A DNA stretch of 63,981 bases, filler included, from Caldilineae bacterium (GTDB taxonomy: Bacteria > Chloroflexota > Anaerolineae > DTLA01): NCBI GenBank assembly GCA_037446815.1. It is 6 parts of 6 records of this genome, joined end to end, with 100 filler letters (N's around TTAATTAATTAA, not from the genome) between each part and the next. Parts side by side here need not be neighbours in the genome. Positions count along the whole stretch, not along the records: positions 11,366 to 22,498 come from JBBIHX010000092.1; 5 more parts are not named here. One strand, written 5' to 3'. A model generated the notes under the pieces. The model was not told the origin of the DNA, ran no database searches, and saw nothing but the letters and a program-made list of their open reading frames with translations. Positions 1 through 63,981 of this stretch are shown here, piece after piece. The translations under genes were made by a program, and so were the position numbers. Positions within the stretch are counted from its first letter, which is position 1; each line of letters begins with the position of its first letter.

Positions 1-15
1 ATGCAGGCGGCACGG

Positions 16-45
16 TTGACATATCCGCACAAGTGCGTGTACAAT
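16..45 (+). promoter_or_regulatory. sigma70-type promoter
   Basis: TTGACA(16-21)-N18-TACAAT(40-45) upstream of the aminotransferase. Confidence 0.6.
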
Positions 46-115
46 ATCCCATGTGGAGGGATTGTGCGCATGTGGTGCCCGGGCGCACCCATCAATTGCC
101 TGTTCGGGAGGGAGC

Positions 116-1279
116 ATGAACGAGCGTCAACTGCTGATGATTCCTGGCCCCATCTCCTTTGATCCCGCCGTGTTGCGGGCCATGTCTATCCCCACCGACA
201 GCCATGTCAGTCAGGAATTCGTTGACCTGTTCGGGCAGGTTCTGGACGACATGCTCCAGGTCTTCCTCGCGCCGCACGGATATCCGTTTGTGGTGGCCGG
301 CTCGGGGACGCTGGCCATGGAGTTGGGCCTGGCGAACCTGGTGGAGCCGGGGGACCGCGTCCTTGTCCTGCGCACGGGCGTGTTCGGCGAGCGATTCAGC
401 GACATCGCCCGCCGCCAGGGCGCCGAGGTGGACGAAATCGTCGCGCCGCTGGGCGACGTGCCCGATATGGGCGAGGTGGAGGCCAAACTGGCCTCGGCGG
501 CGTACAAGGTGATGACCGCAACCCACGTGGACACGTCCACGGGCGTGGCGGTGGACGTCAAGGCGCTGGCCGCGCTGGCGAAAAAGTATGGCGCGTTGTC
601 GGTGGTGGATGGCGTATGCGCCACGGCGGGCATGGAGTGTCGGCAGGAAGAGTGGGGCGTGGACGTGTACCTGACGGCATCGCAGAAGGCTATCTCGGTG
701 CCGCCGGGCCTGGCCCTGCTGGTGGCCAGCGAGCGGGCGATTGACGCCTTCCGCAAGCGGAAAACGTTGGTGCGCAGTTACTACGCCGACTGGGGCAAGT
801 GGCTGCCCATCATGGAATCGTATCGGGCGCGCAAAGCGGCCTACTTCGGCACGCCGGCGGTCAATCTCGTCTATGCATTGCGGGTGAGCCTGGGGCAGAT
901 TCTGGCCGAGGGCATGGAGGCGCGGTTCCGGCGGCATGGGCGGCTCAGCGACGGGTTCAAGGCGGGGATGAGCGCGTTGGGCCTGCGGCAGGTGCCGGTG
1001 CGCCCGGAGATCGCGGCCACCACGCTGACAGCGGTTTACTATCCCGATGGCATCGGCGCGGAACTGCTGGCGAAGGTGGCGCAAGAGGGCGTGGTTGTGG
1101 CGGGCGGCCTGCATCCCGACATCAAGGCGAAATACTTCCGCGTGGGCCACATGGGGCCGGCGGGCCCGTCGGACATCCTGGCAACGGTGGGAGCCATTGA
1201 GCGCGGGCTGGGGGCTTTGGGCCATCCTGTGGAACTGGGGTGCGGCGTGGAGGCGGCGCAGCGGGCCATGGGACTGTAG
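116..1279 (+). CDS. class V PLP aminotransferase (alanine-glyoxylate/serine-pyruvate type)
   Basis: LLMIPGP N-terminus, HVDTSTG, VDGVC, ASQK PLP lysine, FRVGHMG; ATG after GGAGGGAG. Confidence 0.9.
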   Translation: MNERQLLMIPGPISFDPAVLRAMSIPTDSHVSQEFVDLFGQVLDDMLQVFLAPHGYPFVVAGSGTLAMELGLANLVEPGDRVLVLRTGVFGERFSDIARRQGAEVDEIVAPLGDVPDMGEVEAKLASAAYKVMTATHVDTSTGVAVDVKALAALAKKYGALSVVDGVCATAGMECRQEEWGVDVYLTASQKAISVPPGLALLVASERAIDAFRKRKTLVRSYYADWGKWLPIMESYRARKAAYFGTPAVNLVYALRVSLGQILAEGMEARFRRHGRLSDGFKAGMSALGLRQVPVRPEIAATTLTAVYYPDGIGAELLAKVAQEGVVVAGGLHPDIKAKYFRVGHMGPAGPSDILATVGAIERGLGALGHPVELGCGVEAAQRAMGL

Positions 1280-1346
1280 GCGGACTTTGCCGTGCGTTGA
1301 ACTTTCGGGGCGCCGCCGTTGTACATCTTCTAGAGGGAGAGTTTCT

Positions 1347-1928
1347 GTGGCAGAGGGTGAGGATATAACCCTCGTCTCCCAAGCGCAAGCGGGCGACGTA
1401 ACCGCCTTTGAGGCGCTGTACAAGAAGTACAGCACGATGGTGTTCCGCACGGCCTACGCCATCCTGCGCGACCGGTACGCCGCCGAAGAGGTAACGCAGG
1501 AGTGTTTCGTCCGCGCGTACCGCAGCCTGCGACAGGTGGAGCAGTGCGATTCGCTGGGGCCGTGGCTCCATCGCATCGCCGTGAACCTGAGTTACAACTG
1601 GTGGAGGCAGACGCACCGATACCAGATTCTGCCCCTGGACTTCCTGACCTGGGCGGACCACTCGGCGCGATCCGAGTCGCCGCAAGCGGCGCTTGCTCGC
1701 GCCGAAACCGGCAGCGTGTTGGCGCAGGCGCTGGAGTCGCTGGGGTTTGACCAAAGGGCTGTCTTGATTCTGTTCTATCTCGGCGGGTTCTCATTAGAGG
1801 AAATCGCGTACATTCTGGATTGCCCCGTCGGGACGGTGAAGTCCCGATTGCATTACGGGCGCGCCAAACTCAAGCGGGTCTTGGAGCAGTGGCAGGGCGC
1901 CAAGCCCGAGGTGGTGTACGAATTCTGA
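1347..1928 (+). CDS. ECF RNA polymerase sigma factor
   Basis: AEEVTQECF and WLHRIAVN (region 2), EIAYILDCPVGTVKSRLHYGR (region 4); GTG start after GAGGGAG. Confidence 0.9.
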   Translation: MAEGEDITLVSQAQAGDVTAFEALYKKYSTMVFRTAYAILRDRYAAEEVTQECFVRAYRSLRQVEQCDSLGPWLHRIAVNLSYNWWRQTHRYQILPLDFLTWADHSARSESPQAALARAETGSVLAQALESLGFDQRAVLILFYLGGFSLEEIAYILDCPVGTVKSRLHYGRAKLKRVLEQWQGAKPEVVYEF

Positions 1929-2347
1929 TGATGTGGAGACGCGCAAGTCGCATCCCCGATGAAGAGTTGGACTGGGCGATCCGCGCCGCGCTGAGGGCGG
2001 AGACCGAGGGCATGGAACCTTCGCCCGAGGTGTGGGATCGGGTGCGCGCGCGGATAGAGAATGCTCGCCCTGAGCAGGCCCGACCATCGCGGGCGGTGGT
2101 CTGGCAGAACCGTCTGGCGGCCCTGGCCCAGGCGGCGGTTTTGGCTGTCCTCGTGCTGGGGTTCGGCGTGGGGATCAACCGCATATTCCCCTACACCGGT
2201 TGGACACAGCCCACCGTCACGACCAGGTCGGCGCACGTGTCCCTGCGTGCTTCCGGACGGTATCCCGATGACGTGCTGACCGCCAAGCGGGTGATGTCCC
2301 TGGAGCAGCAGAAACCTGTGCCTGGCGCATGGCGTTGGCCTCAGTAG
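1928..2347 (+). CDS. probable single-TM anti-sigma factor
   Basis: TGATG overlap with the sigma gene; EPSPEVWDRVRARI followed by one hydrophobic helix. Confidence 0.65.
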   Translation: MMWRRASRIPDEELDWAIRAALRAETEGMEPSPEVWDRVRARIENARPEQARPSRAVVWQNRLAALAQAAVLAVLVLGFGVGINRIFPYTGWTQPTVTTRSAHVSLRASGRYPDDVLTAKRVMSLEQQKPVPGAWRWPQ

Positions 2348-2349
2348 GC

Positions 2350-2377
2350 TTGACGGAATGGGAGATTGTGGTATAAT
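2350..2377 (+). promoter_or_regulatory. sigma70 promoter of the opp operon (extended -10)
   Basis: TTGACG-N16-TATAAT with TGn extension. Confidence 0.7.
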
Positions 2378-2531
2378 ACGTAAGGCTCGTTTCACCAAGT
2401 TGTTCCGTGCATCACGTCCCCACCGTCGTGGACTTTCTGTAATCGGAAAGGGGGTGGTTGCCGAAACCTGACGCGACACGAACCTCAAGGGTAGTTGGAA
2501 TCCAACAGATTTCTAAGGAGGAAACAGGAAG

Positions 2532-4169
2532 ATGAACAAGAAGTTCGTGCTGGTTTCGCTGCTCGTTGTCGTTGCCATGGTGCTTGCGGCATGCGGCGGC
2601 GGGGGCGAGCAATTGGCCAAGTCCATCAACATGAACCTTGGCACCGAGCCGCCCACGCTGGACCCCGGCCTCGCCACGGACACCACGTCGGTGCAGTGCG
2701 ATGAGCTGCTGTTCTTGGGCCTGACCGACTTTGACGACAAGACGCTGGAGACGATCCCCGAATTGGCCACCAAGTGGGAAGTCTCGCCCGATGGCCTCAC
2801 CTGGACGTTCTACATGCGCAAGGACGTCGTCTGGGTGCACTACGACCCGGCGACCAAGAAGGTAACGGAGAAGGGCCCCGTAACCGCCTACGACATTGAG
2901 TACGGCGTGAAGCGCACCCTGGACCCGGTTACCGCGTCCGACTACGCGTATGTGGACTACATCATCAAGAACGGCCAGAAGTTCAACACCGGCGAGATCA
3001 CCGATGCCAACGAGGTCGGCGTGAAGGCGCTGGATGCCTACACCGTGCAGTTCACGCTGGAGAAGCCGGCCGGCTACTTCGCGGGCATCGCCGGCATGTG
3101 GGTCAACCGCCCCGTTCCTCGTGAGCCCATTGAGCAGTTCGGCGACAAGTGGACTGAGCCCGGCAACATCTGGACCAACGGCGCCTACATGCTGGAGACC
3201 TGGGAGCACGAGTCCAAGATGGTCATGGTGAAGAGCCCGAAGTACTTCAACGCCAAGAACGTCGCCATTGAGACCATCAACTGGGCGATGGTTGTTGAAG
3301 AGTCCACGGCCTTCGCCATGTACGAGAACGGCGAACTGGACGTCTCGGGCGTGCCTTCGGCAGACCTGGACCGCGTGAGGGCGGACCCGGTGTTGAGCAA
3401 GGAGCTGTACATCGCGCCGGTCCTGTGCACCTACTACTACGGGTTCAACAACACCAAGCCGCCGTTTGACAACAAGTTGGTGCGCCAGGCGTTCTCCATG
3501 GCCTTTGACCGCCAGAAACTGATTGACACCGTGCTGAAGGGCGGCCAGAAGCCGGCCAAGACCTTCGCTTGCCCGGGCATCTTCGGGTCGCCGGCGGAAG
3601 ACCCCAACTTCCCGGCGATTCCGTTTGATCCCGCGAAGGCGAAGCAGTTGCTGGCCGATGCCGGGTATCCCAACGGCCAGGGCCTGCCCGAGATCACCCT
3701 GATGTACAACACCTCGGAAGGCCACAAGCGCATCGCCGAGTTCATCCAGCAGCAGTGGAAGGAGAACCTCGGCGTTGAGGTCAAACTGGCCAACCAGGAG
3801 TGGGCGGTCTACCTGAAGACGGTCCACGGCCCGGACACGCCGCAGATTTACCGCCTTGGCTGGTGCGCCGACTACCCGGATGAGAACAACTGGGTGCTGG
3901 AAGTCTTCCACCCGACGCTCGGCTCCAACGACATCAAGTGGAACAATGCCGAGTTCGCTCGGTTGACCGAAGAGGCGGCGGCTGCCTCCGATCCGGCCAA
4001 GCGCAAGGAACTCTACTTCCAGGCTGAGAAGATTCTCACCATTGACGAGGCGGCCATCATCCCCATCTACTACTACACCCGCGTCGTCTGCACCAAGCCT
4101 TACGTAGAGCGCACCTACGCTCCGTTGGGCGGCGAGCATATTGACAAGTGGAAAGTCAAAGCCCACTAG
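2532..4169 (+). CDS. oppA: oligopeptide ABC transporter substrate-binding lipoprotein
   Basis: Lipobox LAAC, EPPTLDP, PELATKWEVSPDGLTWTF, GWCADYPD. Confidence 0.93.
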   Translation: MNKKFVLVSLLVVVAMVLAACGGGGEQLAKSINMNLGTEPPTLDPGLATDTTSVQCDELLFLGLTDFDDKTLETIPELATKWEVSPDGLTWTFYMRKDVVWVHYDPATKKVTEKGPVTAYDIEYGVKRTLDPVTASDYAYVDYIIKNGQKFNTGEITDANEVGVKALDAYTVQFTLEKPAGYFAGIAGMWVNRPVPREPIEQFGDKWTEPGNIWTNGAYMLETWEHESKMVMVKSPKYFNAKNVAIETINWAMVVEESTAFAMYENGELDVSGVPSADLDRVRADPVLSKELYIAPVLCTYYYGFNNTKPPFDNKLVRQAFSMAFDRQKLIDTVLKGGQKPAKTFACPGIFGSPAEDPNFPAIPFDPAKAKQLLADAGYPNGQGLPEITLMYNTSEGHKRIAEFIQQQWKENLGVEVKLANQEWAVYLKTVHGPDTPQIYRLGWCADYPDENNWVLEVFHPTLGSNDIKWNNAEFARLTEEAAAASDPAKRKELYFQAEKILTIDEAAIIPIYYYTRVVCTKPYVERTYAPLGGEHIDKWKVKAH

Positions 4170-4185
4170 TCTAGCCAGAACCCAC

Positions 4186-4225
4186 GGCTACGTAGCCCCT
4201 GCTCTGGGGGCTACGTAGCCTTTCT
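4186..4225 (+). terminator. hairpin terminator or mRNA stabiliser after oppA
   Basis: 14-bp stem GGCTACGTAGCCCC/GGGGCTACGTAGCC followed by TTTCT. Confidence 0.6.
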
Positions 4226-4281
4226 GAATCTCAGGGGAATCAGACCAGAGGACCGCAGAGACGCGGATCAGGACTTGTACA

Positions 4282-4309
4282 GGCGGCTCTTGCGCCGCCG
4301 GGTTTTTTT
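4282..4309 (+). terminator. second terminator-like hairpin before oppB
   Basis: GGCGGC/GCCGCC stem followed closely by T7. Confidence 0.4.
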
Positions 4310-4337
4310 GGAATAGACCGTTGCATAGGGGGATGGA

Positions 4338-5258
4338 ATGCTAAGATACATCGTGCGAAGAATCTTGTGGATGATTCCGGTATTGCTGTTCATCTCTATC
4401 GTAACGTTCGCCTTGTCGCACGCAGTGCCCGGGGGGCCGTTTGACCGCGAGAAGAAACTCCCGCCCGAGGTCGTGGCCAACTTGGAAAAATACTACGGTC
4501 TGGACAAGCCCCTCTATCAGCAATACCTGAATTACATTGGCAATATTGTTACGAAGTTTGATTTTGGCCCGTCCATGCGACAACGCGGCCGCACCGTGAA
4601 CGAGATTTTTGCCGCCCACCTGCCGATTTCCGCGCAATTGGGCGTGTTGGCGCTCCTTGTTGCGCTGATTATCGGCATTCCCCTGGGGATTGTCGCTGCA
4701 CTCAAACAGAATACCTTCTGGGATTATCTCGGCATGGGGGTTGCGGTGTTCGGCGTGTCGGTGCCGAACATCGTGCTGGGGCCGCTGCTCATCTGGATCT
4801 TCGCGTTGGCATTGGGCTGGTTCCCGGTGGCGGGCTGGGGCAAGCCCTCGCAGATGGTGCTGCCGGCCATCGCCCTGGGGCTGGGCTCCTCGGCCATCAT
4901 CGGGCGACTGACCCGCGCCAGCATGTTGCAGGTCATCCGCGAGGACTACATCCGCACGGCGCGCTCCAAGGGCCTCACGGAGCGGATCATCATGGTTCGC
5001 CACGCCCTCAAGAACGCATTCATCCCCGTGGCGACCGTGCTGGGGCCGATGTTTGCCGCGCTGACCACCGGCACCTTCGTGGTGGAGCAAATCTTCGCGA
5101 TTCCCGGGATGGGCAAGTACTTCATCACCAGCGTTACCAACCGCGACTACGCGGTGGTGATGGGCACCACGCTTCTGTACGCCGTCTTCCTGGTCATCGC
5201 GAACCTTGTGGTGGACATTACCTACGCGTTCCTGGACCCGCGTATTCGCTATACATAA
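4338..5258 (+). CDS. oppB: oligopeptide ABC permease
   Basis: YIVRR start, PGGPF, EDYIRTARSKG loop, LDPRI end. Confidence 0.93.
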   Translation: MLRYIVRRILWMIPVLLFISIVTFALSHAVPGGPFDREKKLPPEVVANLEKYYGLDKPLYQQYLNYIGNIVTKFDFGPSMRQRGRTVNEIFAAHLPISAQLGVLALLVALIIGIPLGIVAALKQNTFWDYLGMGVAVFGVSVPNIVLGPLLIWIFALALGWFPVAGWGKPSQMVLPAIALGLGSSAIIGRLTRASMLQVIREDYIRTARSKGLTERIIMVRHALKNAFIPVATVLGPMFAALTTGTFVVEQIFAIPGMGKYFITSVTNRDYAVVMGTTLLYAVFLVIANLVVDITYAFLDPRIRYT

Positions 5259-5341
5259 CATGATTTTGGACCCGTCCTCCCTCCGGCCGTCGGCGGATGT
5301 ACGCGCCAGGGCGGAAGGCGAGGGCAGGAGGAGGAGATAGA

Positions 5342-6388
5342 ATGACCGTTCAAGAGCGAGCCGCGAGCAGACTCGCGGTGCGTGAGCAGCGCGAAACCAA
5401 CCTATGGGCCGACGCGTTCCGCCGACTCATCCGCAACCGAGCGGCCCTCGTGGGCGGCCTCATCGTCCTGGGCCTGATCCTGACGGCGATCTTCGCGCCC
5501 CAACTTGCGCCCATGCATTACGCCGAAGGCGATTCGTACAACGCCCAGACCGTGCCCTCCTGGCTTGTGCCGTTCCTGCCCATCAAGAACATCCAGTCGT
5601 ATGCGAAGATCAATAACAACTTCATCTTCGGGTCGGATGAACTGGGCCGCGATATCCTGAGCCGCATCATCTACGGCACGCGCGTGTCGCTGCCGGTGGG
5701 GTTCATGGGCGCCCTCACGGCCCTCATCATCGGCTTGGTGTACGGCTGCATCTCCGGCTACTACGGCGGCAAGGTGGACAACATCATGATGCGCATCGTG
5801 GACATCATGTACGCTTTCCCCACGATGCTCCTCATCATCCTGCTGATGGCGTTCTTCAAGTCCACGTTCGCCCAGGTGCAGGAGCCGGGCACCATAGCCT
5901 ACACCTTCAACCAAATCAACAAGGTCGTGGACCGATTCCTGGGGCTGCAGGGCGGCGGCATGTTGTTCATCTTCATGGGCATCGGCCTGACGGCATGGAT
6001 GGGCATGGCGCGCCTGGCCCGCGGGCAAATCCTCTCCCTGAAGGAGAAGGAGTTCATTGAGGCGGCCCATACCGTGGGCGCGGGCGATTTGCGCATCATC
6101 GTGCGCCACATCCTGCCCAACATCCTGGGCCCGTGCATCGTCGCCGAGACCCTGGCCATTCCCGGGTACATCAACTACGAGGTGTTCCTCTCCTTCATCG
6201 GCCTGGGAGTGGACGCGCCGACCCCGTCCTGGGGCTCCATGATTTCCGAAGGGTCGCGCTCCATCCGTTCCTACCCGCACATGATTCTGTTCCCGGCGCT
6301 GGCGCTGTCCATCACCATGTTCGCGTTCAACTTCCTCGGCGATGGCCTGCGCGACGCCCTGGACCCGCGCATGCGAGGAACATCGTAG
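5342..6388 (+). CDS. oppC: oligopeptide ABC permease
   Basis: GSDELGRD, EFIEAA, RHILPN, GDGLRDALDPR; ATG after AGGAGGAG. Confidence 0.93.
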   Translation: MTVQERAASRLAVREQRETNLWADAFRRLIRNRAALVGGLIVLGLILTAIFAPQLAPMHYAEGDSYNAQTVPSWLVPFLPIKNIQSYAKINNNFIFGSDELGRDILSRIIYGTRVSLPVGFMGALTALIIGLVYGCISGYYGGKVDNIMMRIVDIMYAFPTMLLIILLMAFFKSTFAQVQEPGTIAYTFNQINKVVDRFLGLQGGGMLFIFMGIGLTAWMGMARLARGQILSLKEKEFIEAAHTVGAGDLRIIVRHILPNILGPCIVAETLAIPGYINYEVFLSFIGLGVDAPTPSWGSMISEGSRSIRSYPHMILFPALALSITMFAFNFLGDGLRDALDPRMRGTS

Positions 6389-6518
6389 CCGCAATCCAGA
6401 CGAAGGGCGCGTGGGGCGTGGACCGACGGAGCAGGCGCGAGCAAATCCGATACGAGAACCGCAGCACCCGTAGAGGGGAGCCCCTCCAGGGCTGCGGTTC
6501 TCCTGTCGCGGCGCGGCG

Positions 6519-8234
6519 GTGAGTCGTATGGCGGACCTCCTGCAGCCGCGCCCCCCGCGAATGGCCGCCAACCGCTCCTGGCTGTGGATTCTGGTGGGCG
6601 CGCTCGTGGTCGGGTGCCTGGTGTTCTCGTGCGCGGCGGGCGGCCTGGTGTACCTCATCTCGTCGGGACGCATCTTCCCGGGGAGCCGCACGCCCGCGGC
6701 GGCAACTCCGGGCGCGTCGCCGGCGGCCACCCAACCGACGCATGGGGCCGCGCTGGATCTGCGACTCATGGCAGACCCGCCCACCACGCTGGACCCGGCG
6801 GTGGTGGAAGATAGCGCCTCTGCCGAGTTCGTGGACAAAATCTACTCCGGCCTGGTGGGGCTGGACGCAGACCTGAACGTGGTGCCCGACATCGCCGAGC
6901 GGTGGGACGTCAGCGCCGACGGCACGGTGTACACTTTCTACCTGCGCTCCAACGTGTACTTTCACAACGGGCGGAAGGCCACGGCACAGGATTTCAAATA
7001 CTCCGTGGAGCGGGCATGCGACCCGGCGACCCGCTCGCCCGTGGCGCGGGCCTACCTGGGCGACATCGTGGGCGCCGAGGAGAAACTGGACGGGCGCGCG
7101 TCCGAGGTCAGGGGCGTGGAGGTCATAGACGACGCCACCGTTCGCATCACCATCCGCGCCGCAAGGGCCTCGTTCCTGGCCAAGTTGACGTACCCGACCG
7201 GCTTCTTCGTGGCCAAAGAGGTGGTTCAGAGCGGTTCCGGCTGGTGGCGAAAGCCCGTCGGGACAGGGCCTTTCCGGTTGCAGTCGTGGGATAGCAAGCA
7301 GATCGTCCTGGAGAAGAACGAGCGTTACTACCAGCCGCTGGGCGATGTGCGGACAGTTACGTACCTCTTCGGCGGGGGCGCGCCCGTTACCATGTACGAG
7401 CAGGGCGAATTGGACGCGGCTCCCGTGGGCGTGGCCGACATTGAGCGCGTCCTGGACGAGGCGAATCCGCTCCACTACGAGGTGCAGGAGACGCCCTTGC
7501 TGTACACCCAGTATGTGGGCTTCAACGTGCGGCAACCGCCGTTTGACGACCCGATGGTGCGCAAGGCGTTCGCCCTGGCGACGAACAAGCAGGCCATGGC
7601 CGACGTGTTCTTCAAGCGAACGCGCGTGCCCGCGGCGGGAATCCTGCCGCCCGGAATGCCCGGCTACAACCCGGACCTGCGGGCGATTCCGTTTGACCCC
7701 GAGAAGGCCCGCGAGGCGCTGCAGGCCTCGCGCTACGGGTCGGCGGAGGCCCTGCCCGCCATCACGTTCACCGTAACCGGCGAGGGGGCCACAAATCGGT
7801 TCGCCGAGTTGTTGGCGGGGATGTACGAGGAAGTGCTGGGCGTGCGCCTGGAGATAGAGCAGGTGGACTGGGCCACGTACCTGCAGGAACTGAACGCGCA
7901 CAAACTCCAGATGTTCACGCTGGCCTGGAGCGCCGACTACCCGGACCCGGAGAACTTCCTGGAGACGCAGTTCCATTCCAAGAGCGAGTTGAACAACACC
8001 GGCTACAGCGACCCGGAGGTGGATCGGCTGCTGGAGCAGGCCATGACCGAGAACGACACGGCCACGCGCCTGGCGCTGTACCGGCAAGCGGAGCAGCGCA
8101 TCGTGGACGACGCGGCGTGGATTCCGCTGTTCCACGGGCTGGACTACACGCTGGTCAAGCCGTACCTGCGCGGGCTGAAGGTTACCGCGCAGGGGACGTA
8201 TCACCTGCAAGAGGTTTTCGCGGCAACGCGGTAG
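6519..8234 (+). CDS. oppA: second peptide ABC substrate-binding protein (family 5), N-terminal membrane anchor
   Basis: PTTLDPA, PDIAERWDVSADGTVYTF, AWSADYPDP; start codon uncertain (6519 or 6528). Confidence 0.85.
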   Translation: MSRMADLLQPRPPRMAANRSWLWILVGALVVGCLVFSCAAGGLVYLISSGRIFPGSRTPAAATPGASPAATQPTHGAALDLRLMADPPTTLDPAVVEDSASAEFVDKIYSGLVGLDADLNVVPDIAERWDVSADGTVYTFYLRSNVYFHNGRKATAQDFKYSVERACDPATRSPVARAYLGDIVGAEEKLDGRASEVRGVEVIDDATVRITIRAARASFLAKLTYPTGFFVAKEVVQSGSGWWRKPVGTGPFRLQSWDSKQIVLEKNERYYQPLGDVRTVTYLFGGGAPVTMYEQGELDAAPVGVADIERVLDEANPLHYEVQETPLLYTQYVGFNVRQPPFDDPMVRKAFALATNKQAMADVFFKRTRVPAAGILPPGMPGYNPDLRAIPFDPEKAREALQASRYGSAEALPAITFTVTGEGATNRFAELLAGMYEEVLGVRLEIEQVDWATYLQELNAHKLQMFTLAWSADYPDPENFLETQFHSKSELNNTGYSDPEVDRLLEQAMTENDTATRLALYRQAEQRIVDDAAWIPLFHGLDYTLVKPYLRGLKVTAQGTYHLQEVFAATR

Positions 8235-8325
8235 CGGGGCGGTTGGCGCCGCAGAGGCGGGTGCTCCGCGCCCTCGGCATGACGGTTGCCAACAGGCTCT
8301 GCGCCGACTGAAAATGAAACGCAAC

Positions 8326-8354
8326 TTGCCTATCTTGCGGTTCCTGTGTACAAT
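8326..8354 (+). promoter_or_regulatory. internal sigma70 promoter for oppDF
   Basis: TTGCCT-N17-TACAAT. Confidence 0.5.
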
Positions 8355-8414
8355 GCAAGACGTTGCCGCAGGGGCCTCAGGAGCGGCTGCTATTATCCCT
8401 GTGGAGGAGTAGTA

Positions 8415-9398
<984 letters not shown>

Positions 9399-9399
9399 G

Positions 9400-10383
<984 letters not shown>

Positions 10384-10403
10384 GATTCGGATTTCGCGCA
10401 TTC

Positions 10404-10436
10404 AAAAGCCTCTCCGCGCAGGAGGGGCTTTTGTTT
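10404..10436 (+). terminator. intrinsic terminator, probably bidirectional
   Basis: AAAAGCCTCTCC-loop-GGAGGGGCTTTT. Confidence 0.75.
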
Positions 10437-10468
10437 ATGTTCATCGGGCAGTCGTCATCGGAGGGGAG

Positions 10469-11053
10469 ATGCTACAACGAGCGTGTGTGGACGAAGCAGA
10501 ATACGCGCAACTGACGCAGGCTTTTGGCCCGTGCGTCCGCCGATCCTACGAGGTCCCCATGTCCGCGGCAAGCCTTGACGAGTGGACGCGGCGGGTCGCG
10601 CGGGGGCGGCGCGGCGAGGTGGGCATGGTCATCGCCGACCGCGCGGGCCACATCCTCACGCACACCAAGCCCTTCTACCCGGCGGGCGTGTTCCGCATCC
10701 CCACCGGCGGCATCGGCGAGAGCGAGGGCGTGCTGGACGCCCTGCGCCGCGAGGTGTGGGAAGAGACGGGGCTGGAGGCCGAAGTCCGCCGCCTGCTGGC
10801 CGTGGTGGAATACCGCTTCACCGACGGCGCGCGCGAGGTGCGATTCGCGACGTACCTCTTCCTGCTGCAGGCCGATGGCGGGGCGCCGCGCGTGCAGGAC
10901 GCCAATGAGCGCATCATGGCCTTCGGGGGGACCGACGCGGCGGGCTTGCTCCGCATCGCCGAGCAGTTGGAGAGCCTGCCGGGCGACTGGAGCGATTGGG
11001 GGCGCTTCCGGGCGGTGGCCCACCGCGTGGCGGCGGAGACGCTCGCCCCGTGA
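10469..11053 (+). CDS. Nudix hydrolase
   Basis: Nudix box GGIGESEGVLDALRREVWEETGL. Confidence 0.85.
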   Translation: MLQRACVDEAEYAQLTQAFGPCVRRSYEVPMSAASLDEWTRRVARGRRGEVGMVIADRAGHILTHTKPFYPAGVFRIPTGGIGESEGVLDALRREVWEETGLEAEVRRLLAVVEYRFTDGAREVRFATYLFLLQADGGAPRVQDANERIMAFGGTDAAGLLRIAEQLESLPGDWSDWGRFRAVAHRVAAETLAP

Positions 11054-11148
11054 AGAGGGGCGAGAGGCCGCCCAACAGGCCGCGCCCCTCGCCCATGGGA
11101 TAACCGGCCCCGCGGGCCGGAGGAGGCAGCGGCAATCGGGCCGCTGCG
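11054..11148 (-). ncRNA. candidate three-hairpin small RNA
   Basis: Minus-strand TTGACC-N16-TAGGAT (11181-11154) followed by three GC-rich hairpins. Confidence 0.35.
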
Positions 11149-11196
11149 GGCCTATCCTACGCGCTTTCGCCGCAGGGTCAAGTCGGAGCCGTAGGG

Positions 11197-11265
11197 CATT
11201 CGGTTCCATGTTGTGTTGGTGAAACGCCTGGGCACTCTCCTCATGTGTCGTTGCGAGCGAAGCGA
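11197..11265. mobile_element. MITE end (terminal inverted repeat plus REP), truncated by scaffold end
   Basis: CATTCGGTTCCATGTTGTGTTGGTGAAACGC...GTCGTTGCGAGCGAAGCGA matches the right end of the 30738-30885 element. Confidence 0.6.
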
Positions 11266-11365
11266 NNNNNNNNNNNNNNNNNNNNNNNNNNNNNNNNNNN
11301 NNNNNNNNNTTAATTAATTAANNNNNNNNNNNNNNNNNNNNNNNNNNNNNNNNNNNNNNNNNNNN
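11266..11365. other. artificial contig linker
   Basis: N-run/TTAATTAATTAA/N-run. Confidence 0.98.
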
Positions 11366-11399
11366 TCATGCAGTTTGTGCTTTCAGGTAAGCAAGAACT

Positions 11400-11464
11400 C
11401 ACCGCAAAGACACAGAGGGCGCAGAGTTTAGACTATTCTCAGCGTTCTCTGTATCTCCGCGGTG
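11400..11464. repeat. palindromic intergenic element
   Basis: CACCGCAAAGACACAGAG pairs with CTCTGTATCTCCGCGGTG. Confidence 0.55.
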
Positions 11465-11567
11465 AGCAAAGCGGCCGCAAGATCGACCAAAACGCAAACG
11501 TGCAGACATCGCGCTGCATCTCGCCGCCGAGACCGTGGCGGCGCAACCTTGCCCAGGAGGTTCACCG

Positions 11568-12293
11568 TTGTTCCCCAACCCATCCAACGCCTGGCGTGAG
11601 ATTCTGGAGCGCATCTTTGAGGGATTCCAGGGCCAGGAGAACGTTACGCCGGAGTGGCTTGTCAATCCCGAGACGGGCCGCCGCCTGAAGTTGGATCGCT
11701 ACTATCCCGAAGCCGGCATCGCGTTTCGCTTCATCGGCAGCACGGGCAAACGGAAAGCGCCGGTCTCGGAGCAGGAACTGGCCGAGGAGGCGCGCCGCGA
11801 TGCCATCCGCGATAAGTTGTGCCAACAGGCCGGCGTCCACCTGGTTACCATTGACCTATACGAGGGCGAGCCGCCCAAGGTGCTGGAGGAGATTCGCACG
11901 GCGCTCAGTCGCGCGGCGCGGCAACTGGCCCAGGGCGACCGCCCCCAGCGCGTCAAGACCGACCTGACGCAGCGCCTGGCGCGGGCGCGGCAGGCGTGCG
12001 ATCGCCTTGCGCCGCGCGTGCGCTCCTACGATGACCTGACGCTCTACGCCCAACTGTGGGAGGATCGGCAGTACATGCGACGGGACGAGCCGACCACGAG
12101 CGCGCCGCCCGCGCCGGTGAAAAACCCGTTTGCGGCGGGCATGCGCGTGGAGCACGAGCGATTCGGGACGGGCCGCGTGCTGGACGTGCGCGAGGATTCG
12201 GCGGGCAGCACGGTGAAGGTGCAGTTTGACGACGGCGCCGAGCGGACATTCTTGCTGCACCTGGTCGTGGACAAGATGAAGCCCCGCAAGTGA
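11568..12293 (+). CDS. Vsr/DUF559-like restriction-fold domain fused to a C-terminal PcrA/UvrD-type Tudor domain
   Basis: WLVNPETGRRLKLDRYYPEAGIAF...RDAIRDKLC...GVHLVTI; C-terminal GMRVEHERFGTGRV...VQFDDG; TTG after AGGAGG. Confidence 0.65.
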   Translation: MFPNPSNAWREILERIFEGFQGQENVTPEWLVNPETGRRLKLDRYYPEAGIAFRFIGSTGKRKAPVSEQELAEEARRDAIRDKLCQQAGVHLVTIDLYEGEPPKVLEEIRTALSRAARQLAQGDRPQRVKTDLTQRLARARQACDRLAPRVRSYDDLTLYAQLWEDRQYMRRDEPTTSAPPAPVKNPFAAGMRVEHERFGTGRVLDVREDSAGSTVKVQFDDGAERTFLLHLVVDKMKPRK

Positions 12294-12313
12294 GGGAGCG
12301 GGCCAGGAGCGTT

Positions 12314-14860
12314 ATGAGCCTCAAGGGCGTCGCGGCGTTGCTGGAGGAACTGCAACACGCGCCGGAATTCGCGCGGAACGTTACGGCGTGGAGACGGCAG
12401 GAGGTGTCTCCCGCGCGCCTGCGCCCATTCCCTGCCGACGCCCACGCGGATTTGGTCGCCGCGCTCCGATCCAGGGAGATTGACGCCCTGTACACGCACC
12501 AGGAGGCGGCGTGGCGGGCGGCCAAGGAAGGCCGGCATGTGGCCGTTGTTACCCCCACGGCGTCGGGCAAGACGCTATGCTACAACCTGCCGGTTCTGGA
12601 TGCCTTGCTGCGCGACCCCCGCGCTCGCGCGCTGTACCTGTTCCCCACCAAGGCGCTGTCGCAGGATCAACTGGCGGAACTGCGGGATTTGGCGTCGCGG
12701 GTATCGGCGGGCATCGCCCCGTCGGTCTACGATGGCGACACGCCCGCCAGCGCCAGGACAACCATACGCCGCACGGCGCGCCTTGTCATCACCAACCCCG
12801 ACATGCTCCACCAGGGCATTTTGCCCCACCACACCAACTGGCTGAGTCTCTTCCAGAACCTGCGTTTCGTCGTCCTGGACGAGATTCACACCTACCGCGG
12901 CGTCTTCGGGAGCCACGTCGCCAACGTGTTGCGGCGGCTGAAGCGGGTGTGCGCCTTCTACGGGGCGTCGCCCCAATTCATCTGCTGCTCCGCCACCATC
13001 GGCAACCCGCTGGAACTGGCGCGGAAACTGGTGGAGGAGGACGTCACCCTGGTGGACGATGACGGCTCCCCGAAGGGGGAGAAGCACCTGGTGTTCTACA
13101 ACCCGCCGCTGTTGGACGCTGCGACGGGCCTGCGCCGAGGCGCGCTGCTGGAGGCGCTGTCGCTGGCGGCGCGCGCGGTGGAACTGGACGTGCAGACCAT
13201 CGCCTTCGCCCGCTCGCGCCAGTCGGCGGAGGTGCTGCTGACGTACCTGCGGGACACGCTCCGCAAGCGCAACCTCAACGCCGACGCCGTCCATGGCTAT
13301 CGCGGCGGGTATCTCCCCACGGAGCGGCGGCAGATAGAGAAGGCGCTGCGAGAGGGCGCGGCGCGGGCCGTCGTGTCCACCAACGCCCTGGAACTGGGCA
13401 TTGACATCGGCAATCTGGACGCCTGCATTATGGCGGGCTATCCGGGCACCATTGCCAGCACCTGGCAACAGGCGGGGCGCGCCGGGCGGCGGAGCGGCAC
13501 GTCGGTGGCCGTGCTCGTCGCCAGCGCCGACCCGCTGGATCAGTACATCGTGCGCCACCCCGACTACTTCTTCGGCCGCTCGCCCGAACACGCGCTGATT
13601 CACCCCGACAACCCGCGCATCCTGGAGAGCCACGTGCGGTGCGCCGCGTTTGAACTCCCCTTCCGCGACGGCGAGATGCTGGGAGCCGCGGCGGCCACGC
13701 CGGACATCCTCGCGCGCCTGGAACAGGACGGCATCCTTCGCCACGCCGCGGGGACGTGGTACTGGATGAGCGAGTCGTACCCGGCGGATGGCCTGTCGCT
13801 GCGCGTCGCCGATGCCGACGCCTTCACGATAGAGTGCCCGGATGACGAGGGGCGGCCGCGGGCCATCGGAGTCCTGGATCGCGCGTCGGCGCCCAAGTTC
13901 CTGTATCCAGACGCCATCTACATGCACGAGGGGCGGCAGTACCTGGTGGAAAGCGTGCAATGGGACGAGGGGCGCGCCTCCGTGCGGCCCGTGCAGGCGG
14001 ACTACTACACCGACGCCCTGGGCACGAGCGATGTGGCCGTCCTGCGCGTGGCCACGGAGGACGCCTCGGCGGCGCGCGCGTGGGGCGATGTGCGCGTTAC
14101 CCGTCGCGTTACCGGCTACCGCAAGGTCAAGTTGTACACCCACGAGACGCTGGGCTGGGGCGACGTTGTCTCGCCCGACCAGGTCATGGACACCACCGCC
14201 TACTGGCTGACCGTGCCCGACACCGTGGTGGATGCGCTGCGGGCAGCGGGCGCGTGGGATGTGGCCCCCATCGCCGACTACGGCCCCAACTGGGAGGCCC
14301 AGCGCGAACTCGCCCGCCAGCGCGACGGCTACCGCTGCCGATTGTGCGGCGCGCCCGAGAAGCCAGGCCGCCAGCACGACGTTCACCATCTCGTCCCCTT
14401 CCGCGAGTTCGGCTACGTGCCAGGCCAGAACGACCGCTACCTTCAGGCCAACGAGTTGGGGAATCTCATCACCGTTTGCCACAACTGCCACACCCGAATT
14501 GAGACCTCCAAGGCGGCCGAGAGCGGCCTACACGGGCTGGCCCACGTCCTCGTACACCTGGCCCCCCTGTTCCTCATGGCGTCGCCGCAGGATTTGGGCG
14601 TGAGCGCGTCGGTGCAGGCGCCGGGCACGCGCAGGCCCACAATTTACCTGTACGATGAGTTCCCGGGGGGCGTGGGGTTCGCCGAGCGGCTGTACGAGTT
14701 GCACCGCGACCTGCTGCGCGCGGCGGAGGAACTCATCGTCGGTTGCCCGTGCGCGGACGGCTGCCCGTCGTGCGTGGGGCCGGTGGACGACCCCGACGCC
14801 CAGACGAAGGCGCACACGCTCCTGCTGGTGCGGGAGATGCTGCGGCTGGGCGCGAGTTGA
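12314..14860 (+). CDS. DEAH-box helicase of the MrfA/YprA/Hrq1/SftH family with DUF1998 and an inserted HNH domain
   Basis: PTASGKT, FPTKAL, DEIH, SAT, TNALELGIDIG, QQAGRAGR, CPCADGCPSC; HNH motif at about 14291-14503. Confidence 0.9.
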   Translation: MSLKGVAALLEELQHAPEFARNVTAWRRQEVSPARLRPFPADAHADLVAALRSREIDALYTHQEAAWRAAKEGRHVAVVTPTASGKTLCYNLPVLDALLRDPRARALYLFPTKALSQDQLAELRDLASRVSAGIAPSVYDGDTPASARTTIRRTARLVITNPDMLHQGILPHHTNWLSLFQNLRFVVLDEIHTYRGVFGSHVANVLRRLKRVCAFYGASPQFICCSATIGNPLELARKLVEEDVTLVDDDGSPKGEKHLVFYNPPLLDAATGLRRGALLEALSLAARAVELDVQTIAFARSRQSAEVLLTYLRDTLRKRNLNADAVHGYRGGYLPTERRQIEKALREGAARAVVSTNALELGIDIGNLDACIMAGYPGTIASTWQQAGRAGRRSGTSVAVLVASADPLDQYIVRHPDYFFGRSPEHALIHPDNPRILESHVRCAAFELPFRDGEMLGAAAATPDILARLEQDGILRHAAGTWYWMSESYPADGLSLRVADADAFTIECPDDEGRPRAIGVLDRASAPKFLYPDAIYMHEGRQYLVESVQWDEGRASVRPVQADYYTDALGTSDVAVLRVATEDASAARAWGDVRVTRRVTGYRKVKLYTHETLGWGDVVSPDQVMDTTAYWLTVPDTVVDALRAAGAWDVAPIADYGPNWEAQRELARQRDGYRCRLCGAPEKPGRQHDVHHLVPFREFGYVPGQNDRYLQANELGNLITVCHNCHTRIETSKAAESGLHGLAHVLVHLAPLFLMASPQDLGVSASVQAPGTRRPTIYLYDEFPGGVGFAERLYELHRDLLRAAEELIVGCPCADGCPSCVGPVDDPDAQTKAHTLLLVREMLRLGAS

Positions 14861-14885
14861 ACAAACCGCCCTCTCGGAGTACAAT
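14857..14885 (+). promoter_or_regulatory. sigma70 promoter
   Basis: TTGAAC-N17-TACAAT. Confidence 0.5.
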
Positions 14886-14909
14886 AGCGGCGGGCCAAGA
14901 GGAGCGGAA

Positions 14910-15719
14910 TTGCCAACGCCGATTACCCATCTCGCTATCGCGCAGCGCATCCTGGGCGCTCGCCCCGAACTCGCACCCCAGGGCGATGAGGATGCCCTTG
15001 GGGCCTTCCTGCTCGGCAGCACGCTGGCGGATGTCCGCGTCGTAACGGGCGAGCCGCGCGCCGCCACGCATTTCCTTCGCCTGCCCCCGCAGCGCGGCGA
15101 TTCGGGCATTCGCGCCATGCTGGGAGCGCACCCGAGCCTCGCCGACCCGAACGGCGCTGACCCGTGCGCCCGCCTGATGGTGGCGGGATACCTGGCCCAC
15201 CTGCTGGCCGACGAAATCTGGCTTGTCCGCGTGTACTGGCCCTACTTCAAACAGGCGGCGGCCCGCCACGATATGGAAAGGCTTCTGTGGCACGACCTGC
15301 TGCGCTCGGTGGTGGATCAGCAGGACCGCGCCGCCGTTCCCCGCAGTTTTCGCCGTGTACTGGAGTCGGCCCGCTGTCCGAACCCGTTTCCGTTCATCTC
15401 ACGGGAGGCGCTGGATGCCTGGCGGGAGTTGCTCCTGCGCGAGTTGGAAGCGCCCGACTCATCGCCCACCTTCGCGCATTTTGCGTCGCGCTACCGGTTG
15501 CCGACGGAAGAGTTCGTGGCGCTGCTTCGCTCGCCGGACTACATGGCGCGCGTGCAGGGGCTGGTGCCCGACGGGACCGCGGCCCGATACCGCGAAGAGG
15601 CCGCGAGGATGGGCGGGGCGCTGGTGGGCGCCTACCTGGATGGACGGGTGGGAGAGTTTCCGCTCCCGCTGCTAGACCCGGAAAATCCCGAAGCGTATGC
15701 CATAACGGAGGAGGCGTGA
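14910..15719 (+). CDS. zinc-dependent phospholipase C family protein
   Basis: [28 protein letters not shown] motifs; TTG after GAGGAG. Confidence 0.7.
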
Positions 15720-16696
15720 TGAGGGTTCTCGTTACCGGCGGCGCGGGCTACATCGGCAGCGTCGTCGCGGAGGAATTGCTGAAAGCGGGCGAAGAGGTCG
15801 TCGTCGTGGATAACCTGGCGCAGGGGCATCGCGCCGCCGTGCCGCCCGACGCCGAGTTTGAGGAAGGCGACCTGCGCGACCGCGCGTTCCTGGACCGCGT
15901 GTTCGCCGTCTACAGGCCCGACGCCGTGATGCACTTCGCGGCCAACAGCCTGGTGGGCGAGTCAATGGCCGAGCCGATGCGCTACTTCCGCAACAACGTG
16001 GGCGGCGGCATCGTCTTGCTTGACGCGATGATGGCGCACGGCGTCGGCAGATTCATCCTCTCGTCCACGGCGAACCTGTTTGCCGCGCCTCGGCGCATCC
16101 CCATCGCCGAGGATGAGCCCATCGTGCCGGGAAGCCCCTACGGCGAGACGAAGCACATCCTGGAGCGGATGCTGGCCTGGCTGGACACGACGCGCGGGCT
16201 TCGGTATGCCGCGCTGCGCTACTTCAACGCCGCGGGCGCTACCGATGAGCGCGGCGAGGATCACCGCCCCGAGACCCACCTGATTCCCATTGTCCTGCAG
16301 GTGGCGCTGGGCAAGCGCGACCACGTGCAGGTCTACGGCGCCGACTACCCGACGCGCGACGGCACCTGCGTGCGCGACTACATCCACGTGGTGGACCTGG
16401 CCCAGGCGCACATCCTGGCATTGCGGGCGCTGGACCGGGGCAGTTGCGTGTACAATCTGGGCAACGGGCGCGGGTTCACCGTGCTGGAGGTCATAGAGAC
16501 GGCGCGGCGGGTAACCGGCCACCCGATTCCGGCGGTCATCGGCCCTCGCCGGCCCGGCGATCCCGCAGAACTGGTGGCCGCGTCGGACAGAATCGCGCGG
16601 GAACTGGGCTGGAAGCCGCGCTTCCCGGATTTGGAGGCCATCATCCGCTCGGCATGGGAGTGGCATCGCCGACATCCGGATGGGTATGGGGACTGA
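15719..16696 (+). CDS. galE: UDP-glucose 4-epimerase
   Basis: [31 protein letters not shown]. Confidence 0.93.
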
Positions 16697-16717
16697 GCAT
16701 CGCGGGGTGAGCGCAGG

Positions 16718-17815
16718 ATGAAAGTCGCCATCAATGCCTGGTTTGCGGACCAACCCGCCACGGGCAGCGGACAGTACACCGCCCGCCTGCTCGTGGCCTT
16801 GCGCGCCGCCGCGCCGGAATGGGAATTCGTCGCCGTGTCGCCCTCAGCCCCCTCGCTTGCCCGGCGCGTGCTGGGCGAGAACCTGTATAAGGTCGGGTTT
16901 GAGCAGTGGGGGTTTCCCCGCGCGGCGCGACGTGTGGGCGCGGATGTGGCGCACGTGCCGTACTGGGGCGGCCCGCTGCGCTGTGGCGTTCCGGTGGTGG
17001 TTACGATTCATGATTTGATTCCGCTCCTGCTGCCCGCGTATCGCGGCGATTGGCGGGTGCAGGCGTACATGCGGCTGGTGGCCGCTTCTGCGCGCCGCGC
17101 CGCCGTGGTGCTGACCGACTCGGAGGCGTCGCGCCGCGATATTCTGGAACACCTGCGGCTGGCCCCCGACCGGGTGCGAACGGTGTACCTTGCCGCGGAC
17201 GAGGCCTACCGCCCCCAGCTGCCCGATGCGGTGGACGCCGTTCGGCGGCGGTTGGGGTTGCCCCCGCGCTACGTCCTGTACTTCGGCGGGTTTGACGTGC
17301 GCAAGAACCTGCGGGCGGTGTTCGCCGCGTTTGCCGAGGCCGCGTCGCACGTGCCGGATGTGGGGTTGGTGGTCGCCGGTCGGCTCCCCGCGCGGGACAC
17401 GGCGTTTACTCCTGACCCGCGCCGCCTGGCCGATGAGGCGGGCGTCGCCGACCGGACGGTCTTCGTCGGCTGGGTGGATGAGGCCGACAAGCCCGCACTG
17501 TACGCGGGGGCCGAGGCGTTTCTGTTCCCGTCGCGGTACGAGGGGTTCGGCCTGCCGCCGCTGGAGGCCATGGCCTGCGGGACGCCGGTCATCGCCAGCC
17601 GCGCGGCCTCGCTGCCCGAAATCGTCGGCGACGGCGGCCTGCTGTACGATGCCGACGACGTGGCGGGGATGGCCGCGGGCCTTGCGGCCGTGCTCACCGA
17701 TGCGACAAGGCGCGCCGCCCTCGCGGAGAAGGCGTTGGCCCAGGCGAGACGGTTCTCCTGGGCGTGGACCGCCCAAGAGACGCTGCGCGCTTACGAAACT
17801 GCGCTGGGGAGGTGA
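16718..17815 (+). CDS. GT4 glycosyltransferase
   Basis: TIHDLIP, RKN, EGFGLPPLEAMACG. Confidence 0.9.
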   Translation: MKVAINAWFADQPATGSGQYTARLLVALRAAAPEWEFVAVSPSAPSLARRVLGENLYKVGFEQWGFPRAARRVGADVAHVPYWGGPLRCGVPVVVTIHDLIPLLLPAYRGDWRVQAYMRLVAASARRAAVVLTDSEASRRDILEHLRLAPDRVRTVYLAADEAYRPQLPDAVDAVRRRLGLPPRYVLYFGGFDVRKNLRAVFAAFAEAASHVPDVGLVVAGRLPARDTAFTPDPRRLADEAGVADRTVFVGWVDEADKPALYAGAEAFLFPSRYEGFGLPPLEAMACGTPVIASRAASLPEIVGDGGLLYDADDVAGMAAGLAAVLTDATRRAALAEKALAQARRFSWAWTAQETLRAYETALGR

Positions 17816-17819
17816 ATCC

Positions 17820-18521
17820 GTGCGCACACGCACCCCTGCTGCCCAAGCCATCCTGTTCGCCCTCGCCTTGCTTGCCATCGCATCCGCGTGCGGGGCAAGG
17901 CCCACGCCCACGCCGTCGCCCACGCCCACCGCGCCGGCCACGGCGACGCCAACCCCCGTGCCGCCGACACCCACGCCTTTTCGCACCCGAAGTCCCCTCA
18001 TGACGCCCGCGCCCGGGTTCACGCCCGCGCCCGTGCAATGCCAGTCCACGCCGCAGTGGGGACTGGGCGATGTGTGGAACCTGGTAAAGGACTCGGTGGG
18101 GTGTCCGCTGGGGCCGCAGGTGGCGTTCCCGGGGCAGGCGTGTTCGTTCCAGTCCGGCCTGATGATCTGGCGGGGTGACTTGCGGGTCCTGTACGTGCTG
18201 TACTACGCGGGCGAGCCGCGGCTTGAGGTCTACGCCGACACCTATGCGCCCGGCGAGGCCACGCCGATTCCGCTCCCCACGCCCACGAGGGCGCTGGGCC
18301 TGTTGGTATCGGAGCCGCCCGGCGCCTTCGGGAAACTCTGGCTGGAGGTGGGCGGCGTGCGCGAGCGATTGGGCTGGTGCGTGAGCGCCGATGCGTCCCA
18401 GGCCTGCCCCATCCGCGCGTTTGAGGGCATCGCGCAGGACTGCGAGCGTGGGACGCTCCTGTGGGACCGAGAGGTTGCCTTCGCCTTGTTCTTTGCGGAT
18501 ATGCGGTGGGAGATGTATTGA
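17820..18521 (+). CDS. hypothetical lipoprotein with Pro/Thr linker and Cys-containing domain
   Basis: Signal ...ASAC, PT repeats, GDVW...VGCP and FGKLW...LGW pseudo-repeats; GGAGGTGA RBS. Confidence 0.7.
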   Translation: MRTRTPAAQAILFALALLAIASACGARPTPTPSPTPTAPATATPTPVPPTPTPFRTRSPLMTPAPGFTPAPVQCQSTPQWGLGDVWNLVKDSVGCPLGPQVAFPGQACSFQSGLMIWRGDLRVLYVLYYAGEPRLEVYADTYAPGEATPIPLPTPTRALGLLVSEPPGAFGKLWLEVGGVRERLGWCVSADASQACPIRAFEGIAQDCERGTLLWDREVAFALFFADMRWEMY

Positions 18522-18542
18522 TTCACCCCGTTCGTTCGGAAG

Positions 18543-18570
18543 TTGACGGCGGCGCGTGTTTGCGTATACT
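18543..18570 (+). promoter_or_regulatory. sigma70 promoter upstream of the DUF4258 gene
   Basis: TTGACG-N16-TATACT. Confidence 0.6.
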
Positions 18571-18696
18571 TGCACGGAGAAGCCACAGGGGCGCTCCGAC
18601 AATCGGGCTGATGCCCTGCAAGTGGCCGATTACCCCCGAGTGGCGCGGGGCAGTGTGTGCTGCACGCTCCACCACGCAGGAGAGAAAAACAAGGAG

Positions 18697-19104
18697 GTCT
18701 GCAAACAGGGGCTGGCGGTCTACAGCGAAAGGACTGAATCTTGCGCACGAAACCAGAATATACAGCACATGCGTTGGTTCGTCTGGCTCAGCGTAACCTG
18801 TCCAAGGATGACTTGGGCTACGTTATGATGCACGGCCGGCGCACTCACAATGCAGGCGCGGTGGCCTACTTCCTGGGCAGAAGGGACATACCCAAAGAAG
18901 ACCTCGGGAAGGACAGTCGCCGTCGTCTGGAGGGGACTACCGTTATTCTGGACAATCGTGAAGAGGAGGTGCTAACGGTATACCGCAACAAGAATGCTCT
19001 CCGCAAATTCCGACGCAGGACGAAGTACAATCGCAAGAAAGCGGCATAGGTTGACCCCTCGGTAAAGTCGGTCATCCGCCATCCGCCAGCCCCTGTTTGC
19101 AGAC
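18697..19104. repeat. 22-bp perfect inverted repeats bounding a single gene
   Basis: GTCTGCAAACAGGGGCTGGCGG (18697-18718) and its reverse complement (19083-19104). Confidence 0.9.
18741..19049 (+). CDS. DUF4258-family small basic protein (putative RNase toxin)
   Basis: YTAHALVRLAQRNL...G...VLTVYR; lower GC than flanks; TTG after GAAAGGA. Confidence 0.7.
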   Translation: MRTKPEYTAHALVRLAQRNLSKDDLGYVMMHGRRTHNAGAVAYFLGRRDIPKEDLGKDSRRRLEGTTVILDNREEEVLTVYRNKNALRKFRRRTKYNRKKAA

Positions 19105-20466
19105 GTCCGAATGGGTGCGCACTCGCGCATTCCCCTCTCGCGCCGCCCGCACCGCCGCCTGGTACTCGTCCTCGGTGAGCGGGGCGCCGGGCGGGAACGA
19201 CAGAACGTGATTCTGCAGCAGCGGATCGGCATCCTCGGCGATGAGGCCCGCGCCCACCCACCGCGCCCACTCCACCGTGCCCTGAATCGGCGCGAACCGC
19301 GACACGTGCGCCGTGGCCCCCAGCGAGTGCACGAACGCGATGGTGTCCAGCACCTCGCGCAGCGTCTGCCCCATCAGCCCGGCCAGGATGTACGCGCCCA
19401 CCTGCCCGCCCGTGAACCCCGCCCGCTTGAGGTAGGCAACGGCCTGGGCGAACTCCTCGGGGCTGGTCTTGGGCCCTGTGGCCTGCAGCGTGGCCTCGGA
19501 TATGGTCTCCAGCCCGATGCGGATGGTCTCAAACCCCGCGCGCCTCATCTTGTGCGCCAGCGCCTCGGTCATCTCACGGGCGTGGATGCCGTTGGGCGTG
19601 TGGAACCGGCAGCGAATGCCGCGCGCCACCACCGCGTCAAGGATGCGCTCCAGGTGCTCCGCCGAATGCACCAGCAGCGCGTCGTCGTAGAAGGCGATGT
19701 CGGGGATACCCAAATCCTGCACGATGTGGACAATCTCCGCGACCACGTCGGCCTCCGGGCGCGAGGCGTACCCGCCCGGGTTCAGCAGGCGCGACGCGCA
19801 GTAGGTGCAGCGGTAGGGGCACCCGCGAGATGTGGTTATGGCGGCGAACCCCTGGTTGCGCCGAAGGGCATGGGCAGGATAGCGCGGCATGGGCGCGGGA
19901 TCGGGCGCGTCGGGCGGGTACAGGTTGAAGTCGCGCAGCAGCGCCGGCAGCGTTGCCTTCCAGTCCCCGGGCAGGACGTAGTCCGCGCCCGAATGCTCCC
20001 GCGCGTGCGACGCGCATAGGGTGGCGTAGATGCCGCCCAGGACGATGGGCACGCGGGGGAACTGCTGCCGAAGGAGCGCGATGGCGAAGTGCACGCCAGG
20101 GTACCAGTAGGTCATGCCCGACGTAACGAGGATGACGTCGGGGGGCGGGGTGGCGGCCAGGTGTCGGCGGACGGTCTCCAGGGGCAGGCCGTAGCGCCCA
20201 AATCGGCGCGGCACGTGGCGAACGCAGTCCGGCTTGGGGACCGGCGTCTTCAGGAGGTGCCCGCAGCCGTACCGATCCTCGCGGATTCGGAATGCGGCCA
20301 AGTCGGGGTGTCGGCGGTCCAGGCAGTCCAGAAGGGCTACGTCGTACCCGAGGCCCAGCAGATACGCGCCGATGTCCAGCAGGCCGATCGGCTCGCTCCA
20401 AAGGTTGTACGCGGCGAAGTCGTATATCCACGGGTTGACGAGCAAGGCGCGCTGGGAGCGTTTCAT
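19072..20466 (-). CDS. B12-binding domain radical SAM protein
   Basis: LLVNPWIYDF, PIGL, LGGIYA, SRGCPYRCTYC. Confidence 0.88.
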   Translation of the reverse strand: MKRSQRALLVNPWIYDFAAYNLWSEPIGLLDIGAYLLGLGYDVALLDCLDRRHPDLAAFRIREDRYGCGHLLKTPVPKPDCVRHVPRRFGRYGLPLETVRRHLAATPPPDVILVTSGMTYWYPGVHFAIALLRQQFPRVPIVLGGIYATLCASHAREHSGADYVLPGDWKATLPALLRDFNLYPPDAPDPAPMPRYPAHALRRNQGFAAITTSRGCPYRCTYCASRLLNPGGYASRPEADVVAEIVHIVQDLGIPDIAFYDDALLVHSAEHLERILDAVVARGIRCRFHTPNGIHAREMTEALAHKMRRAGFETIRIGLETISEATLQATGPKTSPEEFAQAVAYLKRAGFTGGQVGAYILAGLMGQTLREVLDTIAFVHSLGATAHVSRFAPIQGTVEWARWVGAGLIAEDADPLLQNHVLSFPPGAPLTEDEYQAAVRAAREGNARVRTHSDVCKQGLADGG

Positions 20467-20497
20467 GCGAACCCTCCGCGCGGATGCGCCACGTCTC

Positions 20498-21736
20498 CTA
20501 CGGGATGGCGCGCGCCGTCCACTGCGCCGGGTCCACGGGGATGCCGCCCAAGCGCATCTCCCAGTGGAGGTGCGCGCCGGTGGAGAGGCCCGTGTTGCCG
20601 ACCGTGCCGATGACGTCGCCTCTCTGCACCATCTGGCCCACCTGGACGCCGATGGTGTGCAGGTGGAAGTAGGCGCTCGTGAGGCCGAGGCCGTGGTCAA
20701 TGACGATGCCGTTGCCGTAGACCTGGAGCGCGCCGGCGAATACCACGCGGCCCGCGTTGGCCGCCAGGACGGGGGTGCCCGTGGAGGCCGAGAGGTCTAT
20801 CCCGCCGTGCCTGGACTCGCGCCGACCGTCGTTGTACTCGCGGTACGCGCCGAAGGACGTGGTCAGCATGCCCTGAATCGGCTGGATGAATTCGCCCGCC
20901 CAGAGTTTGCGCACTGTGCGGACTCCGAATGCCCGCTCCAGTTGCAGGCGATCCTGTTCCAGGATGGCCGGGTCAAGCAGGTACACGCGGTCGGGCGGGA
21001 TGGTTACGAGGCTGCTCTCAAAGTTGCCTTCGCGCACCTGGGCCGTAAGCGAAAGGCGGATCGCGTCCGCGGGCGAGGTCTGCGCCCACACGATGAGTTC
21101 GCGCGCGCCGGGCGGGGCGGCGAAGCCAATGGGCACCAATGCGAATGCCGCGTCGCCGTCGTGCGCGAAGGCCAGGCGCTGCCCATCCAGCCAGCCGTCC
21201 AGCGCGACGTTTCCGTCGGCCTGCGCGGCGACGACGAGCACCTGCCCCTGGGCCACAGGCGATGGCCAGATGTCCAGGTCGCGGATGGGGCCAGTGGGCG
21301 CTGCGGCTGCCGTGTCGCTGCCGGGAATCGTGAGGGACTGGCCCGCCTGGATGCTGGCAGGGTCGGCGATGCCGTTGGCGGCCGCCAGCGCCTCCACCGT
21401 CGTCCCGAAGCGGGCGGCGATGGCGAACAGCGTGTCGCCAGGCTGCACGGTGTACGTGGCGGCGGGGGGCACCTGCGGCGCGGGTAGGAGAAGTGCGCGG
21501 CCCGGCGCTGCCATGTACAGGTCGGCGATGCCGTTGGCGGCGGCCAGCGCCTCCACGGTAACGCCGAAGCGCCCGGCCACGTCGGCCAGGGTCTCGCCCC
21601 ACGCGAGCACGTGGTGCGCGGTCGGCGTCGGCGATGCGGCGCGCGCCGTTCCCGCCCCGCCAAGCGCCAGGGCCGCGCACACGACAGCGGCGGCAATCCG
21701 CCGCAGGACAGCGCCTCTCATCCGGCCGGGCCTCAC
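20498..21736 (-). CDS. LysM x2 + M23 peptidase
   Basis: Two LysM repeats (GETL/GDTL...FG), HGGID and HLH motifs, signal peptide. Confidence 0.9.
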   Translation of the reverse strand: MRPGRMRGAVLRRIAAAVVCAALALGGAGTARAASPTPTAHHVLAWGETLADVAGRFGVTVEALAAANGIADLYMAAPGRALLLPAPQVPPAATYTVQPGDTLFAIAARFGTTVEALAAANGIADPASIQAGQSLTIPGSDTAAAAPTGPIRDLDIWPSPVAQGQVLVVAAQADGNVALDGWLDGQRLAFAHDGDAAFALVPIGFAAPPGARELIVWAQTSPADAIRLSLTAQVREGNFESSLVTIPPDRVYLLDPAILEQDRLQLERAFGVRTVRKLWAGEFIQPIQGMLTTSFGAYREYNDGRRESRHGGIDLSASTGTPVLAANAGRVVFAGALQVYGNGIVIDHGLGLTSAYFHLHTIGVQVGQMVQRGDVIGTVGNTGLSTGAHLHWEMRLGGIPVDPAQWTARAIP

Positions 21737-22215
21737 AGTTTGTAGCCGATCATGCGCAGGAAATCCTTGCGCTTCTTCACGTCCTCGTCGGTCTCCACGC
21801 CCTTGGTCTTCACGCCGTCAATCACACCCAGGACGCCGCGGCCCTGCTCGGTCTCGGCGATGATGACTTGCACGGGGTTGGCCGTGGCGCAGAAGATGCG
21901 GCAGACCTCGGGCACGTCCTTGACGCGGTTCAGGACGTTGATGGGATAGACGTTGCCCAGCATGATGATGAACACATGGCCGGCGGAGAGGGCCAGCGCG
22001 TTTTTCTTGGCCAGTTCCACCAGGTCGGGGTCGGTGCCACTGGCGCGCACCAGGGCCGGCCCGGATGACTCGCAGAACGCCACGCCGAATTTGATGCCGG
22101 GGACGGCGGTTACCAGCGCCTCGTGGATGTCCTCCACGGTCTTGATGAAATGGGACTGGCCGAGGATGAAATTCATGTCGTCGGGCTTTTCAATGGCCAC
22201 GATTTTCAGTTCCAT
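21733..22215 (-). CDS. adenosine-specific kinase family (DUF355) protein
   Basis: GQSHFIKTVED, FCESSG, CATANP, GVIDG. Confidence 0.8.
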   Translation of the reverse strand: MELKIVAIEKPDDMNFILGQSHFIKTVEDIHEALVTAVPGIKFGVAFCESSGPALVRASGTDPDLVELAKKNALALSAGHVFIIMLGNVYPINVLNRVKDVPEVCRIFCATANPVQVIIAETEQGRGVLGVIDGVKTKGVETDEDVKKRKDFLRMIGYKL

Positions 22216-22322
22216 GGCGCTCCTCCTTGCCTCGTTTGTTGGGATTATAGCACAAACTGTGCCAGTTGAGGCTATTCACGATGTGCAAAGACAGCAGACT
22301 GCACTTGTAGCCGCGAATGGGG

Positions 22323-22498
22323 AACGTGCGACGCACCTCACAGGTAAGCCGCACGAAGACACGCCCCCTCGCCCGCGTCAGCGGGAGAGGGCTGGGGTGA
22401 GGGGCGAGATTCCTCGCGGCTTCGCCGCTCGGAATGACACTAATGCCCCCTCGCCCGCGTCAGCAGGAGAGGGCTGGGGTGAGGGGCGAGATTCCTCG
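22323..22498. repeat. REP-like mosaic
   Basis: Two CCCTCGCCCG...GAGAGGGCTGGGGTGAGGGGCGAGATTCCTCG units and GAATGAC. Confidence 0.8.
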
Positions 22499-22598
22499 NN
22501 NNNNNNNNNNNNNNNNNNNNNNNNNNNNNNNNNNNNNNNNNNTTAATTAATTAANNNNNNNNNNNNNNNNNNNNNNNNNNNNNNNNNNNNNNNNNNNN
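22499..22598. other. artificial contig linker
   Basis: N/TTAATTAATTAA/N. Confidence 0.98.
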
Positions 22599-22903
22599 AT
22601 TGCGAGCGAAGCGAAGCAATCGCACGCCCCGGGGATTGCTTCGGGCGCTCTGCCCCCTCGCAATGACAGCTACCCGCAGACGCTGGAACCGAATGCGGGG
22701 CGCCATCGCGTAGGGGCGACCGATCGGTCGCCCCTACTCTCCCCAATCCCCGCAATCCGTGCCATCCGTGGATGCACCCCAACCCTGTTCGCGTGGATTC
22801 GCGTTATTGACGGTTGCACTCCTCCGAAGTTGCCTCGTGTCGTGCGGCATTGTGCGCGACGCCAAGCCGCGTGAACTGCACCAACACTTTTTGGAACCGA
22901 ATG
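22599..22903. repeat. MITE ends (22599-22695, 22880-22903) plus REP modules
   Basis: GGAACCGAATG terminal repeats; GTAGGGGCGACCGATCGGTCGCCCCTAC; ATCCGTGCCATCCGTG. Confidence 0.7.
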
Positions 22904-22999
22904 CAACACCCCGCAGATTCGCCAAAACCCCCGTCTTGCGTATAATCGCGTCTCGTGCATGGCACAAGTTTACGGAAATGAGGTTTTCTGATATACCCC

Positions 23000-23647
23000 A
23001 TGGGTGAACGGGTATCACTGCTTGAATTGCTGGACGACCTGCGCGATGAGCGCATAAGCGACGGGGACATCCCCGCGGTCCTCCTCTGCTTTGCCGACAA
23101 TTTCTTGCTGGAGGCCGATCGGGACATAGAGGATTTGGTGCTGCATCCCTCGCCGGAGGTGCGGGCTACTGCCATTGAGGTGCTCGCCATACGGTGGCGC
23201 ATCGCCGACTACCGGCCGCTGTGCGAGTACGTCATGCGCTACGACGTGAGCGCCCACGTGCGGGCCGTGGCGGCGCGAGGGCTTGGCGCGATTCTGGCCC
23301 GCACCCGCGACAAGGGCGCCCTGCGCCAATTGCTGGAAACGCTGCGGGATACCGGCGAAGATCGCATTGTGCGGTACGCCGCCTACATCGCGGCGCTGGA
23401 AGTGGTCGGGGCTGTGCCCATCGGCGGCGTGAAGGAGCACTTCAACCTTCGGCGCGACGTGGATTGGAAACTCGTCAACAGCCTGCTGGCGGAAAGCGGC
23501 GAGGTGCTGCGCTGCCTGCGGTGCGGCGCGCCCCTCATCCGCCCGGGCGATGGCCCCGCCTGGTGTCTGGACTGCACGGTGGAAGTGATGGAACTGAGCC
23601 GCGCCACCGCCGATAACGGGCGCAGCACGGTGCTGGGGCGCGACTAG
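23000..23647 (+). CDS. HEAT-repeat protein with C-terminal zinc ribbon
   Basis: EVRATAIEVL, HVRAVAARGL, IVRYAAYIAA repeats; CLRC...CLDC. Confidence 0.7.
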   Translation: MGERVSLLELLDDLRDERISDGDIPAVLLCFADNFLLEADRDIEDLVLHPSPEVRATAIEVLAIRWRIADYRPLCEYVMRYDVSAHVRAVAARGLGAILARTRDKGALRQLLETLRDTGEDRIVRYAAYIAALEVVGAVPIGGVKEHFNLRRDVDWKLVNSLLAESGEVLRCLRCGAPLIRPGDGPAWCLDCTVEVMELSRATADNGRSTVLGRD

Positions 23648-23696
23648 GGGCGGCCCGTGCCCCTGCCCTGCGCCGCATAAGGGCCTCGTGCGAACC

Positions 23697-24812
23697 ATGG
23701 AACGGAACCTGCACCCCACGCGCTGCGCGGAACTCCAGAACGCGCTCCTGGGCTGGGCCGCCGACCACCTGCGCCCGCTCCCCTGGCGCACGACGCCCCG
23801 CGATCCCTACCGTGTGTGGGTGTCCGAGGTCATGCTCCAGCAGACGCGGGTGGAGACGGTCATCCCGTACTTTGAGCGCTGGATGCAGCGCTTCCCCGAC
23901 GTTCAGACGCTGGCCGACGCGCCCCTTGACGATGTGCTCAAGGCGTGGGAAGGGCTGGGCTACTACGCGCGGGCGCGCAACCTGCACCGAGCGGCGCGGG
24001 CCATCGTGGAGGCGTATGGCGGTCGGCTGCCCGACGACGCGGGAGCGTTGCGCGGGCTGCCGGGCATCGGGCGCTACACGGCCGGCGCGATTCTGAGCAT
24101 CGCCTTTGGCCGCGACGAGCCGGCCCTGGACGGCAACATACGGCGCGTGTTGAGCCGCGCCTTTGCCGTCGCCGAACCCGACCGGGCGCGCCTGGACACG
24201 GCGCTGTGGGGATTGGCGCGGGGGCTGTTGCCCCAAGGCCGCGCAGGCGCCTTCAACGAGGCGCTCATGGAGTTGGGCGCGACGGTGTGCACCCCGCGCA
24301 ACCCCGCGTGCGCCCAATGCCCATGGGCGTTCGCCTGCATTGCCTACGCCGAGGGTCGGGCGATGGCTTTCCCCCTGCGCCCCGCGCGCAAGACGATTCC
24401 CCACTACGACGTTACCGCCGCGGTCATCTGGCGCGAGCCGGGGGTCTTCCTCATCGCCCAGCGCAACGCCGAAGGACTGCTTGGCGGGCTGTGGGAATTC
24501 CCTGGCGGCAAGGTGGAGCCCGGCGAGTCGCTGGAAGAATGCCTCAGGCGCGAGATTCAGGAGGAACTGGGCGTGCGGATTCAGGTCGGCGAGCGGCTAA
24601 CGGTTGTCAAGCACGCCTACAGCCACTTCCGCATCACGCTGCACGCCTTTCACGCTTGGATTGAGCGCGGCGAACCCGAACCGCAAGCCATCGGCTGCGC
24701 GGCGTGGCGCTGGATTCGGCTGGACGATGCGGAGTCGGTCGCCTTCTCGGCGGCGGACCTGCGCATCCTGGACGCGCTGCGGCGTGCGGCGGAGCCGGGC
24801 CTGCCGCGTTAG
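23697..24812 (+). CDS. mutY: A/G-specific adenine glycosylase with intact C-terminal Nudix box
   Basis: VSEVMLQQT, GLGYYARARN, LPGIGRYTA, Cx6Cx2Cx5C Fe-S motif. Confidence 0.93.
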   Translation: MERNLHPTRCAELQNALLGWAADHLRPLPWRTTPRDPYRVWVSEVMLQQTRVETVIPYFERWMQRFPDVQTLADAPLDDVLKAWEGLGYYARARNLHRAARAIVEAYGGRLPDDAGALRGLPGIGRYTAGAILSIAFGRDEPALDGNIRRVLSRAFAVAEPDRARLDTALWGLARGLLPQGRAGAFNEALMELGATVCTPRNPACAQCPWAFACIAYAEGRAMAFPLRPARKTIPHYDVTAAVIWREPGVFLIAQRNAEGLLGGLWEFPGGKVEPGESLEECLRREIQEELGVRIQVGERLTVVKHAYSHFRITLHAFHAWIERGEPEPQAIGCAAWRWIRLDDAESVAFSAADLRILDALRRAAEPGLPR

Positions 24813-25927
24813 CGGGCGGCCAGCAGGCGCTCGTACAGGGCCACGATGCGCGCCACCATGCGCTCGGCGGTGAATTCGGCTAGGACGCGCTCCCGGCCCC
24901 GCGTGCCCATCTCCCGCCGCAAATCGGCGTCGGCCAGGAGGCGGTTGCAGGCGTCGGCCAGGGCGGCCGAATCCCGCGGCGGCACCACAAGGCCGGTCTC
25001 GCCGTGCCGATTGATGTAGGACGTGCCCGTGCCCAGTTCGGTGCAAATCACCGGCCGCCCCGACGCCATCGCCTCCAATTGCACCAGGCCGTAGGCCTCC
25101 GACCGCTCGGAGGCGGGCAGGACGAAGACATCGCATGCTTGGTAATAGGCCGGCAAGTCATCGTCCGACACATCGCCCGCGAACACAACCCGATCGCTCA
25201 CCCCCATCTCTTCGGCCAGCCGCTGCCAAGCCGCCCCCATAGGCCCGGTGCCGACGACGAGCAGCGTGGCCGGAATGCGCGGCATGGCCCGAATGAGCCA
25301 GTCCAGCCCCTTGTAATACCGCAGCCGCCCCACAAACAGCAGGAGCGGGCCGGCGTACCGGGCGCGAATCTCCTGGGCGGCAGCCGTATCCCGCAGAAAC
25401 GGGGACGGGTCTATACCCAGCGGGATGACCTCCACCTTGTCGCGGAGTTGGCTCAAGTACGGCGATGACTCCACGTAGTTCGGCGTGCTGGCGATAAGGC
25501 GGTCGGCGTCGCGGAGCACGCGCCACAGCACGGGCCGGTACAGGCGCAAGTACCCCTTCTGCCGCACCACGTCGGACTGGTACGAGATGACGGTGCGGGT
25601 CGCGCGCCCCAACAGCCAGTTGGCCACCTCCCCCACCGGATAGGGGAATTGCAGGTGCGCGATGTCCGGGCGCAGGCGGCGAATCCACGCGAACAGCATC
25701 GGGCTGATGGGCGTGGAGGCGACCGTCGCCAGCCGCGCCGCACGAATGAGCCGCACGCCGTTGAGGTGAACCTGCTCCGTCCGGCGGGTGCGACTGGTAA
25801 CCAGCACCGTAACGTCCAGGCCCAGGGCGGCTTGGCGCTCGGCCAGAACGCGCACGTGATTCTCAATCCCGCCCATGACGGGCCAGTAGTCCTTGTACAC
25901 GTGGAGCACGCGGATGGGTGCGCTCAC
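24809..25927 (-). CDS. GT4 glycosyltransferase
   Basis: VGRLRYYKG, EAYGLVQLEAMASG. Confidence 0.9.
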   Translation of the reverse strand: MSAPIRVLHVYKDYWPVMGGIENHVRVLAERQAALGLDVTVLVTSRTRRTEQVHLNGVRLIRAARLATVASTPISPMLFAWIRRLRPDIAHLQFPYPVGEVANWLLGRATRTVISYQSDVVRQKGYLRLYRPVLWRVLRDADRLIASTPNYVESSPYLSQLRDKVEVIPLGIDPSPFLRDTAAAQEIRARYAGPLLLFVGRLRYYKGLDWLIRAMPRIPATLLVVGTGPMGAAWQRLAEEMGVSDRVVFAGDVSDDDLPAYYQACDVFVLPASERSEAYGLVQLEAMASGRPVICTELGTGTSYINRHGETGLVVPPRDSAALADACNRLLADADLRREMGTRGRERVLAEFTAERMVARIVALYERLLAAR

Positions 25928-27039
25928 GAACTCACCTCCCGATATACCGCTAGGGTTTCGCGCGCCGCCTTGTCCCACGAGAACTCCGCGGCCCTGGCGA
26001 GGCTCCGCGCCCGCATCGCGTCCAGCGTCGCAGGGCTAGCCAGAAGCCGCGCCAGCGTGTCGGCCCACGCTTCCACGTCTGTGGGCGGGAGCAGGGGGCC
26101 GGCGTCGCCGACGACTTCGGGCAGGCTGGCGGCGTTGGATGACACCACAGGCGCGCCGCACGCCATCGCCTCCAGCACGGGCAGGCCGAACCCCTCGTAC
26201 AGCGACGGGAACGCGAACAGCGCCGCGCCCGCGTATAGCGCCGGCAGGTCCGCCTCCGGCACGTCGCCCAGGAACCGCACGCGATGCCCCAGCCCCAGCG
26301 CCGCCACCCGCTGCCGCGCCTGGGGATAGCGCGGGTCTTCGCGGCCCGCAAGGACGAGCACGCCCGCCGTCTTGGCCCTGGCCCAGGCTTCCACCAGCGT
26401 CTCCACGTTCTTGTGCGGCTTGTTGATGCCCACATACAGGACATAAGGCCCGTTCAGGCCGTATGCGGCGCGCACGCGGTCCACGGCGTCCGCGGGTTGG
26501 GGGCGAAATTGGGGGTCGGCGGCCGGGCGGATGACGGCGGTCTTGGCCTCGGCCACGCCGAAGTAGCGCGCCACGTCCCGCCGCGCCGATTCGGATAGCA
26601 GGATGACCTTGTCCGCGCTCGCCAGCGCCAGCCGAGATAAGACACGGAACAGCACCCGCGCCCGCGCCGAGGGAAGTGCGTTCGGATGGACTAGTCCGAT
26701 GACATCGTAGTAGGTGAGCACCGAGGGCAGCGGCAGGCGGTAGGGCTTGACGTAGTACGGCGAATGGAGCAGCGAGACGCCGAAGCCGGCGACGATGCGG
26801 GGGAGCGTTATCTGCTCCCGCCAGGAGAAGGTCGCCACCTCGCAGGGCGCCAGCCTGACCTGCGGCCCGGCGGCGAGGGTGGACAGGTCGTAGCGCGTGT
26901 TGGGCAGGCGGGGGTTGGTGATGACGAGGAATTCGCCGCCCTCGGCATGCGCGGCCAGCGCGCGCACCAGGTTGAAGGTGTAGCGACCGATGCCCGGGAA
27001 GTGGTCTTGGATGTATCTGCCGTCTATGGCCACTCGCAT
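25924..27039 (-). CDS. GT4 glycosyltransferase
   Basis: GIGRY, KPHKN, EGFGLPVLEAMACG. Confidence 0.9.
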   Translation of the reverse strand: MRVAIDGRYIQDHFPGIGRYTFNLVRALAAHAEGGEFLVITNPRLPNTRYDLSTLAAGPQVRLAPCEVATFSWREQITLPRIVAGFGVSLLHSPYYVKPYRLPLPSVLTYYDVIGLVHPNALPSARARVLFRVLSRLALASADKVILLSESARRDVARYFGVAEAKTAVIRPAADPQFRPQPADAVDRVRAAYGLNGPYVLYVGINKPHKNVETLVEAWARAKTAGVLVLAGREDPRYPQARQRVAALGLGHRVRFLGDVPEADLPALYAGAALFAFPSLYEGFGLPVLEAMACGAPVVSSNAASLPEVVGDAGPLLPPTDVEAWADTLARLLASPATLDAMRARSLARAAEFSWDKAARETLAVYREVSS

Positions 27040-27143
27040 GTTACGCTCCGATGGGCGAAGTCTAGTCGGCTTGGCCCGTTGTGTCAACCGGATGCGGATG
27101 GGGAGCCGGGGCCAGAGTCCGTGGGTAACCGTCTTTCCGGTCG

Positions 27144-27228
27144 GCGCAGCCGCGAAGAATCTCGTAGAGCAGATTGCCAATCTGCTCTACTTTTCCCCAT
27201 CTGCGCAAGCCGCGCCATTCGTGGATGT
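27144..27228. repeat. REP-like mosaic
   Basis: GTAGAGCAGATTGCCAATCTGCTCTAC; similar (inverted) to 56010-56090 and 54088-54170. Confidence 0.7.
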
Positions 27229-27243
27229 GGCGCCTGGGCAAAG

Positions 27244-27270
27244 AAAAAGGCCCCGCGTTCACGGGGCCTT
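27244..27270 (-). terminator. intrinsic terminator
   Basis: AAGGCCCCG/CGGGGCCTT stem with T-tract on the minus strand. Confidence 0.7.
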
Positions 27271-27294
27271 GGTCGCACACAGGGTTGGGCGGCA

Positions 27295-27585
27295 TCAGTC
27301 CGCCTTGACGGTGTCCGCGCTCTTGCTCGGCTCGGTCGCCTTCTCGCCGCCCTTGCCGCGGCCGTTGCCGTTGCTCTTGGACTCGCCGGGGACTGCGGTA
27401 GGGGACGTGGCCCGATGGTCGGTAACGTAGAACCCCGACCCCTTGAAGATGATGCCCACGGGCTGAAGCACACGGTGGACGTGGCCGCCGCAGTCCGGGC
27501 AGGTCTTCAGCGGGTCTTCGGTAATGCGCTGCACGCGCTCAAAGCGGATGCCGCACACATCGCATTCGTACTCGTAAATCGGCAT
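27295..27585 (-). CDS. FmdB-family zinc ribbon protein
   Basis: MPIYEYECDVC...CPDCGG...FKGSGFYVTD. Confidence 0.9.
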   Translation of the reverse strand: MPIYEYECDVCGIRFERVQRITEDPLKTCPDCGGHVHRVLQPVGIIFKGSGFYVTDHRATSPTAVPGESKSNGNGRGKGGEKATEPSKSADTVKAD

Positions 27586-27761
27586 GCCTGGATCACCTCT
27601 CTTTCGCCTGCGTTGATTTGCAGTCGTTGCATGTCCGCGATCGGTCATGATTGCCAACCACATAGTATATGCGGATATGCCGATTTTTGCAAATTCGGCC
27701 TGGACGGGTCTACATTTCCCCAACGCGGGGCCGTGCTCGTCCCCTCGGTCGCGGGCCGCGC

Positions 27762-28064
27762 TCACAACTGGAACCGACTGGAATCGTGCACGATCTTCTG
27801 CTCGTAGTTCTCCACCAGGCGCAGGAGTTTCGCCTTCAGTTCCCGCCACTCTTCGCTGTTCAGCGCCTCGCGCATGGACGCCATGTCCGGCGCGACGGCC
27901 CCGGTGAGAATCTGCGGGCCATCGCCATAGGCCGTGTACCAGGCCTCCGTCGGCTGGATGCCCAGGCGCATCAGCCCGGGCGCGAATTCCTTCATCACGA
28001 ATTCAAAGTACTCGGCTTCCTTGTCGGGTCGGATGTCCCACGTCATCAGGATTTTGATTGCCAT
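27762..28064 (-). CDS. hypothetical protein (possible NIPSNAP-like fold)
   Basis: 100-aa ORF MAIKILMTWDI..., start 8 bp after the upstream stop. Confidence 0.7.
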   Translation of the reverse strand: MAIKILMTWDIRPDKEAEYFEFVMKEFAPGLMRLGIQPTEAWYTAYGDGPQILTGAVAPDMASMREALNSEEWRELKAKLLRLVENYEQKIVHDSSRFQL

Positions 28065-28072
28065 GGTTCCCC

Positions 28073-29365
28073 CTACTCCAGCCGGGCCATCAGTTCCCGC
28101 CTCACCGCTGGCCCAAACGCTCCGACGAGGGTTACGTTCATGCGGCTCGGCTGTATCAACTCCCGCGCGAATCGCCGAACCTCCTCTGCGTCCACCCGAT
28201 CTATCGCCTGCAGGACCTCGTCCACCGTCATCAGCGGTTCGCCCAGCGCCTCGGCCCGCCCCCACCACGAAGCGATGGCGAGACTGTCCTCCAGCCCCAG
28301 AATGAACTGCCCCTTGACCTGCTCCTTTGCCTTTTGCAGTTCGTCGTCGGACACCCGTTCCTCGCGGATGCGCGCGCACTCTCCGAGAATGGCATCGTAG
28401 GCCTCGGCAAGCCGCTTCGGATCCACGCCCGCGCTGATGCCCCAGATGCCGGCATCGTGATACACGCTGAACCAGGAGTCCACGCTGTACGCCAACCCTC
28501 GCTTCTCCCGCACTTCCTGGAACAGCCGCGAACTCATCCCCTCGCTCATGATGGCATTCATCACCAGAAGGTTGAACCGGTCCGGATGCACGCGGGGGAT
28601 GGTGCGCATGGCGATGTTGAGATACGCCTGCTCGGTTTTGCGGCGGCCCACCCGCACGCGCGGCTTCTTCTGCATCCCGCGCAACGGGGCATAGGAGGGC
28701 ACAGGCTTGACCGGCCAATCCTCCAGCGCGCGCACGATCCGCTCCAGCATCTGCTGCCCGTCCAGCCGCCCCGCCACGCTTACCACCACGTTGGGCGCGC
28801 CGTAGTTCTGCTGGATATAGCCCAGCAGGTCGTCGCGGCCCACGGCCAGCACGCTCTCAATGCTGCCGGCGATGTCGCGCCCCAGCGGGTGCCGTGGGAA
28901 GACCTCCTGGGTGAGTAGCATGTGGGACCAACTCTGCGGGTCGTCGTACAACATGCGAATCTCTTCCACTACGACCCGCTTCTCCTTCTCCAGTTCCACG
29001 GGGTCAAAGATGGGATAGCGAATCATGTCTTCCAGGACATCCAGCGCCAGGTCGCCGTGCGCCCAGGGCACTTTGGCGTAGTACATGGTGAGTTCCTTGC
29101 CCGTGGAAGCGTTCATTATCCCGCCGACGGACTCCAGCGCCAGCGATATGGCCCCGGCGGTCGGGCGCTTGCGGCTCCCCTTGAACATCATGTGCTCTAT
29201 AAGATGCGACGCACCCGCGATCTGGTCGCTCTCGTAGCGCGCGCCCACGCCGACGAAGAACCCCACCGAGATGGCCCGCGTGTAGGGCACCTCCGTAACG
29301 AAGATGCGCAAGCCGTTGTCCAGCGTTACTTTCTGCGTTGCTTCTGCGACGGTTTCTATCTTCAT
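28073..29365 (-). CDS. M16 family zinc peptidase
   Basis: HLIEHMMFKG (HXXEH), SSRLFQEVREKRGLAY. Confidence 0.92.
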   Translation of the reverse strand: MKIETVAEATQKVTLDNGLRIFVTEVPYTRAISVGFFVGVGARYESDQIAGASHLIEHMMFKGSRKRPTAGAISLALESVGGIMNASTGKELTMYYAKVPWAHGDLALDVLEDMIRYPIFDPVELEKEKRVVVEEIRMLYDDPQSWSHMLLTQEVFPRHPLGRDIAGSIESVLAVGRDDLLGYIQQNYGAPNVVVSVAGRLDGQQMLERIVRALEDWPVKPVPSYAPLRGMQKKPRVRVGRRKTEQAYLNIAMRTIPRVHPDRFNLLVMNAIMSEGMSSRLFQEVREKRGLAYSVDSWFSVYHDAGIWGISAGVDPKRLAEAYDAILGECARIREERVSDDELQKAKEQVKGQFILGLEDSLAIASWWGRAEALGEPLMTVDEVLQAIDRVDAEEVRRFARELIQPSRMNVTLVGAFGPAVRRELMARLE

Positions 29366-29367
29366 GT

Positions 29368-30006
29368 CTACCTCAATGTCTGAAGTTGTCGTTCCACCTC
29401 GGCGCGAATCGCGGGGTCGTCGCTGAGTTCCAGCACCTTCTGGAACGCCTCGCGGGCCTCCTGCGCCCTGCCCTGGAGCGCGTATACGGAACCCATGCCC
29501 AGGTAGGCCACAGCCAGGTTGGGGTCAAACTGGCGGGCCGCAAGAAACTCGCCCAGCGCCTCGTTCAGGAGATTCTGCTGGGCGTAGGCGGCCCCCAGGT
29601 TGTAGTGGAACACGGCGTCTCCCGGCTCCAGCACCAGCGCCTTGCGGAACTCCTGCGCGGCCTCGTCAAAGCGCCCCTGCTGGTAGTACACCCCGCCCAG
29701 GTTGGAGTGGGCATCGGCGTCATCGGGGTTCAGGCGGATGGCCTCGCGGAACTCCGCGGCGGCGTTCTCCCAATCCGCAAGGGCCGCCAAGGCGCGCCCC
29801 CGCTGGAAATGGGCCGCCGCGTCGTTGGGCGTGGCCGCGACGACGGTTCCCAACAAGCTGGCCGCGCGCGTGTAATCGCCCGCATCGTAGGCTTGCTGCG
29901 CCTCTTGCCGCGCGGCGGGCACGTCCACAGAGGGCGCGCCGCCCCCGCAGGCCACCAGCGCCGCCGCCGCGCATATGCAGATCACGCCGAGCCGCACACG
30001 GTACAT
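29368..30006 (-). CDS. TPR-repeat lipoprotein
   Basis: Lipobox LVAC; tandem TPR repeats. Confidence 0.85.
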   Translation of the reverse strand: MYRVRLGVICICAAAALVACGGGAPSVDVPAARQEAQQAYDAGDYTRAASLLGTVVAATPNDAAAHFQRGRALAALADWENAAAEFREAIRLNPDDADAHSNLGGVYYQQGRFDEAAQEFRKALVLEPGDAVFHYNLGAAYAQQNLLNEALGEFLAARQFDPNLAVAYLGMGSVYALQGRAQEAREAFQKVLELSDDPAIRAEVERQLQTLR

Positions 30007-30656
30007 CAGTCGCCGTTCTCCGACTTGGGCCGAAGCAGCACCACCTGCGTCTCCTCGGGCAGGCTGCTGGCCGAAACCTTCAGCATGTCCTGCTCCTCCG
30101 CCGATGCGACGCCCAATTCTTTTAGGAACTTGCTGACCGGATCCAGTTTCATGGCGAGCCCGCTCAACCGGTAGTGCATGGGCACCACGATGCTGGGTTC
30201 CAGCAGGCTCACCACCTCGGTGGCCTGGGACGCCTTGAGTGAGGCCCCGCCTCCCACCGGCACGAGGAGCACGTTGATGTCGCCGATGGCCTCCACCTGG
30301 CTCTGGCTTGGGATGTGTCCCAAATCTCCCAGGTGGCAGACGCGCAGCCCGTCCATCTCAAATACAAAGATGGTGTTCTTGCCGTACTCGCGGCCGTTGC
30401 GCGTGTCGTGGTACGAAGAGATGCCGGTGATGAAGACGCCGCTGACCTCGTACTCGCCCGGCCCGTCTATGACGAAGGGGTTGCCCTTGACGGCCTTGAC
30501 GTTGGAATGCCCCGGGTGCGCATGGCTTACGGTAACGATGTCGCCTTTCAGGCCCGCAGGCGACAGGCCGATGCTCTTGTCAAACGGGTCGGTGATGATG
30601 GTCGCCGTGCGATCCTTGATGCGAAAGCAGGCGTGCCCGTACCAGAGAATGTCCAT
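30006..30656 (-). CDS. MBL-fold metallo-hydrolase
   Basis: GHACF, SHAHPGH, GPGEYE, HLGDLG, PMHY. Confidence 0.88.
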   Translation of the reverse strand: MDILWYGHACFRIKDRTATIITDPFDKSIGLSPAGLKGDIVTVSHAHPGHSNVKAVKGNPFVIDGPGEYEVSGVFITGISSYHDTRNGREYGKNTIFVFEMDGLRVCHLGDLGHIPSQSQVEAIGDINVLLVPVGGGASLKASQATEVVSLLEPSIVVPMHYRLSGLAMKLDPVSKFLKELGVASAEEQDMLKVSASSLPEETQVVLLRPKSENGD

Positions 30657-30692
30657 AAACCGCAATGCCTCCAGGATATGCGTTACGGGCAC

Positions 30693-30721
30693 ATTATACC
30701 GTCAAGGGGGCATGTTGACAA
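30693..30721 (-). promoter_or_regulatory. sigma70 promoter
   Basis: TTGTCA-N17-TATAAT on the minus strand. Confidence 0.6.
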
Positions 30722-30737
30722 TCGCGGGCAGCCCACG

Positions 30738-30885
30738 GATTCAGTTCCAAAGTCTGTTGGTTTGTCATTGCGAGGGCGCGGAGCGCCCGAAGCAATCTCT
30801 GGGGCGTGAGGTTGCTTCGCTTCGCTCGCAACGACACACAAGGAGAGTGTCCATGCGTTTCACCAACACAAAGTGAAACCGACTC
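30738..30885. mobile_element. complete 148-bp MITE with internal REP palindrome
   Basis: Imperfect 24-bp TIRs GATTCAGTTCCAAAGTCTGTTGGT / GAGTCGGTTTCACTTTGTGTTGGT; flanks CAGCCCACG and CAGCCCACC; partial copies elsewhere. Confidence 0.7.
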
Positions 30886-30899
30886 CAGCCCACCCCACG

Positions 30900-30997
30900 G
30901 ATTCAGTTCCGAAGTCTGTGGTATCCGACATCCGCGCCATCCGTGGATGCGCTGCGGCGCCTGTCATTCCGAGGCGCGCGGCGCCGAGGAATCTCGC
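30900..30997. repeat. extra MITE end plus REP modules
   Basis: GATTCAGTTCCGAAGTCTGTGG; GTCATTCCGAGG...GGAATCTC. Confidence 0.6.
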
Positions 30998-31037
30998 CGA
31001 CCGACACGAGATGAAACGGAGTAGCCCCGTCCCCGCG

Positions 31038-32030
31038 TCAGGAAGTCGCCGAGCGGAGCCGCGCGATCTGCTCGCGCAGGCGGGGAATGGCGGCCAAATC
31101 CTTCGCGGACGCGCGCCCGTGGCGGTAGCGGTGGAGGCGAAAAGCCAGTTCGGCCAGCAGGCGGTAGAACCGCGCGACGTTCCTGCCATGCGCCAGGCTC
31201 TGAGCAGAGGCGGCCTTGCCCTGCGCCCGAAGCCGCTTCCAGGGCGACTGGGCGATGCGGTACTCCTCCACCGTCAGCAGGATGCCGATCTCCGGGCGCA
31301 GTTCCTCGGCGATCCAACGGCGCTCCTGGCGCAGCGCCAATACTAGGATGGCGATGATGATGAGCACGCCGCCCGCATCGGCCACAACGCTGATGCCGAT
31401 GGCCAGGAGGGCCTCGCCCGCCAGGGTCGCGCCCAGGTTGTGCACCGCGTGGAACCCCATGCCCACCAGCAGCCCCGCGACGGGCACCGCCACCTTCGCC
31501 AGCGCATTCTTGGCATTCCGCGCGTAGCCCAGCCCCGCGCCGGTGAACGCCGTGTAGAAGGCGTGATTGAGGCCGAAAACCACCGTGCGCAACGCGGCCA
31601 GCATGCCGAAACTCTCCCACCCCTCGGAGGTAACTTCGTGGATGAGGTACAAGAAGTTCTCGGTCATGGCGAAGCCGAATCCGACCAGCGCGCCGTAGAT
31701 GATGCCGTCCAGAACCCCGTCAAATTCCTCGCGGAAACGGCGGTAGATGATGTACAAGGCGATGGCTTTGGCCAGTTCTTCCACGATGGGCGCGACGATG
31801 GAGGCGGAGGCCAAATCGCGGCCCAGATCAGAGTAGCCTGCCAGCGGCGCGTCCAACGCGATCTCGGCGCCCAGCGACAGGAGGATGGCCGGAGCCGCGC
31901 CCCAGATGAAGGCGGCCGCCAGCAGGAGAATCGGCTCCTTCTCGTAGCGGTCGCACCACCAGATGATGAGGACATACACCACGGTCGGGACTACGGCGGC
32001 AAGGACGCTTGCCGCGATCTCAGCGGTCAT
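31038..32030 (-). CDS. prsW: PrsW family intramembrane protease
   Basis: DRYEKEP, APIVEELAK, GFAMTEN, HAFYT, HAVHN. Confidence 0.9.
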   Translation of the reverse strand: MTAEIAASVLAAVVPTVVYVLIIWWCDRYEKEPILLLAAAFIWGAAPAILLSLGAEIALDAPLAGYSDLGRDLASASIVAPIVEELAKAIALYIIYRRFREEFDGVLDGIIYGALVGFGFAMTENFLYLIHEVTSEGWESFGMLAALRTVVFGLNHAFYTAFTGAGLGYARNAKNALAKVAVPVAGLLVGMGFHAVHNLGATLAGEALLAIGISVVADAGGVLIIIAILVLALRQERRWIAEELRPEIGILLTVEEYRIAQSPWKRLRAQGKAASAQSLAHGRNVARFYRLLAELAFRLHRYRHGRASAKDLAAIPRLREQIARLRSATS

Positions 32031-32060
32031 GGCCTCCTCCTCGTAACGCGGGAGACGGGG

Positions 32061-32726
32061 CTAACGTTGGCCCCGTCTCCGCAGTTTGTTGACCGTGCTG
32101 ATGAGGTGAACCAGCGGCGTGGAGAGCCGGCCCACCGCTTGGCCCCGTCGCAGCGCCGCAAGGAAGTCCTGGGGGCCGGCAAAGGGCGGCAGTTCCACAT
32201 AGGCCCGTCCCACCTCATACACCGAATGCGCGTCGCTTCCCGCCGTCCCGGGCAGGCCGCGCTCGCGGGCGAAGGCCAGGGCGCGGGCGTTGTCGGACGG
32301 GAGCACCACCCTCGCGTTGAACACTTCCACGCAGTCCACCAGCGCTAGGATGCGGAGCAGCACATCCCGCCCCATCGCCTCGCGGCGCAGTTGATCCAGC
32401 GGGTGCGACACGCCCACGATGCCGCCCTGCTCGCGGATGCGGCGAATGGTCTCCTCCGGCGAAAGGCCGGGGGGAATCCGCTCTCGGATGAAGTACGCCA
32501 GCAGTTCGCCGCTGTCGGTCTTGACCTCCTCGCCGACGATGACGAAGTCGGGCGCGATGGATTGCGCCTCCAGCGCGCCCTCAATGCTGTTGTGGTCGGT
32601 TACGGCGATGCGCGACAAGCCGTGCTCGCGGGCGACCTCCACCAGCCGCCGCGGGCTGACCGCGCAGTCCCGCGAGTAGTGGGTGTGCAGGTGAAGGTCC
32701 GCGCGCCAAATCTCACTTGCGGCCAC
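32061..32726 (-). CDS. PHP domain protein
   Basis: DLHLHT, TDHN, GEE, HP, GSDAH. Confidence 0.88.
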   Translation of the reverse strand: MAASEIWRADLHLHTHYSRDCAVSPRRLVEVAREHGLSRIAVTDHNSIEGALEAQSIAPDFVIVGEEVKTDSGELLAYFIRERIPPGLSPEETIRRIREQGGIVGVSHPLDQLRREAMGRDVLLRILALVDCVEVFNARVVLPSDNARALAFARERGLPGTAGSDAHSVYEVGRAYVELPPFAGPQDFLAALRRGQAVGRLSTPLVHLISTVNKLRRRGQR

Positions 32727-33663
32727 GCTTCCTCCAGATTGCCAGCCCTGCCAACGCGGCGGCAAGCCCCGCAAGCCCCAGGCCTACCTTCTTGGGGTCG
32801 TACAGTGGGGCGGTTACGGCCGGTATGTCGCCGTACCGCTCGAACAGTTGCCCCCAGGGTGTCTTCAGCGCCGCCTGCACGCGCTTGTGCCCCACCAGCG
32901 GATACCACAGGCCGTCGTAGTAGGCACGCGACGCGATGTAGGACCAGGGCACGATGGGGCTCCGCAGCAGGATGTTCTCAAACGGCTTGAGCGGCCCGTG
33001 GTAAATCATCTTCTGGCCGCGGCTGGCAAAGGTCTCGCCGGTAACGAAGTGCCAGTTCTCGCCCGAGATGTCGTCGCCGACGATTTCAATCTCGCGGGGG
33101 TCGCCCACGCCCAGGCCGCGCTCGTGGGCCAGGCGGATGAACTTGAGCGACATGGGGTCAAACCCCTGCAACTTGGCGGAGATGGCGTCAATGGCCACCT
33201 GGTCCGCCGAGGCGAGGATGATGTTCTTCTCATGCACGTTCATGGCGCGCGGGCCGGGGCCGTCGCCGGCGAAGGTGCCATCCATGACGGCGAAGATGCC
33301 GGTGTGAATCTCCTGCTGGATGGCCAGAAGGTCCACCACCGTCTCGTGAATCACGCTGTGGGTCCAGTGGCGGCGCTCCGACAGCAGCCCGCCAAAGGCG
33401 TTCTTCATGGCCCCCGTGATGGTGGTGAATACGTGGGTCTTCACCGTGGGCAGGTGAACGATGTTCCTGCCGATGAACATCTTGGGGATCTTGATGCCGT
33501 CGGGGTACACCTTGTCCAGCACCAGCATGGGGGTCTTGGGTTCGTAGACGACCCACTCCACCTGCGGCTCGTACAGGTGCACGTTCTGAAGGCCGTAGCG
33601 GTCCACGACGAGTTTGTGCTTGTTGTTGCGCTCGCCCACGTAGGCGTCCACGACTACGGTGCG
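32713..33663 (-). CDS. DUF362 domain protein (5' truncated)
   Basis: PTVKTH...TGAMKNAFG, GPGP, DQVAID; C-terminal hydrophobic helix. Confidence 0.8.
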   Translation of the reverse strand, partial: RTVVVDAYVGERNNKHKLVVDRYGLQNVHLYEPQVEWVVYEPKTPMLVLDKVYPDGIKIPKMFIGRNIVHLPTVKTHVFTTITGAMKNAFGGLLSERRHWTHSVIHETVVDLLAIQQEIHTGIFAVMDGTFAGDGPGPRAMNVHEKNIILASADQVAIDAISAKLQGFDPMSLKFIRLAHERGLGVGDPREIEIVGDDISGENWHFVTGETFASRGQKMIYHGPLKPFENILLRSPIVPWSYIASRAYYDGLWYPLVGHKRVQAALKTPWGQLFERYGDIPAVTAPLYDPKKVGLGLAGLAAALAGLAIWRKRGRK

Positions 33664-33763
33664 NNNNNNNNNNNNNNNNNNNNNNNNNNNNNNNNNNNNN
33701 NNNNNNNTTAATTAATTAANNNNNNNNNNNNNNNNNNNNNNNNNNNNNNNNNNNNNNNNNNNN
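33664..33763. other. artificial contig linker
   Basis: N/TTAATTAATTAA/N. Confidence 0.98.
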
Positions 33764-33764
33764 G

Positions 33765-35141
33765 ATGGACCTCGTCATCAAGAATGGCACACTCATCACC
33801 CCCGAAGGGCCGTTCAAGGCCGACGTGGGCATAGAAGGCGAGCGCATCGCCGCCATCGGCGAGGGGCTCACGGCCCCGAACGTGCTGGACGCGGCGGGCA
33901 AGTACGTGCTCCCAGGCGCCATTGACGTGCACGTGCACATGCAGATGCCCGTCGGCGATGTGGTATCCAGCGACGACTTCTACACCGGCACCGTGGCCGC
34001 GGCTTGCGGCGGCACAACGACCATCATTGACTTCGTGGAGCCGAAGGGAGCACAGTCGCTCATGGACGCGCTACACCAGCGCCGCGCCGAAGCCGACGGG
34101 CGCGTGGCTGTGGACTACGGCCTGCACATGACGCTGAACTCCGACGATCCGCTGCGGCTGGCCGAAATCCCCGCCGTCATGGACGCGGGATGCACGACGT
34201 TCAAGTTGTACATGGCCTACGAGGGCCTGCGCCTGACCGACGGGGCCATGCTCCGCGCATTGGCGGCGCTCCAGAAACACCGCGGCCTCCCCATCGTCCA
34301 CGCCGAGAATCACGACGCCATCCGGTACCTCACGGAGAAGTTCCTGCGCGAGGGCAAGACGACCCCGCATTACCACCCCCTGACCCGCCCCGACTTCATG
34401 GAAGGCGAGGCGACGGCAAGGGCGCTGGCCCTGGCGCGCGTGGTCGGCCTGCCCATGTACATCGTCCATGTGTCGTGCGCCGAGGCGCTGGACGCGGTGC
34501 GGGGCGCGCGCGCGAGGGGGCAACCCGCCTTCGGGGAGACGTGCCCCCAGTACCTTCTGCTCACCTGCAAGGAGTACGACCGCCCCGGATTTGAGGGGGC
34601 GAAGTTTGTCATGTCGCCGCCCCTGCGCGAGGAGGCCGACATCGCCAGGCTGTGGGATACGCTGGCTTCGGGCGATCTCCAAGTGGTGGCCACCGATCAC
34701 TGCCCGTTCTTCTACGAAGGGCAGAAGGACAGGGGACGCGCCGCGTTCAACAAAATCCCGGGCGGCGCCCCTGGCGTGGAGACCCGCCTGCCGCTGCTGT
34801 ACACATTTGGCGTGCGCGCCGAGCGGCTCACGCTGGCCCGATGGGTGCAGGTCTGCTGTGCCGAGCCGGCCCGCCTCTTCGGCCTGGCCCCGCGCAAGGG
34901 CCGCATCGCCGAGGGCGCCGACGCCGACCTCGTCATCTTCAACCCCGACAAGCGCGTGGTGCTGCACCACCGAGCCCTGCACCAGAATGTGGACTACACA
35001 CCGTATGAGGGGCTGGAACTCGTTGGCTACCCCGAGACCACCCTCCTGCGGGGGCAGGTTATCGTCCGCGATGGGCAGTTCGTCGGGCGCGCGGGGCAGG
35101 GCCGCTTCGTCGCGCGCACCCTATCGGGCGCGTGGGAGTGA
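33765..35141 (+). CDS. hydA: dihydropyrimidinase/hydantoinase
   Basis: PGAIDVHVH, FKLYMAY, HAEN, ETCPQYL, TDHCPF. Confidence 0.9.
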   Translation: MDLVIKNGTLITPEGPFKADVGIEGERIAAIGEGLTAPNVLDAAGKYVLPGAIDVHVHMQMPVGDVVSSDDFYTGTVAAACGGTTTIIDFVEPKGAQSLMDALHQRRAEADGRVAVDYGLHMTLNSDDPLRLAEIPAVMDAGCTTFKLYMAYEGLRLTDGAMLRALAALQKHRGLPIVHAENHDAIRYLTEKFLREGKTTPHYHPLTRPDFMEGEATARALALARVVGLPMYIVHVSCAEALDAVRGARARGQPAFGETCPQYLLLTCKEYDRPGFEGAKFVMSPPLREEADIARLWDTLASGDLQVVATDHCPFFYEGQKDRGRAAFNKIPGGAPGVETRLPLLYTFGVRAERLTLARWVQVCCAEPARLFGLAPRKGRIAEGADADLVIFNPDKRVVLHHRALHQNVDYTPYEGLELVGYPETTLLRGQVIVRDGQFVGRAGQGRFVARTLSGAWE

Positions 35142-35146
35142 AACCG

Positions 35147-35461
35147 GGGCTGGGGTGAGGGGCGAGATTCCTCGCCGCTTCGCCGCTCGGAATGACNNNN
35201 NNNNNNNNNNNNNNNNNNNNNNNNNNNNNNNNNNNNNNNNNNNNNNNNNNNNNNNNNNNNNNNNNNNNNNNNNNNNNNNNNNNNNNNNNNNNNNNNGGGC
35301 TGGGGTGAGGGGCGAGATTCCTCGCCGCTTCGCCGCTCGGAATGACAGTTTGGCAACCGCGAAGGAACGCGAATCCACGCGATACAGAACGTGCGACGCA
35401 CCTCGGAGGTGCGTCGCACGTTGTCCCTTCGCCGCTCGGAATGACGGTTTGGCAACCGCGT
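35147..35461. repeat. REP-like mosaic spanning a scaffold gap
   Basis: 50-bp duplicate either side of the N gap; AACGTGCGACGCACCTCGGAGGTGCGTCGCACGTT; GCTCGGAATGAC x3. Confidence 0.8.
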
Positions 35462-35487
35462 TTCTCCGCAAGGATGGCGCCCCCCTT

Positions 35488-36039
35488 CTACGGCGCCGAA
35501 CCGCGGAACCACTCCCGCGCGATGGCATCGGGCAGCGCGTCGCGTGTTTCCGGCGTTACCTCATACACCCTGACCGCGCACCCCGCCAGCCGCTCCATGA
35601 GCGCGGCGAGAAACCCGCGCCGCACCAGGACAACGGCCAGCGGCACCGCCCCCGCCTGCAACTCGGGGATAACCGGGGCCAGCCCCCGATTCTCCAGGAG
35701 TTCCATCGGGCCGATTTCGTCCACGACCAGCACGTCCGGCCGCTGGCGAACGGCGCTCATGACTGCCTCCAGCGACCATTCCAGCGCCCCAGGTTCAAAC
35801 CGCCAGATGCCGCACCGCACGCCGGGCCGCGACAGGTCTCGGTCGGCGAGGTGCCGCCGCTCCCCCGTGCCCAGCCGCAGCCCGTCTATGCCGACCTTGC
35901 GCCCCTCCGCGTCCACGCGGGCAGGGCACAGCAAGCCATCGCACCGCAGGCCGCGCGCCTCGGCCAGCGCCACAACGCGGGCCGCCACGGTGCTCTTGCC
36001 GCTCCCGATTTGCCCCGTGAGCAAGAGAACCGTCGTCAT
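35488..36039 (-). CDS. THEP1/NTPase_1-like nucleoside triphosphatase
   Basis: GQIGSGKST, VDEIGPME. Confidence 0.8.
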   Translation of the reverse strand: MTTVLLLTGQIGSGKSTVAARVVALAEARGLRCDGLLCPARVDAEGRKVGIDGLRLGTGERRHLADRDLSRPGVRCGIWRFEPGALEWSLEAVMSAVRQRPDVLVVDEIGPMELLENRGLAPVIPELQAGAVPLAVVLVRRGFLAALMERLAGCAVRVYEVTPETRDALPDAIAREWFRGSAP

Positions 36040-36389
36040 TTGGCCCCGTGCGGCGGGTGCGGGATAACGCAAATGAAGCGCAGAATCTCGCCGCCATCGT
36101 TGACGAACTGGTGAGTCTCCCCGCCCGGGACGAAGACGACGTACCCTTGCTCAAAGGGCAGGTTGCCGGCGTCGCTCTTGACATAGCCCCTGCCCGACAG
36201 GATGAACACTTCGTGCTCAAATCCGTGGGCGTGGAACGGCGACGCCTTGCCCGGCGGGACTTCAAAGACGCGCATGGCGAAATTGGGCGCGCCGTCGGCC
36301 TCGCCGATGACCCAGCGGACGGTGATGCCCGGGGCCTCGTGCACCGGCTCCGCGGGCGTTGCGGTGTAGGGTTGAACCTTGATGCTCAT
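36036..36389 (-). CDS. cupin domain protein
   Basis: HAHGFEHE...G...PGGETH. Confidence 0.88.
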   Translation of the reverse strand: MSIKVQPYTATPAEPVHEAPGITVRWVIGEADGAPNFAMRVFEVPPGKASPFHAHGFEHEVFILSGRGYVKSDAGNLPFEQGYVVFVPGGETHQFVNDGGEILRFICVIPHPPHGAK

Positions 36390-37516
36390 GACGTCCCCTT
36401 TCTTCCCTTGCGGGATACGAAATAGTTGGCTGCCAGCCACGGCAGGCGCAGGCTGATGCCCACGTAGTCGGCCCGCTCGGCGAGCACGTCGGCCATCCAG
36501 AGCGTGCCGCGCCCGTCCTGCGTGGCGATGGCATAGGCCAGGCGCGGGAAGCGGTAGAAAAGCCCCGCGATCTCCCGCGCGCGTTGGAGCGAGCGCCCCA
36601 TCTCCCGCGCCACGCGGGCTGAGTAGGCATTCGCCGACAGACCGCGGCCCACCACCTCGGCGGCGATCTGCCCGCTGCGGATGGCGTAGCGGATGCCCTC
36701 GCCCAGAAGCGGGTCTACCAGGCCCGCCGCGTCGCCCAGCAGCAGGATGCACCCCCGTCCCAGCATCCTGCGGCCCGCGAACACCGGCAGCGGATGCCCC
36801 CGCCACCGGATGCCCTCGGTCGCAATGCCCAGCCGCGCCATCTCGGCCTCCAGCGCGGGCCGCAGCGGACGATGGCCCCGGCGAAAGGCCACGATGCCCA
36901 CCGAAAGTGAGTCGCCGTGGGGGAACACCCAGATGTAGCCGCCGGGCAGCGCCCCGAACTGGAACAGCGCCGTCCCGCGCCAGTCGCCACTCGCCCGCTC
37001 CGTCGGCACATCGGCCTGGAGCGTCGGGACGATGGCGCGCGGCGACGCCAAACCCAGGGCACGCGCCAGCGCCCCCGTGCTCCCCTCGGCCAGGAGCGCG
37101 TACCGCCCGGCGTGGACGGCTCCGCCCTCCGTTCGGACGCGGACGAGGTCGCCTTCGGCCAGGATTTCGGAGGCTCGCGTCCGATCCATCACGGTCGCCC
37201 GCGCGTGGGCCAGGATGTGGGCGTCAAACTCGCGCCGCTGCACCATGACAACGGGCGTGTCCGGCAAGGCAACCGTCCGCTCCTCGCCCAGCCAGGCGTA
37301 TCGGACGCGGGCAACGGCATCCCGCACTACGGGTTCAAACGCGAACGGAAAGCGCGCCAGCACCGAGCGCGGAACGGCTCCCCCGCAGGGCTTGTCGCGG
37401 GGCAGCGATTCGCGCTCCAACACGAGAGCGCGCAGCCCCGCCTCGCCGAGAAAATAGGCCGCGCTCGCGCCCGCAGGCCCCGCTCCGATGATGATGGCAT
37501 CCCAGACTTCGGTCAT
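36386..37516 (-). CDS. geranylgeranyl reductase family FAD oxidoreductase
   Basis: GAGPAG, PRDKPCGG, GYIWVFP, GDAAGLVDPLLGEGI. Confidence 0.88.
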   Translation of the reverse strand: MTEVWDAIIIGAGPAGASAAYFLGEAGLRALVLERESLPRDKPCGGAVPRSVLARFPFAFEPVVRDAVARVRYAWLGEERTVALPDTPVVMVQRREFDAHILAHARATVMDRTRASEILAEGDLVRVRTEGGAVHAGRYALLAEGSTGALARALGLASPRAIVPTLQADVPTERASGDWRGTALFQFGALPGGYIWVFPHGDSLSVGIVAFRRGHRPLRPALEAEMARLGIATEGIRWRGHPLPVFAGRRMLGRGCILLLGDAAGLVDPLLGEGIRYAIRSGQIAAEVVGRGLSANAYSARVAREMGRSLQRAREIAGLFYRFPRLAYAIATQDGRGTLWMADVLAERADYVGISLRLPWLAANYFVSRKGRKGTS

Positions 37517-38166
37517 CGCTCCGAAAGGTAGCCCTGGGCAGCAAGCCAGGGGATAACGGGGGTCAGGTCGGGTTGCTCCAGCACCAGCGACGCGGCCTGC
37601 CGAACGGTCTCGTGATTGGGGCACACGGCGATGCTGACGCCAACGCGCCGGAACATGTCGGCGTCCGAGCGCGTGTCCCCCAGCGCCAACGCCTCCGAGG
37701 GCGCGACGCCGAATTCCGCCAGCAGCGCGTCCACGATAGCCCCCTTGCCGCCCTCGGGGACGCCCACGCGGGTATCGCCGTTGATGATGCCATCCGTGGC
37801 GTACACGTAGTTGCAGAAAACGCGGTCAAAGCCGAGGTCTTCGGCAACCATCTCGGCGTGAATCTGGATGCCGGTGCTCACCAGCGCCAGGCGGACGCCG
37901 TGCTGCTTGAGCGTCCGCACCGTCTCCACCGCGCCCGGAAGGTAGGGGTTCTCGCGGAATAGCGCGCGAATGGTGGCAACCGGCATGCCTTTCCACAGGG
38001 CGGCGTCCAGGCGCAGCCACTCCTCATACGAGATTGCGCCCGCGAAGCCGTCGGCGAAGAAGGCTTGGCTAGCCTCCAGCGTCCCGAGTCGGGAATGCAG
38101 ATACACATAGGGGTCGCGGGCTTGCTTGAGCGTGCCGTCCAGGTCAAAGATGGCCAGTCGCAGCAT
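37513..38166 (-). CDS. HAD phosphatase (phosphoserine phosphatase-like)
   Basis: FDLDGTL, VSTG, K, GDTRSD. Confidence 0.85.
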   Translation of the reverse strand: MLRLAIFDLDGTLKQARDPYVYLHSRLGTLEASQAFFADGFAGAISYEEWLRLDAALWKGMPVATIRALFRENPYLPGAVETVRTLKQHGVRLALVSTGIQIHAEMVAEDLGFDRVFCNYVYATDGIINGDTRVGVPEGGKGAIVDALLAEFGVAPSEALALGDTRSDADMFRRVGVSIAVCPNHETVRQAASLVLEQPDLTPVIPWLAAQGYLSER

Positions 38167-38190
38167 ACCCACCCCCGCGGCAGGTGCGGC

Positions 38191-38991
38191 CTATCCCTTG
38201 GCCTGGCCCGCGGCGGTCTTCACCCGAAGAACGTCGGCCAGGGAAGCCACAATCCCCGCGACGGCCTGCCGAATCGCCGAATCGCGCGGCAACTGCGCCA
38301 GGGGCCGTCCCAGGGCGTCGTACTCGGCGACGAGCGGGTCCCGCGGCAGGACGCCGATGAGTTGCAACCCGGTCTCCTCCACTGCGCGCTGCAGTTCCAC
38401 AGGGAGCGGGTCAGGGGCCATGTTCAGCACCAGCACCATGCGGTGCACCGTGGTCTCCAGTTCGTGCACGAGTTCCTTCATCCGCTTGGCCGCCGTCAGC
38501 CCTCGCACGCTGGGGTCGCTCACGATGAGCAGCAGGTCCACATCGCGGGTGGTGCGGCGGCTCAAGTGCTCCATCCCCGCCTCGTTGTCAATGAAGACGT
38601 AGTCGTACCCGCCCGCGATGCGGTCTACGATGATGCGCAGCATGTTGTTGGCGGCGCAATAGCAGCCCGGCCCCTCGGGGCGCCCCATGGCGAGGAGGTC
38701 AACGCCGTCGGCCTCCACCAGGCACTGGTTGACCTGGTAGTCCAGGTAGTCCTGCTTGCTGGTGCCCGGCGGGAACGATCCCGCCTTGACCTGATCCAGC
38801 GCGTCCTCGCGGATGTCCCCCACGGTGCCGTCCAGCGGGAGGCCCAGCGCCTGGTTCAGGTTGGAACTGGGGTCGGCGTCAATCGCCAGGATGGAGCCCC
38901 ACTTCTCGTCTATAGCCTGCTGGATGAGCAGGGCCGTGAGGGTTGTCTTGCCCGTGCCGCCCTTGCCCGCAACCGCGACTGTGATGGTCAT
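38191..38991 (-). CDS. cooC: CooC/AcsF nickel-insertion ATPase
   Basis: GKGGTGKT, DADP, GPGCYC, DNEAGMEHLSR. Confidence 0.88.
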   Translation of the reverse strand: MTITVAVAGKGGTGKTTLTALLIQQAIDEKWGSILAIDADPSSNLNQALGLPLDGTVGDIREDALDQVKAGSFPPGTSKQDYLDYQVNQCLVEADGVDLLAMGRPEGPGCYCAANNMLRIIVDRIAGGYDYVFIDNEAGMEHLSRRTTRDVDLLLIVSDPSVRGLTAAKRMKELVHELETTVHRMVLVLNMAPDPLPVELQRAVEETGLQLIGVLPRDPLVAEYDALGRPLAQLPRDSAIRQAVAGIVASLADVLRVKTAAGQAKG

Positions 38992-39056
38992 GATTCCTCT
39001 CCAATGGCTTCGTGCGGTCTCTCGGCGCAATGCCGATGGCCGCCTGTACAGTCGCT

Positions 39057-39085
39057 ATTCTACTCGGTCGCACAGGGGGTGTCAA
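39057..39085 (-). promoter_or_regulatory. sigma70 promoter of the cooC operon
   Basis: TTGACA-N17-TAGAAT on the minus strand. Confidence 0.7.
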
Positions 39086-39100
39086 TGATGTACATCACAC

Positions 39101-39560
39101 GATTCGGTTCCAAAGTCTGTTGGTACTTGTCATTGCGAGGGCGCGAGCGGGAATACCACACTTAGCGCGGCGGCTTTAGCCCCGCGCGACCATGGCACCC
39201 AACGGTCATTCTGAGCGGCGGAGCACCGAAGAATCTCGCGCCCGCACCAACACCTCTGGCCTCTCCCCACACCCATCCGTGCCATCCGTGCTATCCGTGG
39301 TGTACGGGCGACCGGCCGGTCGCCCGTATATGCGCGGCGCCGCACTGGGGGCCAACGTGCGACGCACTTCGGAAGTGCGTCGCACGTTCCCCATTCGCGC
39401 GATGCGCGGTTGCCGAACCGTCATTCTGAGGCGCGGAGCGCCGAAGAATCTCCCGCCCCTATCCGCGCTATCCGTGCCATCCGTGGATATAGCAAGGCCC
39501 TATTCGCGTAGATTCGTGTGATTCGTGGATGACGCAGGACAACGTGCAACGCTCGGAGGC
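39101..39560. repeat. MITE left end plus large REP mosaic
   Basis: GATTCGGTTCCAAAGTCTGTTGGT followed by several distinct palindromic modules. Confidence 0.8.
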
Positions 39561-39603
39561 ATTCTTAAATCTAGCGTTGCGCCAAATTTAAGACGAAGCG
39601 CGC

Positions 39604-39632
39604 TTGACTTTAGGCGCCGAAAGGGTTATCCT
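39604..39632 (+). promoter_or_regulatory. sigma70 promoter of the kinase pair
   Basis: TTGACT-N17-TATCCT. Confidence 0.55.
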
Positions 39633-39667
39633 ACAGATGACTCTATTCCCACCTGGAGAGGCTTCTC

Positions 39668-40312
39668 ATGAATCGTCATCCCTACGTCGCCATTGAAGGC
39701 CCTATCGGCGTGGGCAAAACCACGCTGGCCCGACTCCTGCAGCCTGAACTGGGCGCGTCGCTCCTGTTGGAGGTATTTGAGGAAAACCCGTTTCTCAAAG
39801 ACTTCTACCGCGACCGCGAGCGCTACGCCTTCCAGACGCAGATTTTCTTCCTGCTGAGCCGCTACCATCAGCAGCACAAGGCAGTGCCCAAGGCGCTGGA
39901 GAAGGGGCCGCTCATCAGCGACTACACCTTCGCCAAGGACCGCATCTTCGCGCACCTGAACTTGCGCAACGAGGAACTGGCCCTGTACGAGCAACTCCAC
40001 GCCGCCATGGCCGAGAAGATTCCCGTCCCCACGCTGGTCATCTACCTGCGCGCGTCCCTGGATGTCCTGATGGAACGCATCGCGCTGCGCGACCGTCCCT
40101 ACGAGCGCAACATGGACCGCGACTACATCCGCGAACTCAGCGAGGCCTACGAGGAGTTCTTCGCGCACTACAACCAGACCCCGGTCCTGACGCTGGACAC
40201 GGACAACTTGAACTACGTGCGCAACTCCGACGACTTCACCCTGGTGCTGGAGCGCGTTCGTAGCGCCCTGCGCCATGTGCCATATCAACAGCCGCTCCTT
40301 GAGGTCCCGTAG
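39668..40312 (+). CDS. deoxynucleoside kinase
   Basis: EGPIGVGKTT, NPFLKDFY, RIALRDRPYE. Confidence 0.9.
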   Translation: MNRHPYVAIEGPIGVGKTTLARLLQPELGASLLLEVFEENPFLKDFYRDRERYAFQTQIFFLLSRYHQQHKAVPKALEKGPLISDYTFAKDRIFAHLNLRNEELALYEQLHAAMAEKIPVPTLVIYLRASLDVLMERIALRDRPYERNMDRDYIRELSEAYEEFFAHYNQTPVLTLDTDNLNYVRNSDDFTLVLERVRSALRHVPYQQPLLEVP

Positions 40313-40375
40313 AGGGCCGATGGGGCGCGCAGCGGCCAACACAGGTTCACCAATCTTACGCGAGGCAGAGCATAC

Positions 40376-41011
40376 ATGGGCAAGTTTATCGCAGTGGCGG
40401 GGAATGTCGGGGTCGGCAAGTCCACCCTGACCCATCTGTTGAGCGAGCGGCTGGGCTGGGAGCCTTTCTACGAGGCAGTGGACGACAACCCCTACCTCGC
40501 CGACTTTTACAGCGACATGCCGCGGTGGAGTTTCCACTCGCAGATCTTCTTCCTATCGCGAAGGCTGCGCCACCATCGGGAAATCCTCAGCCACCCCAAC
40601 ACGGTCATCCAGGACCGCAGCGTGTACGAGGATGCCGAGATCTTCGCGCGCAACCTGTACCTGCAGGGGCACATGCAACCCCGCGACTACCGGTGCTATC
40701 GGGAACTGTACGAGGTGCTGACGCAGTTTCTGCCGCCGCCGGACCTCGTGATCTACCTGCGCGCCTCGGTTCCCACGCTCCAGCACCGCATCGCCCTGCG
40801 CGGGCGCGACTTTGAGCGGCAAATCCCCGATGAGTACCTCGCGCAATTGAACACCCTCTACGAGGAGTGGATTGAGGGATTCACGCTGTGCCCCGTGCTC
40901 ACCGTGCCCGCGGACCGTCTGGACTTCGTCAAGCACAACTCGCACCTTGAGTTGATCTGCGAGAAAATCCTTGACAAACTCCAGGGGAAGGAAGTCGTCG
41001 TCTTTGACTAG
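40376..41011 (+). CDS. deoxynucleoside kinase
   Basis: GNVGVGKST, QDRSVYED, RIALRGRDFE. Confidence 0.9.
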   Translation: MGKFIAVAGNVGVGKSTLTHLLSERLGWEPFYEAVDDNPYLADFYSDMPRWSFHSQIFFLSRRLRHHREILSHPNTVIQDRSVYEDAEIFARNLYLQGHMQPRDYRCYRELYEVLTQFLPPPDLVIYLRASVPTLQHRIALRGRDFERQIPDEYLAQLNTLYEEWIEGFTLCPVLTVPADRLDFVKHNSHLELICEKILDKLQGKEVVVFD

Positions 41012-41066
41012 CGCGCGTCAAAGATGACGGACGGGCGATCTATGCGGAAGGGCCTCGGCTGCTTAC

Positions 41067-41235
41067 CCTCGCCCGCCGGGAGAGGGCTAGGGTGAGGGCC
41101 ACGCACCCTCGCCCGCNNNNNNNNNNNNNNNNNNNNNNNNNNNNNNNNNNNNNNNNNNNNNNNNNNNNNNNNNNNNNNNNNNNNNNNNNNNNNNNNNNNN
41201 NNNNNNNNNNNNNNNNGGGTGAGGGCCACGCACCG
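41067..41235. repeat. REP-like repeats around a scaffold gap
   Basis: CCCTCGCCCGCCGGGAGAGGGCTAGGGTGAGGG. Confidence 0.7.
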
Positions 41236-41272
41236 ACCCGGCCATCCCCCGCGCCTGCTGCCCTCGCGGGCG

Positions 41273-41701
41273 CTACTTGCCGTTGTGGGCCTCCACCCGA
41301 CGCAGGGCCGCCAGGATGAGCACCGCGAAGACCGCGCCCACGATTGCGATGACGTACAGCCCCGCTGCGGCGGCCATGGCGATAGCCGCGACCGCCCACA
41401 GGCCGGCGGCCGTCGTCAGCCCGTGTACATCGGTCTGGCGCTGCAAGATCGTGCCGGCTCCGAGAAAGCCGACGCCGGTTACCACCTGCGCGGCCACGCG
41501 CGCGGGGTCGCTGCCCGGAAAGGCGTAGAGCGAGACCAGCGTAAACATGGCCGACCCCAGCCCAACCATGATGTAGGTGCGGAACCCCGCGGGCCTGCCG
41601 CGTCGTTCCCGCTCCCACCCGACGATTCCTGCCAGCACGATGGCCAGCAGCAAGCGGACGAGAGGCTCAACCGTTGCAAAAACTTCTTGCGCGTCGGGCA
41701 T
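41273..41701 (-). CDS. mgtC: MgtC/SapB family membrane protein (short form)
   Basis: GWERE, AGFRT, DPARVAAQVVTGVGFLGAG, GLTTAA. Confidence 0.85.
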   Translation of the reverse strand: MPDAQEVFATVEPLVRLLLAIVLAGIVGWERERRGRPAGFRTYIMVGLGSAMFTLVSLYAFPGSDPARVAAQVVTGVGFLGAGTILQRQTDVHGLTTAAGLWAVAAIAMAAAAGLYVIAIVGAVFAVLILAALRRVEAHNGK

Positions 41702-41713
41702 GACGTCCTCCTG

Positions 41714-41751
41714 AAAAAGCATCGGCAGGGAGCCAACGCCCCCTGCCGATG
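41714..41751 (-). terminator. terminator after ppdK
   Basis: CATCGGCAGGG/CCCTGCCGATG stem plus T5 on the minus strand. Confidence 0.7.
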
Positions 41752-41787
41752 GATTCTGTCTGTGCGATACGGCCGGGCGGCAAAGGC

Positions 41788-44571
<2,784 letters not shown>

Positions 44572-44717
44572 CTCACAAGCCTCCTTCATCTTGTTACAGT
44601 CGCACAAAAGCAGCCGGGGGTGTCCCTCGGCTGCCGGGTTGTGTTCCGTGCGGATTACGCGCCTGTGCCCCAGAGGCGATAGCGCAACAACGATGGCATG
44701 GGACGCACCAACTTGCA

Positions 44718-44746
44718 ATTATACCACCTTTGCCGCGGTTTACCAA
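44718..44746 (-). promoter_or_regulatory. ppdK promoter (extended -10)
   Basis: TTGGTA-N17-TATAAT with TG extension. Confidence 0.55.
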
Positions 44747-44752
44747 AATCGC

Positions 44753-44828
44753 GATTCGGTTCCAAAGTCTGTTGGTATTTGTCATTGCGAGGGCGCGGAG
44801 CGCCCGAAGCAATCCCCGGAGCGTGCGA
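44753..44828. mobile_element. MITE left end, truncated by scaffold end
   Basis: Near-identical to 30738-30800. Confidence 0.7.
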
Positions 44829-44928
44829 NNNNNNNNNNNNNNNNNNNNNNNNNNNNNNNNNNNNNNNNNNNNTTAATTAATTAANNNNNNNNNNNNNNNN
44901 NNNNNNNNNNNNNNNNNNNNNNNNNNNN
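44829..44928. other. artificial contig linker
   Basis: N/TTAATTAATTAA/N. Confidence 0.98.
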
Positions 44929-44983
44929 ATGACACACGGGTAGTGTACGCCTGCGGTTCACCAACACAAGATGAAACCGAATC
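44929..44983. mobile_element. MITE right end at scaffold start
   Basis: CACCAACACAAGATGAAACCGAATC matches 30861-30885. Confidence 0.65.
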
Positions 44984-45102
44984 GAACGCAGGTGCGAATC
45001 TGGCGCGCGAGAACGAATGATGTATAATACCCTCACTGGTGTGCGAACCGCTAGGCGCGAAGTGGCGGTTTGCACGATTCTGCTACAGAGAGGGAGGGTA
45101 TC

Positions 45103-46371
45103 GTGAAACGCGTTTGCTTCCTCGCAGCGTCGCTGGTGTTGGTGTTTGCCCTTGCCGCATGCGGCAGCGGCAGCCCTTCGGGGCCATCGCCCCAGGGCCA
45201 GGCGGAGCCCACGCCAACCCCCACGCCCGAGCCGCAGCCCGTCTCGCTCACCATCTGGCACGGCTGGCAGCCGGAGGCGCTGGCCCATGTGGAACCCATC
45301 TTCCGCGCCTACGAGGCCCAGCACCCGAACGTGCACATTGACCTGGTGCACGTGCCCGACATGGCGAACCGCGTCATCTCGGCCATTCCGGGCGGCGAGA
45401 AGGTGGACATCCTGGCCTTCGGGATGGACTGGGTGGGCCGCCTGGCCGACGCGGGCCTTATCGTGCCTGTGAGCGATCACGGCGTAACCCGCGACTTCAT
45501 GCGGAGCACGTACATCGGCCCCGCCGCCGACGCCATGCTCTACAAGGGCAAGGTGTGGGGATTCCCGGAGGCCGTGGAGTGCGTGTCCTGGATTTACAAC
45601 AAGGCGCTCGTCTCGGAGCAGGAGATTCCCAAGACGACGGATGAGTTGCTGGCGAAGGCGCGGGACTGGAACGCCGCGCATCCGGGGCAGTTCTTCTTCG
45701 TGTATCCGGCGCAGAACGACCCGTACTTTTCCGCGCCCTGGTGGTATGGCGCGGGCGCGTACTTTGTCAAGGAGGATGGCTCCGTCGGCCTGGAGTCGGA
45801 GGGGGGACTGCGGGCGGCCCAGTTCTTCGCCCAACTGCCGCCGCTGATGCCGCAGCCGGTGGACTACGTCGCGGCGACGGCGCTGTTCAAGGAGGGCAGG
45901 GCCGCCATCATTCAGAACGGGCCGTGGTTCTTGTCGGAGTTGCAGGCGGCGGGCGTACAGTACGGGCTGGCGCTGATGCCGGAGGTCAGCGGTGCGGGAC
46001 GCCGGGCCATGCCCTTCGTCAGCGGCAAGGCCCTGATGATCACGCCCAACTGCGAGCGGCCCGACGTGGCCGTTGATTTGCTCACGTACTTCACGGGCGC
46101 GGAGCCGCAGATCGCCCTGGCCAAGGCGAATCACACCATCCCGACGAACCGGGCCGCCATCACCAGCGCCGACGTGCAGGCCATGCCCGACATCGCGCAC
46201 TTCGCGGCGCAGGCCGAGCTGGGCGTGCCGCTGCCATCCACGCCCTACATGAGCGGCCTGTGGGAGCCGGTTTCGGCTGCGCTGTCGGCGCTGTGGGAGG
46301 GCCGCCCGCCCGAGGACGTGCTGCAAGAAGCGCAAACGCAGGCGCTCAAGAATATCGCGGCATTGAGATAG
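45103..46371 (+). CDS. maltose/maltodextrin ABC substrate-binding lipoprotein
   Basis: Lipobox LAAC, LTIWHGW, IYNKALV, NGPW, MSGLW; adjacent amylases. Confidence 0.85.
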   Translation: MKRVCFLAASLVLVFALAACGSGSPSGPSPQGQAEPTPTPTPEPQPVSLTIWHGWQPEALAHVEPIFRAYEAQHPNVHIDLVHVPDMANRVISAIPGGEKVDILAFGMDWVGRLADAGLIVPVSDHGVTRDFMRSTYIGPAADAMLYKGKVWGFPEAVECVSWIYNKALVSEQEIPKTTDELLAKARDWNAAHPGQFFFVYPAQNDPYFSAPWWYGAGAYFVKEDGSVGLESEGGLRAAQFFAQLPPLMPQPVDYVAATALFKEGRAAIIQNGPWFLSELQAAGVQYGLALMPEVSGAGRRAMPFVSGKALMITPNCERPDVAVDLLTYFTGAEPQIALAKANHTIPTNRAAITSADVQAMPDIAHFAAQAELGVPLPSTPYMSGLWEPVSAALSALWEGRPPEDVLQEAQTQALKNIAALR

Positions 46372-46463
46372 CGGTCAGCCATCTGCAGTCAGCGGTCAGC
46401 ACTGCGCAGTCCGGTTTGGGCTTGCTGGCACGGCCAACCGCTGATGGCTGATCGCTGATGGCT
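46370..46463. repeat. inverted heptamer arrays
   Basis: AGCGGTC-AGCCATC-TGCAGTC-AGCGGTC ... GCTGATG-GCTGATC-GCTGATG-GCT. Confidence 0.7.
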
Positions 46464-46479
46464 CTTGAGGCTTGACCGT

Positions 46480-48280
46480 ATGGAAGACTTCATCTTCGGC
46501 AACCTAACGCTTACCGACGAGATCGTCGCAAAACTGACCCGGCAGTTGCGGGGCGTGTACCACGGCCACCGCATAGAGCCGACGCCGGCCGCGCCCGGCA
46601 AGCCGATTGCCCTGTACGCCACGACGGGGCCTGCGGTCGCCGCCGACGCCGCGTACCTGTACTACACCACCGACGGCTCGGAGCCGCAGGGCGCGGGCGG
46701 CCAGGCATCCCACGGCTACGCGCTCCCCATGCAGCGGGTGGAGACCGAGTGGGTGTCGCTCCTGTGGGATTACGTGGCCTGGTGGAAGGCGGAACTGCCC
46801 CCGCTGCCCGATGGCACGAAGGTGCGCTACAAAATTGAGGCCCGCGATTCCGTCGGGGAGAGCAGCGCCTTCGCCGACAACGGCGCGCCGAACTCCCAGG
46901 CCGCGACGCGGTTCTCGTTCCCCGTGGCCGACGCCGAGCCGCCCGCGTGGGCCAGGGAAGCCATCATCTACCACGTTTTCGTGGACCGCTTCAACCCGGG
47001 CGCGGGCCGCGCCTTCGCCAAACCGGGCGACCTGCGCGGCTTCTACGGCGGCACCCTGCGCGGCGTTGCGGAGAAACTGGACTACATCGCGGCGCTGGGC
47101 GCGACGGCCATCTGGCTTTCGCCCATCTTCGCCAGCCCGTCGCACCACGGGTACGACGCCACCGACCTGTACGCCATTGAGCCGCGCCTGGGGACGGAGG
47201 CCGATTTCCGCGCCCTTGTGCAGGCGGCCCACGCGCGCGGCATCCGCATTATCCTGGACTTCGTCCCCAATCACGTGTCCAACACGCACCCGTTCTTCGT
47301 CAGCGCCCAGACCGAGCCGGATAGCCCCTACCGCGACTGGTTCACCTTCCGCCGCTGGCCCGATGAGTACGAATCGTTCTTCGGCGTGAAGTCGCTGCCG
47401 CAGTGGAACAACGAGCACGCGCCCGCCCGCCGGTATATGCTGGACGTGGCGCGGTACTGGATTCGCGAGTTCGGGGTGGATGGGTATCGGCTGGACTACG
47501 CCAACGGCCCGTCGCACGACTTTTGGACCGATTTCCGCCTGGCGGTGAAGGACGCCAACCCCGAGGCGTTCATCTTCGGCGAGATTGTGGAGAGCGGCGG
47601 GCTGCTGCGGACGTATCAGGCCCGTCTGGATGGGAGCCTGGATTTCCTGCTGACCCACAACCTGCGCCGGGCCTTCGCCTTCGGGAACATGAGCCTGGCG
47701 GAACTGGATACGTTCATCACGCGACACGAATCGTACTTTGACGCGCGCTTTGTCCGCCCCAGTTTCCTGGACAATCACGACATGAACCGCTTCCTGTGGC
47801 TGGTGAAGGGCGACAAGCGGCGGCTGCGGCTGGCGGCGCTGTGCCAGTTCACGCTGGCCGGCCCGCCCATCGTGTACTACGGCACGGAGGTGGGCCTGTC
47901 GCAGGAGCGCGATTGCCGCACACCCGACGGCCACGGCAGGCCCCACGAGGCCCGCGCGCCCATGCTCTGGGGCGCGGCGCAGGACGCCGATTTGTTGGCC
48001 TACTACCGCGCTCTGGGGCGGTTGCGGCGAGAGCGGCCGGTGCTGTGGCGTGGGGCTCGGCAGACCCTGGCCGTGGGCGCGCCGCTAGGGACGTGGGCCT
48101 ACGCCCGCGTGGACGGTGAGGATTGCGTGCTGGCAATGCTGAACGCAGGCGACTCGCCCGCGGAAATGTCGGTGTCGGTCGCGGGCCTGGGGCTGGCCGA
48201 CGGGACGCGCCTGCGCAACCTGCTGGGCGAGGAGGTTTACGCCGTCGCGGGCGGGCGCGTGAGGGTGGGCCTGGGGCCGG
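46480..48280 (+). CDS. GH13 cyclomaltodextrinase/neopullulanase-like amylase (3' end in gap)
   Basis: HHGYD, DFVPNH, DGYRLD, GE, FLDNHD, YYGTE. Confidence 0.9.
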
Positions 48281-48396
48281 NNNNNNNNNNNNNNNNNNNN
48301 NNNNNNNNNNNNNNNNNNNNNNNNNNNNNNNNNNNNNNNNNNNNNNNNNNNNNNNNNNNNNNNNNNNNNNNNNNNNNNNNTAAGGAGGAGTCAGAA

Positions 48397-51300
48397 ATGA
48401 AAAAGCGTTTGTCTATCCTATCCCTGCTAGTGATTCTCGTCATGCTCGTGGCCGCGTGCGGGCCGAAGCCGACGCCGACCGCGACGCCGGCGCCGACCCA
48501 GCCGCCTCGGCCCACGGCGACGACTGCCGCGCCCACACCCGCGCCGGAGCCGCTGTACCTGGCCATCATCTGGCACCAGCACCAGCCGCTGTACTACAAG
48601 GACCAGGCGGCGAACATGTACATGAAGCCGTGGGTGCGGGTGCACGCGACCAAGGACTACGTGGACATGGCCGCCATGTTGGAGCAGTATCCCAACATCC
48701 ACGTTACGTTCAACCTCACGCCCACCCTCATCCGCCAGTTGGACGACATCGCCGCGGGCGCGAAGGACAAGTACTGGGTCATCGCCGAGAAGCCGGCAGA
48801 CCAGTTGACCGTGGAAGACAAGAAGTTCATGCTCCAGCGTTTCTTTGACATCAACCGCAAGATCATCGCCCGCTTTCCGCGCTACCAGCAACTTCTGGAC
48901 GACCGAGGCACCGACTTGAGCGATACGGGACTGGAGGCCACCATCGCCCGCTGGACCGATGCGGAATGGCGCGACCTGCAGGTGCTGTTCAACCTGGCCT
49001 GGACCGACCCGGACTGGCTGGCGCAGGAGCCGCTGAAGGCGCTCAATGAGCAGGCCGCCAACTACTCCGAGGACGACAAGAAGGTGCTGTTCCAGGAGCA
49101 CCTGCGCCTGGTCAAGGAGGTCATCCCCGTGCACAAGCGCCTGCAGGAGGCGGGGCAGATTGAGATTACCATGACGCCCTACGCTCACCCCATCCTGCCG
49201 CTGCTGGTGGACACGAACCTGGCGCTCCAGGCCGCGCCGAAACTGCCGCTGCCCACCCGCTTCATGTACGGGCAGGATGCGGTGGCGCAACTGCAGAAGG
49301 GCATTGAACTGTACCAGGAGCACTTCGGCCAGCCCCCTGCCGGCATGTGGCCCGCCGAAGGCTCGGTGGCGCAGGAGATCGTCGGCATCGTCGCCAATGG
49401 GGGCATCAAGTGGATGGCGTCGGACGAGGGCGTGCTGGCCCGCTCGCTGGGCAAGCCCGGGTTCAACCGCAATTCCGCCGAGGTGGTTACCGATGCCGAC
49501 GACCTGTATCGGCCCTACTACGTAACGTCGGGCGACAAGCCGCCGGTGCTCATGGTCTTCCGCGACGTGGTCATCTCGGACAAGGTGGGCTTCACCTACT
49601 CCGGCACGTCGGGCAAGGCCGCGGCGCAGGACTTCATGAACCGCCTGCGCAACATCGCGGCGCGCCTGAAAGGGGAGGGCAAGCCCGGGCCGCACCTGGT
49701 TACCGTCATCCTGGACGGCGAGAACGCCTGGGAGTACTACCCGAACGACGGCAAGGAGTTCCTGCACACGCTGTACCAACTGCTGAGCGAGGCGACGGAC
49801 ATCAAGACCGTTACGCCGTCCGAGTACATGAAACTGTATCCCGACCAGCGCAAGATTGAGAAACTCTGGGCCGGTTCGTGGATCAGCGCCGACTTCACCA
49901 CCTGGATCGGCGAGGAAGAGGAGAACCTGGCGTGGGACTACCTGGGCAAGGTGCGCGCGGATTTGCAGAAGTACGTCGGCGGCGTCCGCACGACCACGCC
50001 GGAGAAACTGGCCCGCGCGCTGGACTTCATGTACGCCGCCGAGGGGTCCGACTGGTTCTGGTGGTACGGCGCCGACCAGAGCAGCGGCGACGACGCCTCC
50101 TTTGACGAGATGTACCGCCGCACGCTGATGGATGTGTACAACGCCCTGGGTGAGACGCCGCCCGACTTCCTGTACGTGCCCATCATCGCCAAGCCGCCCC
50201 AGCCGCCCACCAAGGCCGTGGAGGGGCTGTTCACGCCGCTCGTGGACGGCAAGGCGGGCAAAGAGGAATGGGCCACCGCGGGCTACTACGCCGTGGTTGG
50301 TGGGGCCATGGCCCGCGCCAACGACATCATCACCGACCTGTACTACGGCTTTGACGCCAAGAACATCTACATCCGCCTGGACGCGAAGACCGACTGGGCC
50401 GCGGTCGGGCCGGACACCTACGTGGGCATCTACCTTTCCGCGCCAGGGGCCGCCGCATTCAACAGTTTCTCCCGCTTCGGCGCGAAGGTAGAGCCGCGCA
50501 CGCTGCTGGGGTTCGGGGCCGCCTACGAATTGGCCGCCCACTTCCAGGATGGCAAACTGGCGGGCACGCTTGCCAAGGCGAAGGGCGATAACACGTGGGC
50601 CGCTCCTGCGGCGCTGGACACCATCGCCAGCCAGGGCGCGGTGCTGGAAATCGCCGTGCCCTACGAGATGCTGGGCAAGTTTGACGCGGGCGATGTCATC
50701 AACTTCCGCGCGGTGGTGGCGCTCAACGGGGCCGACGTGCAGATTGTGCCCTCCGAGGGCGTGGCCAAGGTCGTCGTGCCCGATCTGGGGCTGGTAACCA
50801 ACATCCTGGAGGTGGAGGATCCCGTCGGCGACGACCACGGCCCCGGCTCGTACACCTACGCGACGGACCCTGTGTTCGGCCCCGGGGCGTTTGATGTCAA
50901 GAAGTTCACCGTGGGCTACGATGACAACAACGTGGTGTTCAAGTTTGAGATGAACGGGCCGGTGGAGAACGTCTGGGGCTCGCCCAACGGCCTGTCGGTG
51001 CAGACCTTTGACATCTACATTGACAAGGACGGCAAGGCCGGCTCGGGCGCGAGGCTCCTGCTGCCCGGGCGCAACGCCGCGGTCTCTGCCGACGAGGCGT
51101 GGGACTTCGTCATCTGGGCCGAGGGCTGGACGCCGGGCATCTACAAGGCGGGCGCCGACGGCAAACCGGAGAAGATAGACGGGGCGCAGTTCCAGATTCT
51201 GGCCGACCCGGCCCAGCGCAAGGTTACCATCCGCGTTCCGAAAGACATCCTGGGCGACGACCCGCAGGACTGGGCGTTCCTGGCCGTGGTCTGCGGGCAG

Positions 51301-51543
51301 GAGGGGTACCCGGCCACGGGCGTGTGGCGCATCCGCGACGTGAACCCCAAGGCCGAGCAGTGGCGCTTCGGCGGCGGCCCGCAGGACACGAACCACACGC
51401 GCATCATGGACGTGGTCTGGCCCGCCGACGCCAAGCCGACCCAAGAGGAGATGCTGAGCGCCTACACGCCCAGCACCGAGACGAACATGGACAAACTCGG
51501 CCCCGACGACTTCGCGCAGGTGAAGATGCTCAGGGCCAAGTAG
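48397..51543 (+). CDS. GH57 amylopullulanase lipoprotein with C-terminal DOMON/glucodextranase-like domains
   Basis: Own RBS AAGGAGGAG, lipobox VAAC, WHQHQP, WPAEG, LDGENAWE, AEGSDWFWW, DPVGDDHGPG. Confidence 0.92.
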   Translation: MKKRLSILSLLVILVMLVAACGPKPTPTATPAPTQPPRPTATTAAPTPAPEPLYLAIIWHQHQPLYYKDQAANMYMKPWVRVHATKDYVDMAAMLEQYPNIHVTFNLTPTLIRQLDDIAAGAKDKYWVIAEKPADQLTVEDKKFMLQRFFDINRKIIARFPRYQQLLDDRGTDLSDTGLEATIARWTDAEWRDLQVLFNLAWTDPDWLAQEPLKALNEQAANYSEDDKKVLFQEHLRLVKEVIPVHKRLQEAGQIEITMTPYAHPILPLLVDTNLALQAAPKLPLPTRFMYGQDAVAQLQKGIELYQEHFGQPPAGMWPAEGSVAQEIVGIVANGGIKWMASDEGVLARSLGKPGFNRNSAEVVTDADDLYRPYYVTSGDKPPVLMVFRDVVISDKVGFTYSGTSGKAAAQDFMNRLRNIAARLKGEGKPGPHLVTVILDGENAWEYYPNDGKEFLHTLYQLLSEATDIKTVTPSEYMKLYPDQRKIEKLWAGSWISADFTTWIGEEEENLAWDYLGKVRADLQKYVGGVRTTTPEKLARALDFMYAAEGSDWFWWYGADQSSGDDASFDEMYRRTLMDVYNALGETPPDFLYVPIIAKPPQPPTKAVEGLFTPLVDGKAGKEEWATAGYYAVVGGAMARANDIITDLYYGFDAKNIYIRLDAKTDWAAVGPDTYVGIYLSAPGAAAFNSFSRFGAKVEPRTLLGFGAAYELAAHFQDGKLAGTLAKAKGDNTWAAPAALDTIASQGAVLEIAVPYEMLGKFDAGDVINFRAVVALNGADVQIVPSEGVAKVVVPDLGLVTNILEVEDPVGDDHGPGSYTYATDPVFGPGAFDVKKFTVGYDDNNVVFKFEMNGPVENVWGSPNGLSVQTFDIYIDKDGKAGSGARLLLPGRNAAVSADEAWDFVIWAEGWTPGIYKAGADGKPEKIDGAQFQILADPAQRKVTIRVPKDILGDDPQDWAFLAVVCGQEGYPATGVWRIRDVNPKAEQWRFGGGPQDTNHTRIMDVVWPADAKPTQEEMLSAYTPSTETNMDKLGPDDFAQVKMLRAK

Positions 51544-51866
51544 CGCCCCAAGCGCACTCCGCACGCAAGAAGACCTCCGAGGTCCGAAACGCCTCGGAGG
51601 TCTTTTGTGTTGGCGCCGTAGTGGCCAGGTGAGACCGCNNNNNNNNNNNNNNNNNNNNNNNNNNNNNNNNNNNNNNNNNNNNNNNNNNNNNNNNNNNNNN
51701 NNNNNNNNNNNNNNNNNNNNNNNNNNNNNNNNNNNNNNCTTGGCTTCCGCACGGGCCAGGCGTCGGCTACGCTGCCGTGATGGGTTCCGCAATTCGCCCC
51801 AAGCGCACTCCGCACGCAAAAAGACCTCCGAGGCCCGAAACGCCTCGGAGGTCTTTCGTGTTGGCG
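51544..51866. repeat. two direct copies (about 72 bp) of a palindromic element between convergent genes
   Basis: AAGACCTCCGAGG-loop-CCTCGGAGGTCTT within 51544-51614 and 51795-51866. Confidence 0.8.
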
Positions 51867-51878
51867 GTGTGGTGGGGG

Positions 51879-53735
51879 CTACAGCATCCAGTCCAGGCCG
51901 AGCCGCTCCAGCGTTTCCTTCTTGGGCAAGCCGAACTTCTGATCCCAGCCCATGGACTCGTAGTAACTGTCCAGGTTCTTCTGCAGGTCCACGACCTCGC
52001 CCTCGCCGCGGCCATCGGGGGCCGGCTCTTTCAGGAACCGCTCGGGCAGGGTGTCGTCCTTGCGATCAAACCCGAAGCGGGCGTTGATCTGGCGCTCCAT
52101 GTTGATAACGCGCTCGGCTGCCTTCAGCAGATCGTACTTGGAGATGGTGCGGCCCATGGCAGCGGAGGTGAGCCTCGCCCAGGTAGAGGCCTTGATGGCC
52201 AGCGTGATGGAGGCGAACAGGCAGACGCCTAGCAGGTTGGTCGCCATGGACAGTTCCTGGAACGGCTTCACCCAGGCCTTGTTGCCGTCCTCCAGGTAGT
52301 TGATGTCGCCGGTGATGCCGAGTTCCTCGTCGCGGTACCCGAAGGCGTCAATGGCGGACGCATACGGGCGCAGGTGGTCGGCGCCGCGTGCGGATGTGGC
52401 GTGTACGATGGACTCGCCCTTGCTGGCGCGGACGCCGTCGGCGGCCATCTCCAGGCCCTTCACGTGCATGGCGGCCTTCTCGGCCTTGGGGCCGAGTTTC
52501 TCGGCGGCGCGCTTCACGCCGTTGGCCAGCAGGTCGCCGATGCCCTCGCGGTGGGCGATCAACTTCACGAGTTCCACGACGGCGTCGCCATTGCCCCAGG
52601 TCAGGTCCAGCCCGCCGGTCTGCTCCTTGGTCAGCAGGCCCATCTCATACCACTCCATGGCCGTGGCGATGACCTGGCCCGTGGAGATGACATCCAGCCC
52701 GAAGTTGTTCGCCAGGTGGTTGGCGGCGGCGACGGCGTTCAGGTCGGTTACGAAGCACTTGCTGCCAAACGCGGCGACAGCCTCGTACTCAGGGCCGCCG
52801 CCCTCAAGCCCGGCGTACTTGCCGCTCTTGATCTTGGTGTGGCGACCGCAGGCGATGGGGCATCCGAAGCAGGCGTAGGGCTTGACCTCCAACGTCTCGT
52901 GATACGCCTTGTACGTCAGCAGGTCCTTGGACGCGGGGAAGGTGGTGCGCTGCCAGTTGCGGGTGGGCAGGATTCCCAGCGCGTCAATGGCGTCGTAGAA
53001 CGACGGCGTGCCGAAGGGGTGCAGTTCGTCGCGCACGAAGGCTTCGGCGAACAGTTCATCCCGCGCGGCCTTGGCGGCTTCCTTCAATGCGTCGGGGTCG
53101 GCAATGGGCAGCGGCTTGGTTCCGCGCACGGCGATGGCCTTCAGGTTCTTGGCTCCCATCACGGCCCCAGGCCCGCCGCGCCCGAACGCTCGGTGCTTGT
53201 CCGTCATGATGTTGGCGAAGAGGACGCCTTTCTCGCCCGCTGGGCCGATGGACGCAATCTGGAGTCCCTGCGCGCCGACTGCCTGCTTGATGGCATCCTC
53301 GGTCTCCTTGACGCCAAGACCCCACAGGCCCGACGCATCGCGGATCTCCACTCTGTCATCCTGGACTAGCAGGTACACGGGCTTGTTCGCCTTGCCGGTG
53401 ATGACGAGGAGGTCCCAGCCGGCCTTTTTCAGGGCCGGGGCGAAGTGGCCGCCCGCGTTGGCCGCGCCGATGGTGCCGGTGGCCGGCGAGCGGAAGATGA
53501 CGCAGGCCCGCCCGCTGCAGGGGGCCGCCGTGCCGGTCAGCGGGCCGGTGGCGAAGATCATGGGCTGTTCCGGCGCAAGGCCGTCGCGGTCGTCGTGCAC
53601 CAGGTCCCAGAACAGCCGAACGGCCACGCCCTCGCCGCCGAGGTAATCGCGGTACCATTCGGGCGGGAGCGTCTGCGAGGTGATGCTGCCGTTGGAGAGG
53701 TTCACAAATAGCGCGCGTCCTGTGTATCCCTTCAT
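51879..53735 (-). CDS. aor: tungsten-type aldehyde:ferredoxin oxidoreductase
   Basis: SPATG, IGPAGE, GRGGPGAVMGAKNLKA, CFGCPIAC, GPEYE, GLD, DTLPERF. Confidence 0.92.
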   Translation of the reverse strand: MKGYTGRALFVNLSNGSITSQTLPPEWYRDYLGGEGVAVRLFWDLVHDDRDGLAPEQPMIFATGPLTGTAAPCSGRACVIFRSPATGTIGAANAGGHFAPALKKAGWDLLVITGKANKPVYLLVQDDRVEIRDASGLWGLGVKETEDAIKQAVGAQGLQIASIGPAGEKGVLFANIMTDKHRAFGRGGPGAVMGAKNLKAIAVRGTKPLPIADPDALKEAAKAARDELFAEAFVRDELHPFGTPSFYDAIDALGILPTRNWQRTTFPASKDLLTYKAYHETLEVKPYACFGCPIACGRHTKIKSGKYAGLEGGGPEYEAVAAFGSKCFVTDLNAVAAANHLANNFGLDVISTGQVIATAMEWYEMGLLTKEQTGGLDLTWGNGDAVVELVKLIAHREGIGDLLANGVKRAAEKLGPKAEKAAMHVKGLEMAADGVRASKGESIVHATSARGADHLRPYASAIDAFGYRDEELGITGDINYLEDGNKAWVKPFQELSMATNLLGVCLFASITLAIKASTWARLTSAAMGRTISKYDLLKAAERVINMERQINARFGFDRKDDTLPERFLKEPAPDGRGEGEVVDLQKNLDSYYESMGWDQKFGLPKKETLERLGLDWML

Positions 53736-53902
53736 GGTCACTTTACCTCCATTGGTAAGTTTGTGCGACACATCAGCGTGAAGCATGGGGCCGTGAAATC
53801 GCAATGCCGATTCGTGCGGCTTCTTGTTGCGGGGTCACCTCCTTTTGCAAGTCGTGAGGGCGCGGTCATGTGCCCGTCGGATACACGATTATAGAGAAAC
53901 GA

Positions 53903-53948
53903 TAGTGCATTCCATCACAATTATACACAGGAATGGGCTTTCAGACAA
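53903..53948 (-). promoter_or_regulatory. aor promoter with adjacent Rex-like operator
   Basis: TTGTCT-N17-TATAAT (53948-53920); TTGTGATGGAATGCACTA (53920-53903). Confidence 0.5.
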
Positions 53949-53966
53949 ATCGGGGCAGGGGGCGAC

Positions 53967-54229
53967 GTAGGGGCGGGTCTCTGTTGGGGACAGGTCTGAG
54001 ACGCGCCCCTACAACGTGCCCGTAACGTGGCGGCTTTAGCCCCGCGCGGTGCCACGTATGTAGGGGCGACCGACCGGTCGCGTGTGCACCACGGATAGCA
54101 CGGATGGGGCAAAGCAGAGCAAAAGGCATTTGCCCTACGGGATTCTTCGGCGCTTCGCGCCTCAGAATGACAGCCCCAGAGCCGCGAACGGCAAACGTGC
54201 GACGCACCTCCGAGGGCGTGTCGCACGTT
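53967..54229. repeat. REP-like mosaic
   Basis: GTAGGGGCG...CGCCCCTAC, GCGGCTTTAGCCCCGC, CACGGATAGCACGGAT, CAGAATGAC, AACGTGCGACGC modules. Confidence 0.8.
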
Positions 54230-54315
54230 GAGTCGCGGTTGGGCCGCCGGATCGTCCGACGAAAAGGCATTGGGCTTCGTGCCTGTGGCGGCGCGGGCCG
54301 ATTCTGCGCTGCGGG

Positions 54316-55785
54316 CTATCCCTTAAGCAGACCGGTCATCTCGTTGAACTGCTGGATGAGGGCGTCTATCTCCGGAATCTGGCGCTGGAACCCTGTCCAG
54401 TAATCGGGGTCATACCACTGCGCCTGAATCTCGGCGTAGGTCTTGCCCTGCTGCTCCACCCAGGTGAAGTACTTGAGGTTGTGCACCCGCTTGCGGTCCC
54501 AGTAGCCGAGTTCTTCCACATAGTCCACGGAGCAGCCCAGCAGGTAGCGGCTGTAGTCGGCAGCGGCGTCCTTCTCCGTGTACTCGCCGCGCTCCTCGCG
54601 CAGTTCCTGCACGCGGCTCTGATACAATTCCATGGAGTCGGTCCACACCGTCAGCACGATGTCGTGTTCGCCCAGTTCGTACCACTTGGCGAACTTGATG
54701 GCCGACAGGACGTTGGCGATGCTGGAGATGCCCAGCAGGTCCAGGCGGGCGACGAGGGATTCGGGCACGCCGCGCTTGGCGAGATAGGCCCGCCCGACCG
54801 GTTCGTTGAACAGGCGCACCAGGCTGACGCACGCCTCATCGTCAATGGCCATGACCATGTCGGTGTTCTTGATGTTGTGCACCCAGGGCACGTGCTTGTC
54901 GCCGATGCCCTCAATGCGATGCCCGCCGAAGCCGTTGAGCAGGAGGGTGGGGCATTGGAGCGCCTCGCTGGCGGCGACCTTGCTGGAGGGGAAGACCTGC
55001 TTCATGTAGTCGCCGCAGCCAATGGTGCCGGCCGAACCGGTGGTGAGCACCACGCCTCGGTACTCGTCGCGCGGGCCCATCACCTCGCGCAGCACCTCTT
55101 CCATGGCGTGGCCGGTAACCTCATAGTGCCACAGGTAGTTGCCGAATTCCTCAAACTGGTTGAAGATGAAGACCTTGTCGCCCCGCGTTCGCTTCAGTTC
55201 CCAGCACTTGTCAAAGATTTCCTTGACGTTGCTTTCGCAGCCGGGCGTGGCGATGACCTCGCCGGCGAGTTTGGACAGCCACTCAAACCGCTCGCGGCTC
55301 ATGCCCTCGGGCAGGATGGCGATGGATTCGCACCCGAGGAGCGCCGCGTTGTACGATCCGCCGCGGCAGAAGTTGCCTGTGGAGGGCCATACGGCCTTGT
55401 GGTAGGTGGGGTCAAACTGGCCGGTAACCAGGCGGGGCACCAAGCAGCCGAACGTCGCGCCGACCTTGTGGGCGCCGGTGGGGAACCACTTGCCCACCAA
55501 GGCGATGATGCGGGCGGGCACTCCCGTGAGGGCCGGCGGCAGTTCCACGTAGTTCACGCCGCCGAACCCGCCCCCGAAGGGCACCGGCTCGTTCTTCCAC
55601 GTGATGCGGAACAGGTTGAGGGAATTCACATCCCAGAGGCCGATGTTCTTCAGGCGCGCCTTGATGGAGTCGGGAATCCGGGAGGGGTCCTTCATCTGGG
55701 CGAAGGTCGGGATGATGATGTGCCGCTCGCGGGCCCGCTGGACAGAGCGCTTGAGGGATTCCGGATGGACGGTCAGGTCAATCAT
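54316..55785 (-). CDS. PLP-dependent fold-type II (cysteine synthase/PALP-like) enzyme
   Basis: GAHKVGA PLP lysine, PSTGN, GSAGT, HRIEGIG. Confidence 0.85.
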   Translation of the reverse strand: MIDLTVHPESLKRSVQRARERHIIIPTFAQMKDPSRIPDSIKARLKNIGLWDVNSLNLFRITWKNEPVPFGGGFGGVNYVELPPALTGVPARIIALVGKWFPTGAHKVGATFGCLVPRLVTGQFDPTYHKAVWPSTGNFCRGGSYNAALLGCESIAILPEGMSRERFEWLSKLAGEVIATPGCESNVKEIFDKCWELKRTRGDKVFIFNQFEEFGNYLWHYEVTGHAMEEVLREVMGPRDEYRGVVLTTGSAGTIGCGDYMKQVFPSSKVAASEALQCPTLLLNGFGGHRIEGIGDKHVPWVHNIKNTDMVMAIDDEACVSLVRLFNEPVGRAYLAKRGVPESLVARLDLLGISSIANVLSAIKFAKWYELGEHDIVLTVWTDSMELYQSRVQELREERGEYTEKDAAADYSRYLLGCSVDYVEELGYWDRKRVHNLKYFTWVEQQGKTYAEIQAQWYDPDYWTGFQRQIPEIDALIQQFNEMTGLLKG

Positions 55786-55847
55786 GGGCGTTTGCCTCCC
55801 CGATGGTGTTGTCGGCGCGCCGCGGTAGAGTGCGCGGCGCGCGGGTT

Positions 55848-55894
55848 TGTCAGATGTCTGACATATTCTACCATCTGACGAGCCTCGCTGTCAA
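55848..55894 (-). promoter_or_regulatory. promoter with GntR-like operator
   Basis: TTGACA-N18-TAGAAT with TG extension; palindrome TGTCAGA-TG-TCTGACA at 55848-55863. Confidence 0.6.
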
Positions 55895-55909
55895 ACGGCG
55901 GGAGCGCGG

Positions 55910-56009
55910 NNNNNNNNNNNNNNNNNNNNNNNNNNNNNNNNNNNNNNNNNNNNTTAATTAATTAANNNNNNNNNNNNNNNNNNNNNNNNNNNNNNNNNNN
56001 NNNNNNNNN
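55910..56009. other. artificial contig linker
   Basis: N/TTAATTAATTAA/N. Confidence 0.98.
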
Positions 56010-56290
56010 CATCCACGGATAGCACGGATTGCGCGGATGGGGCAAAGTAGAGCGAATTGGCAATTCGCTCTACGAGATTCCTCGCCGCTCCGCGCTCGCA
56101 GCGATAGGGCCACGCCCCCTCGCCCGCCGGGAGAGGGCCGGGGTGAGGGGCCACGCCCCCTCGCCCGCTGGGAGATGGCCGGAGTGAGGGCGACGCCCCC
56201 TCGCCCACTGGGAGAGGGCCGGGGTGAGGGCGCGCAGGGCTCCTCGCCCGCCGGGAGAGGGCCGGGGTGAGGGCACGCGGGGCCCCTCGC
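56010..56290. repeat. REP mosaic with four tandem units of about 41 bp
   Basis: CCTCGCCC...GGGAGAGGGCCGGGGTGAGGG x4 (56107-56273). Confidence 0.85.
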
Positions 56291-56392
56291 TCCCGCGCCT
56301 CGCAGGACAGCGCACGCCAACGGGCTTCGCGCGCGTTTGCCCAAACCGCCCCGCCGCGGTAATATTGCGCCGACGGAGGCGCGAGAATCCCG

Positions 56393-56893
56393 ATGAACCC
56401 CTATGCGGTGGCGGCAATCCTGGTGGGCGTTGCGGCGGCGCAGACGGCCATCGCGCCCCACCTGGCCATTTTCGGTGTGCGGCCCAACTTGCCCCTGTTG
56501 GTTGTTACCGCGTGGGGGCTGCTCCGCGGGTCGGGCGAGGGCATCTGGTGGGGGCTTGGCGCGGGGCTTGCGCTGGACCTGTTCGCGGGCGTCCCGCTGG
56601 GGATGTTCGCCACGGGGCTGGTGCTGGCGGGCCTCGTGTCGGGCCTGGGCGAGCGCCTGGTCTTCCGCACTCACGTCCTGCTGCCCGCGCTGACCGTCGC
56701 GGCCAACACGCTGGTGGCCAACCTGGCCGCCGTCGGCGTGATGAAACTGTTGGACTGGCCCATCCGTTTTGGCGCGGTCATGACCACCGCCGTGCTCCCT
56801 GAGATGGCGTACAACGTCGTCGGCATCCTGCTGGTGTTCCCGGTGATGACATGGCTCCACCGCAGGATTGAGGACAGGAGCATAGAACTGTAG
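56393..56893 (+). CDS. mreD: rod shape-determining protein MreD
   Basis: Hydrophobic ORF with RPNLPLL and GLALDL; directly before PBP2. Confidence 0.85.
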   Translation: MNPYAVAAILVGVAAAQTAIAPHLAIFGVRPNLPLLVVTAWGLLRGSGEGIWWGLGAGLALDLFAGVPLGMFATGLVLAGLVSGLGERLVFRTHVLLPALTVAANTLVANLAAVGVMKLLDWPIRFGAVMTTAVLPEMAYNVVGILLVFPVMTWLHRRIEDRSIEL

Positions 56894-56927
56894 GCGCGCG
56901 CCCATACCGTTTGGTCTTGCAGATGCG

Positions 56928-58850
56928 ATGACGGAAACCAATGACCGGGGAAAACTGATACTGTTTCGGGCGCTCATCGTGCTTGTCTTTGTGATTCTGA
57001 CGGCGCGGCTGTGGCGCATGCAGATCGTGCAGGGCCAGCAGTACGCCGCCCTGGCCGAGCGCAACCGATTCCGCCTCGTCTCCATCCCACCGCTGCGGGG
57101 CGTCATCAGCGACCGCTGGGGCGTGGTCCTGGCGCGGAACACCGCCGCGTATGCGGTAACGATCACGCCCGCGGACCTGCCCGATGACGAGGCCGAGCGC
57201 CGCCGCGTGCTCATCCGCCTGAGCGAACTGCTGGGCATTCCGGCGTTCCCCGAGGAGGGCGCGCGGACGCTCCCCGACCGCCTGGCCCGGCCCATCAAGC
57301 CCACCAACATCTCCGACATGCTGCGCGAGGGGATTTACAACCCGTTCCAGCCCATCTACATCAAGCGCAATGTGGCCCGCGACATCGCGTTCACCATTGA
57401 AGAGGAGCATCTAGACCTGCCCGGCGTGCAAGTGGTGGCAGACCCCATTCGCGAGTATCCGACGGGGGCGACCACGGCCCACATCATCGGCTACACGGGC
57501 AGCATTCCCGCGGAGGAAGCCGCGTCGTATGAGGCCAAGGGCTACAACATCTTTTCGGATCAAATCGGGCTGGCGGGCGTGGAAGCGGTGGCCGAAGAGT
57601 ACCTGCACGGCGAAGCGGGCCGCAAGCACATTGAGGTGGACATCGCCGGGCGCGAACTGCGCACGGTGAGCGAGGGCCAGCCGGCGATTCCGGGGGACAA
57701 GGTCGTGCTGGCCCTGGACGCGGACTTGCAGCGGTTCACCGAGGACGCGCTGCGCCGCACCCTGGCCGACTGGGGCATCCAGCAGGGCGCGGTGGTGGTG
57801 CTGCACGCGCAGACGGGCGAGGTGCTCGCCATGGTCAGCCTGCCCAACTATGACAACAACCTGTTCGCCCGCGGCATTGACGCGAAGACTTACCAGACGC
57901 TGCTGGATGACCCGAACCGCCCGCTGGTGAATCACGCCATCTCCGCCGCCCAGCCGCCCGGCTCCACGTTCAAGGTCATCACGGCGGCGGGCGCGCTCCA
58001 GGAGCGGGTCATCACGCCGCGCACCCAGTTCCGCTGCGAGGGCGAGATGTGGGTGCCCAACAAGTTCTTCCCCGATGACCCCAGCCTGGCCCAGCGGTTC
58101 GTGTGCTGGTGGAAGTGGGGCCACGGCGACCTGAACGTCATCGGCGGGCTGGCCTATTCCTGCGACATCTTCTTCTACAATGCAGGCGGGGGCTACATTG
58201 ACCGGGCCGGGCTGGGCGTGGACAAACTGGCCGAGTGGGCCAGGTTCTTCGGCCTGGGCGAGAAGACGGGCATTGACCTGCCGGGCGAATCGGCGGGGCT
58301 GGTGCCGACGCCCGATTGGAAGCGGCTGAACTATTCCGAGTCGTGGGTGCTGGGCGACACGTATAACATGTCCATCGGCCAGGGGTTCGTGCTGGCAACG
58401 CCACTGCAAATGGCCAACGTGGCGGCGACCATTGCCAACGGCGGGACGGTGTACCGGCCGCAGATTATCCGCGAGGTGGTGGGCGCCGACGGCAAGGTGG
58501 TGAAGCCGTTTCGGCCTCAGGTTATCCGCAAACTGGACATAGACCCCGAGGCGCTGCACACTGTGCAGGAGGGGATGCGGGCGGCTGTGGCTTGGGGTAC
58601 GGCGCATCGGGCTGCGCTGAAGACCATCAACGTGGCGGGGAAGACCGGCACGGCGGAGTTCCCCGGGCCGCGGGACGAAGAGGGCCACCTGCCGACCCAC
58701 GCCTGGTTCATCGCCTATGCGCCCTACGAGAACCCGGAGATCGCGCTGGCGGTGTTCCTGTACGGCGGGGGGCAGCGCGCGGCGGAAGGGTCCACGGCGG
58801 CGGCTCCCCTTTCGCGCGAGATCATGTCGTACTACTTCCAGGCGGAGTAG
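56928..58850 (+). CDS. mrdA: penicillin-binding protein 2
   Basis: RGVISDR, PGSTFK (SxxK), SCD, KTGTAE, HAWF. Confidence 0.93.
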   Translation: MTETNDRGKLILFRALIVLVFVILTARLWRMQIVQGQQYAALAERNRFRLVSIPPLRGVISDRWGVVLARNTAAYAVTITPADLPDDEAERRRVLIRLSELLGIPAFPEEGARTLPDRLARPIKPTNISDMLREGIYNPFQPIYIKRNVARDIAFTIEEEHLDLPGVQVVADPIREYPTGATTAHIIGYTGSIPAEEAASYEAKGYNIFSDQIGLAGVEAVAEEYLHGEAGRKHIEVDIAGRELRTVSEGQPAIPGDKVVLALDADLQRFTEDALRRTLADWGIQQGAVVVLHAQTGEVLAMVSLPNYDNNLFARGIDAKTYQTLLDDPNRPLVNHAISAAQPPGSTFKVITAAGALQERVITPRTQFRCEGEMWVPNKFFPDDPSLAQRFVCWWKWGHGDLNVIGGLAYSCDIFFYNAGGGYIDRAGLGVDKLAEWARFFGLGEKTGIDLPGESAGLVPTPDWKRLNYSESWVLGDTYNMSIGQGFVLATPLQMANVAATIANGGTVYRPQIIREVVGADGKVVKPFRPQVIRKLDIDPEALHTVQEGMRAAVAWGTAHRAALKTINVAGKTGTAEFPGPRDEEGHLPTHAWFIAYAPYENPEIALAVFLYGGGQRAAEGSTAAAPLSREIMSYYFQAE

Positions 58851-58930
58851 GGGGCACTTGCCCCGACGCGCCCCGCGCCCGTCCAGCGGCTGATTTTCCA
58901 AGGGTACCCCGAAAGCAGTACCTTCGTACC

Positions 58931-58959
58931 TTGAAGCTGCGCGAAAATTCCGCTATAAT
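58931..58959 (+). promoter_or_regulatory. sigma70 promoter
   Basis: TTGAAG-N17-TATAAT. Confidence 0.6.
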
Positions 58960-59055
58960 GTCATCAGACACATTCAACCCTCGCTGCTGCATCCACGACA
59001 GGCCGGGAATATGGTACGATCTGTATCGCCGCCACCGGGGCGAAGGAGGGTTATC

Positions 59056-62000
59056 ATGAGAAAGCACGTAATTGCAGGCCTGCGGGCGTTCCTGGTCCTT
59101 TCACTAGCAATGGGGCTCGTTGGGGCAGGGCCAAGACCCACAGTACGAGGGGAGCCGGAGGAGCATGCCTCCCTTTCTGGACAGACTCCGGCCACTGACG
59201 ATGTGGTTGCGAATTCAGTCCTTGAGATACCCTATATTTCGCAGTATCAAGGACTGTGCACATCCAACTGTGACTGCGGTCCTGCAAGTGCCGCTATGGT
59301 TCTACAGAAGCATGGCAAGCGGCCAGCGGGGTTGACCGACGCGCAATGGGTACAGGATGTCAGGGGGAAGTCCGGGAACACAGGGTGTTACTGCACATCA
59401 ACGGATCACCGCAACTATCTTACCTTCCCCCAACTGGAGGCTGCCATTAGGGCATATGGCGGCCTAGTGGTGGAGGAGATTCCCCCTACGCTCTCGCCAC
59501 AGCCAGATGCCCAGATGCAGCAGATGAAGAATGCAATTACAGCGGGCAAACCTGTAATCGCCCTTGTGCATGGCGCTTCCTTAGGGCGTGGAAGCAATTA
59601 CGGGGACCATTTTGTTGTTGTGAGAGGCTTCTCGGATGATGGCCAGTCGGTGTACGTGAATGATCCTGACAATAGGTGTTTGAGCGGGTGGCTGGAGTGC
59701 GGAGGGGCCAGGACGTGGTCATACTCGCGATTCAAGACGGCGTGCTATCAAGCGGCATACGGCCCGTATGGTGTCATTGTCGGCACCCAAACGTCTACAT
59801 CTTGTCCACCAGCAGGCTGCACGCCAGGAAGGGATGTCGGCCGTGACTTCTTCGAGCAGGTTGTTGGCCGTCTGAATGGCGTGCCAATGAGTGGTTTTGC
59901 AGTAGATGCGCTGGTAGCATGGAAACCTTACGAGAATACAGCAGCCTGCTGGAATCCTCTCGCTACAACTTGGAGAATGGAAGTAGTCTGTGACTTTAAC
60001 TCAGTTGGGGTGCAGCACTATCAGAACCAAGATATGGGCGTCCGTGCTACTGCGAACACCCTCAACCTGTCATACTACGAGGCCATTCGCAAAATGCTCC
60101 GCCTAGAGGCATTTGACCGCGAAGGTTTACGCGCCGCCCTTAGCACATGGGGTACTTGCTCGGGTTCAGGCTGCGATTCCCTGCTCAACCGTTGGCAAGA
60201 TCTCTGGAACGCCAGGGGGGGATGCCCCTTGACCAGCATCCCCTCCGGTTACAGCAAGTGCGCGGATGAGGGAGGACGCTGCAACTTCAGCGGCACGGCG
60301 AACGTGATCTATGGTGCGAATAACTGCTACACGTCACCACGGTCGTTCACCAACGGGGTAGACTGCAACAACAGCGTTTTTGGTGATCCGGTGTATGGGG
60401 TGAGGAAATCGTGCTACACCAATGCGTCCAGCGGTGGGTCATGGGCCTATCAACTGTTCTCCTTAGGAGACTTCAACGGGGATAAGTTTGAGAGCAATCA
60501 AACCATTACAGATTTGACCACCGTGGGGTGGAACGATCGCGCTGAATCCATCAAGATCAACTCTGGATATGAGGTCATCGCTTGTGAGCACGCCAATTTT
60601 GGCGGCAATTGCGGGCGTGCAACCGGTCCTGCTCAATTCTCGGACATCAATGCATTGGCGCAGGGGCTCCGCAGGGGCTTGAGCTCCATCAAGGCTTGTG
60701 TAGGCTCTTGCCCCTCGCCTCCATCCACCCCATCTCTCATCAGCCCCTCCAACGGAGCGGCGTTCAACGAGGGCCAAGGCATCAACCTGTCGTGGTCGGC
60801 CACAGGCAATGAGTACTATGGGGAGATATGGGGAGGGCCAGGCGGTACACTAACCTTCGGTTGGCAGACTGGTACATCTAAGGACATTGGCGGTCAGTGG
60901 GCCGGCTACGTATACTCCTGGCACGTCAAGGCGCGGAACAGCGTTGGCGAGAGTGGCTGGAGCGAAACACGCACGTTCACCGTAAGACCGGGAGCCCCCA
61001 CAAACCTGAGTGCCCAAGCGGTATCCACCAGCCAAATCAATCTGTCCTGGGTAGACAACTCTGGCAATGAGGACGGCTACGAGATATACCGCGGTGGCTC
61101 GTTGATTGCACAGACCGGTCCGAATGCGGGAGGGTACCAGGCAACAGGACTGAGTTGTGGCACCAATTACTCCTTCTATGTGAAAGCGTACAAGGGTAGC
61201 ATTGAATCCGATCCCAGCAATACGGCTTCTGCTACCACCCACNNNNNNNNNNNNNNNNNNNNNNNNNNNNNNNNNNNNNNNNNNNNNNNNNNNNNNNNNN
61301 NNNNNNNNNNNNNNNNNNNNNNNNNNNNNNNNNNNNNNNNNNGTACAAGGGTAGCATTGAATCCGATCCCAGCAATACGGCTTCTGCTACCACCCACCCT
61401 TGTCCGCCGCAGACCTGCCCCGCCCCGGCTAATCTGACAGCCGCCGCCCTATCTTCATCCTCCATCCGCCTGAACTGGCAGGACACATGCGATAGCGAGG
61501 ACTCCTTCAAGATACTTCGCAACGGAACCCAGGTCGGTACGGTAGGTGCAGGCACCACGACATGGACCGACAACGGGCTGTCTTGTGGGACAGCGTATTC
61601 CTATAGCGTGAAGGCGCACAACGCCGGGGGCGACTCGCCAGACAGCAACCCGGCGTCTGCTACCACCCACGCTTGCCCGCCTGGGTGTCCGGGAGGCGAC
61701 GCGGGGAATGCCTTTTCCAGCGCTACCTTGGTCTCTCCCCCGGTGGAGAGGACGGAGTACATTTGTCCCGCGGATGATCAGGACTGGTACCGATTCTCGG
61801 CCAGTGCGGGCCAGCCAATCCAGTTGTCATTGTCAAGCGTGCCGGGCGACTACGATTTGTACCTCTACAGGCCCAATGGGACGGAGGCTGCGTCCTCTAC
61901 AGCCGGTGGCACAGCTGACGAGAGCATTGCATTCACGGCGGACGCCACTGGCGAATGGCGCGCCAAAGTGGTCGGCTGGAACGGCGCGTTCAGTGCCACC

Positions 62001-63773
62001 GACTCCTACGTCTTGCGGATTCAGGTACAGCCCCAACAGACCGAGAAGATTTCCTTGGAAGCCGAGTTGGGCTCGCTCACACCCCCTATGGCCACGGGCT
62101 CCCACCAGCAAGCGTCAAGCTGCGGCTACGTGTCCAGCCCTCAGGGGAACCAGGGGGCTGTAGAAATGCAATTCTCCATTGCCCAGGCTGGGAACTACTA
62201 CTTCTGGGCCCGCGGAATGGGGCTTACCGACTACAATGAGAATTCTTTCTGGGCATCGGTTGACGGTGGAACCCCCTATCATTACGAGATACCGGCCCCT
62301 GGAGGCGAATGGCATTGGAGCCGCTTGTTCCAGGAATCGGGGAATGCTGCACCCCTTTGGCTCAGCGCTGGTTCGCATACGATACGCTTCACTGGTCGCG
62401 AGCAAGGGGCGCGATTGGACAAGGTTGTCATTGTCAATCGCGCGGACTATCAGCCATCTGCTGCGGATGTGGTTTCTTGCACAGCGCCGCCGAATAGTTG
62501 GCGCGCCGAGTACTTCAACAACGAAACGCTATCGGGCCCCCCTGCGGTCGTCAAATACTATACGACCACATATCTGGACTTCGAATGGGCTGCTGGCGCT
62601 CCGGAGCCCGAGGTCAATGCAGATCATTTCTCCGCGCGATTCAGGCGGACCGTTAATTTCAGTGCCGGGCGGTACAAGTTTACCGTATTCCGCGACGATG
62701 GGGCACGGCTTTACGTGGACGGGACCCGCATCCTAGACGAGTGGCGATGGGGACGCGCGGAGCATACTGTGGAGCGAGACCTATCCGCAGGCAATCACGA
62801 GATTGTCCTGGAGGTCTACGAGATTGACGGGTGGGCCGCCGCGAAGTTGTCCTGGCAGATGGTGGGCGGAAATGCCCCCGCCATAGGAAGTGTCCAGCCC
62901 GCATGTGGCAGGAGCGATGCCAACCAGACCGTAACCTTCCAGACGGTCGGTTCCGATCCAGATGGCTGGCAGAATATCAAAATCGTGTACTTCACGATCA
63001 ACACGGCCGCGTCGCGTAACGGCGGCGTGACAGTAGCCTACAACGCCGAACTGGATCGCATGGTGATGTGGGACGACTCCGCCGGGAGATGGCTTGTCGG
63101 TGGGGCCCCGGGGTCTAATACCAACCTGGAGACGTCTCGCGCCCGTTTGAATATCGCCGCGAGCAGCAAGCAGGGTTCAGGTAATGAGTTGACGGTAACC
63201 TGGAATCTGCAATTCAAGTCCGAGATGCACGGGGGCTACCCGCTCTATTTGCTCATCCTGGATAGGTCCGGCAATCACACGGGCTGGCAGGCTGTGGGGT
63301 CATGGGGAGTGGGCACGAATGGCTCGCCGCCCTGTGTCGGCGCAGTGAGTCCGTCCAGCGGACAGAGCGCGGCAGGGGCCCAGGCGCAAATTGCGACCGA
63401 ATTCTCTGATGTAGATGGCTGGGAGGACTTGAAAATCGGCTATCTCCTGGTCGCGCCGATTCCGAATGCCCAGTCTGATTCGGTATACCTTGCCTACAAC
63501 CAGGATGTGAACAAGATCTTCTTGCGGAACGATCAGAACACCGCATGGCTCGGTGGGTTTGCCCCAGGGACAAGTGCCACGATCCAGAACAGCAATGTAA
63601 TCGTGGACGTGGCCAATTGCACGGTAAACCATACGGCACAGGGGCTCACAGTACGCTGGGCGTTGCGCTTCAAGAACGAGTTCCGCGGCGACTACAACAT
63701 GTACGCGATGGCACTGGACGATCGCGGGTATGTCGCTCCGTGGCAGAAGAAAGGAACTTGGGCTATACAGTAA
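59056..63773 (+). CDS. large secreted multidomain protein (C39-like peptidase, putative lysozyme-like domain, Cys-rich module, beta/gamma-crystallin, FN3, PPC, CBM-like, PA14, two C-terminal repeats), split by a scaffold gap
   Basis: AAGGAGG RBS and signal peptide; 55 bp duplicated across the gap (61188-61242 = 61343-61397); merging the copies gives one frame of 1520 codons. Confidence 0.8.
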
Positions 63774-63795
63774 GCCCGCTGCAAGTCCACAGGCG

Positions 63796-63837
63796 AGGGG
63801 GAGCCGCGACGATGCCCGCGGCCTCCCCCTTCTTCGT
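63796..63837 (+). terminator. terminator hairpin
   Basis: AGGGGGAGCCGCG/CGCGGCCTCCCCCT followed by TCTTCGTT. Confidence 0.6.
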
Positions 63838-63981
63838 TCCGTGACACAGCCCTTGGGGCTCTGCACGCCCCGCCTTTTCCGGCTCATGCTTGCTGAGATG
63901 TCTTCTCCGATCCCTTGTGGATCAATACCCCCCGCCTCTTGCGCCGCCGGCCAGGGCGTGATACACTCTGCGGCGAATCGC

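Follow-up and report, generated by a model that had tools for sequence, protein, structure and literature searches.

Insertion targeted to promoters is a rare and poorly understood form of site choice, known from TnGBS, ISLre2, and ISKra4 elements. The available sections of the study by Guerillot et al. (2014, PMC3942029) place TnGBS and ISLre2 insertions 15 to 17 bp upstream of the -35 element of sigmaA promoters that point away from the transposon, with target duplications of 8 to 9 bp, and give a range of 13 to 17 bp upstream of sigmaA promoters when the ISKra4 group is included. These elements have inverted repeats of 18 to 39 bp with a terminal C, and near-perfect inverted repeats accompany insertion in both orientations. 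The precedent named in the original prediction for this locus, insertion about 15 to 16 bp upstream of the -35 element with 8- to 9-bp duplications, agrees with that account. Promoter seeking is thus already known for a few full-size transposons; here we describe it in a small noncoding element of uncultured Anaerolineae.

The window, by which we mean the whole 63,981-nucleotide stretch of Caldilineae DNA analyzed here, is a chain of ~11-kb contigs with 10 gaps, and the edges of 4 of the 10 gaps lie inside copies of a MITE. The MITE copies explain why draft assemblies of these genomes are interrupted ahead of genes. Searching the window for the 11-mer ATTCRGTTYCA with at most 1 mismatch gave 13 matches, compared with a mean of 1.46 in 100 shuffled sequences, none of which reached 13. 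The inverted ends of the MITE span ~23 bp (G-ATTCRGTTYCA-N5-TGTTGG) and close with a terminal G:C pair; in 92 of the 112 ends examined, the base at flank position 1 is C, which identifies G as the tip base. Paired elements measure 69 to 338 bp and have a short noncoding body whose interior consists of interchangeable hairpin modules. The two ends are nearly identical, and either can face a promoter. Copies are dispersed: the window contributes 10 of the 112 distinct ends collected from seven genomes, whereas a reversed-pattern control yielded 0 to 1 matches. A scan of public genomes with the end pattern returned at least 68 loci, which were then examined by BLAST; among the matches listed, real copies were present only in L011 and L040, with a short version in L049, and the other listed loci were chance matches. 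Read depth over the element in runs X1 to X4 sums many contigs and is uninformative for copy number.

The ends in the window lie at a near-constant distance from outward-pointing promoters, all of which, here and in the other genomes, were predicted from consensus. Three ends are 15 or 16 nt from a -35 hexamer on the minus strand. The right-type end and interior at 11197 to 11265 (plus strand), cut short where its contig stops at the gap 11266 to 11365, has its tip at 11197, 15 nt from a promoter-like site at 11154 to 11181 (TTGACC at 11181 to 11176, a 16-nt spacer, and TAGGAT at 11159 to 11154). The tip at 30738 is 16 nt from the promoter at 30693 to 30721 (TTGTCA at 30721 to 30716, a 17-nt spacer, and TATAAT at 30698 to 30693), which precedes a gene for an MBL-fold hydrolase (30006 to 30692). 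The tip at 39101 belongs to a plus-strand copy (39101 to 39268) whose left end is intact and whose right end, at about 39245 to 39268, has decayed (ACCAACAC...); it is 15 nt from the promoter at 39057 to 39085 (TTGACA at 39085 to 39080, a 17-nt spacer, and TAGAAT at 39062 to 39057) of a gene for a ParA/MinD-like ATPase (38191 to 39030).

Two minus-strand ends face plus-strand promoters and were measured to the -10 element. The solitary or degenerate end at 22880 to 22904 (tip at 22903) is 37 nt from the TATAAT at 22941, part of a promoter (22918 to 22946) with a weak -35 element, TTCGCC, and a 17-nt spacer, upstream of a HEAT-repeat protein gene (23000 to 23647). The right-type end at a contig start, 44929 to 44983, has its tip at 44983, 39 nt from the TATAAT at 45023 to 45028, which is followed by a sugar-binding protein gene (45070 to 46371). 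Three ends depart from the pattern. The left-type end at 44753 to 44828 (plus strand), truncated by a contig end, has its tip only 6 nt from the -35 element of the minus-strand promoter at 44718 to 44746 (TTGGTA at 44746 to 44741, a 17-nt spacer, and TATAAT) of the pyruvate phosphate dikinase gene (41788 to 44718). The left-type end at 22599 to 22696 (minus strand, in reverse orientation and truncated by a contig start; tip at 22694) and the end at 30900 adjoin other repeats instead of a promoter, the former flanked on its outer side by stacked repeats. The original prediction had reported these coordinates and distances, together with the exceptions, and all were correct on recheck. At 5 of the 6 promoter sites, a gene on the same strand begins within ~30 to 60 nt. 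The sixth, at 11181, has no obvious gene to drive, since the gene that it faces, a NUDIX gene (10340 to 11053), is convergent and would be entered from its 3' end.

The same spacing recurs in other Anaerolineae genomes. We examined the 70-nt flanks of the 112 distinct ends (window, 10; G001, 17; G003, 39; G004, 16; G075, 25; G095, 3; G063, 2) for TTGnnn-N16-18-TAnnnT pointing away from the element, with TTG at flank position 16 to 19. This strict test was passed by 38 ends (window, 3; G001, 4; G003, 14; G004, 8; G075, 9; G095 and G063, 0), compared with 0.085 in shuffled flanks, so the outward promoter at a near-fixed distance that had been proposed from the window extends beyond it. The TTG began at position 17 in 24 ends and at position 18 in 11, which corresponds to 15 to 16 nt between tip and TTG in 35 of the 112 ends and 14 to 17 nt in 38. 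A strict promoter was located elsewhere in the flank of 6 ends and pointed inward at 1. When the test was relaxed to a minimum of 8 matches to the 12 consensus letters, offset 17 was scored by 42 ends and offset 18 by 25, and offsets outside 16 to 19 by at most 2 ends each. The distances therefore peak at two adjacent offsets, far beyond chance. About two thirds of the ends (74 of 112) lack a strict promoter in this position. Among 38 paired elements, the promoter was on the left only in 9, on the right only in 9, on both sides in 1, and on neither in 19; both orientations of the MITE are used. Flank positions 2 to 16, between tip and -35 element, carry no information content.

Target duplications and empty sites demonstrate that the element has moved. 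The duplication is 8 bp at two of the empty-site comparisons, and repeats of 8 bp (9 bp in one case) bracket complete copies, among them those in L107, L122, L073, L095, and the window, where CAGCCCAC at 30729 to 30736 recurs at 30886 to 30893 around a complete plus-strand copy of 149 bp (30737 to 30885). A copy shared by G003 and G004 in L071 is missing at the matching site of G095 and G001, in which the target ACTCCTCC is single; this copy, whose empty counterpart is thereby proven, occupies a ribosome-binding site within an operon. A G003 copy in L096 is missing from G004 and G001, and both empty alleles already contain TTGATT-17-TATAGT, 7 nt from the 8-mer that is duplicated in G003. At L094, G001 has an empty site, and the fillings in G095 and G003 are different. 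The promoter thus predates the insertion and is not carried by the element. Having inverted ends, a duplication of fixed length, empty sites, and dispersed copies, the repeat is a genuine MITE.

The window also records repeated hits on a single promoter. A 1.56-kb contig from runs X3 and X4 (~96% alike) joins position 30756 to position 30930 of the window, so that the copy at 30737 to 30885 is missing from this related strain and the neighboring complete copy at 30900 to 31023 (plus strand), which has different inner hairpins, is retained. Since the strain lacks the younger copy and has the older one, the same promoter was hit twice, and the older copy is now distant from it because the younger insertion pushed it away. 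Along with the loci L071, L096, and L094, this strain provides the empty sites that the original prediction had asked for, and its proposal of a nonautonomous, promoter-guided family is supported by the 8-bp duplications, the empty sites, the preexisting promoter, and the fixed distance.

These features make it likely that the MITE is moved in trans by a promoter-reading DDE transposase, for which a Mutator-like enzyme of the ISKra4 type is the best candidate. A transposase encoded elsewhere would choose its target by reading sigma-70-type promoters and make an 8-bp staggered cut 7 nt upstream of the -35 hexamer. Such a cut would place the element tip 15 to 16 nt from the TTG of a promoter that points away, and either of the two nearly alike ends could face it. 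When a promoter is hit again, the new copy would insert on the promoter side of the older one, so stacks would form. The promoter is presumably recognized through the sigma factor or RNA polymerase and not through the flanking sequence, and the site may serve the element as a low-cost "safe haven."

An alternative is that insertion is random and that selection removes all copies except those at harmless sites immediately upstream of promoters. The elements are intergenic in genomes whose intergenic regions are short, and 19 of the 38 paired elements have no promoter at the fixed distance, as this explanation would allow. However, two adjacent offsets hold 35 of the 44 strict promoters detected in the 70-nt flanks, a single-base precision that selection for intergenic survival cannot produce, and one 8-bp target next to a promoter in the window was used twice; we therefore regard this explanation as very improbable. 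Class I activators and UP elements act at about -50 to -75, which is where the motif sits, but the idea that the conserved ends are immobile regulator-binding sites or an upstream promoter element, or that an outward promoter arrives with the element, is the least credible of all, given the target duplications and clean empty sites, the promoter already present in empty alleles, the unconserved 15 nt between tip and -35 element, and an Rfam search of the window that found no family at gathering scores.

We also searched for the transposase itself. The window contains 154 ORFs of at least 120 aa, and the 69 large ones that were picked by hand for a family scan gave no match to transposase families at an E value of ≤1e-10, in line with the earlier statement that the window holds no transposase. 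The ISKra4 family (NF033572) is present in 93 of 400 genomes of the class at an E value of ≤1e-20, counting two unpublished genomes. It was not found in G001, G003, G004, and G075, the drafts richest in MITE copies, and this absence proves nothing because these bins are incomplete. The search for a transposase with the same terminal repeats, likewise suggested in the original prediction, failed among the ISKra4-type loci: MITE ends with at most 3 mismatches were found on 0 of 56, and none of the ends read at these loci equaled those of the MITE. When MITE ends were aligned with ISKra4 ends, two of the five window ends beat most shuffled sequences (17 and 37 of 1,000 shuffles reached the score, uncorrected for multiple tests), and the other three were no better than shuffles; judged from these alignments, the likeness is weak. 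Other candidates were rejected. At L017/L069 of G002, an open frame behind a MITE-type end resembled an autonomous copy, but the insertion sequence (IS) at this site is bounded by different ends of its own, located 140 nt farther inward, which makes the MITE-type end a neighbor and not the IS terminus. Many uniform ends at contig edges in G075, considered as a long parent element, all belong to a ~330-bp MITE, and L118 of the same genome has a transporter gene instead of a transposase. A 2-kb piece between MITE ends in G004, without counterpart in G003, encodes a 580-aa secreted protein.

A separate 2.8-kb IS family occurs in 29 of the 400 genomes of the class. It encodes a mini primary-type sigma factor, consisting of regions 2 and 4 only, beside an IS1182-like DDE transposase, and the two genes are translationally coupled. 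The ends of this IS are GGGnnTTCGAAGC. It lies 14 nt upstream of a -35 element at 37 of 43 left ends and 1 of 44 right ends, a single insertion orientation, and the duplications that could be seen (2 of 34) measure 5 bp. No fusion of sigma factor and transposase was found among proteins of 1011 to 2885 aa, which is weak evidence, and a 903-aa open frame in G190 proved to be a transposase with a C-terminal run-on. The parts of the literature covered by our search contained no report of a sigma-encoding IS or of a promoter-targeting MITE in Chloroflexi.

A member of this family, instead of a Mutator-like transposase, might mobilize the MITE. Like the MITE, it sits at a fixed distance from the -35 element, here 14 nt, and both occur in the same class of hosts. 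In addition, the sole MITE-type end in G002 adjoins a sigma-encoding IS, and at L175 a MITE-type end lies 8 nt from the tip of one, on a contig that may be chimeric and with no readable promoter or duplication. However, the ends of the IS are no more like those of the MITE than shuffled sequences are, its single orientation differs from the two used by the MITE, its duplications are 5 bp instead of 8 bp, and it was not found in G001, G003, and G004, the three MITE-rich drafts searched for it. We consider this source unlikely. It is possible, if somewhat doubtful, that the sigma-like protein guides or docks its transposase on promoters and that the enzyme of the window MITE works in the same way, with a sigma factor of its own or that of the host. 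If so, RNA-guided transposition would have a protein-guided counterpart. The IS gives direct and testable access to the question of how promoters could be read by a transposase.

By analogy with known systems, a Mutator-like enzyme of the ISKra4 type fits the behavior of the MITE. The available sections of Guerillot et al. (PMC3942029) describe the ISKra4 group (p-MULT 4) as like the MITE in promoter distance, insertion on either side, duplications, and inverted repeats, and report it from Chloroflexi, the phylum of the MITE host; they do not mention a MITE form. ISKra4 copies in the class have 9-bp duplications (L221 and L224), and some have a promoter 14 to 17 nt from an end. The MITE differs in having no transposase gene and in the weak likeness of its ends. 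TnGBS conjugative elements and ISLre2 (p-MULT 3) share the target distance and the 8- to 9-bp duplications, but differ from the MITE in that their unlike repeats fix a single orientation of insertion, that they are autonomous and of much larger size, and that they reside in Firmicutes, Fusobacteria, and Synergistetes. The MITE thus has the Mutator-like distance of 13 to 17 bp from the -35 element, repeats of 8 to 9 bp, and inverted repeats within 18 to 39 bp with a terminal C, whereas ends in common with an IS encoding p-MULT were found at 0 of the 56 loci.

The MITE displays the targeting rule in miniature and in many copies, with base-level precision in at least seven Anaerolineae genomes, empty alleles in which the promoter came first, and stacking. 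For this uncultured phylum, its copies mark probable promoters at no cost. Classical bacterial MITEs, such as Correia/NEMIS, RUP, and Nezha, are small, noncoding, and present in many copies, with inverted ends and target duplications, and are mobilized in trans. The element described here resembles them in these general features. None of them is known to choose a fixed distance from promoters, and this target rule is the main feature that sets the present MITE apart from them.

The original prediction held that a short non-coding repeat with inverted ends (the MITE) lies at a nearly fixed distance from promoters, and all of its coordinates proved correct when the window was reread. The outermost bases (tips) at 11197, 30738, and 39101 lie 15, 16, and 15 nt away from the minus-strand hexamers TTGACC, TTGTCA, and TTGACA, which are followed 16 to 17 nt on by TAGGAT, TATAAT, and TAGAAT, respectively. 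The tips at 22903 and 44983 have TATAAT boxes 37 and 39 nt away, and the exception described at tip 44753 is likewise present, with TTGGTA-17-TATAAT just 6 nt away. Behind five of the six predicted promoter sites stands a real, correctly oriented gene. The sixth predicted promoter (11154-11181, with its -35 box at 11181) keeps the canonical spacing from its MITE tip and aims into the terminator region at the 3' end of a NUDIX gene in convergent orientation. Targeting may follow promoter-like DNA regardless of whether a gene is driven.

The window has a G+C content of 65% and is built from draft-genome contigs of roughly 11 kb with 100-N gaps between them; a TTAATTAATTAA linker sits in six of these gaps. 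MITE ends read G-ATTCRGTTYCA-N5-TGTTGG, and their 11-mer core is present 13 times, where 1.46 would be expected. Two copies are complete: a younger one (30737-30885), flanked on both sides by CAGCCCAC, and directly after it an older one with a different interior (30900-31023). Copies at 11197, 22696, 44753, and 44983 are truncated by contig ends, the copy at 39101-39268 has one decayed end, and a solitary end lies at 22880-22904. Four gap edges (11266, 22598, 44829, and 44928) fall inside copies, and the MITE is a cause of draft-assembly breaks upstream of genes. The MITE interior is made of hairpin modules of the GTGCGACGCAC...GTGCGTCGCAC and GTCATTGCGAGG...CCTCGCAATGAC types, found both inside the MITE and standing alone elsewhere; modules of these types lie at 22309-22355, 35387-35427, 39349-39389, and 54180-54215, and also at 22600-22668 and 30763-30831. 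Other genomes combine the same ends with different hairpins, giving elements of 69 to 338 bp. No Rfam family matched in the window. A further short repeat family, CCGTGCCATCCGTGGATGC, is stacked in the same intergenic regions (22750-22775, 27203-27228, 30925-30950, 39270-39295, and 39465-39490), and a G-rich repeat of roughly 41 bp (GGGAGAGGGCYGGGGTGAGGG) occurs in tandem and dispersed (41066-41114, 56117-56289, and 22363-22498), in some cases at contig ends.

Relatives of the MITE were found in other genomes. A public-genome scan with the end pattern gave mostly chance hits among the matches listed, with real copies in two Anaerolineae drafts. Whole-genome searches returned 17 hits in genome G001 and 35 in G003, with none for a reversed control. 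The pattern matched 14 of 150 sampled genomes of the class (one hit in all for the reversed control), six of which (G001, G003, G004, G063, G075, and G095) held three or more matches. The G075 copies are almost the same as one another, a sign of recent activity. From the window and these six genomes we collected 112 distinct MITE ends, each together with its outer 70 nt of flank, and defined a strict predicted promoter as TTGnnn and TAnnnT separated by 16 to 18 nt and directed away from the element. Such a promoter, with its TTG at flank positions 16 to 19, was present at 38 of the 112 ends (24 at position 17 and 11 at 18), against 0.085 in shuffled flanks. Six strict promoters lay elsewhere in the flanks, and one was directed inward. 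By genome, the counts were 3/10 (window), 4/17 (G001), 14/39 (G003), 8/16 (G004), 9/25 (G075), 0/3 (G095), and 0/2 (G063), a signal in five of seven. A looser promoter test placed 42 ends at offset 17 and 25 at offset 18, with at most two at any offset outside 16 to 19. Flank position 1 is C at 92 of the 112 ends, which makes G the terminal base of the element; positions 2 to 16 carry no information, TTG occupies 17 to 19, and an A/T-rich -10 lies at 41 to 45. Among 38 paired elements, the promoter was on the left only in 9, on the right only in 9, on both sides in 1, and on neither in 19. Together, these counts indicate that the rule is seen in about one-third of ends and half of elements, in either orientation. 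The fixed spacing is real and far beyond chance.

Complete MITE copies lie between 8-bp direct repeats, and empty sites in related genomes were found in three between-genome comparisons. At locus L071, G003 and G004 share a copy, and the same place is empty in G095 and G001, where the 8-mer ACTCCTCC is present once; this target is a ribosome-binding site within an operon, not a promoter. At locus L096, a copy is present in G003, and the empty alleles of G004 and G001 both already contain TTGATT-17-TATAGT, whose -35 box lies 7 nt downstream of the target 8-mer. The promoter was therefore not carried in by the MITE, and the cut was positioned relative to a promoter already there. Locus L094 lies between two divergent promoters and is empty in G001; in G095 and G003 it is occupied by repeat stacks that differ. 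Within the window, the order of two insertions could be read from a 1.56-kb contig of a related strain (sequencing runs X3 and X4), about 96% alike to the window locus, which joins 30756 to 30930. It holds the older MITE copy only, placed directly where the younger copy starts in the window. The younger copy thus inserted in the 8 bp adjoining the older tip, at the canonical promoter distance, and its insertion at 30737-30885 displaced the older copy outward from the promoter. The 8-bp repeats, the empty sites, and the fixed distance support the proposal of a non-autonomous, promoter-guided element family. Separately, G004 has a 2-kb piece (contig C66, 14050-16039; L298/L301), with a gene for a 580-aa secreted protein, that is bounded by two MITE-type ends. 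G003 lacks it at the corresponding position (L098); either gene capture or a deletion between copies could account for this.

The transposase had been placed outside the window, and no transposase family match was found in 69 large ORFs, hand-picked from the 154 ORFs of at least 120 aa in the window. In the complete genome G002, a lone MITE-type end led to a nearby two-gene insertion sequence of roughly 2.8 kb, with at least six diverged copies in that genome (L099:822-3600 and L099:4100-7000 in G002; other loci are L102-L105, L127-L206, and L326-L355). Its first gene encodes a protein of 210 to 240 aa with sigma-70 regions 2 and 4; among 64 aligned proteins, the Pfam region 2 was found in all 64 and region 4 in 63. 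The closest solved relatives are the primary sigma factors SigA, HrdB, and RpoS (E about 1e-30), and the match extends to the C-terminal end but lacks regions 3 and 1.1. The second gene encodes a cysteine-rich DDE transposase of 560 to 680 aa with a weak IS1182 match; its 1,235 relatives, mostly on contigs of 2 to 3.6 kb, have no Pfam domain or name in public data. In 74 of 77 loci, the transposase ATG precedes the sigma stop codon by about 11 nt, in the +1 frame and with GGAGG ahead, which indicates separate, translationally coupled proteins. Across 80 metagenome loci, the insertion sequence is about 2.8 kb long with ends GGGnnTTCGAAGC. In four contigs (L165:2433-2439, L185:44-50, L190:3358-3365, and L199:2314-2320), a right end is followed after 5 to 6 nt by a left end, as would be expected of either a tandem pair or a circular transposition intermediate. 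Within the class, 29 of 400 genomes contain the family, and the literature searches turned up no account of it.

This sigma-encoding insertion sequence also sits beside promoters. Insertion is in one orientation, with the left (sigma-side) end 14 nt from the -35 box on its upstream side: a strict predicted promoter with its TTG at positions 14 to 16 (31 at 15) is present in 37 of 43 distinct left flanks, compared with 1 of 44 right flanks and 0.17 in shuffles. T, T, and G occupy left-flank positions 15 to 17 in 38, 42, and 34 of the 43. The flanks of near-identical copies are unrelated except for the promoter, which is therefore not part of the insertion sequence. The same arrangement recurs in two copies located on long genome contigs. 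In a diverged subfamily with ends GGGCTTTCGCAGCG (L102, L104, L105; G002), the promoter lies 15 to 16 nt from the transposase-side end in all three unmasked copies; L340 is an exception to this pattern. By inference, the sigma-like protein may steer the transposase to promoters; alternatively, it could act in transcription of the element itself. As a lead on the mechanism of promoter recognition, this insertion sequence is the most promising. Its ends, its use of one orientation, and duplications that are probably 5 bp long (2/34) set it apart from the MITE, and we do not think that it moves the MITE.

The ISKra4 family offers another candidate parent. It (NF033572) was found in 93 of 400 genomes of the class at E <= 1e-20 (two unpublished among these) and in 38 of 400 above the curated cutoff. 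Several of the thirteen ISKra4-group insertion sequences with promoter-upstream insertion reportedly come from Ktedonobacter (Chloroflexi). None of the four drafts with the most MITE copies yielded a member of the family, and a search for transposases with the same ends came up empty: all 56 loci examined that have ISKra4-type genes lacked the MITE ends. When five window ends were aligned from the tip with twelve ISKra4 ends, two beat most shuffles (17 and 37 of 1,000 shuffles reached their scores), and the other three did no better than shuffles.

The precedent named in the original prediction is borne out by Guerillot et al. 2014 (PMC3942029), in which TnGBS and ISLre2 insert 15 to 17 bp upstream of sigmaA promoters in a single orientation, with 8- to 9-bp duplications. 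The same paper describes promoter-upstream insertion on either side for the thirteen ISKra4-group elements, accompanying near-perfect inverted repeats, and gives 8- to 9-bp duplications, 18- to 39-bp repeats, and a terminal C for all of these Mutator-like elements (PMC3942029). Promoter-upstream targeting is thus already in print for full-size elements. The MITE shares every behavioral feature listed there, but the loci and ends compared did not tie it to ISKra4; we therefore describe it as an element that works in the manner of the ISKra4/TnGBS type rather than as a member of that family.

Follow-up and report, generated by a model that had tools for sequence, protein, structure and literature searches.

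A gene of a Caldilineae bacterium (assembly GCA_037446815.1), found in the 63,981-nucleotide stretch of joined genome parts that we analysed (the window), encodes a member of an unnamed family of proteins of about 240 aa, in which a Vsr-type nuclease fold with an altered active-site signature is joined, through a helical region, to the Tudor domain at the C-terminus of the PcrA and UvrD helicases. Because a nuclease-shaped domain lacking its signature is here attached to the domain by which UvrD/PcrA docks on UvrB and RNA polymerase (RNAP), the protein is likely to be an accessory factor, as yet undescribed, of repair or transcription. More specifically, we put at about one half (0.5) the probability that it serves nucleotide-excision or transcription-coupled repair as an accessory or adaptor factor, which would dock through its Tudor domain while its nuclease-fold module would be non-hydrolytic. 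A literature search returned no description of a Vsr-like fold combined with a UvrD-type Tudor domain, and every homologue carries the database name 'hypothetical protein', in line with the initial annotation, whose author knew of no characterised protein with such an architecture.

The initial annotation had placed the gene at 11568..12293, and the reading frame is indeed present there with a TTG start at 11568; it is a genuine gene under constraint. The longest frame in the ORF list begins further upstream at a GTG (11535..12293), and we set the start at the TTG because of the homologues (241 aa) and the AGGAGG at 11555-11560. Compared with the three closest related loci (L001-L003), the whole gene has a dN/dS of 0.12-0.22 and its N-terminal domain is the most constrained part, at 0.05-0.12. 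The search for a regulatory RNA upstream found none, Rfam giving a single miRNA match at chance level (E 0.24), and the gap before the downstream helicase gene was empty in the promoter and terminator scan. The parts of the gene and its immediate context are collected in Table 1.

Table 1. Positions, along the window, of the gene, its predicted domains and its context.
Feature	Positions	Strand	Basis
Whole gene, 241 codons plus TGA stop, TTG start	11568..12293	+	ORF list
Shine-Dalgarno-like AGGAGG, 7 nt 5' of the TTG start	11555..11560	+	sequence reading
Predicted Vsr/DUF559/DUF2726-type PD-(D/E)xK fold, residues 1-100	11568..11867	+	AF2 models, VIA-align, hhalign, residue counts
Arg54 codon CGC, in place of the invariant catalytic Glu (E104, P0191 numbering)	11727..11729	+	R in 48/48 rows of A1 and 40/41 of A3
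Three long helices, residues 101-175	11868..12092	+	model secondary structure, conservation, charge
Variable Pro/Ala/Ser-rich flexible linker, residues 176-190	12093..12137	+	block pLDDT falls to 62; columns gapped and unconserved in A1
PcrA/UvrD-type Tudor domain, residues 191-241	12138..12290	+	family profile, predicted fold, residue counts
MrfA-like DEAD/DEAH helicase (context), with DEAD, Helicase_C, HRQ1 winged helix, HNH insert and MrfA Zn-binding domain	12314..14860	+	Pfam

Searching for homologues at E<=1e-3 yielded 131 proteins, mostly of 238-250 aa and beginning at the same residue; residue counts are given for a family alignment of 48 rows (A1) and another of 41 rows (A3). The family was seen only in Chloroflexota records, one of them from Caldilinea aerophila (L043). 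Of 250 genomes sampled from the class, 78 carry it, with a single copy in nearly every case, as do all four genomes sampled from the order of the window's organism; it is conserved across a portion of the Anaerolineae that includes Caldilineales. A phylum-wide search with the full-length family profile matched 236 of 301 genomes. Among the 150 matches listed, all except the gene of G001 itself and those in G048, G141 and G281 covered the C-terminal part only, mostly the Tudor region, nearly all in frames of helicase size (700-1,430 aa), so this search is uninformative on the spread of the family. In NCBIfam, PHROGs and PADLOC the Tudor tail had no more than weak matches, to UvrD/PcrA equivalogs (15-19 bits) and to TmtA (E 1.9e-4); a single PHROG, of unknown function, matched at E 0.0067.

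The protein was modelled by AF2 at a mean pLDDT of 92.6 (89.7 for a second AF2 model), and its N-terminal domain is predicted to adopt an alpha-beta-beta-beta-alpha-beta topology. When this domain was compared with 48,161 chains using VIA-align, the first rank fell to I-Bth0305I (3r3p_B, Z 9.8, 96 of 98 residues aligned), the second and third to Vsr (1cw0_A, Z 8.4) and NGO0050 (3hrl_A, Z 7.8), and nearly all further rows were PD-(D/E)xK nucleases. These three are the structures listed for the group 'VSR, DUF559, DUF2726' in Table 1 of Steczkiewicz et al. 2012 (PMC3424549). The family as a whole aligns with a set of canonical relatives at a probability of 99.8% (hhalign, E 4.4e-29), which carry PxWLxNPxTGxxLELDxY...AFEYxGxQH...RDxxK. 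The N-terminal pattern pointed out in the initial annotation is letter-exact in the protein (WREILERIF, PEWLVNPETGRRLKLDRYYPEAGIAFRFIGSTG, RRDAIRDKLCQQAGVHLVTI) and lies far above chance, since the region is homologous to this large set of relatives, and the likeness then claimed to restriction-fold endonucleases of large DNA viruses and phages held up, with 77 viral predicted structures matching at E<=1e-3, those with names being giant-virus or phage 'restriction endonuclease', DUF559 and treble-clef zinc-finger proteins.

The tie to the Vsr/DUF559/DUF2726 group runs through hhalign to the canonical relatives and not through Pfam. PF10881, PF04480 and PF03852 gave no match to the protein at E<=1, and the canonical relatives themselves match DUF2726 below threshold only (13 of 28, best E 1.7e-4). 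Their profile had no significant match among PDB sequences (best RadA, E 0.071). The structure search proposed for both domains succeeded for the Tudor domain by Foldseek, with TM scores of 0.80-0.89 normalised on the target (7egt, 0.89), and for the N-terminal domain by VIA-align, whereas Foldseek of the N-terminal domain alone against the PDB found no match at E<=1e-3 (best AbaSI, 1.2e-2). Retroviral integrases, which took the top Foldseek ranks when the full model was searched against the PDB, were rejected at an rmsd of 18-20 A, because the likeness lies in the arrangement only, namely an alpha/beta domain, a linker and a small barrel.

Compared with the nucleases of this group (1CW0, 3HRL, 3R3P), the domain has the same predicted fold and is homologous to the canonical relatives, and it differs in its signature, with E->K41, E->R54, loss of the His and K->R81. 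The 28 canonical relatives are invariant at E91, D93, E104, G107, H110, D129 and K132 (P0191 numbering), so that their E-x-D ... E-[YF]-x-G-x-x-H ... D-x-x-K stands against K41-x-D43 ... R54-F-x-G57, without a His, ... [DEN]78-x-x-R81 in the family. These letters are held almost without exception (K41 in 46 of the 48 rows of A1, D43 in 45, G57 in 47, R54 and R81 in all), and a conserved His is lacking. The R-F-I-G-S-T-G that the initial annotation read in place of E-[YF]-x-G-x-x-H is exact. By these residue counts, the metal-binding and catalytic signature of the Vsr-type fold is rebuilt in the family, and the module is probably non-hydrolytic, as a metal site with basic side chains usually binds no metal.

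The invariant R38, S67 and E70, together with the very strong constraint, could equally reflect a changed chemistry. The protein might then be a still-active nuclease with a non-canonical site, which its Tudor domain would aim at UvrB-bound lesions or stalled RNAP, where it would cut DNA or RNA. In favour of this are the N-terminal domain being the most constrained part of the gene, the retention of Glu11 (48/48) and Asp43 (45/48), and a set of residues invariant in the family (R38, R54, R77, R81, S67 and E70) that suggests a rebuilt rather than a decayed site; active-site variation is also a known trait of the PD-(D/E)xK superfamily, according to the available part of PMC3424549. Three of the seven invariant signature residues are nevertheless replaced, E->K41 and E->R54 being charge reversals at the metal site and the His being lost, and we regard an active nuclease as unlikely.

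Following the nuclease fold, the helical region carries the protein's basic character, with a median pI of 10.2 and a net charge of +5, and holds a conserved LSRAxRxLAQ and W164-x-D166-R167. The N-terminal domain is itself not basic, and its median pI of 5.7 lends no support to simple binding of DNA through it. The canonical relatives carry HTH or treble-clef zinc-finger modules where the family has the three-helix extension and the Tudor domain. A Vsr-like nuclease fold also occurs in the RAP domains of RNA-associated proteins, which are eukaryotic and have no Tudor fusion. The predicted domain resembles those of FASTK-like and mitoribosomal proteins (9g6k_Li, Z 7.2; 9gek_A, Z 6.9; 6z1p_AS, Z 6.6) in fold only, at an rmsd of 4.4-5.2, and RAP domains are accordingly a precedent for reuse of the fold and not a demonstrable relative.

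Through a short beta-hairpin motif, the PcrA/UvrD Tudor domain brings the helicase to a small number of partners, RNAP and UvrB among them, and to our knowledge it has so far been described as a helicase appendage. Against PDB sequences, the family profile (A1) matched 4c2t_A (E 1.8e-7), 7egs_B (2.1e-7), 6yi2_A (2.2e-7) and 1qhh_D (8e-4), and the predicted domain is a five-stranded barrel that superposes on the solved PcrA/UvrD domains, best on 7egs_B (Z 9.5, rmsd 2.0, 54 residues), followed by 5dma_A (Z 8.7), 9dqs_A (Z 8.2) and 7egt_D (Z 8.2, rmsd 1.3 over 47 residues). At the level of the family, these values bear out the C-terminal PcrA/UvrD Tudor match of the initial annotation; of the span it gave, about 12126-12293, the domain stands and the start does not, the barrel beginning slightly later, at about 12138. 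The single protein scores 19.3 bits with Pfam PF21196 (E 0.001), below the cut-off of 23.9, its orthologues in G001, G003, G004 and G005 lie above it (24.3-26.6) and that of G002 scores 20.0; 37 of 120 listed homologues have a precomputed PF21196 match. Between the domain and the C-terminal domain of a close relative's PcrA/UvrD, 16 of 47 residues are identical.

The domain thus shares with the PcrA/UvrD Tudor domains (PF21196; 5DMA, 6YI2, 7EGS, 7EGT, 9DQS) the fold, at Z 8.2-9.5 and an rmsd of 1.3-2.2, and the C-terminal position behind a flexible linker, and differs in being carried by a 175-residue module of nuclease fold and helices instead of an SF1 helicase core. Pfam and the other family models gave no helicase match anywhere in the 241 residues. 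In PcrA, each of the substitutions H681A, W684A, K712A and L714A abolishes the pull-down of RNAP, as stated in the accessible text of PMC5397179. The alignment sets H196 against H681, F199 against W684, R226 against K712 and F228 against L714, the latter two also falling on the K and L of GIKWLV in UvrD. H196 is found in 48 of 48 rows of A1, position 199 is F in 43 and Y in 5, position 226 R in 37 and K in 11, and position 228 F in 41 and L in 7. Going by this alignment, the Tudor domain keeps the residues of the PcrA/UvrD partner-binding surface, three of the four positions being conservative replacements and not identities.

What this surface might bind can be approached through the docking motif published for PcrA/UvrD, [VIL]-D-x-x-T-G-E-[VIL]-[VILT] (available part of PMC8318588). 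Its strict form is present in UvrB in 24 of 32 family-positive genomes, and in RpoB in 4 of 30 family-positive versus 3 of 20 family-negative genomes (12 of 30 versus 10 of 20 for the relaxed form), three of 33 family-positive loci having been left out of the RpoB count for want of a readable region. Across these 30 and 20 genomes we found no link between presence of the family and the RpoB motif, so docking on RNAP would not be general unless the domain tolerates variants of the motif. G001 and G002, the two genomes nearest to the window's organism and stand-ins for its own, do have the strict RpoB motif, and in this order it lies within a lineage-specific insertion of RpoB. Given 24/32 for UvrB against 4/30 for RpoB, UvrB appears at least as likely a partner of the Tudor domain as RNAP. 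The UvrB motif is conserved across bacteria at large owing to PcrA/UvrD, and its presence is therefore permissive, not specific. In the initial annotation the protein had been read as a catalytically dead adaptor tethered to RNAP; both domain assignments (from profiles and predicted fold) and the degenerate signature survive, while RNAP as the sole candidate partner does not, in view of the UvrB and RpoB counts.

Other partners have to be weighed as well. According to the accessible portions of the two sources, the Tudor surface that binds RNAP in PcrA/UvrD also binds UvrB (PMC8318588), the partners of the UvrD-type domain in B. subtilis comprise RpoB, UvrB, YxaL and YwhK (PMC8318588), and in mycobacteria that of UvrD1 binds Ku (PMC11975281). 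With so many partners on record and the RpoB motif poorly kept in family-positive genomes, the domain might serve an unrelated pathway through Ku or another hairpin protein; yet the four RNAP-binding surface residues are kept and the UvrB motif is strict in 24 of 32 genomes, and we think this very unlikely. UV repair in both mycobacteria and E. coli can do without the Tudor domain of UvrD/UvrD1, as reported in the accessible part of PMC11975281, so docking by this type of domain may be a weak determinant of function. As a separate observation, a hairpin of the N-terminal domain, L-V-N-P-x-T-x-R-R-L, resembles the docking motif and might be what the Tudor domain of the same protein binds, a reading disfavoured because the critical Glu is an invariant Arg.

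In all five genomes checked, PF21196 has exactly two matches, one in a frame of PcrA/UvrD size (740-840 aa) and one in a family member. A normal Tudor-bearing PcrA/UvrD thus resides beside the family protein, whose binding-surface residues are kept (A1), and free UvrB competes with RNAP for PcrA's Tudor domain (available part of PMC8318588), which establishes competition at this site for other partners. The protein might accordingly be a decoy or regulator that occupies the helicase-interaction hairpin on UvrB or RNAP and limits or times the access of PcrA/UvrD, with the nuclease fold as bulk or sensor. A pure decoy would, however, have no use for a strongly constrained N-terminal part of 175 residues, and neither a regulatory context nor a conserved neighbour was found at 80 loci; we consider this role improbable.

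The gene is followed on the same strand, 20 nt past its stop, by the gene of the MrfA-like helicase, which probably starts at the ATG at 12314 after an AGGAG. With no terminator-like site in the gap and the same gene order in L001-L003, the two could form a dedicated pair, helicase and nuclease-like protein, in repair. That adjacency, though, was seen in only 3 of 80 related loci, covered over at most 6 kb to either side, and these three are the closest relatives (78-86% identity), the other loci having unrelated neighbours; we rejected the helicase as a conserved partner and hold a dedicated pairing to be highly improbable. All-against-all clustering of ORFs of at least 90 aa within 4.5 kb, over the 80 loci and the window, gave no conserved neighbour pointing to a pathway. 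The commonest real cluster was present at 19 of 80 loci, two larger clusters were antisense shadow frames of the gene itself, and those with Pfam matches were unrelated housekeeping genes, e.g., MurJ, xanthine dehydrogenase subunits and F420 ligase.

For the accessory or adaptor factor that we prefer, the Tudor domain would dock on the beta-hairpin 'helicase interaction motif' used by PcrA/UvrD, which is kept most consistently in UvrB and, in the window's order, also in the RpoB insertion. Once docked, the remodelled nuclease-fold module and the basic helices would come to the DNA or RNA of a repair complex or of a transcription complex that has stalled. The protein would use the docking site of the resident PcrA/UvrD as well, and the two may compete for it. 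In the small bacterial factors CarD/CdnL and in the RNAP-interacting domain of Mfd, a Tudor-like barrel docks on the RNAP beta subunit while a second part touches DNA. To these the domain bears a likeness of fold (T. thermophilus CarD 4l5g_A, Z 8.5; Mfd 6m6a_M, Z 6.5); the CarD_CdnL_TRCF family of Pfam has no sequence match in the protein, the order of domains is reversed, the barrel being C-terminal here and N-terminal in CarD/CdnL, and the sequence kinship is with PcrA/UvrD. PcrA/UvrD binds a site different from that of Mfd, without competing, as described in the accessible part of PMC8318588. A bolder version, which we put forward tentatively and with more doubt than belief, is a dedicated, helicase-independent factor of repair or transcription in part of the Anaerolineae, in which the UvrD/PcrA docking domain would carry a rebuilt Vsr-fold module to lesions bound by UvrB or to RNA polymerase that has stalled, the module acting as a reader of lesions, mismatches or nucleic-acid structure, or as a nuclease of new chemistry.

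Were the protein an ordinary structural accessory, no more would be gained than the naming of a family of hypothetical proteins. The family would also be a clean example from nature of a nuclease fold that is strongly selected after charge reversal at its metal site, and could inform the roles of 'pseudo-nucleases'. A conserved, free-standing carrier of the Tudor domain that is not a helicase would show that the docking site is common to other effectors, and if the bolder version holds, several unrelated effectors, and not helicases alone, would use the 'helicase interaction motif' of UvrB and RpoB as a general landing pad. Chloroflexota are a large phylum with almost no genetics, and the protein would offer a handle on transcription-repair coupling in these bacteria.

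The open frame around window positions 11568..12293 (+) is readable from a GTG at 11535. Because the homologues are 238-250 aa long with a first residue matching the TTG at 11568, and an AGGAGG precedes that codon, we assigned a product of 241 aa (P0002). Nei-Gojobori comparison with the closest orthologues (loci L001, L002 and L003) gave a whole-gene dN/dS of 0.12-0.22; by region, the values were 0.05-0.12 in residues 1-100, 0.04-0.38 in 101-182 and 0.14-0.32 across the final 59 codons. Window 11568..12293 is a genuine gene under constraint.

The initial annotation had placed a PcrA/UvrD Tudor-like domain at the C-terminus, and both profile and structure comparisons bear this out. As a single sequence, the window protein scored 19.3 bits against Pfam PcrA_UvrD_tudor, under the 23.9 threshold. 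The profile of the family alignment A1 (48 of 120 listed homologues, picked across the identity range) matched solved UvrD/PcrA C-terminal domains: 4c2t_A (E 1.8e-7), 7egs_B (E 2.1e-7), 6yi2_A (E 2.2e-7) and 1qhh_D (E 8e-4). In the AF2 full-length model based on A1 (mean pLDDT 92.6, pTM 0.70), the last 55 residues superposed on 7egs_B with Z 9.5 and rmsd 2.0 over 54 aligned residues, in agreement with Foldseek, as well as on 5dma_A (Z 8.7), 9dqs_A (Z 8.2) and 7egt_D (Z 8.2, rmsd 1.3, 34% identity). Passages of Sanders et al. 2017 (PMC5397179) describe G. stearothermophilus PcrA H681A, W684A, K712A and L714A as each ending the RNAP pull-down, and K708A as the UvrD mutant used; UvrD K708 probably corresponds to PcrA K712. 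HMMER alignment to the PcrA chain pairs H681 with family H196 and W684 with F199, and alignment to E. coli UvrD pairs the K and L of GIKWLV with R226 and F228. Throughout A1, position 196 is H (48/48), 199 is F (43) or Y (5), 226 is R (37) or K (11), and 228 is F (41) or L (7).

The N-terminal domain of the window protein had no direct match to any library model scanned (Pfam, NCBIfam, PHROGs, PADLOC). An exhaustive phmmer search returned 774 proteins at E<=1e-3, the non-family matches covering about residues 20-110 of the longer 252-aa frame (P0001). Among 49 relatives scanned of 150 listed, the domain is preceded by HTH_36 or another winged-helix domain, by DUF4379 treble-clef zinc fingers or by GcrA-like segments, and many show weak DUF2726 matches; the relatives' motif reads PxWLxNPxTGxxLELDxY...AFEYxGxQH...RDxxKxxxC..G. 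In A2, an alignment of 28 short canonical relatives that keep the E..E..H signature, P78, L81, N83, E91, D93, E104, G107, H110, D129 and K132 are invariant (numbering of the canonical relative P0191), and DUF2726 appeared below threshold in 13 of the 28 (best E 1.7e-4). Hhalign joined the family to these canonical relatives with a probability of 99.8% (E 4.4e-29, 145 columns).

The AF2 model built for residues 1-122 alone, from 41 sequences (the window and 40 of 80 loci), reached pLDDT 89.7 and pTM 0.82, with an alpha-beta-beta-beta-alpha-beta core. Ranked against 48,161 chains, it lay closest to the I-Bth0305I catalytic domain (3r3p_B; Z 9.8, rmsd 2.9, 96/98 residues), then Vsr (1cw0_A; Z 8.4, 103 aligned) and NGO0050 (3hrl_A; Z 7.8), followed by proteins with RAP domains and numerous further PD-(D/E)xK nucleases. 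All three top structures are listed in the group 'VSR, DUF559, DUF2726' in Table 1 of Steczkiewicz et al. 2012 (PMC3424549). Foldseek of the N-domain against PDB gave no match at E<=1e-3. From the viral library, 77 predicted structures matched at E<=1e-3, the named ones from giant-virus, iridovirus, ascovirus and phage sources and called 'restriction endonuclease', 'Uvr/REP helicase', DUF559, homing endonuclease or treble-clef zinc-finger proteins, consistent with the likeness to nucleases of large DNA viruses and phages first proposed from the sequence.

The nuclease signature, initially read as degenerate, is so in the aligned family members: comparing A1 with A2, E91 is replaced by K41, E104 by R54, and H110 is lost. 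R54 also occupies 40 of the 41 rows of the N-domain alignment A3, the remaining row having Y. Glu11 of the first helix is invariant in the family, and R38, S67 and E70 are family-conserved with no conserved counterpart in canonical relatives. Two charge reversals at acidic signature positions, together with the loss of the histidine, speak for loss of the canonical metal-dependent chemistry from the domain. The very low dN/dS shows that the domain still serves a function, either binding or new catalysis; an active nuclease with new chemistry would accord with this constraint, and, set against the losses at the signature, we regard it as unlikely. It is the three helices after this domain that are basic (median pI 10.2, net charge +5); median pI values of 5.7 for the N-domain and 5.5 for the Tudor domain put those two near neutrality or on the acidic side. 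The linker after the helices, variable in length and sequence, falls to a pLDDT of about 62.

Features of the window gene, its remodelled site and its neighbourhood (site rows: P0191 residue, then family equivalent; counts in A1)
Feature	Position	Strand	Remark
AGGAGG	11555-11560		7 nt upstream of TTG at 11568
E91	K41		46/48
D93	D43		45/48; N in 3
E104	R54		48/48
G107	G57		47/48
H110	61		no conserved residue; K, R, N, A or Q
D129	78		D, E or N in 46/48
K132	R81		48/48
Three helices	residues 102-122, 127-150, 154-173		AF2 model
Two ABC-transporter-like ATPase frames	upstream of gene		from the ORF list
NUDIX gene	upstream of gene		Pfam
MrfA-like helicase	12314-14860	+	starts 20 nt past the gene's stop
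Frame after helicase	14655-15719	+	weak Zn-dependent phospholipase C match, E 0.0065, below cut-off
GalE-like epimerase	downstream of helicase		putative, from appearance of translation

Word-indexed searching yielded 131 proteins at E<=1e-3, each unnamed or labelled 'hypothetical protein', and every taxon-bearing source name was Anaerolineae or Caldilineae. When one genome per species was scanned by pattern, 138 relative-encoding loci emerged, and the 80 kept are all Chloroflexota records (Anaerolineae, Caldilineales, unclassified Chloroflexota). The N-domain-only profile A3 matched 4/4 genomes in the order of G001, a nearest relative, and, at E<=1e-15, 78/250 sampled genomes of its class, with one match in 77 and two in G369. 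A phylum search with the full-length profile was rejected as a gauge of spread, its matches being mostly the Tudor tail of helicases; its tally takes in five genomes flagged unpublished (G232, G043, G277, G150, G178), on which none of our conclusions depends. The second, weaker match in G369 (G369:C40:234242-234583, E 9.7e-25) lies within a 2,343-aa open frame, which could reflect either fusion with a very large protein or simply a long open frame in G+C-rich DNA. The sole copies at G525:C15:42719-42946 and G533:C1:554813-555037 are interrupted by an in-frame stop codon (TGA and TAA, respectively), align over only the first ~75 positions and may be decaying. In P0161 (502 aa) and P0200 (1004 aa), an N-domain resembling the family's is linked to ABC-transporter permease domains (BPD_transp_1); these proteins could be true fusions or gene-calling run-ons. 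Immediately upstream of the window gene, too, there are ABC-transporter-like frames. The shorter relative P0184 (204 aa) shares the LSxAxRRxAQ helix, has Lys at family Arg54 (LAIKFRAS) and no Tudor match among the matches listed; it could represent an intermediate.

The downstream helicase carries DEAD, Helicase_C, HRQ1 winged-helix, HNH-insert and MrfA Zn-binding domains (Pfam). Its HNH endonuclease domain (residues 683-737, E 7e-6) separates the HRQ1 winged helix from the MrfA Zn-binding domain. The helicase's best NCBIfam model, TIGR03817, scored 686 bits, under the 874 cut-off; the frame after the helicase still adjoins the helicase in L002 and L003. A promoter/terminator scan found no terminator-like site in the gene-helicase gap, and a dedicated helicase partner might be read from such proximity. 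The arrangement recurs only in L001-L003 (78-86% identity) and is absent from 77/80 loci within up to 6 kb on each side, and when all flanking ORFs were clustered, no neighbour was shared by more than 19/80 loci, the Pfam-matched clusters (MurJ, xanthine-dehydrogenase subunits, F420 ligase, peptidases, response regulators) being unrelated. The family is thus a free-standing chromosomal gene whose helicase adjacency is limited to one order, and a dedicated partnership is highly improbable.

The helicase interaction motif [VIL]-D-x-x-T-G-E-[VIL]-[VILT], in a beta-hairpin of B. subtilis RpoB SI1 and UvrB, binds the PcrA Tudor domain, for which UvrB competes with RNAP; its chance expectation is ~0.3 for the whole B. 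subtilis proteome (passages of Urrutia-Irazabal et al. 2021, PMC8318588). We read this motif in relatives' genomes (G001, G002, G003 and the class sample) rather than the window's own. RpoB of G001 and G002 contains the strict motif, IVDPETGEVV, within a ~55-60-residue insertion between ETPYRKV and YLSADEE, and G003 has a degenerate version; by amino-acid frequencies, ~4e-4 chance matches are expected in a 1,280-aa protein. The insertion differs in position from the B. subtilis SI1 motif site, and to our knowledge E. coli RpoB is without it. Class-wide (L091, L092, L097-L146), an insertion of this length lies between ETPYR(K/R)V and Y(L/M)(S/T)ADEE, often with a motif-like hairpin, D-P-x-[TS]-G-E-V-[VI]. 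The RpoB insertion holds the strict motif in 4/30 family-positive versus 3/20 family-negative genomes, and the relaxed D-x-x-[TS]-G-E-[VILM]-[VILT] in 12/30 versus 10/20 (of 33 positive loci, 3 could not be read and were left out). UvrB holds the strict motif in 24/32 family-positive genomes, with the T-G-E core whole in 6 of the other 8; the UvrB query had no match in 1/30 genomes. Putative docking sites are therefore present, as far as these sequences tell, and the UvrB site is steadier than the RpoB site. In the protein's own nuclease fold, the hairpin at residues 31-40 (window 11658-11687), L-V-N-P-E-T-G-R-R-L, resembles the motif; several canonical relatives have V-N-P-x-T-G-E-R-L, the key Glu being an invariant Arg in the family.

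Neither the UvrB nor the RpoB motif is family-specific, because PcrA/UvrD needs both too. The window Tudor domain shares 16/47 ungapped identical residues with the C-terminus of the PcrA/UvrD-size gene in G001, and PF21196 matched exactly twice in each of the five family-positive genomes checked, in a 739-839-aa frame and in the family member. That the protein is a decoy for PcrA/UvrD seems to us quite unlikely. In mycobacteria Ku is another Tudor partner, and UV repair does not need the Tudor domain (passages of Warren and Shuman 2025, PMC11975281); a partner other than UvrB or RNAP for the domain here is very unlikely.

We favor, at a probability of about one half, a reading in which the Tudor domain, on its flexible tether, docks at the hairpin of UvrB, RpoB or both; the remodelled Vsr-fold module and its basic helices would thereby reach nucleic acid at complexes of repair or of stalled transcription. 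What the analysis demonstrates is the domain architecture and the degenerate state of the signature. Full-text searches of main texts, with subscription-only papers outside their scope, found no paper describing a nuclease fold joined to a PcrA/UvrD Tudor domain, in line with the initial statement that no characterised protein of this architecture was known. Both domains come from known superfamilies; what makes this a new family, within kinds already known, is their combination together with the rebuilt site.
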